Source of the DNA: Candidatus Nanohaloarchaea archaeon
GTDB lineage: Archaea; Nanohalarchaeota; Nanosalinia; Nanosalinales; Nanosalinaceae
Length of the DNA stretch: 16,317 nucleotides
Direction: 5' to 3'
Assembly (NCBI GenBank): GCA_046497485.1
Contig: JAWOFP010000021.1
Span: 1-16,317 of the forward strand
In this document: positions 1 through 16,317 of the stretch, one piece after another
Layout: the number at the start of each line of letters is the position of its first letter
Position numbering within the stretch: the stretch's first letter is position 1
The notes under the pieces: generated by a model
Told to the model about the DNA's origin: nothing
Database searches by the model: none
The model's input: the letters and a program-made list of their open reading frames with translations, nothing else
Made by a program: the position numbers and the translations under genes

Positions 1-266
1 ATTGAGGCCTCAGTCTTTGAATGAATCCATTCATTATCCTTTCTAACCCATTCTCCGACTTTTCTCAAGTCTTTGCAGTAAGAAGAGTATTTCCTGTTTC
101 CAGGCTTCGCAACTAATTGTGTATTACCGTCATAGTAGATCTCATATTCTCCTCCTGAAGGTCCGGTAACTTTCATCTCCTCCTCTTTCACCTCTTCAAC
201 TGTTAGAGGAGTCTTCCTATCGCTGAACAGGATTTTATCACCTTCCTCAAATTTTTCAAATTTCAC
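1..266 (-). CDS. Hypothetical protein, 3'-truncated by the window edge (MKFEKFEEGDKILFSDRKTPLTVEEVKEEEMKVTGPSGGEYEIYYDG...)
   Basis: Not in the ORF track. Manual translation gives an open frame from GTG at 266 to the window edge. The start overlaps the end of the DUF1405 gene by 11 bp, which suggests coupling. The product is acidic and probably beta-rich. Confidence 0.7.
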   Translation of the reverse strand, partial: MKFEKFEEGDKILFSDRKTPLTVEEVKEEEMKVTGPSGGEYEIYYDGNTQLVAKPGNRKYSSYCKDLRKVGEWVRKDNEWIHSKTEAS

Positions 267-843
267 GAAACTTGTTTAGGATATCATCTTTTTGAATCAA
301 TAACAGGCCTGAAACCAGCGCCAGTATACTCAGCGAATAGGCTGCAATTTTGGCTGGAAAAGTGTACTCAGTGTAAAGCTCGGTATGCGTTCCGAAGGTA
401 TAATCTATGAAGTCATTAAATTTATACCAGAGAAAAGCCCCAACTAGAGCTTTCAGACCAATATTCTCCCATTTGAACAGTAAGAAGGCCTGTATAGCCA
501 TCGCAAAATGAGAGATTAACATAAAGCTGTATAGAGCGATAGAGTTACCAGTGAAAAATATCTCTGAGTAATAAGTTATGCAGAATACTGTCCAAAGCCC
601 GTACTTGAAGTTAGAGATAAATGCTAGAGCATCCAGAGCTGGAAGGCCTCTATTATCCGCATTTAGATATAATGAGACTGCGAAAAGTAGTGTTGCAATA
701 GGAGAAGCAGGCACAAAGATCCATAGAAGCGGATCAGTTGTGAGAAGCTGGTTGCTGTAATAGTAGAATCCAAATAATGTTCCAAGTAAGTTGACTATAG
801 CTATCAAATACAGAACCTTTCTTTCAAATATTTTCTCCAGCAT
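256..843 (-). CDS. DUF1405 (YpjA-like) integral membrane protein
   Basis: Multi-TM protein carrying the family-type motifs NLLGTLFGFYYY..QL, W.FVP(A/D)SP.AT, KYGLWT, SH.AM..QA and ND..DY..G.H. Confidence 0.8.
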   Translation of the reverse strand: MLEKIFERKVLYLIAIVNLLGTLFGFYYYSNQLLTTDPLLWIFVPASPIATLLFAVSLYLNADNRGLPALDALAFISNFKYGLWTVFCITYYSEIFFTGNSIALYSFMLISHFAMAIQAFLLFKWENIGLKALVGAFLWYKFNDFIDYTFGTHTELYTEYTFPAKIAAYSLSILALVSGLLLIQKDDILNKFREI

Positions 844-897
844 TAAATGAAAGTTGAGGCCTTAGTGTTTGTAAAAATATCTCCCACATCTTGATTT

Positions 898-1878
898 ATG
901 AGTTTGATAAAAGCAGAGAATCTTTCGAAGACCTTCAAGATTTACAGTCAAGGCGAGGGAATTAGAGGCTATCTGAAATCTTTTGTGAAAAGAGATTATG
1001 AAGAGGTTCACGCGGTAGAAGGCCTGAATCTAGAGATTGATAGCGGTGAGATGATCGGCTATATCGGATCAAATGGTGCTGGAAAGTCAACTACTGTTAA
1101 GATGCTGACAGGAATTCTTGAACCAAGTTCGGGAGAGATTGAGGTTGATAAGAGAGATCCTCACAAGCATAGAAAGAAGAACGCGATGAATATCGGAGTA
1201 GTCTTCGGACAAAAAACTCAGCTCTGGTGGGATCTACCTGTAAAAGAATCATTCAAGCTTCTGAAGGAAATCTATGAGGTCTCAGACAAGGCCTACGATG
1301 AGAGAATTGAGGAGTTCAATGAAGTTCTGCAGCTGGATGAGTTCTGGGAACAACCAGTAAGAAAGCTTTCACTGGGTCAGAAGATGCGATGTGAACTAGC
1401 CGCAGCATTTCTCCATCATCCGAAGATTGTCTATCTTGATGAACCTACTATAGGCCTGGATGTCGCAGTAAAAGAAAGAATCCGGGACTTCATCCGTAAG
1501 ATGAATGAGAATGAAAACATTACTGTAATGCTGACAACCCACGATATCGGAGACATAGAGGACCTATGTAAGAGAATCGTTGTACTGGATGAAGGAAAGA
1601 AGATTTATGATGGCTCATTGGATAAACTAGTAAACAGATTCTCTTCCCGGAGACTGGTTATGCAGGTTGAAAGGCCTGAAGACTTTGAATTAAATGTGGA
1701 CGGAGTGAAGGAAATTAAGAATACGGATGACGGCCTTGAAGTCGTGTTTGATAGAGAGGTTATTTCGGCTTCTGACCTGATGCGGATTATCTTAGAGGAT
1801 TACGAAGTCCAGGACTTCCAGATCCGGGAGCCTGATATCGAGGAAGTTGTGAAAAAGGTGTACAACGAGGGAATCTGA
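898..1878 (+). CDS. ABC-2 type exporter ATP-binding subunit
   Basis: Walker A GSNGAGKST, Q-loop GQKTQLWWDLP, signature LSLGQKMR, Walker B VYLDEPT and H-loop TTHD are all present. Confidence 0.95.
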   Translation: MSLIKAENLSKTFKIYSQGEGIRGYLKSFVKRDYEEVHAVEGLNLEIDSGEMIGYIGSNGAGKSTTVKMLTGILEPSSGEIEVDKRDPHKHRKKNAMNIGVVFGQKTQLWWDLPVKESFKLLKEIYEVSDKAYDERIEEFNEVLQLDEFWEQPVRKLSLGQKMRCELAAAFLHHPKIVYLDEPTIGLDVAVKERIRDFIRKMNENENITVMLTTHDIGDIEDLCKRIVVLDEGKKIYDGSLDKLVNRFSSRRLVMQVERPEDFELNVDGVKEIKNTDDGLEVVFDREVISASDLMRIILEDYEVQDFQIREPDIEEVVKKVYNEGI

Positions 1879-2660
1879 TGAGTCTGAAAAAGTATCTATC
1901 CTTTACCCGTGTAGGCCTGAGAGAAGGATTTCAGTACCGAGCGAATGCTTTATCTGGTATAGGCGCCACATTAATTTCCCTTGTTTTATTCTACTTCATC
2001 TGGAAGGCGATCGCAGCCTCAGGAGAGCTGGCTCAGCCTTTCTCAACTATAATCGCATATGTTGCACTGGCAAGAGTCATTGACAACGCAACCTCAGCAG
2101 ATCTGGAAAACTGGATAGGCGAAAGAGTCAGAAAAGGAACAATCGTGAATGAACTAAAGAAGCCAGCTTCTTTGAAGTTTCAGATGTATTTTTACCAACT
2201 AGGGAAGTCTTCTTTCAAACTAGTAGTTAGAGGAATACCCGCTTTAATTGTTGGAATACTTTTCCTTAATGTAGGTTTGCCAACTTTTATCGGAGGCCTC
2301 CAGTTCCTGTTTTCGATCTTTCTAACACTGAATCTAGCAATTGCATTGTCTTATACTACCTCAATGCTGGTGTTCTGGACCAAAGTAGGTTGGAGCCTCA
2401 GGATGACACGGACCATGGTAGCAGGCCTGTTCTCAGGAGCGATGATCCCTCTCTACCTTGTCCCGGACAACATCAGAGCAGTCTTCAACTTAACACCTTT
2501 CCCTTCCATGGTTGATGCCCCTATTTCAATCTATCAAGGAACTGCGGAAAGCGTTATCCAGGTATTTGGAATCCAGCTTATGTGGATAATTATACTAGCT
2601 ATCTCTTCAGAACTACTGTGGCGAAAAGCCAAGAAAAAAATCACGGTACAGGGAGGGTAA
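1878..2660 (+). CDS. ABC-2 family exporter permease (DUF990 / ABC-2_6 type)
   Basis: About 6 TM segments, motifs G.I..EL.KP and FSGA.IPL...P, and C-terminal VQGG typical of the family. TGATG overlap with the ATPase gene. Confidence 0.9.
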   Translation: MSLKKYLSFTRVGLREGFQYRANALSGIGATLISLVLFYFIWKAIAASGELAQPFSTIIAYVALARVIDNATSADLENWIGERVRKGTIVNELKKPASLKFQMYFYQLGKSSFKLVVRGIPALIVGILFLNVGLPTFIGGLQFLFSIFLTLNLAIALSYTTSMLVFWTKVGWSLRMTRTMVAGLFSGAMIPLYLVPDNIRAVFNLTPFPSMVDAPISIYQGTAESVIQVFGIQLMWIIILAISSELLWRKAKKKITVQGG

Positions 2661-2664
2661 AACC

Positions 2665-3477
2665 ATGAGAGAAAAAATTCAAGGCCTGAAAAAATATGCA
2701 ACAATCTACTGGCTTTACTTCAAACAGTACTGGAAGTCCAGACTGGTCTACAAAACAGACTTCGTACTAGGAGCATCCGCACAACTAATCAGCGTAATAG
2801 TATCTCTAGCATTCCTAACACTGGTCTTCACACAGATAGAGAATCTTCAAGGCTGGACATTCAACGAAATGCTATTCCTAGCAGGATTCGGCGGAACCGT
2901 GATATTTGCACAGAATGTATTCTTCTTCAACATAATCAGACTAGGAGAAGAATATCTAATCACAGGAGACTTCGACAGATTCCTAGTAAGGCCTCTAAAC
3001 CCATTATTCCAAGTATATGCTGATGATGTACATGATAACAATGTGCCGAAAGTGATCGCAAACCTTGCTTTAATCTTTTACGCAGGATATCAGATAGGCC
3101 TAACACCAAACCTACTGACATTAACTTATGCAGCGTTTTCGATGATGAGCGGGATGCTTGTAGCAGCCTCAATCTACCTATTGTTCTCAAGCACAGCCTT
3201 CTGGACCGGAACATCAAGAAACGCAGTCTGGCTCATATTCAGGCTCAGCAACTTCAGGAAATATCCAATAGAGATATTCGCACTGGCAATTCAAGGCCTA
3301 CTTGTAACCTTAATCCCCTTAGCTTTCGCATCGTTCTTCCCAGCATCCTACATCCTAGGAAAAGAAGGATTCGAAACATGGAAAGTTATTACGCCATTCA
3401 TAGGCCCAGTATTCTTCTACATAGCCTATAGATTCTGGAAGTTAGGCCTAGGAAATTACTCGAGTACTGGGAGTTGA
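2665..3477 (+). CDS. ABC-2 family exporter permease (second subunit)
   Basis: Motifs GW...E, GDFDRFLVRP.NPL, YP..IF, IP.AF....PA and C-terminal YSSTGS. GGAGG lies upstream of the start. Confidence 0.9.
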   Translation: MREKIQGLKKYATIYWLYFKQYWKSRLVYKTDFVLGASAQLISVIVSLAFLTLVFTQIENLQGWTFNEMLFLAGFGGTVIFAQNVFFFNIIRLGEEYLITGDFDRFLVRPLNPLFQVYADDVHDNNVPKVIANLALIFYAGYQIGLTPNLLTLTYAAFSMMSGMLVAASIYLLFSSTAFWTGTSRNAVWLIFRLSNFRKYPIEIFALAIQGLLVTLIPLAFASFFPASYILGKEGFETWKVITPFIGPVFFYIAYRFWKLGLGNYSSTGS

Positions 3478-3684
3478 TTATTTTTCTGTTCTCTCATCTA
3501 GAACGCTTAAAACAATGTCTCTATTGTTTTCAGTGTAAAGAATATTAGCTACTCCTTGATTTGATTCTGTAACAGAAATACCTAGCCCCATTTGGTCAAA
3601 GACTTCTTTTAATTCGTTGTAGAGGCCTGATTCGCCGTGTATAATGAATCTTTCTCCATCGTCCTGTATTTTGGTTATCCTCAT
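3478..3684 (-). CDS. Small hypothetical protein (68 aa)
   Basis: ATG start, acidic composition, fills the gap between genes. A TATA-like element lies about 25-30 bp upstream. Confidence 0.6.
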   Translation of the reverse strand: MRITKIQDDGERFIIHGESGLYNELKEVFDQMGLGISVTESNQGVANILYTENNRDIVLSVLDERTEK

Positions 3685-3707
3685 AACTTGGTTTGGAAGG
3701 CCTGAAA

Positions 3708-3714
3708 TTTATAT
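3708..3714 (-). promoter_or_regulatory. Putative TATA box (ATATAAA) for the leaderless 68-aa gene
   Basis: Located 24-30 bp upstream of ATG 3684, the spacing expected for an archaeal leaderless transcript. Confidence 0.45.
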
Positions 3715-3763
3715 CGTGTAGATTTTTCTAAAGATTCAAAAGATATCGGCTTAAACAGAAGTT

Positions 3764-4135
3764 ATGGAGATAAGGCCTGAACTAGAAGATCTGAATATTT
3801 TCCATTATCTCGGGATTCTAGCAGCAATTATTTCAGGGTTTATCCATCTCTACTTAGTGCCTTCTATAGGCCTCGGTCCGCTAGGAATAGGTTTCCTGGT
3901 CGCAGGTCTTGGATTCTTTGCAGGATCTTTAGCCATACTTTATAATTTCAAGAGAAGTCTAACCTATCTTCTTGGAATTCCTTTTACAGCCGGACAGATA
4001 ATTCTATGGTACTACTTGAACAAGCCTTCACTAGAGCTTTTCCTGAAGGGAAAGCCTTTACTGGATTTCATCGATAAAGTTTCACAAACCCTGCTTCTAG
4101 CAGTTCTTATATATCTCTACTTTGAAGGTGAATAA
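3764..4135 (+). CDS. Small membrane protein of a haloarchaeal-type family (about 4 TM)
   Basis: Motifs H.LG..AA.ISG.IHL.L, F..AG.GF, Y.LGIPFT..QI..W and DKV.Q resemble conserved haloarchaeal hypothetical membrane proteins. Confidence 0.7.
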   Translation: MEIRPELEDLNIFHYLGILAAIISGFIHLYLVPSIGLGPLGIGFLVAGLGFFAGSLAILYNFKRSLTYLLGIPFTAGQIILWYYLNKPSLELFLKGKPLLDFIDKVSQTLLLAVLIYLYFEGE

Positions 4136-4137
4136 TT

Positions 4138-5016
4138 ATAGCATTTACAGGCCTGATCCTCGCTTCACTGACTGCAGTATTCAAATCATCTTCAGAGATC
4201 CTCTCAAAATATACTTTAGTTGAAGAATTAAACGAATACACAGTTTCTTGGAGCCAGAGATTCTTCGCTTTACCCATATTGGCATTAGCTATCTTAATTT
4301 TTGGCATTCCCTCTCTTTCCAGTAATTTCTGGATGGCTATAAGTTTTGATGTTCCAGCAGGAGTTGCTGCGACAGTCCTCTACATGAAAGCGATTAAGGC
4401 CTCGGATATCTCTCTGATGTCTCCACTGGCTGCAATCTCTCCCGCATTAGTCCTTGTTTCTTCCCCTTTCATTGTTCAGGAGTTTCCATCGGTCCTGGGA
4501 CTGATAGGCGTAATGGTCACGACTGTAGGCCTGTATATCCTGAAATTAAATAAGATAGATCGAGACTGGTCGGCTCCGATAAGAAGTTTGTTTCACGAAG
4601 ATGGCTCAAAGTTCATGGTCGGGATGCTTTTAATCTATGCTATTTCGGCACCGGTCGGAAAACTTGGTGTAGAGGCTTCTTCACCTGTAATGTACAGCAC
4701 AGCACTTCATATAGGCCAGATCCTTTTTCTCACTCCTTTAATGATCTTCAAATCACGCAAGTGGAAAAATGAAGTTAGAAATAATGGGAAAGCACTAGCA
4801 GGAATAGGCCTTTTGTCAGGAGCGGCTTCAGTAATTCAGATGGCTGCCTACACCTACACACTAGTCGTTTACGTAATAGCAATCAAGAGATCCGGTATTT
4901 TGATCTCAACTCTGGTCGGAGGAAAAATATTTGACGAGGAACATGTCAAACAGAGATTAATAGGCGCCACGATAATTTTACTGGGCCTAATACTAGTTGC
5001 ATTAACTCAGGCCTAA
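4138..5016 (+). CDS. EamA/DMT-family transporter (real start probably ATA 4138 or ATT 4135, not TTG 4279)
   Basis: Two EamA repeats (A.K...IS...PL....P..E, and a C-terminal F.E.....R..GA..I..G). The frame is open from 4132 and encodes the TM1 and TM2 missing from the track ORF. SD-like GAAGGTGA at 4124-4131. Confidence 0.85.
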   Translation: MAFTGLILASLTAVFKSSSEILSKYTLVEELNEYTVSWSQRFFALPILALAILIFGIPSLSSNFWMAISFDVPAGVAATVLYMKAIKASDISLMSPLAAISPALVLVSSPFIVQEFPSVLGLIGVMVTTVGLYILKLNKIDRDWSAPIRSLFHEDGSKFMVGMLLIYAISAPVGKLGVEASSPVMYSTALHIGQILFLTPLMIFKSRKWKNEVRNNGKALAGIGLLSGAASVIQMAAYTYTLVVYVIAIKRSGILISTLVGGKIFDEEHVKQRLIGATIILLGLILVALTQA

Positions 5017-5017
5017 C

Positions 5018-5899
5018 CTATTCCTCCATCTTATCTATATCCTCGAACTCATCCTCTAAATCTTCTAGCTCCGAGCTTATGTCTGAGGCCTTGTTCCACG
5101 CGTTCTTTAAATGTGTATCGTAGTAGGTGTTCCAGTTACTTCTGATTCTCGATAGTTTGTTACCGATTGTCTGAATGTTTTCCTGTACTTCTTCAGCTTT
5201 CTCTGAAAGCTGTTTGGTCTTGACATCAGACTTAATCAGTTCCAGTTTATGGCCTAATGTGAGCGGGGAAACCACCTGGACACCTTTCTTGGTGTATCTG
5301 TTCAGTAATTCATATTCCTCCTTCACAAGATAATAGTATACTCTTTCGGAAGGTACGAACTCAAAGGCGTACTCTGCTGTTCCTTCTTCGGGCCTCACAT
5401 ACTTTCTCTCTATCTCTTTCAACTGTTTTTCTACATCGTTCCTGAACTTTCTCCTGTAGTTCGCATCTTTGTCCTCTTCATCCATTAATCGTTCAAAGTT
5501 ATCCAACGGGAACTTGGAGTCAATTATTATGTTTCCCTGTGAGCTTCTTATGTAAGCATCCGGAGTCTTCCCATCAACTACTCTTTCCCGAATCCCATAC
5601 ATAGAAGTAGGGAGGTGGTCCTCTAACAAGGCCTCAAGCTTAACCTCTCCGAACTCACCTCTTTCCCTCGGGTTCTTCATCATAGTTTCCAAGTCAGTGT
5701 GCAAATCCTTGATCTCGGAAACCTGGTTTTCAATCTGGCCGATCTCCTTATCCAACCTCAGATCTCGCCAGGACTCGCTGACTGCCCCTCTAACTTTGTC
5801 AGGATCCACTTCAATTTCCGGATCCTCATCGTTCAACTGTAAGTATAGAATTGCTCCAAGTAAAGTTATCGCGACTAGAAGTAGGCCTATCTCGATCAT
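5018..5899 (-). CDS. rmuC: DNA recombination protein RmuC
   Basis: N-terminal TM anchor, coiled coil, RGEFGE..LE motif, PD-(D/E)xK core PDAYI...IIIDSKFP, FVPSE and VSP.TL. Confidence 0.92.
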   Translation of the reverse strand: MIEIGLLLVAITLLGAILYLQLNDEDPEIEVDPDKVRGAVSESWRDLRLDKEIGQIENQVSEIKDLHTDLETMMKNPRERGEFGEVKLEALLEDHLPTSMYGIRERVVDGKTPDAYIRSSQGNIIIDSKFPLDNFERLMDEEDKDANYRRKFRNDVEKQLKEIERKYVRPEEGTAEYAFEFVPSERVYYYLVKEEYELLNRYTKKGVQVVSPLTLGHKLELIKSDVKTKQLSEKAEEVQENIQTIGNKLSRIRSNWNTYYDTHLKNAWNKASDISSELEDLEDEFEDIDKMEE

Positions 5900-5917
5900 A
5901 AGAAGTATTTGGAGAAA

Positions 5918-5932
5918 TGAAAGTAAAAAAGA
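5918..5932 (-). terminator. T-rich tract after secY; it may also serve as the TATA element of a leaderless rmuC
   Basis: The minus strand reads TAA-accaatctcTTTTTTacTTTc. The T run lies 26-31 bp upstream of the rmuC ATG. Confidence 0.45.
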
Positions 5933-5939
5933 GATTGGT

Positions 5940-7364
5940 TTACTGGAAGAAGTCCTTCATAGCAGGATGTAATTCTTCCATGTGTTTCTGAGCGAGCTGC
6001 TCGTAAAGCCTGTACAGGATCATTACTGTTAGCAGGATTCCCATTCCTCCTCCTGCAGCTCTGAATATGTCTGCTGTAGCTGCAATGAATCCGACTGAAG
6101 CTCCAGCTACGATTACTAGAGGCGGAATATATCTATCTAGTACTTTCTTGATCACTCGCTTGTCCTTTCTGAATCCTGGTACTTTCATACCTGTGTCTTG
6201 AATCTGGTCAGCTACCGCATCTGAGTCCTGGCCGGTAGTCTTCGCCCAAAATATTGAGAATATAGCTGCGCCTGCAGTGTATATCAGTATATAGAATAGT
6301 ACATGTAATACATCAAATCCTGTTACTGCTAGATCGCCTGTAACTCCTCCGACTAATAGGTTCTCTACGAAGTCTGCTGGAGGATTAACTAGGTAAACTA
6401 ACCCATCTGTTGGCTGTCCCTGTGAGTCGAAGCATCCTAATGGAGAGCAGTTAGTTACATCGTCAGCCGCTATTGTTCCTATAATCTGCATGTTAGCGAT
6501 CAATGCCGATACGAAAATTACGGGCATAACGCTTGTGTAGAAGAATTTCAGAGGCCATTTCTGTCCAAATCCTCTAACGTTACCGAATGTCAATGGGATT
6601 TCGACTTTCATTCCTTGGAGGTAGACCACTCCTGCGAATACGGCGATAGTTGAGAATATTACTAGGCCTGATTCTACGCTCTGCGTCATCAGGAACTCAA
6701 ATACCTGTCCCTGTGGTGCCGCAGATGTTTCCCAGAAGAATCCTGATCCTGTACCTGTCTCTGCGTTACCTGCTGCAAACGGTGAGAACAGTTGCGTCAT
6801 GATTCCTTTTGAGACTCCTCCTGCGATGAAGAGTCCTACTCCTGATCCGAATCCCCATTTCTGTACGAGGTCGTCCATCAGGATTACGAGCCATCCTCCT
6901 GCCGTGATCTGTCCTGTTATGAGGAAAAGTAGCATTGGGTCGCCTGCAACGCTTCCAAATGTGCCTGACATTGTGAAACCTAAGGCCTGTACTACTGTGA
7001 GGCCGTAGGCAAGCATCTTCTGAGCGGCCTGGAACTTCTGCTTTCCTTCCTGTGAATCAGTGTTCCATCCAAGAAGTTCGGATCCTACCATCATCTGTAA
7101 GACAATCGATGCTGTAACTATAGGTCCAATACCCAGTGTAATAAGCGACCCAATATTAGATCCTAGAAGTGTCTGAAAAGTACGAAGCTGTTGAATCGCG
7201 GTTTCTACCTGTTGGGCGTCTGCCGCGTAAATCGGTATTTCAGAAAGTAAAAAGTATAGTAATAGCGTTATTCCTGTCCAGATCAGCATCTGTTTTAATG
7301 TCTGTTCTTTGTCCGGATTCTCTACTGTCGGAAGATACTGCGCTGCCTGGAACCAGGATACCAT
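5940..7364 (-). CDS. secY: Preprotein translocase subunit SecY (Sec61 alpha)
   Basis: Motifs GSLITLGIGPIVTASIVLQ, KWGFGSGVGLFIA, PLKFFYTSVMP.I and PGFRKD, about 10 TM segments, canonical position after uL15. Confidence 0.98.
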   Translation of the reverse strand: MVSWFQAAQYLPTVENPDKEQTLKQMLIWTGITLLLYFLLSEIPIYAADAQQVETAIQQLRTFQTLLGSNIGSLITLGIGPIVTASIVLQMMVGSELLGWNTDSQEGKQKFQAAQKMLAYGLTVVQALGFTMSGTFGSVAGDPMLLFLITGQITAGGWLVILMDDLVQKWGFGSGVGLFIAGGVSKGIMTQLFSPFAAGNAETGTGSGFFWETSAAPQGQVFEFLMTQSVESGLVIFSTIAVFAGVVYLQGMKVEIPLTFGNVRGFGQKWPLKFFYTSVMPVIFVSALIANMQIIGTIAADDVTNCSPLGCFDSQGQPTDGLVYLVNPPADFVENLLVGGVTGDLAVTGFDVLHVLFYILIYTAGAAIFSIFWAKTTGQDSDAVADQIQDTGMKVPGFRKDKRVIKKVLDRYIPPLVIVAGASVGFIAATADIFRAAGGGMGILLTVMILYRLYEQLAQKHMEELHPAMKDFFQ

Positions 7365-7399
7365 AGTTAGTCTTTAACCTCTACCATTGAAATAAGCAT

Positions 7400-7822
7400 T
7401 TATTTCTCTACTGCTTCTCCGTCTGCTTCCTCAATCTTTCTCTCAGCAGAACTGGAAAAGCTTTCAGCATGGATTTCTACCTCTTTGTTCAAGTGGCCTT
7501 TACCAAGGACTTTGTCGTAACCCAGATCATCTAAATCCAGTACGTAAGCTCCGTCCTCTTCTGTTGCGAGGCCTTCCTCAACCATGTCGTCGATTCTCTG
7601 GTCGATATCTCTGAGGTTGATTGCGTTCTGCTCAGGCTGTCGGGAGCTGAATCCTTCTTCTCCTAGACTCTGAACTCCTTCTTCTGTCAGTCTTTTTGAC
7701 TGTCCTTTCTTACCTGATCCTGCGTTTCCTTTTCCACCGCGGTTTCCTGCTCCTCTGTTCTTCTTTGAGGACCCATATCCATGGCTTCCGGACTTATTCT
7801 TCTTTGATCTTCTCTTAGTCAT
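7400..7822 (-). CDS. rpl15: 50S ribosomal protein uL15
   Basis: SHGYG..K..RGAGNRGG.G.AG, INL, YDKVLGKG and FS.SA..KIE.A.G motifs. Confidence 0.96.
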   Translation of the reverse strand: MTKRRSKKNKSGSHGYGSSKKNRGAGNRGGKGNAGSGKKGQSKRLTEEGVQSLGEEGFSSRQPEQNAINLRDIDQRIDDMVEEGLATEEDGAYVLDLDDLGYDKVLGKGHLNKEVEIHAESFSSSAERKIEEADGEAVEK

Positions 7823-8166
7823 TATACCATCCTCTCTATAAGTTCGTCAATGTTCTCATGATTTCCAAGGCTTCCGCCCTGATTAACATTCTTTCTCGTG
7901 TTTCTAAATCCTTTACTTGGAGGCCTTGCACTGATTGTCTCTCCTACTTCAGCATTACCATATCGTTCTTCAAGCTTCTCAACTGTCTCTTCACTGACTT
8001 CTCCATATGCGATGAAATCTTTTGCCTTGTTCAACATTCCTCTGATAGACTCTGTGTCTTCATAAAGCCTAATCTGATTCCTGTTCTCTAGGCCTAGATT
8101 CGTCATCGTATCCTTGATTGGCTTTGGAACATCTACATTTCCTCTTACTTTTACTGCTGCAATCAT
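7822..8166 (-). CDS. rpl30: 50S ribosomal protein uL30 (short archaeal form)
   Basis: MIAAVKVRG, GML.K.KD.IAYGE, PP.KGF, G.LG and I.ELIERM motifs; synteny. Confidence 0.93.
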   Translation of the reverse strand: MIAAVKVRGNVDVPKPIKDTMTNLGLENRNQIRLYEDTESIRGMLNKAKDFIAYGEVSEETVEKLEERYGNAEVGETISARPPSKGFRNTRKNVNQGGSLGNHENIDELIERMV

Positions 8167-8837
8167 TGTGCTTCTACCTCTTCTCTTGTCTTCATTTCTG
8201 TAAGTTTTTCAAGCGCGTTAAATGTTGCTCTTGTCAGATTCTCTCTGGTCCTTGTTGTTCCTCTGGTCTTTACCCAGATGTTTTCAATTCCTGCAAGCTC
8301 CATGATCTTTTTGACCTCATCGCTGCATGCGAGGCCTGTTCCTCTTGGAGCAGGTTTAAGCTCTACTGTAACTGAACCTGATTTTCCTTCTACTGCGTAT
8401 GGAATGCTTGAGTTGTCTTCGCCTGTGTCTTCCCATGATCCGTTGCCTTTAGGCACTTTGATCAAGTTAAGCTTGGCTTCTCTGTTTGCATCATCGATTG
8501 ATGCTCTAGTATCTTCAGACTCTCCTGTTCCTAATCCGATTACACGGTTTCTGTCGCCCAGTACTGTCATGGCGTTACTTGAGTATCTTGCTCCCGACTT
8601 ATGCATTCTAGCTGTTCTCTTGGAGACTGTACGTCTTTTGCCTCCTCCTTTTCCTGGGGTTCCTCCAATCAGGATTACTTCTTCGTCTAGGTCTACTAGC
8701 TGGTCTACGAGTTCAGGCTCCATAATAGGCCTTTCGTAGTCTAGTGCTTCTACTATATCTGTGATTTCTCCGTTTGCTACCTTCTTCCCAAGCTTTGTTT
8801 TGGGCTTCCAGATCTCTTCACTTTCCTGTTCTGCCAT
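8163..8837 (-). CDS. rps5: 30S ribosomal protein uS5
   Basis: W.PKT.LG..V, E...VD.L, GSWE, G.SGSV.V.L.PAPRGTGL, LAGI..W and N..RATF.AL motifs. Confidence 0.97.
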   Translation of the reverse strand: MAEQESEEIWKPKTKLGKKVANGEITDIVEALDYERPIMEPELVDQLVDLDEEVILIGGTPGKGGGKRRTVSKRTARMHKSGARYSSNAMTVLGDRNRVIGLGTGESEDTRASIDDANREAKLNLIKVPKGNGSWEDTGEDNSSIPYAVEGKSGSVTVELKPAPRGTGLACSDEVKKIMELAGIENIWVKTRGTTRTRENLTRATFNALEKLTEMKTREEVEAQ

Positions 8838-9343
8838 TAAAATTCACCTTCGATTTCTTCTTTTGTTTCTTCAAAGTTTTCAGGCACATCTTCATCTCTG
8901 ATCTCTTTGATGTGCTCGCCTCTAATCCTTGACTCTTCAGGATAGGCTTTTTCTCCAGCAGGGACTTCTAGGCCTGCGTCGTTCATTCCTTTGACTGCGG
9001 CATAGATTCGACCGCCTTCTTTGCTTTCTCTAAGACCTAAGTCTAGGATTGCTTTGTCTTCATCAGTCTTCATTCCTAGCAGGTATCCTGCGAGGTATGC
9101 TGATGGAAGATTCCCTGTGTTTTGATCCCATCCGTACTGTTCTAACTCTTCTGTGGATGTGAAGTCTGTGTTTTCATCTCCGTCTCTGTTGTAGTAAGAG
9201 ATATGTGCTTTAGTATGCTTATTGCTCGTTCTTACTACGACTCTCGGCGAGTCAGATTTAAGCAGGTTTAATCTCTGCTCGTAATCTGTCTCTTGGTTTC
9301 TTCTTCTCTTGTGCGGTACCTTAAAATTTGAATTATCTGCCAT
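8837..9343 (-). CDS. rpl18: 50S ribosomal protein uL18
   Basis: RRR...TDY..RL.LLKS..PR.VVR.SN, NLPSAYL.GYL.G, AILDLGL and RIRGEHI motifs. Confidence 0.97.
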   Translation of the reverse strand: MADNSNFKVPHKRRRNQETDYEQRLNLLKSDSPRVVVRTSNKHTKAHISYYNRDGDENTDFTSTEELEQYGWDQNTGNLPSAYLAGYLLGMKTDEDKAILDLGLRESKEGGRIYAAVKGMNDAGLEVPAGEKAYPEESRIRGEHIKEIRDEDVPENFEETKEEIEGEF

Positions 9344-9796
9344 TTAGTTCTCCAACTCCATCTTGTTCTCTACATGGTTTTCAACGTGGTTAACGTCTCT
9401 GAAAAATCCTCCCTTAGACTTGTTATAAAGATCTCTGTACTCTTCAGAGTTAACCGTTCCTTCGTCTCTCATCTCTCTAAGTCTTTTTCTAATCGCTCTA
9501 ATCTGTTCCTTCCATGTATCTTTTGAGGACTTTCTTGCGTTCTTTGCTCCCTTACGGGAACCATGACCTTTCTGAAGGCCTTTCTTTTTCTGTTTCTTGT
9601 TCTTCTTTGAACGGGCCTTTGAAGTGCCTTTGACATCTTTCTTATCGATTGTTCCTCCTTCTACAAGATTTCTAATGTCCTGACGAGTGATTGCTTCGGC
9701 AACTTTGTCAGTATGTTCTGGGTCAATCCAGACACGGTTTTTACCGACTTTCATTACTTCTGCTGCCATTCTTCTCTGACTCTTTAAATCGCTCAT
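9344..9796 (-). CDS. rpl19e: 50S ribosomal protein eL19
   Basis: L..QRRMAA.V.KVG.NRVWIDP, AITR.DIR.L, G.GSRKG...AR and W...IRA.R motifs. Confidence 0.98.
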   Translation of the reverse strand: MSDLKSQRRMAAEVMKVGKNRVWIDPEHTDKVAEAITRQDIRNLVEGGTIDKKDVKGTSKARSKKNKKQKKKGLQKGHGSRKGAKNARKSSKDTWKEQIRAIRKRLREMRDEGTVNSEEYRDLYNKSKGGFFRDVNHVENHVENKMELEN

Positions 9797-10122
9797 TTTT
9801 CTTCACCTGCGTTCAATAATTTAATATCCAGTTCCTCAGCTTTTTCAACTATCATTGCTGTCTTCTTTCCTCCAACTGTTGAACCGATCCGTGCTGCATC
9901 TTCCTCAGGATCTAGATCTTCTAGGTCCTCAGGCCTATGCACTAATACATCTTCGAAACCTGAAGGATGTTTTCCTCTGATATCTTCAGGGGTTCTGAGG
10001 CCTGCTTCCGGCATCTGTGGTGCGGACTTCAGTTTTAATCTCTGTTTACTATGTTTTCCTACAGGCCGTCTGTAAGATGTGTTAATTCTCTTACTTTTGT
10101 GAGTATTCTGTCTTTTAGCCAT
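9793..10122 (-). CDS. rpl32e: 50S ribosomal protein eL32
   Basis: RRP.G.HSK.R, RG.HPSG...VLV and IG.TVG.KK motifs, with KLLN near the C-terminus. Confidence 0.95.
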   Translation of the reverse strand: MAKRQNTHKSKRINTSYRRPVGKHSKQRLKLKSAPQMPEAGLRTPEDIRGKHPSGFEDVLVHRPEDLEDLDPEEDAARIGSTVGGKKTAMIVEKAEELDIKLLNAGEEK

Positions 10123-10652
10123 TATTGATCTCCTCCATTGGTTTCAGTGATGTAGACTCCGTCCTGGAAAGTTCTTGGATCTCTGTTGCCTTTCCTGCAC
10201 ATCTGTTCGATTCGTGCTGCTGTCTGACTTACTTTCTCTTTGTCGCGGCCTGAAACTTCAACGTCATCTCCGTCTACCTTGACTGTTACTCCTTCCATTA
10301 TGTCCACTTTTCTAGGGTGCTGTTCTCCCATGAAGTTCTCGATTACTACTTCGTTGTTTTCTTGTTTGATTGTCATTGGGAAGTGTGCGTAAACACCTTT
10401 CATCTTGTAGACATATTCTTCTTGAAGGCCTTGAATCATGTTTTTTGTATGTGACTGGTACGTCCTTGCAATACTGTAAATATCTCTCTTGTCTCTTACA
10501 GCTGTGAAACTGACTTCGTTTCCTGTTACTTCTGTATCTACAAGCGAGTTGTCCATCTTCTTCTCAAGTTCGTTGTCTCCATCGGATACCGTTAGGATTC
10601 CATCATCAAAACTTGCTTCGAATCCTTCTGGTAGCTCTACTGTTTCTGTCAT
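10122..10652 (-). CDS. rpl6: 50S ribosomal protein uL6 (start moved to ATG 10652)
   Basis: H..NMI.G, YAHFPM, NF.GE, V.QTAA.IEQ and RDPR.FQDG.YI motifs. The track's GTG 10664 is part of the SD AGGTGA upstream of the ATG. Confidence 0.96.
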   Translation of the reverse strand: MTETVELPEGFEASFDDGILTVSDGDNELEKKMDNSLVDTEVTGNEVSFTAVRDKRDIYSIARTYQSHTKNMIQGLQEEYVYKMKGVYAHFPMTIKQENNEVVIENFMGEQHPRKVDIMEGVTVKVDGDDVEVSGRDKEKVSQTAARIEQMCRKGNRDPRTFQDGVYITETNGGDQ

Positions 10653-10664
10653 TTTCTTATTCAC

Positions 10665-11051
10665 CTAGTAGACGTATCCGAGGAGTTTTCCTCCTACGCC
10701 TTGGTCTCGTGCTTTTTCGTGTGTCATGATTCCATGACTTGTGGTTACCAGCAGATCTCCGAAGTTTCTAGCCGGTAAGTATCTCTGAGCCCAGTCCTCG
10801 AACTCATCTTTTTGGACTGAGAAGTTTGGTTTTACAGGCTGGCACTTGTTAATATTTGTGACTTCAACCTTGAATTTTCCTCCTTTACCGTCTTCTACCA
10901 GCTCGAATACACCGATGTATCCGTTCTGCTGAAGCTCGATAAGGACATTTTTCACTACACTGCTTGTAGGAGCGATCGTTGCATGAGTCTTATCGTTTCT
11001 TGCTGCGTTGTTGATCGCGCTTAAAGCATCGCTTAAAGTATCTTGTTCCAT
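10665..11051 (-). CDS. rps8: 30S ribosomal protein uS8
   Basis: D.LSDALS.I.NA, GYIG.FE, INKC, YLPA..FG..VTTS.G.MTH and GG.LL.YVY motifs. Confidence 0.98.
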   Translation of the reverse strand: MEQDTLSDALSAINNAARNDKTHATIAPTSSVVKNVLIELQQNGYIGVFELVEDGKGGKFKVEVTNINKCQPVKPNFSVQKDEFEDWAQRYLPARNFGDLLVTTSHGIMTHEKARDQGVGGKLLGYVY

Positions 11052-11063
11052 TTTTTATCTCCT

Positions 11064-11288
11064 CTATTTGAGTTGTTCAAACCCTAGGTCTTCTGCGATT
11101 TCTCGGAAGCATTGTCGGCAGAAGTTCAAACCATATTTGCTGATAACTCCTCTACCTGTTCTTCCGCATCTTCTGCATTCTTTCTTGGATTTTCCGTAGT
11201 CTCGCTCTTTTGGAGCATTGTTCTTCTCAAATTTCTTTCTCTTTCCTTCCTTGTGCTTAATCTGTTCTAGTACTGCTTCATAAGACAT
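11064..11288 (-). CDS. rps14: 30S ribosomal protein uS14 (zinc-binding, N-terminally extended)
   Basis: CRRC...KYGL..CRQCFRE.A..LGF. Confidence 0.96.
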
Positions 11289-11797
11289 TATTGATTCACC
11301 TCTACTCCAAATGTCTCCTCGACATAATTGATTGCGTCTTCACGGCTGACCTGATGTTCCTCTCCTACTTCACTAGGCTTGTAATCTCTTCTCTTGACCC
11401 TGTAACCAGGCCTTTCTAGATTCACTGTTACCTCGAATCCCATCATGCCGATGTCTGCGTCGTAATCGACTCCTGTAACATCGATGTACTCTGAAACTCC
11501 GAATCCGAAGTTTCCATTACTGTCAAACTGTGAAGCATCGATTGATTCGACTGCTGTTATTACTTTCTCTAGGAATTCTTCTGCTTCTTCTCCTCTGAGT
11601 GTTGTCATTGCTCCGATCTTCAGGCCTGAACGGTTTCCGAAGGTCTTTGCGTTTTCACCAGATTCTGTTTTTACTGCTGTTCTTCCTGTAAGTTTCTCGA
11701 TCAGGTTCTTTGCTTTCTCTACGTTTTCTCCGACCTGTCCGATTCCAATGTTTACTGCTGCTTTACCGATCTTGATTTCTTTCATCTCTTCACTCAT
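11288..11797 (-). CDS. rpl5: 50S ribosomal protein uL5
   Basis: K..VNIGIG, IG...TLRG..A..FL, FD..GNF.FG..EYID, YD.DIG..G and RPGYRVKRR motifs. Confidence 0.97.
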
Positions 11798-12452
11798 TTG
11801 AAACCACCTCTAGGTCTCCTTTTGCAAATAGTTTTTCTTGCATGATCTCGAACTCTGATTCCTGTGTCTCTATTGTGGCTGTGTCAGGCCTCATTCCTCT
11901 GCTGTGAAGTTCTTTGACTTCTGCGACTTCACCTGCGTGTTTTCCTCCGAGAATCACTACTTCGCTTCCTTCCTCAATCTGGAAGGCTTCGACGTCTCCG
12001 TTGAAAACCAGTGTGGCTCCTGTGGAGTATTCGTCTTCTGTTCTGTAATTTTCGCCGTTGTGAAGATGGTAAACGTATTCATCTCCTTCAACCGTTTTAC
12101 CGGTTACCTTGGCTGCGGCCCTGTTATCATCTGTTTCCTGGAATACTAGGCCTTCTGCTTCTGGAAGCATCCTGAATGTCTCTCCTGTTTCATCAATCTC
12201 TATAACGTCCATTACTCCGATTGTGTCTCTAACGCTTCTGACACGGTCGCCGTTTCTGAACAGGACTCCGTTTCTGATTATCTCTTTTGCTTCCTTCTTG
12301 GTCTCTGCGTATCCTGTGACTTCTCTCAGAAAGATCACTGAAGGGATTCCCTGTTCTGGGCTTCTGCTTCCTTCTGTAGTTGTCGTGTATGTAAGGCCTT
12401 TTCTATCAATTGCGTAATGCTTAGGTGCCGATAGTCTTTTCTGATGTACCAT
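11790..12452 (-). CDS. rps4e: 30S ribosomal protein eS4
   Basis: H.KRLSAP, LRE..GYA....EA..II, G.MDVI, LH.G.N and GG.H.G motifs. Confidence 0.96.
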   Translation of the reverse strand: MVHQKRLSAPKHYAIDRKGLTYTTTTEGSRSPEQGIPSVIFLREVTGYAETKKEAKEIIRNGVLFRNGDRVRSVRDTIGVMDVIEIDETGETFRMLPEAEGLVFQETDDNRAAAKVTGKTVEGDEYVYHLHNGENYRTEDEYSTGATLVFNGDVEAFQIEEGSEVVILGGKHAGEVAEVKELHSRGMRPDTATIETQESEFEIMQEKLFAKGDLEVVSNE

Positions 12453-13055
12453 TTATTCTTTCTCCTCTTCTTCTGATTCTTCGGATTTTTCCTCAGACTC
12501 TTCGCCAGTTTCTGATTCCTCTTCTACGTCTTTAGTTTCTTCATCTTCTTCTGTGTCGAAGTCTGTTGGCTGTCCCTGCTGCTGCATCTTCTGCATCATC
12601 TCGTTCTCGTCTTCATCTTCCTCAATCTGTTCAAGTTCTTCTTCCTCTACTTCGATCTCTGAGAAGTCGTCTACATCGTACTTCTCAATTCTTGAATCAT
12701 CTTCAAGGTTCAAGGCCTGAAGCTGCAGGTTTGAAGGATCTAAAGGTTTCTCCTTCATTGTTCCGTCAATTTTCTGACGGTCTAAATTGTTAATATAGAT
12801 TTTTTCTTCCTGTCTATCAATGTTTGAAACGATTCCTTCGACTCCGCTGTCGTCTCCTCTCATGACTTTTGCTCGGTCTCCAACTCGGATACCGAGATTT
12901 CTGACTCCTAGCTCATCTCTAAGAGTTTGGTTAAGGTTAGCTGAAATAAACTTGTCTCTTACATGCATTGGAGCGTTATCTCTGTACTTTCTCTGCTTTG
13001 ACTGATTAGTGCTTGATTTCCAGCTGCTGCTCCAGTTCTGTGTTTTATCTACCAT
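12453..13055 (-). CDS. rpl24: 50S ribosomal protein uL24 with a long acidic C-terminal tail
   Basis: S....KQRKY..NAP.H.R, KOW motif GD...VMRG...G.EG and DPSN. Confidence 0.96.
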   Translation of the reverse strand: MVDKTQNWSSSWKSSTNQSKQRKYRDNAPMHVRDKFISANLNQTLRDELGVRNLGIRVGDRAKVMRGDDSGVEGIVSNIDRQEEKIYINNLDRQKIDGTMKEKPLDPSNLQLQALNLEDDSRIEKYDVDDFSEIEVEEEELEQIEEDEDENEMMQKMQQQGQPTDFDTEEDEETKDVEEESETGEESEEKSEESEEEEKE

Positions 13056-13058
13056 TTT

Positions 13059-13460
13059 TTACACCACCTGTGATGCGATCTTTCCTACAGGACCGTATCT
13101 TTTGACTACTTCTTTTGCGATTGGGCCTCTTGTAACATTTCCTTTTGGAAGGCCTGTCTCTTCTTCTACAAGTACTGCTGCGTTGTCTTCAAACTGTACT
13201 CTCATTCCGTCAGGTCTCTGGAATTCTTTGTTCTGTCTTACGATCACTGCGTCGAATACCTGGTGTTTTACTTCCTGGTCTCCTCTTAGAATCTTGACTT
13301 TTACTTTGTCGCCGATTCCTGCAGAGTTTCTCCTAGATCTTCTTCCTTTTCTGGATTTGACTCCAATTATCTCAAGTTTTTTAGCTCCGCTGTTGTCAGC
13401 GCAAGTAAGCTCTGCTCCGATGTCTAAGGTCTTTGTAATGTTTGATCCTAGTGGCTTCAT
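13059..13460 (-). CDS. rpl14: 50S ribosomal protein uL14
   Basis: CADNSGAK, AG.GD, AVIVRQ.K...RPDG.RV.FEDNAAV and GPIAKE motifs. Confidence 0.98.
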   Translation of the reverse strand: MKPLGSNITKTLDIGAELTCADNSGAKKLEIIGVKSRKGRRSRRNSAGIGDKVKVKILRGDQEVKHQVFDAVIVRQNKEFQRPDGMRVQFEDNAAVLVEEETGLPKGNVTRGPIAKEVVKRYGPVGKIASQVV

Positions 13461-13792
13461 TCTTCATCACTCTCTTCTTCTTCAGATACTTCTGAATCGT
13501 CTTCAATTATTTCGTGCTGTTCCTCAATGACCTCTACAATCATACTTGACTTGGTCTTTGAGATAGGCCGGGTTTCAACAACTCTGACCTGGTCTCCCTC
13601 ATTCACTTCCAGTTCGTCTGGAACATGGGATGTTATCTTAGTGTTTCTTCTCTCTTTTCTCTCGTATTTAGGAACTTCTTCTGCGTAACCCCATCTTACA
13701 GTAGCTGATTTCTGCATCTTGGTACTTACGACTGTTCCTACAAATTCCGATCCTCTTAGTGAGTATTCCGTTTCAATATCGTATTTGGTCAA
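13457..13792 (-). CDS. rps17: 30S ribosomal protein uS17 (start moved to TTG 13792)
   Basis: RG....G.VVS.KM.K...V, PKYER.E.R and GD.V...ETRPISKTK motifs. A strong SD GAGGTGA at 13798-13804 lies 5 nt before the TTG. Confidence 0.95.
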   Translation of the reverse strand: MTKYDIETEYSLRGSEFVGTVVSTKMQKSATVRWGYAEEVPKYERKERRNTKITSHVPDELEVNEGDQVRVVETRPISKTKSSMIVEVIEEQHEIIEDDSEVSEEEESDEE

Positions 13793-13934
13793 AGTGTTCA
13801 CCTCTAATTTCTTTTGCCGAGACAATAAGGCCTAAACTAGAAAACCCTGTATTACAAGCGGTTTTCAACTTTCAGGCCGTTGAGAGTATCGAAACCCTGT
13901 CCGAGTCTCAGCGACACACCGTTACGGTGTAACT
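13793..13934 (-). ncRNA. Candidate structured 5' leader (cis-regulatory RNA) of the uS17-secY transcript
   Basis: Five helices read by eye, four of them nested in one domain. The G-U wobbles form only on the minus strand. The element lies between a TATA box and the SD. Confidence 0.55.
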
Positions 13935-13951
13935 ATGAAAGAGAAAGTAAA

Positions 13952-13959
13952 CTTTAAAA
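13952..13959 (-). promoter_or_regulatory. TATA box (TTTTAAAG) of the uS17-secY transcription unit
   Basis: Archaeal TATA consensus about 25 nt upstream of the first leader hairpin. Confidence 0.6.
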
Positions 13960-14003
13960 GGGTGGATAGGCCTGGGCTCTAGAAGTAAAAGTAGAAAATT
14001 TTT

Positions 14004-14288
14004 CTATGCAAAGCTATTTTTCGGACTGTCATCCCTGACATCATATTCGTCAGCAAGTTTTACAGTGTAAGGCCTTAAATTGGATTCATCATACGCCTTA
14101 AATATCTCTATTAGAAGACTTACCTCCAAATCACCGAGTCCGTCTCCAGCAGAATCTCTTTCTTCTAACAACCTCTCTACATCATCAAAATCATCATTTT
14201 TTATGGACCTCCACGCATAACCAAACCAGTTTCTATCTTCAGAGCCGTCATAATCAAGAATCTCGTAATAAACATTATCAGAACTCAT
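14004..14288 (-). CDS. Hypothetical acidic protein (94 aa)
   Basis: ATG start, acidic composition, TTTAAT 24-29 bp upstream. No family recognised. Confidence 0.7.
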   Translation of the reverse strand: MSSDNVYYEILDYDGSEDRNWFGYAWRSIKNDDFDDVERLLEERDSAGDGLGDLEVSLLIEIFKAYDESNLRPYTVKLADEYDVRDDSPKNSFA

Positions 14289-14352
14289 AAATTTACTATT
14301 AGTTTTCAGAGATTAAATGAAAAATTGTAGTGAAGTACAGCAAAATCCAGTC

Positions 14353-14359
14353 AAAAAAA
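14353..14359 (-). terminator. Oligo-T terminator candidate immediately after the 130-aa orphan
   Basis: The stop codon TAG is followed directly by a T run on the minus strand. Confidence 0.45.
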
Positions 14360-14752
14360 CTATGGATACGGCTCCATATTTTCATAGGCCTCTCTGAGCT
14401 CAGTTTCAGGAACTCCATAGTATGCGGGCTCTCCTAGACCTCCATTTTTTGAAGTCATTATATCGCCCCACCATTGTTTCATAGATATTTCTTTGCTCAA
14501 AGCCCTCTTAATCTGTTTGAAAACCTGATTCTTTTCGCTATCAAAGTCTAAGTGGGAATTGGCAATCCACCCGGCATTCGCAAAAAAGTTCCTTGTAGCT
14601 TCCTCTTTTCCCCATTCAAAACGGTCACTGTAAGTCTCAAAGTAACTTGAAATCAAATCTGTATCAGCATCTTCATAGACTATTTTTCTAAATAATCCAT
14701 CTACCTGCCTTTGTTCTGGTGTCGCAACATAATCCTCCTGACTATCTACCAT
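14360..14752 (-). CDS. Hypothetical acidic protein (130 aa)
   Basis: ATG start with TTTATAA about 28 bp upstream. No family recognised. Confidence 0.75.
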   Translation of the reverse strand: MVDSQEDYVATPEQRQVDGLFRKIVYEDADTDLISSYFETYSDRFEWGKEEATRNFFANAGWIANSHLDFDSEKNQVFKQIKRALSKEISMKQWWGDIMTSKNGGLGEPAYYGVPETELREAYENMEPYP

Positions 14753-14779
14753 GATACACTGTAAAAATATGGGAGAAAA

Positions 14780-14786
14780 TTATAAA
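14780..14786 (-). promoter_or_regulatory. TATA box (TTTATAA) for the leaderless 130-aa orphan
   Basis: Consensus TATA at leaderless spacing from ATG 14752. Confidence 0.55.
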
Positions 14787-14848
14787 CAGGTATTCCAAAA
14801 ACTGATTAGAAATTCTAGAATAAATTAATGAAGAAAAAATTTAGGCCT

Positions 14849-15157
14849 TTATTTTACATCGATGTTGGCTCTTGAGAAGCCTTCTTCGATGAGTGCATCG
14901 ACGATTCTTCTGCGGTGGTCTCCCTGTAACTGGATTTCTCCATCTTTGGAGGTTCCTCCGCAAGCCATCTTAGACTTGAGTGTGGATGCTAGTTCTTTCA
15001 GGTCATCTTCTTCTGATAGGCCTGATACAACTGTCATCTCTTTGTTGTATCGTCGAGAGTCGACTTTAACTGTGATTTGCTGGTCTTCGCGAGAAATTGA
15101 GTCGCATACACAGAGGTCTTCTGGCATGCCGCATTTAGGACAAGTAGTCTCTGCCAT
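14849..15157 (-). CDS. sui1: Translation initiation factor aIF1 / SUI1 homolog
   Basis: N-terminal CPKCG.P.DLCVC, RRY.K..T.V.G and LKSK.ACGGT.K...I.LQGDHR. Canonical position after uL29. Confidence 0.96.
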   Translation of the reverse strand: MAETTCPKCGMPEDLCVCDSISREDQQITVKVDSRRYNKEMTVVSGLSEEDDLKELASTLKSKMACGGTSKDGEIQLQGDHRRRIVDALIEEGFSRANIDVK

Positions 15158-15163
15158 TATTAT

Positions 15164-15364
15164 TTAGTTATTCCTCTCGGTTAGAACTGTTTTCATGCGT
15201 GCAATGGTTTTTCGCATCTCTCCGATTCTACCTGGATTATCTGAGAAGCCTCCTACTTCGATCTGGCCTCTCTCCTGTACAAGCTCTTTGCTCATGTCGG
15301 ATATGTGCTCTTTGAGTTCGCTGGTATCCATTTCTCTGAGCTCATCCATCTTGAATATTGCCAC
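15164..15364 (-). CDS. rpl29: 50S ribosomal protein uL29
   Basis: ELREM...EL, EL...R and NPGRI.E.RKTIAR.KT motifs. Confidence 0.97.
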   Translation of the reverse strand: MAIFKMDELREMDTSELKEHISDMSKELVQERGQIEVGGFSDNPGRIGEMRKTIARMKTVLTERNN

Positions 15365-15390
15365 TATCTAATCACTTCCTCTGATTTGTT

Positions 15391-16317
15391 TTATACTTTA
15401 CCTTCAAGCCAATCAATGAAGGTTGTACGGTTTTTATTGGATTTTTCTGCTTCAAGAGCGGCTTCAAAGTCCGGGTTATCTAAATCGTCAAGTGCGTCCT
15501 TGGCGTCGCCGATGGTTCCTGAAACTATTTCATCGTACTCTGCTTCGTCGCCTTCAGATTCTTCGGATTCTTCAGAATCTACTTCTGCCTTCTCTTCGTC
15601 CATCTCATTCTCTGGTTCATCTTCAGGTTCCGATTCTTCGGAAACTTCTTCTGAATCTTCTTCCTCTTCTGAGGCCTCAGATTCTTCCTGTTTCTCATCA
15701 TAAGCTTCCTGATCAAAGTCTTCAAATGCTTCTCTCAGATCCTCTTTTGAGATATCTCCAGTCTGAAGTTCTTCTTCCTTCTCTTCGATAGCTCTATCAA
15801 GTTCTGCAGCAGTCATGTTCTCTGCTTCCGCCAGTATATGCTCTATTCTGTCGGACTTGCTTGCTGCGTCTTCTGATTCTTCGGATTCGTGAAGAATTTC
15901 CTCACTTACATCCACATCTCTGTGCATGAACTCAGGCATTTCCTTCATGACTCTTACTTTTACACCGATTGCTCCAGGAATAGTAACTGCGAGTGCGTAA
16001 CCATCCTGAACATTTGCCTTACTGGTGTTACCACATCGCTTTACATATCCGAACGAGAACTTCTCAGTTCTTCCACGGTTACCGGAAAGCTTTCCAGTAA
16101 TCTCGATTTCTGCGCCGATTACTCCGGCATCCTTCATTCTTCTTGTGTAAGTATATCCTACACGCTTGACGTGGCCTCCTTTCTCAAGCCAGTCAGCAAT
16201 AGCGTCTGCAACTACCTGTGCATCGCCGTCAGGATCTTCGATCTCATTTACCTCAATCTGAGGGTTCTCAAAGTCGAACTCCTCTTCCATAGCGGATGTG
16301 AGCTCTCTGATTCGAGA
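15391..16317 (-). CDS. rps3: 30S ribosomal protein uS3 (5'-truncated) with a large C-terminal extension
   Basis: The frame is open to the window edge (SRIRELTSAMEEEF...). Motifs P..DA..VA..IA..LE, G.EI.I.GKL.G.R.R.EKF..GY.K.CG and G..GVKV are present. Confidence 0.97.
   Translation of the reverse strand, partial: SRIRELTSAMEEEFDFENPQIEVNEIEDPDGDAQVVADAIADWLEKGGHVKRVGYTYTRRMKDAGVIGAEIEITGKLSGNRGRTEKFSFGYVKRCGNTSKANVQDGYALAVTIPGAIGVKVRVMKEMPEFMHRDVDVSEEILHESEESEDAASKSDRIEHILAEAENMTAAELDRAIEEKEEELQTGDISKEDLREAFEDFDQEAYDEKQEESEASEEEEDSEEVSEESEPEDEPENEMDEEKAEVDSEESEESEGDEAEYDEIVSGTIGDAKDALDDLDNPDFEAALEAEKSNKNRTTFIDWLEGKV

What the first reader, a model, noticed from the sequence alone, without database searches (positions are those of the whole stretch)
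5..15677. HIP1-like highly iterated palindrome AGGCCT across the whole window
Seen: about 55 exact AGGCCT copies in 16.3 kb by manual count, or one per ~300 bp. A mononucleotide model at ~41% GC predicts about 2-3, so enrichment is roughly 20-fold. The motif is frame-independent: within the ABC ATPase alone it reads GAA-GGC-CTG (1020), AAG-GCC-TAC (1289) and AGG-CCT (1672). It also lies in intergenic DNA (857, 3698, 13828, 13968, 14843). About 70% of all GGCC tetramers have the A..T flanks, and most of the rest differ by one base. Established: short palindromes are usually depleted in prokaryotes through restriction avoidance, and strong enrichment is known mainly for cyanobacterial HIP1 and for (non-palindromic) DNA-uptake sequences. 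Inference: a genome-wide process generates or selects this site in a DPANN/nanohaloarchaeal lineage. Candidates are methylation-coupled biased repair, a chromatin or segregation protein site, a self/non-self mark against the host, or a recombination/uptake tag. I do not know of this being described.
Basis: partly seen in the sequence, partly recalled or inferred. Interest (0 to 1): 0.85.

Follow-up and report, generated by a model that had tools for sequence, protein, structure and literature searches.

The report
Self-avoiding AGGCCT palindrome in nanohaloarchaea
This tiny salt-loving symbiotic archaeon carries the six-letter palindrome AGGCCT about once every 300 bases (some 20 times chance, even reshaping its proteins), the copies avoid sitting close together and no shared DNA methylase was found, so it is likely a genome-wide landing site for a still unidentified DNA-binding protein, an archaeal counterpart of the unexplained HIP1 word of cyanobacteria.

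Summary
Confirmed. The window holds 55 AGGCCT (shuffles: mean 3.2); the genome 3,249, on 66 of 66 contigs, in all frames and spacers, about 9-fold over protein-preserving codon shuffles. It fills 65-78% of the places the proteins allow and inflates Arg-Pro and Gly-Leu. 12 of 50 family genomes carry it, in at least four separate lineages, with negative sisters even within one genus. Mechanistic clues found here: filling falls to 16% within 15 bp of another site and recovers by about 25 bp (G005) or 80-100 bp (this genome); neighbouring DNA is not better conserved; no methylase is shared by positives, and the two GGCC (HaeIII/NgoPII-like) systems found sit in genomes that lack the word. This argues against the methylation-repair ratchet proposed for HIP1 and favours a methylation-independent binding protein; ten candidate genes and a histone variant failed. 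HIP-like, not HIP1; an AGGCCT-core HIP (CAGGCCTG) is known in one cyanobacterium. The scan has noted this word before, in other genomes and on other pieces of this one.

The parts
5..15677 (.). Dispersed array of 55 AGGCCT palindromes, starts: 5, 305, 486, 644, 857, 1020, 1289, 1452, 1672, 1913, 2294, 2423, 2682, 2989, 3096, 3294, 3444, 3623, 3698, 3773, 3868, 4149, 4397, 4527, 4806, 5009, 5086, 5629, 5883, 6664, 6983, 7569, 7921, 8090, 8332, 8727, 8970, 9576, 9931, 9998, 10426, 11408, 11622, 11886, 12148, 12394, 12713, 13150, 13828, 13968, 14070, 14386, 14843, 15018, 15672
   Evidence: 47 of 70 synonymous opportunities in the window's called genes are filled; closest pair is 67 bp apart
1020..1025 (+). 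Site read across three codons in the Gly-Leu frame, ABC ATPase gene 898-1878
1289..1294 (+). Site read in the Lys-Ala-Tyr frame, same gene
1672..1677 (+). Site read as Arg-Pro, same gene
857..862 (.). Intergenic site between divergent genes
3698..3703 (.). Intergenic site
13828..13833 (.). Intergenic site
13968..13973 (.). Intergenic site
14843..14848 (.). Intergenic site
5940..13460 (-). SecY and ribosomal-protein cluster that carries the word at normal density; used as phylogenetic marker and for site turnover
   Evidence: 17 of 26 opportunities filled in the ribosomal-protein genes

Best explanation
AGGCCT is a genome-wide, self-avoiding DNA word that is likely the binding site of a still unidentified, probably dimeric and methylation-independent protein, and weak selection (or a binding-biased drive) likely adds sites until the chromosome holds about one per protein footprint. 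Shown: the excess, its independence of frame, strand and gene orientation, the rewriting of proteins, mutual exclusion of close sites, tolerated first/last-base variants, A/T-biased flanks, free turnover of single sites, lower filling of genes without relatives, patchy spread among sister species. Inferred: that a protein binds, that it is a dimer with a footprint of about 25 bp (a softer tail to about 100 bp in this genus), and that its job is structural, organising or marking own DNA on a histone-packed chromosome rather than regulating genes.
For: Filling of a synonymous opportunity depends on the nearest other site: 17 of 108 at 6-14 bp, 58 of 145 at 15-24, 91 of 174 at 25-34, 0.59-0.63 at 35-79, 0.70-0.77 at 80-499 bp in G000; 75 of 158, 137 of 225, then 0.70-0.81 in G005; the other 63 palindromic hexamers pooled cluster instead (ratio 1.45 and 1.37 at 8-24 bp) (permutation null). 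Variants that keep GGCC and one flank are also excluded within 25 bp (0.56-0.69) while inner variants are not (0.86-1.06), and they are enriched outside opportunities (1.5-2.9x in G000, 2.1-5.3x in G005): they act as weak sites. Lineage-specific tolerance (GGGCCT 9.3x in G005, 1.7x in G000) and flanks (non-coding: A at +2,+3 in G000; C,T,A at +1..+3 in G005) look like a reader whose specificity drifts. Odds of site against distant variants 43x and 48x, 0.6x in negative G024. Turnover G000/G001: 23 of 41 sites shared, 20 of 27 where the amino acids are unchanged, i.e. about the equilibrium fill, against 84 of 168 control hexamers. Filling 1,936 of 2,692 in core genes, 479 of 876 in genes with no match in G005 or G024; long site-free stretches in G005 cover rRNA, a type I R-M-like island and S-layer-like and giant genes (gene names are my reading).
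Against: No gene was found that tracks the trait: ten candidates tested across genomes failed, histone numbers are alike in 30 of 30 genomes and a histone residue lead failed. A mutational drive by an enzyme that stays bound would give the same exclusion. The 10-bp A/T phasing around sites (z 7.6 in G005, about 3.5 in G000) is not specific: one-off words such as AAGCCT show a similar amplitude even in negative G024. No binding, methylome or population-frequency data were available.
Confidence: 0.5

Rival explanations
1. Biased repair ratchet (Elhai-type): a modification- or nick-directed repair system fixes mutations that create the site unless an existing site lies within its repair patch, so the word accumulates without being useful itself.
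For: Predicts neighbour exclusion and terminal-base variants, both seen (model in PMC4390886 section 3.4). NucS/EndoMS is present in 5 of 5 genomes searched. A cyanobacterial HIP with the same core, CAGGCCTG, exists and has a methylatable GGCC core.
Against: C5 methylase in 0 of 7 other enriched or partly enriched genomes, three of them single-contig; no N4/N6 family hit in G002, G005, G010; no Dam-type in 5 of 5. The two HaeIII/NgoPII-like GGCC systems are in G020 and G024, which deplete GGCC (0.29, 0.36). Synonymous divergence near shared sites is not lowered (observed/expected 1.01, 1.06, 0.98, 1.04 at 0-100 bp; 16,886 codons, 8 pairs). No GC gradient beyond about 20 bp. NucS is also in negative G024.
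Confidence: 0.22
2. DNA-uptake or cell-to-cell transfer tag (DUS/USS-like): a receptor favours fragments with the site, and repeated recombination drives it into the shared gene pool.
For: Like uptake sequences it rewrites the proteome and is scarce in genes without relatives (PMC2817400 abstract); weak A/T flanks near one and two helical turns recall the phased T-tracts of the Haemophilus USS (PMC3458573 passages); HIP1 is reported to enhance transformation (PMC13756078).
Against: No DprA in 0 of 5 genomes; exclusion acts over 25-100 bp, far shorter than transferred fragments are expected to be (own knowledge); known uptake sequences are 9-12 bp and not palindromic; positives of distant genera would share the tag while congeners lack it. 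ComEC/ComEA were not searched.
Confidence: 0.18
3. The reader is supplied by the haloarchaeal host (an imported methylase, nuclease or binding protein), so the trait follows host use rather than the symbiont's genes.
For: No symbiont gene tracks the trait; protein traffic between a nanohaloarchaeon and its host has been proposed (PMC11001535 passages).
Against: No host data here; the gene search was incomplete (one negative genome, 80 of 95 scanned G005-specific proteins have no family), so its failure says little.
Confidence: 0.07
4. By-product of codon, amino-acid or assembly bias.
For: None beyond the word fitting common codons.
Against: 2,917 against 313 with proteins fixed, 336 against 9.5 in non-coding DNA; same signal in 12 of 50 independently assembled genomes.
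Confidence: 0.01

Closest known systems
HIP1 (GCGATCGC) of cyanobacteria (PMC4390886; PMC5861425; PMC13756078)
   Same: Short palindrome, 15-300-fold enriched, in and between genes, all frames, deviations mostly at first/last base, function unsettled.
   Different: Other sequence, 6 not 8 bp, about 3-4 per kb rather than about 1; archaeal; no cognate methylase found in positives; patchy within genera rather than phylum-wide; short-range self-avoidance; 10-90 kb periodicity not established here.
Alternate HIP CAGGCCTG of Synechococcus sp. PCC 6312 (PMC5861425 section 25; PMC13756078 passages)
   Same: Contains the same hexamer AGGCCT and replaces HIP1 in one lineage.
   Different: Octamer in a cyanobacterium where GGCC is a known methylation target; here the 7th/8th bases are nearly free in G000 (G005 leans to GAGGCCTC) and GGCC methylases mark the negative genomes.
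DNA uptake sequences (Haemophilus USS, Neisseria DUS; PMC2817400, PMC3458573)
   Same: Thousands of copies, proteome rewriting, scarce in genes without relatives, weak A/T flanks.
   Different: Non-palindromic 9-12 bp; tied to competence machinery; no DprA found here and uptake untested.
Dam/GATC strand-discrimination sites (recalled)
   Same: Short palindrome with selection for even spread.
   Different: Needs Dam and MutH; none found (MutH not searched); enrichment here is far larger and no protected zone is seen.

Membership tests
HIP1 / highly iterated palindromes | Short exact palindrome over-represented 15-fold or more genome-wide | tested here: met
   3,249 against 154 (21x); order-1 Markov 14.8x
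HIP1 / highly iterated palindromes | Present in all reading frames and between genes, beyond codon and amino-acid bias | tested here: met
   Frames 516/1,001/1,400; non-coding 336 against 9.5; synonymous shuffle 313
HIP1 / highly iterated palindromes | Sequence GCGATCGC | tested here: not met
   The word is AGGCCT; CGATCG is at expectation, 91 against 99
HIP1 / highly iterated palindromes | Cognate DNA methyltransferase in genomes with the word (Elhai 2015) | tested here: not met
   C5 family 0 of 7 other enriched genomes; N4/N6 none in G002, G005, G010; D12 0 of 5; G000's own C5 enzyme has no GGCC-type recognition domain match. Type I family PF02384 and unknown modifiers not searched across genomes.
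HIP1 / highly iterated palindromes | One-base deviations biased to first/last position | tested here: met
   Outside opportunities terminal variants 2.1-5.3x in G005 (inner 0.56-1.45x) and 1.5-2.9x in G000 (inner 1.0-1.5x); weaker inside opportunities in G000
HIP1 / highly iterated palindromes | Sites conserved between genomes above control words | tested here: met
   Amino-acid-unchanged sites kept 20 of 27 (G000/G001), 16 of 17 (G000/G002) against controls 84 of 168 and 38 of 93; this equals the equilibrium fill, so it does not separate selection from drive
HIP1 / highly iterated palindromes | 10-90 kb periodic spacing | tested here: inconclusive
   G005 only: p 0.035 at 95 kb (fill), p 0.03 at 32.5 kb by gap shuffle but 0.15 by 5-kb block shuffle
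DNA uptake sequences (DUS/USS) | Proteome rewriting and scarcity in genes without relatives | tested here: met
   Arg-Pro 1.58x, Gly-Leu 1.44x (0.79, 1.01 in G024); fill 0.72 core against 0.55 unique
DNA uptake sequences (DUS/USS) | Non-palindromic 9-12 bp core | tested here: not met
   6-bp palindrome with only weak flank bias
DNA uptake sequences (DUS/USS) | Competence machinery | tested here: inconclusive
   DprA 0 of 5; ComEC, ComEA and archaeal transfer systems not searched
DNA uptake sequences (DUS/USS) | Sequence-biased uptake | not testable with these tools
   Needs cells
Restriction-modification target | Site depleted, with a cognate R-M pair | tested here: not met
   Site is enriched in G000; GGCC depletion with a HaeIII/NgoPII-like pair is seen only in negatives G020 and G024

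The most novel reading that the evidence does not exclude
Several nanohaloarchaeal lineages tag their whole chromosome with an unmethylated 6-bp palindrome that an undescribed protein reads every 300 bases to pack or protect own DNA inside a host-attached, DNA-scavenging cell; the system is gained or lost between sister species, and GGCC restriction systems in neighbouring lineages push the other way.
Probability: 0.35. Interest if true: 0.9.

Novelty: new variant of a known kind. Interest (0 to 1): 0.72.

Why it matters
The cause of HIP1 has been open for three decades, partly because nearly all cyanobacteria have it together with its methylases. Here the same kind of signal occurs in archaea with about 1,100 genes, apparently without a methylase, and is on or off between congeners (2 of 6 genomes in one genus; one fading genome beside a full one). 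That makes the responsible gene findable by comparing a few small genomes and by one pull-down, and it separates iterated palindromes from methylation. It is also a ready marker for binning and for spotting imported DNA.

Tried and rejected
Gene subtraction: G000 against near-whole G005 (positive) and G024 (negative); a second negative genome was not available, and the first 4 kb of both and the last 2 kb of G005 were not read. 55 G000 genes and 65 G005 genes passed; 43 were scanned with Pfam; ten were searched in other genomes and all failed: 240-aa protein, PolB2 (missing in positive G022, present in at least five negatives), class I SAM methylase (41), SWIM protein (42), 218-aa family (43, 46), 69-aa winged helix (56), AbrB-like (57), nuclease-like 140-aa protein (101), Ogt-like (102), 402-aa protein (103; missing in positive G010, only weak matches in G022 and G053, so not cleanly excluded). 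Of 296 G005-only genes 165 passed filters and 95 were scanned: 15 had a family, none a DNA methylase or nuclease. Genes present only in G024 (246) were listed but not tested. Histones: 2-5 matches in 30 of 30 genomes; an aromatic residue in one histone looked linked in 9 genomes but is also in 10 of 15 further negatives. 10-bp phasing of flanks: real but shared with one-off words and with G024; no 10.5-bp period in site-to-site distances. G000's C5 methylase on C53 beside an AAA+ gene: not shared, recognition domain unlike HaeIII. No alternative iterated hexamer in the SecY loci of negative genomes. Read laying showed related strains but listed only 40 of about 1,870 differences, too few to test selection. 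Viral scan: 122 loci of a truncated list, no nanohaloarchaeal virus recognised. Metagenome scan: of 59 loci of 2 kb or more, only one with long reading frames and a dispersed excess above 10-fold, itself nanohaloarchaeal. Crude CRISPR scan found no array. The AU test of a single origin did not finish.
Full report
Observation. The window (G000:C37) holds 55 AGGCCT in 16,317 bases at 42.5% GC; composition predicts 2.7 and 0 of 200 dinucleotide shuffles reach 55 (mean 3.23, largest 11). 55 of 76 GGCC are AGGCCT, 18 of the remaining 21 keep one flank. The window is a SecY/ribosomal-protein region with acidic proteins; its closest titled relatives are Nanohaloarchaea records, and the window groups with L054 and L055 with full support.

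Genome-wide. 3,249 sites in 967,558 bases, 1.8-5.8 per kb on 66 of 66 contigs; 154 expected from composition; no other palindromic hexamer exceeds 1.63 against an order-2 model, where AGGCCT gives 6.35; flanks are nearly free. With my own gene calls (1,124 genes, 91% coding), coding DNA has 3.31 and non-coding 3.85 sites per kb (336 against 9.5 expected); frames 516/1,001/1,400; shuffling synonymous codons with proteins fixed gives 313 (largest 336 of 20) against 2,917. Of places where the protein allows the word, G000 fills 514 of 659, 979 of 1,510 and 1,400 of 2,168; positive G005 644 of 770, 1,334 of 1,872, 1,505 of 2,109; negative G024 16 of 320, 30 of 837, 40 of 1,266. Arg-Pro is 1.58x and 1.56x expected in the positives and 0.79x in G024; Gly-Leu 1.44x, 1.30x, 1.01x. 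So the force changes amino acids. Odds of the site against distant synonymous variants are 43x, 48x and 0.6x. Intergenic density does not depend on gene orientation in G000 (3.4-3.8 per kb).

Distribution. 12 of 50 family genomes have about 2,000-4,750 sites per Mb, one (G004) about 950, the other 37 about 55-690 (sizes rounded); none of 16 genomes of other families in the order is enriched. Genus g2 has 2 of 6 positives. On a 2,444-column tree of 22 rows chosen from the titled loci (22 of 46; 11 labelled positive, the fading one included), strongly supported branches force at least 4 changes; the AU test did not finish. A FastTree of the G loci is also polyphyletic but differs in some deep groupings; the titled and G sets overlap and are not independent. 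G004, sister to G003 at 10% amino-acid difference, keeps 4 of 21 sites where the amino acids are unchanged: the trait decays quickly. Negatives show no substitute word at their SecY loci.

Anatomy that bears on mechanism. (a) Self-avoidance: gaps under 40 bp are 134 against 409 expected. Conditioning on opportunities, filling is 17 of 108 at 6-14 bp from another site, 58 of 145 at 15-24, 91 of 174 at 25-34, 0.59-0.63 at 35-79 and 0.70-0.77 at 80-499 bp in G000; in G005 75 of 158, 137 of 225, then 0.70-0.81; in both it falls to about 0.5 beyond 500 bp, in site-poor regions. The other 63 palindromes cluster instead (permutation null). (b) Variants with the GGCC core and one correct flank are excluded within 25 bp (0.56-0.69) and enriched elsewhere; inner variants are not excluded. 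(c) Tolerance differs by lineage (GGGCCT 9.3x in G005, 1.7x in G000). (d) Flanks favour A at +3,+4 and weakly A/T at about +11-15 and +21-25; the fit to a 10.2-10.6 bp period gives z 7.6 and 3.3-3.6, five to seven times the pooled GC-rich controls, but one-off words reach the same amplitude even in G024, and all three genomes have a general 10-bp signal, so I do not count it as specific. (e) Single sites turn over: G000/G001 share 23 of 41, 20 of 27 with unchanged amino acids, about the equilibrium fill. (f) Synonymous divergence is not lower near shared sites (1.01, 1.06, 0.98, 1.04 out to 100 bp; 8 pairs, 16,886 codons) and GC shows no gradient beyond about 20 bp. (g) Core genes are filled 0.72, genes without a match in G005 or G024 0.55; ribosomal-protein genes are normal, 17 of 26 and 19 of 25. 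Long-range periodicity in G005 is inconclusive.

Methylation. C5 methylases occur in 9 of 41 genomes, but in 0 of the 7 other enriched or partly enriched ones, three of which are single contigs. N4/N6 family: none in G002, G005, G010, one over the cut-off in G022, weak hits in G003 and G000; Dam-type 0 of 5; a motif scan found no amino-methylase shared by G000 and G005 that G024 lacks (motifs recalled). G000's one C5 enzyme (C53) matches M.HaeIII best in the catalytic part (residues 4-168) and not in the recognition region. By contrast G024 encodes a methylase matching M.HaeIII over residues 2-317 (E 3e-95) beside an NgoPII-family nuclease (E 6e-73); G020 has the same pair (87% and 75% identical); both deplete GGCC (0.36, 0.29 at the SecY loci; 0.41 genome-wide in G024). 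GGCC specificity is inferred from that likeness and recalled for HaeIII/NgoPII. G021 also depletes GGCC (0.23) with no C5 hit. So in this family predicted GGCC methylation goes with loss, not gain, of the word.

Subtracting G024 from genes shared by G000 and G005, and testing ten candidates and the histones across genomes, gave nothing that tracks the trait. The search was incomplete: one negative genome, most candidates untested, 80 of 95 scanned G005-only proteins without a family. NucS is in 5 of 5, DprA in 0 of 5.

Interpretation. A two-fold 6-bp word with sharp inner specificity, tolerated ends, lineage-specific flanks and steric-scale self-avoidance is what occupancy of a dimeric DNA-binding protein with diminishing returns would leave (inference). 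The Elhai ratchet also predicts exclusion (PMC4390886, section 3.4 part 1 read) but needs a modification and a zone of better repair, neither found. I put 0.5 on a binding-site/chromosome-tag model, 0.22 on biased repair, 0.18 on an uptake or transfer tag, 0.07 on a host-supplied factor.

Literature. Seen: PMC4390886 abstract and one section; PMC5861425 abstract and section 25, which reports CAGGCCTG in Synechococcus PCC 6312; PMC13756078 abstract and passages, 'archaea' 0 times in its main text; PMC2817400 abstract; PMC3458573 passages; PMC11001535 and PMC10266531 passages: GDGCHC is the methylated motif of Ca. Nanohalococcus occultus, 'GGCC' 0 times in either main text; whether that strain has the word I did not determine. 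Searches for an archaeal report listed none; the library lacks most subscription papers and no supplements were opened. The scan's own earlier notes describe the same word in other genomes and on three other pieces of this one; they gave me the two HIP paper ids; I had the enrichment, patchiness, missing methylase and short-gap deficit before reading them.

Verdict. Real, strong and unexplained: works like a highly iterated palindrome, is not HIP1 and fails the methylase criterion. New variant of a known kind; interest 0.72.

Noticed in passing
L327 (G066, 42,865-base viral record): A temperate-phage-like record with a non-acidic proteome has 89 dispersed AGGCCT and 0 of the control TCCGGA; its integrase's nearest cluster is mostly Acidobacteriota (a lead only). 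A bacterial lineage may iterate the same word.
   Followed up: partly
L004:1456-3375 (G024) and L003 (G020): HaeIII-like C5 methylase plus NgoPII-family nuclease, 87% and 75% identical between two genera, in genomes that deplete GGCC.
   Followed up: yes
L001 (G000:C53:98-4274): C5 methylase divergent from an AAA+ gene and a following nuclease-like gene (McrBC/LlaJI-like layout, my reading); 8 of 10 opportunities filled, so probably long resident.
   Followed up: partly
G000:C25:3-3014 and C18; L132:1002-5337: PolB2 with a small ORF, a 197-aa protein without Pfam hit and a Cdc6 paralogue form a cassette that is patchy across the family; resembles an inducible mutagenesis cassette (recalled).
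   Followed up: partly
G000:C38:17437 and relatives (L245-L284): 2-5 histone matches per genome in 30 of 30; one histone beside PolB has Leu/Met instead of Tyr/Phe before the conserved His in genus g21 and in the negative members of g2.
   Followed up: yes
G000:C8:13738-14256 and its G005 orthologue: A ribosomal-protein-like gene (uL16 by my reading) has 0 of 5 opportunities filled in both genomes; EF-1alpha-like gene 0 of 3; a pilin-like gene on C64 1 of 17.
   Followed up: no
G018:C1:544203 and 788812: Two full-length SecY copies in one genome.
   Followed up: no
L093: Record titled Colwellia polaris whose SecY region is nanohaloarchaeal by tree and composition; probably mislabelled.
   Followed up: no
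window:5018-5899: Membrane-anchored RmuC-like protein (my reading, not searched) right after secY; one run has a contig that joins 4154 to 5019, skipping the transporter gene.
   Followed up: no
G000, G005, G024 genome-wide: Synonymous A/T positions show a 10-bp autocorrelation in all three genomes, as expected for histone-wrapped DNA; ACGT is strongly depleted in G000 and G024.
   Followed up: partly
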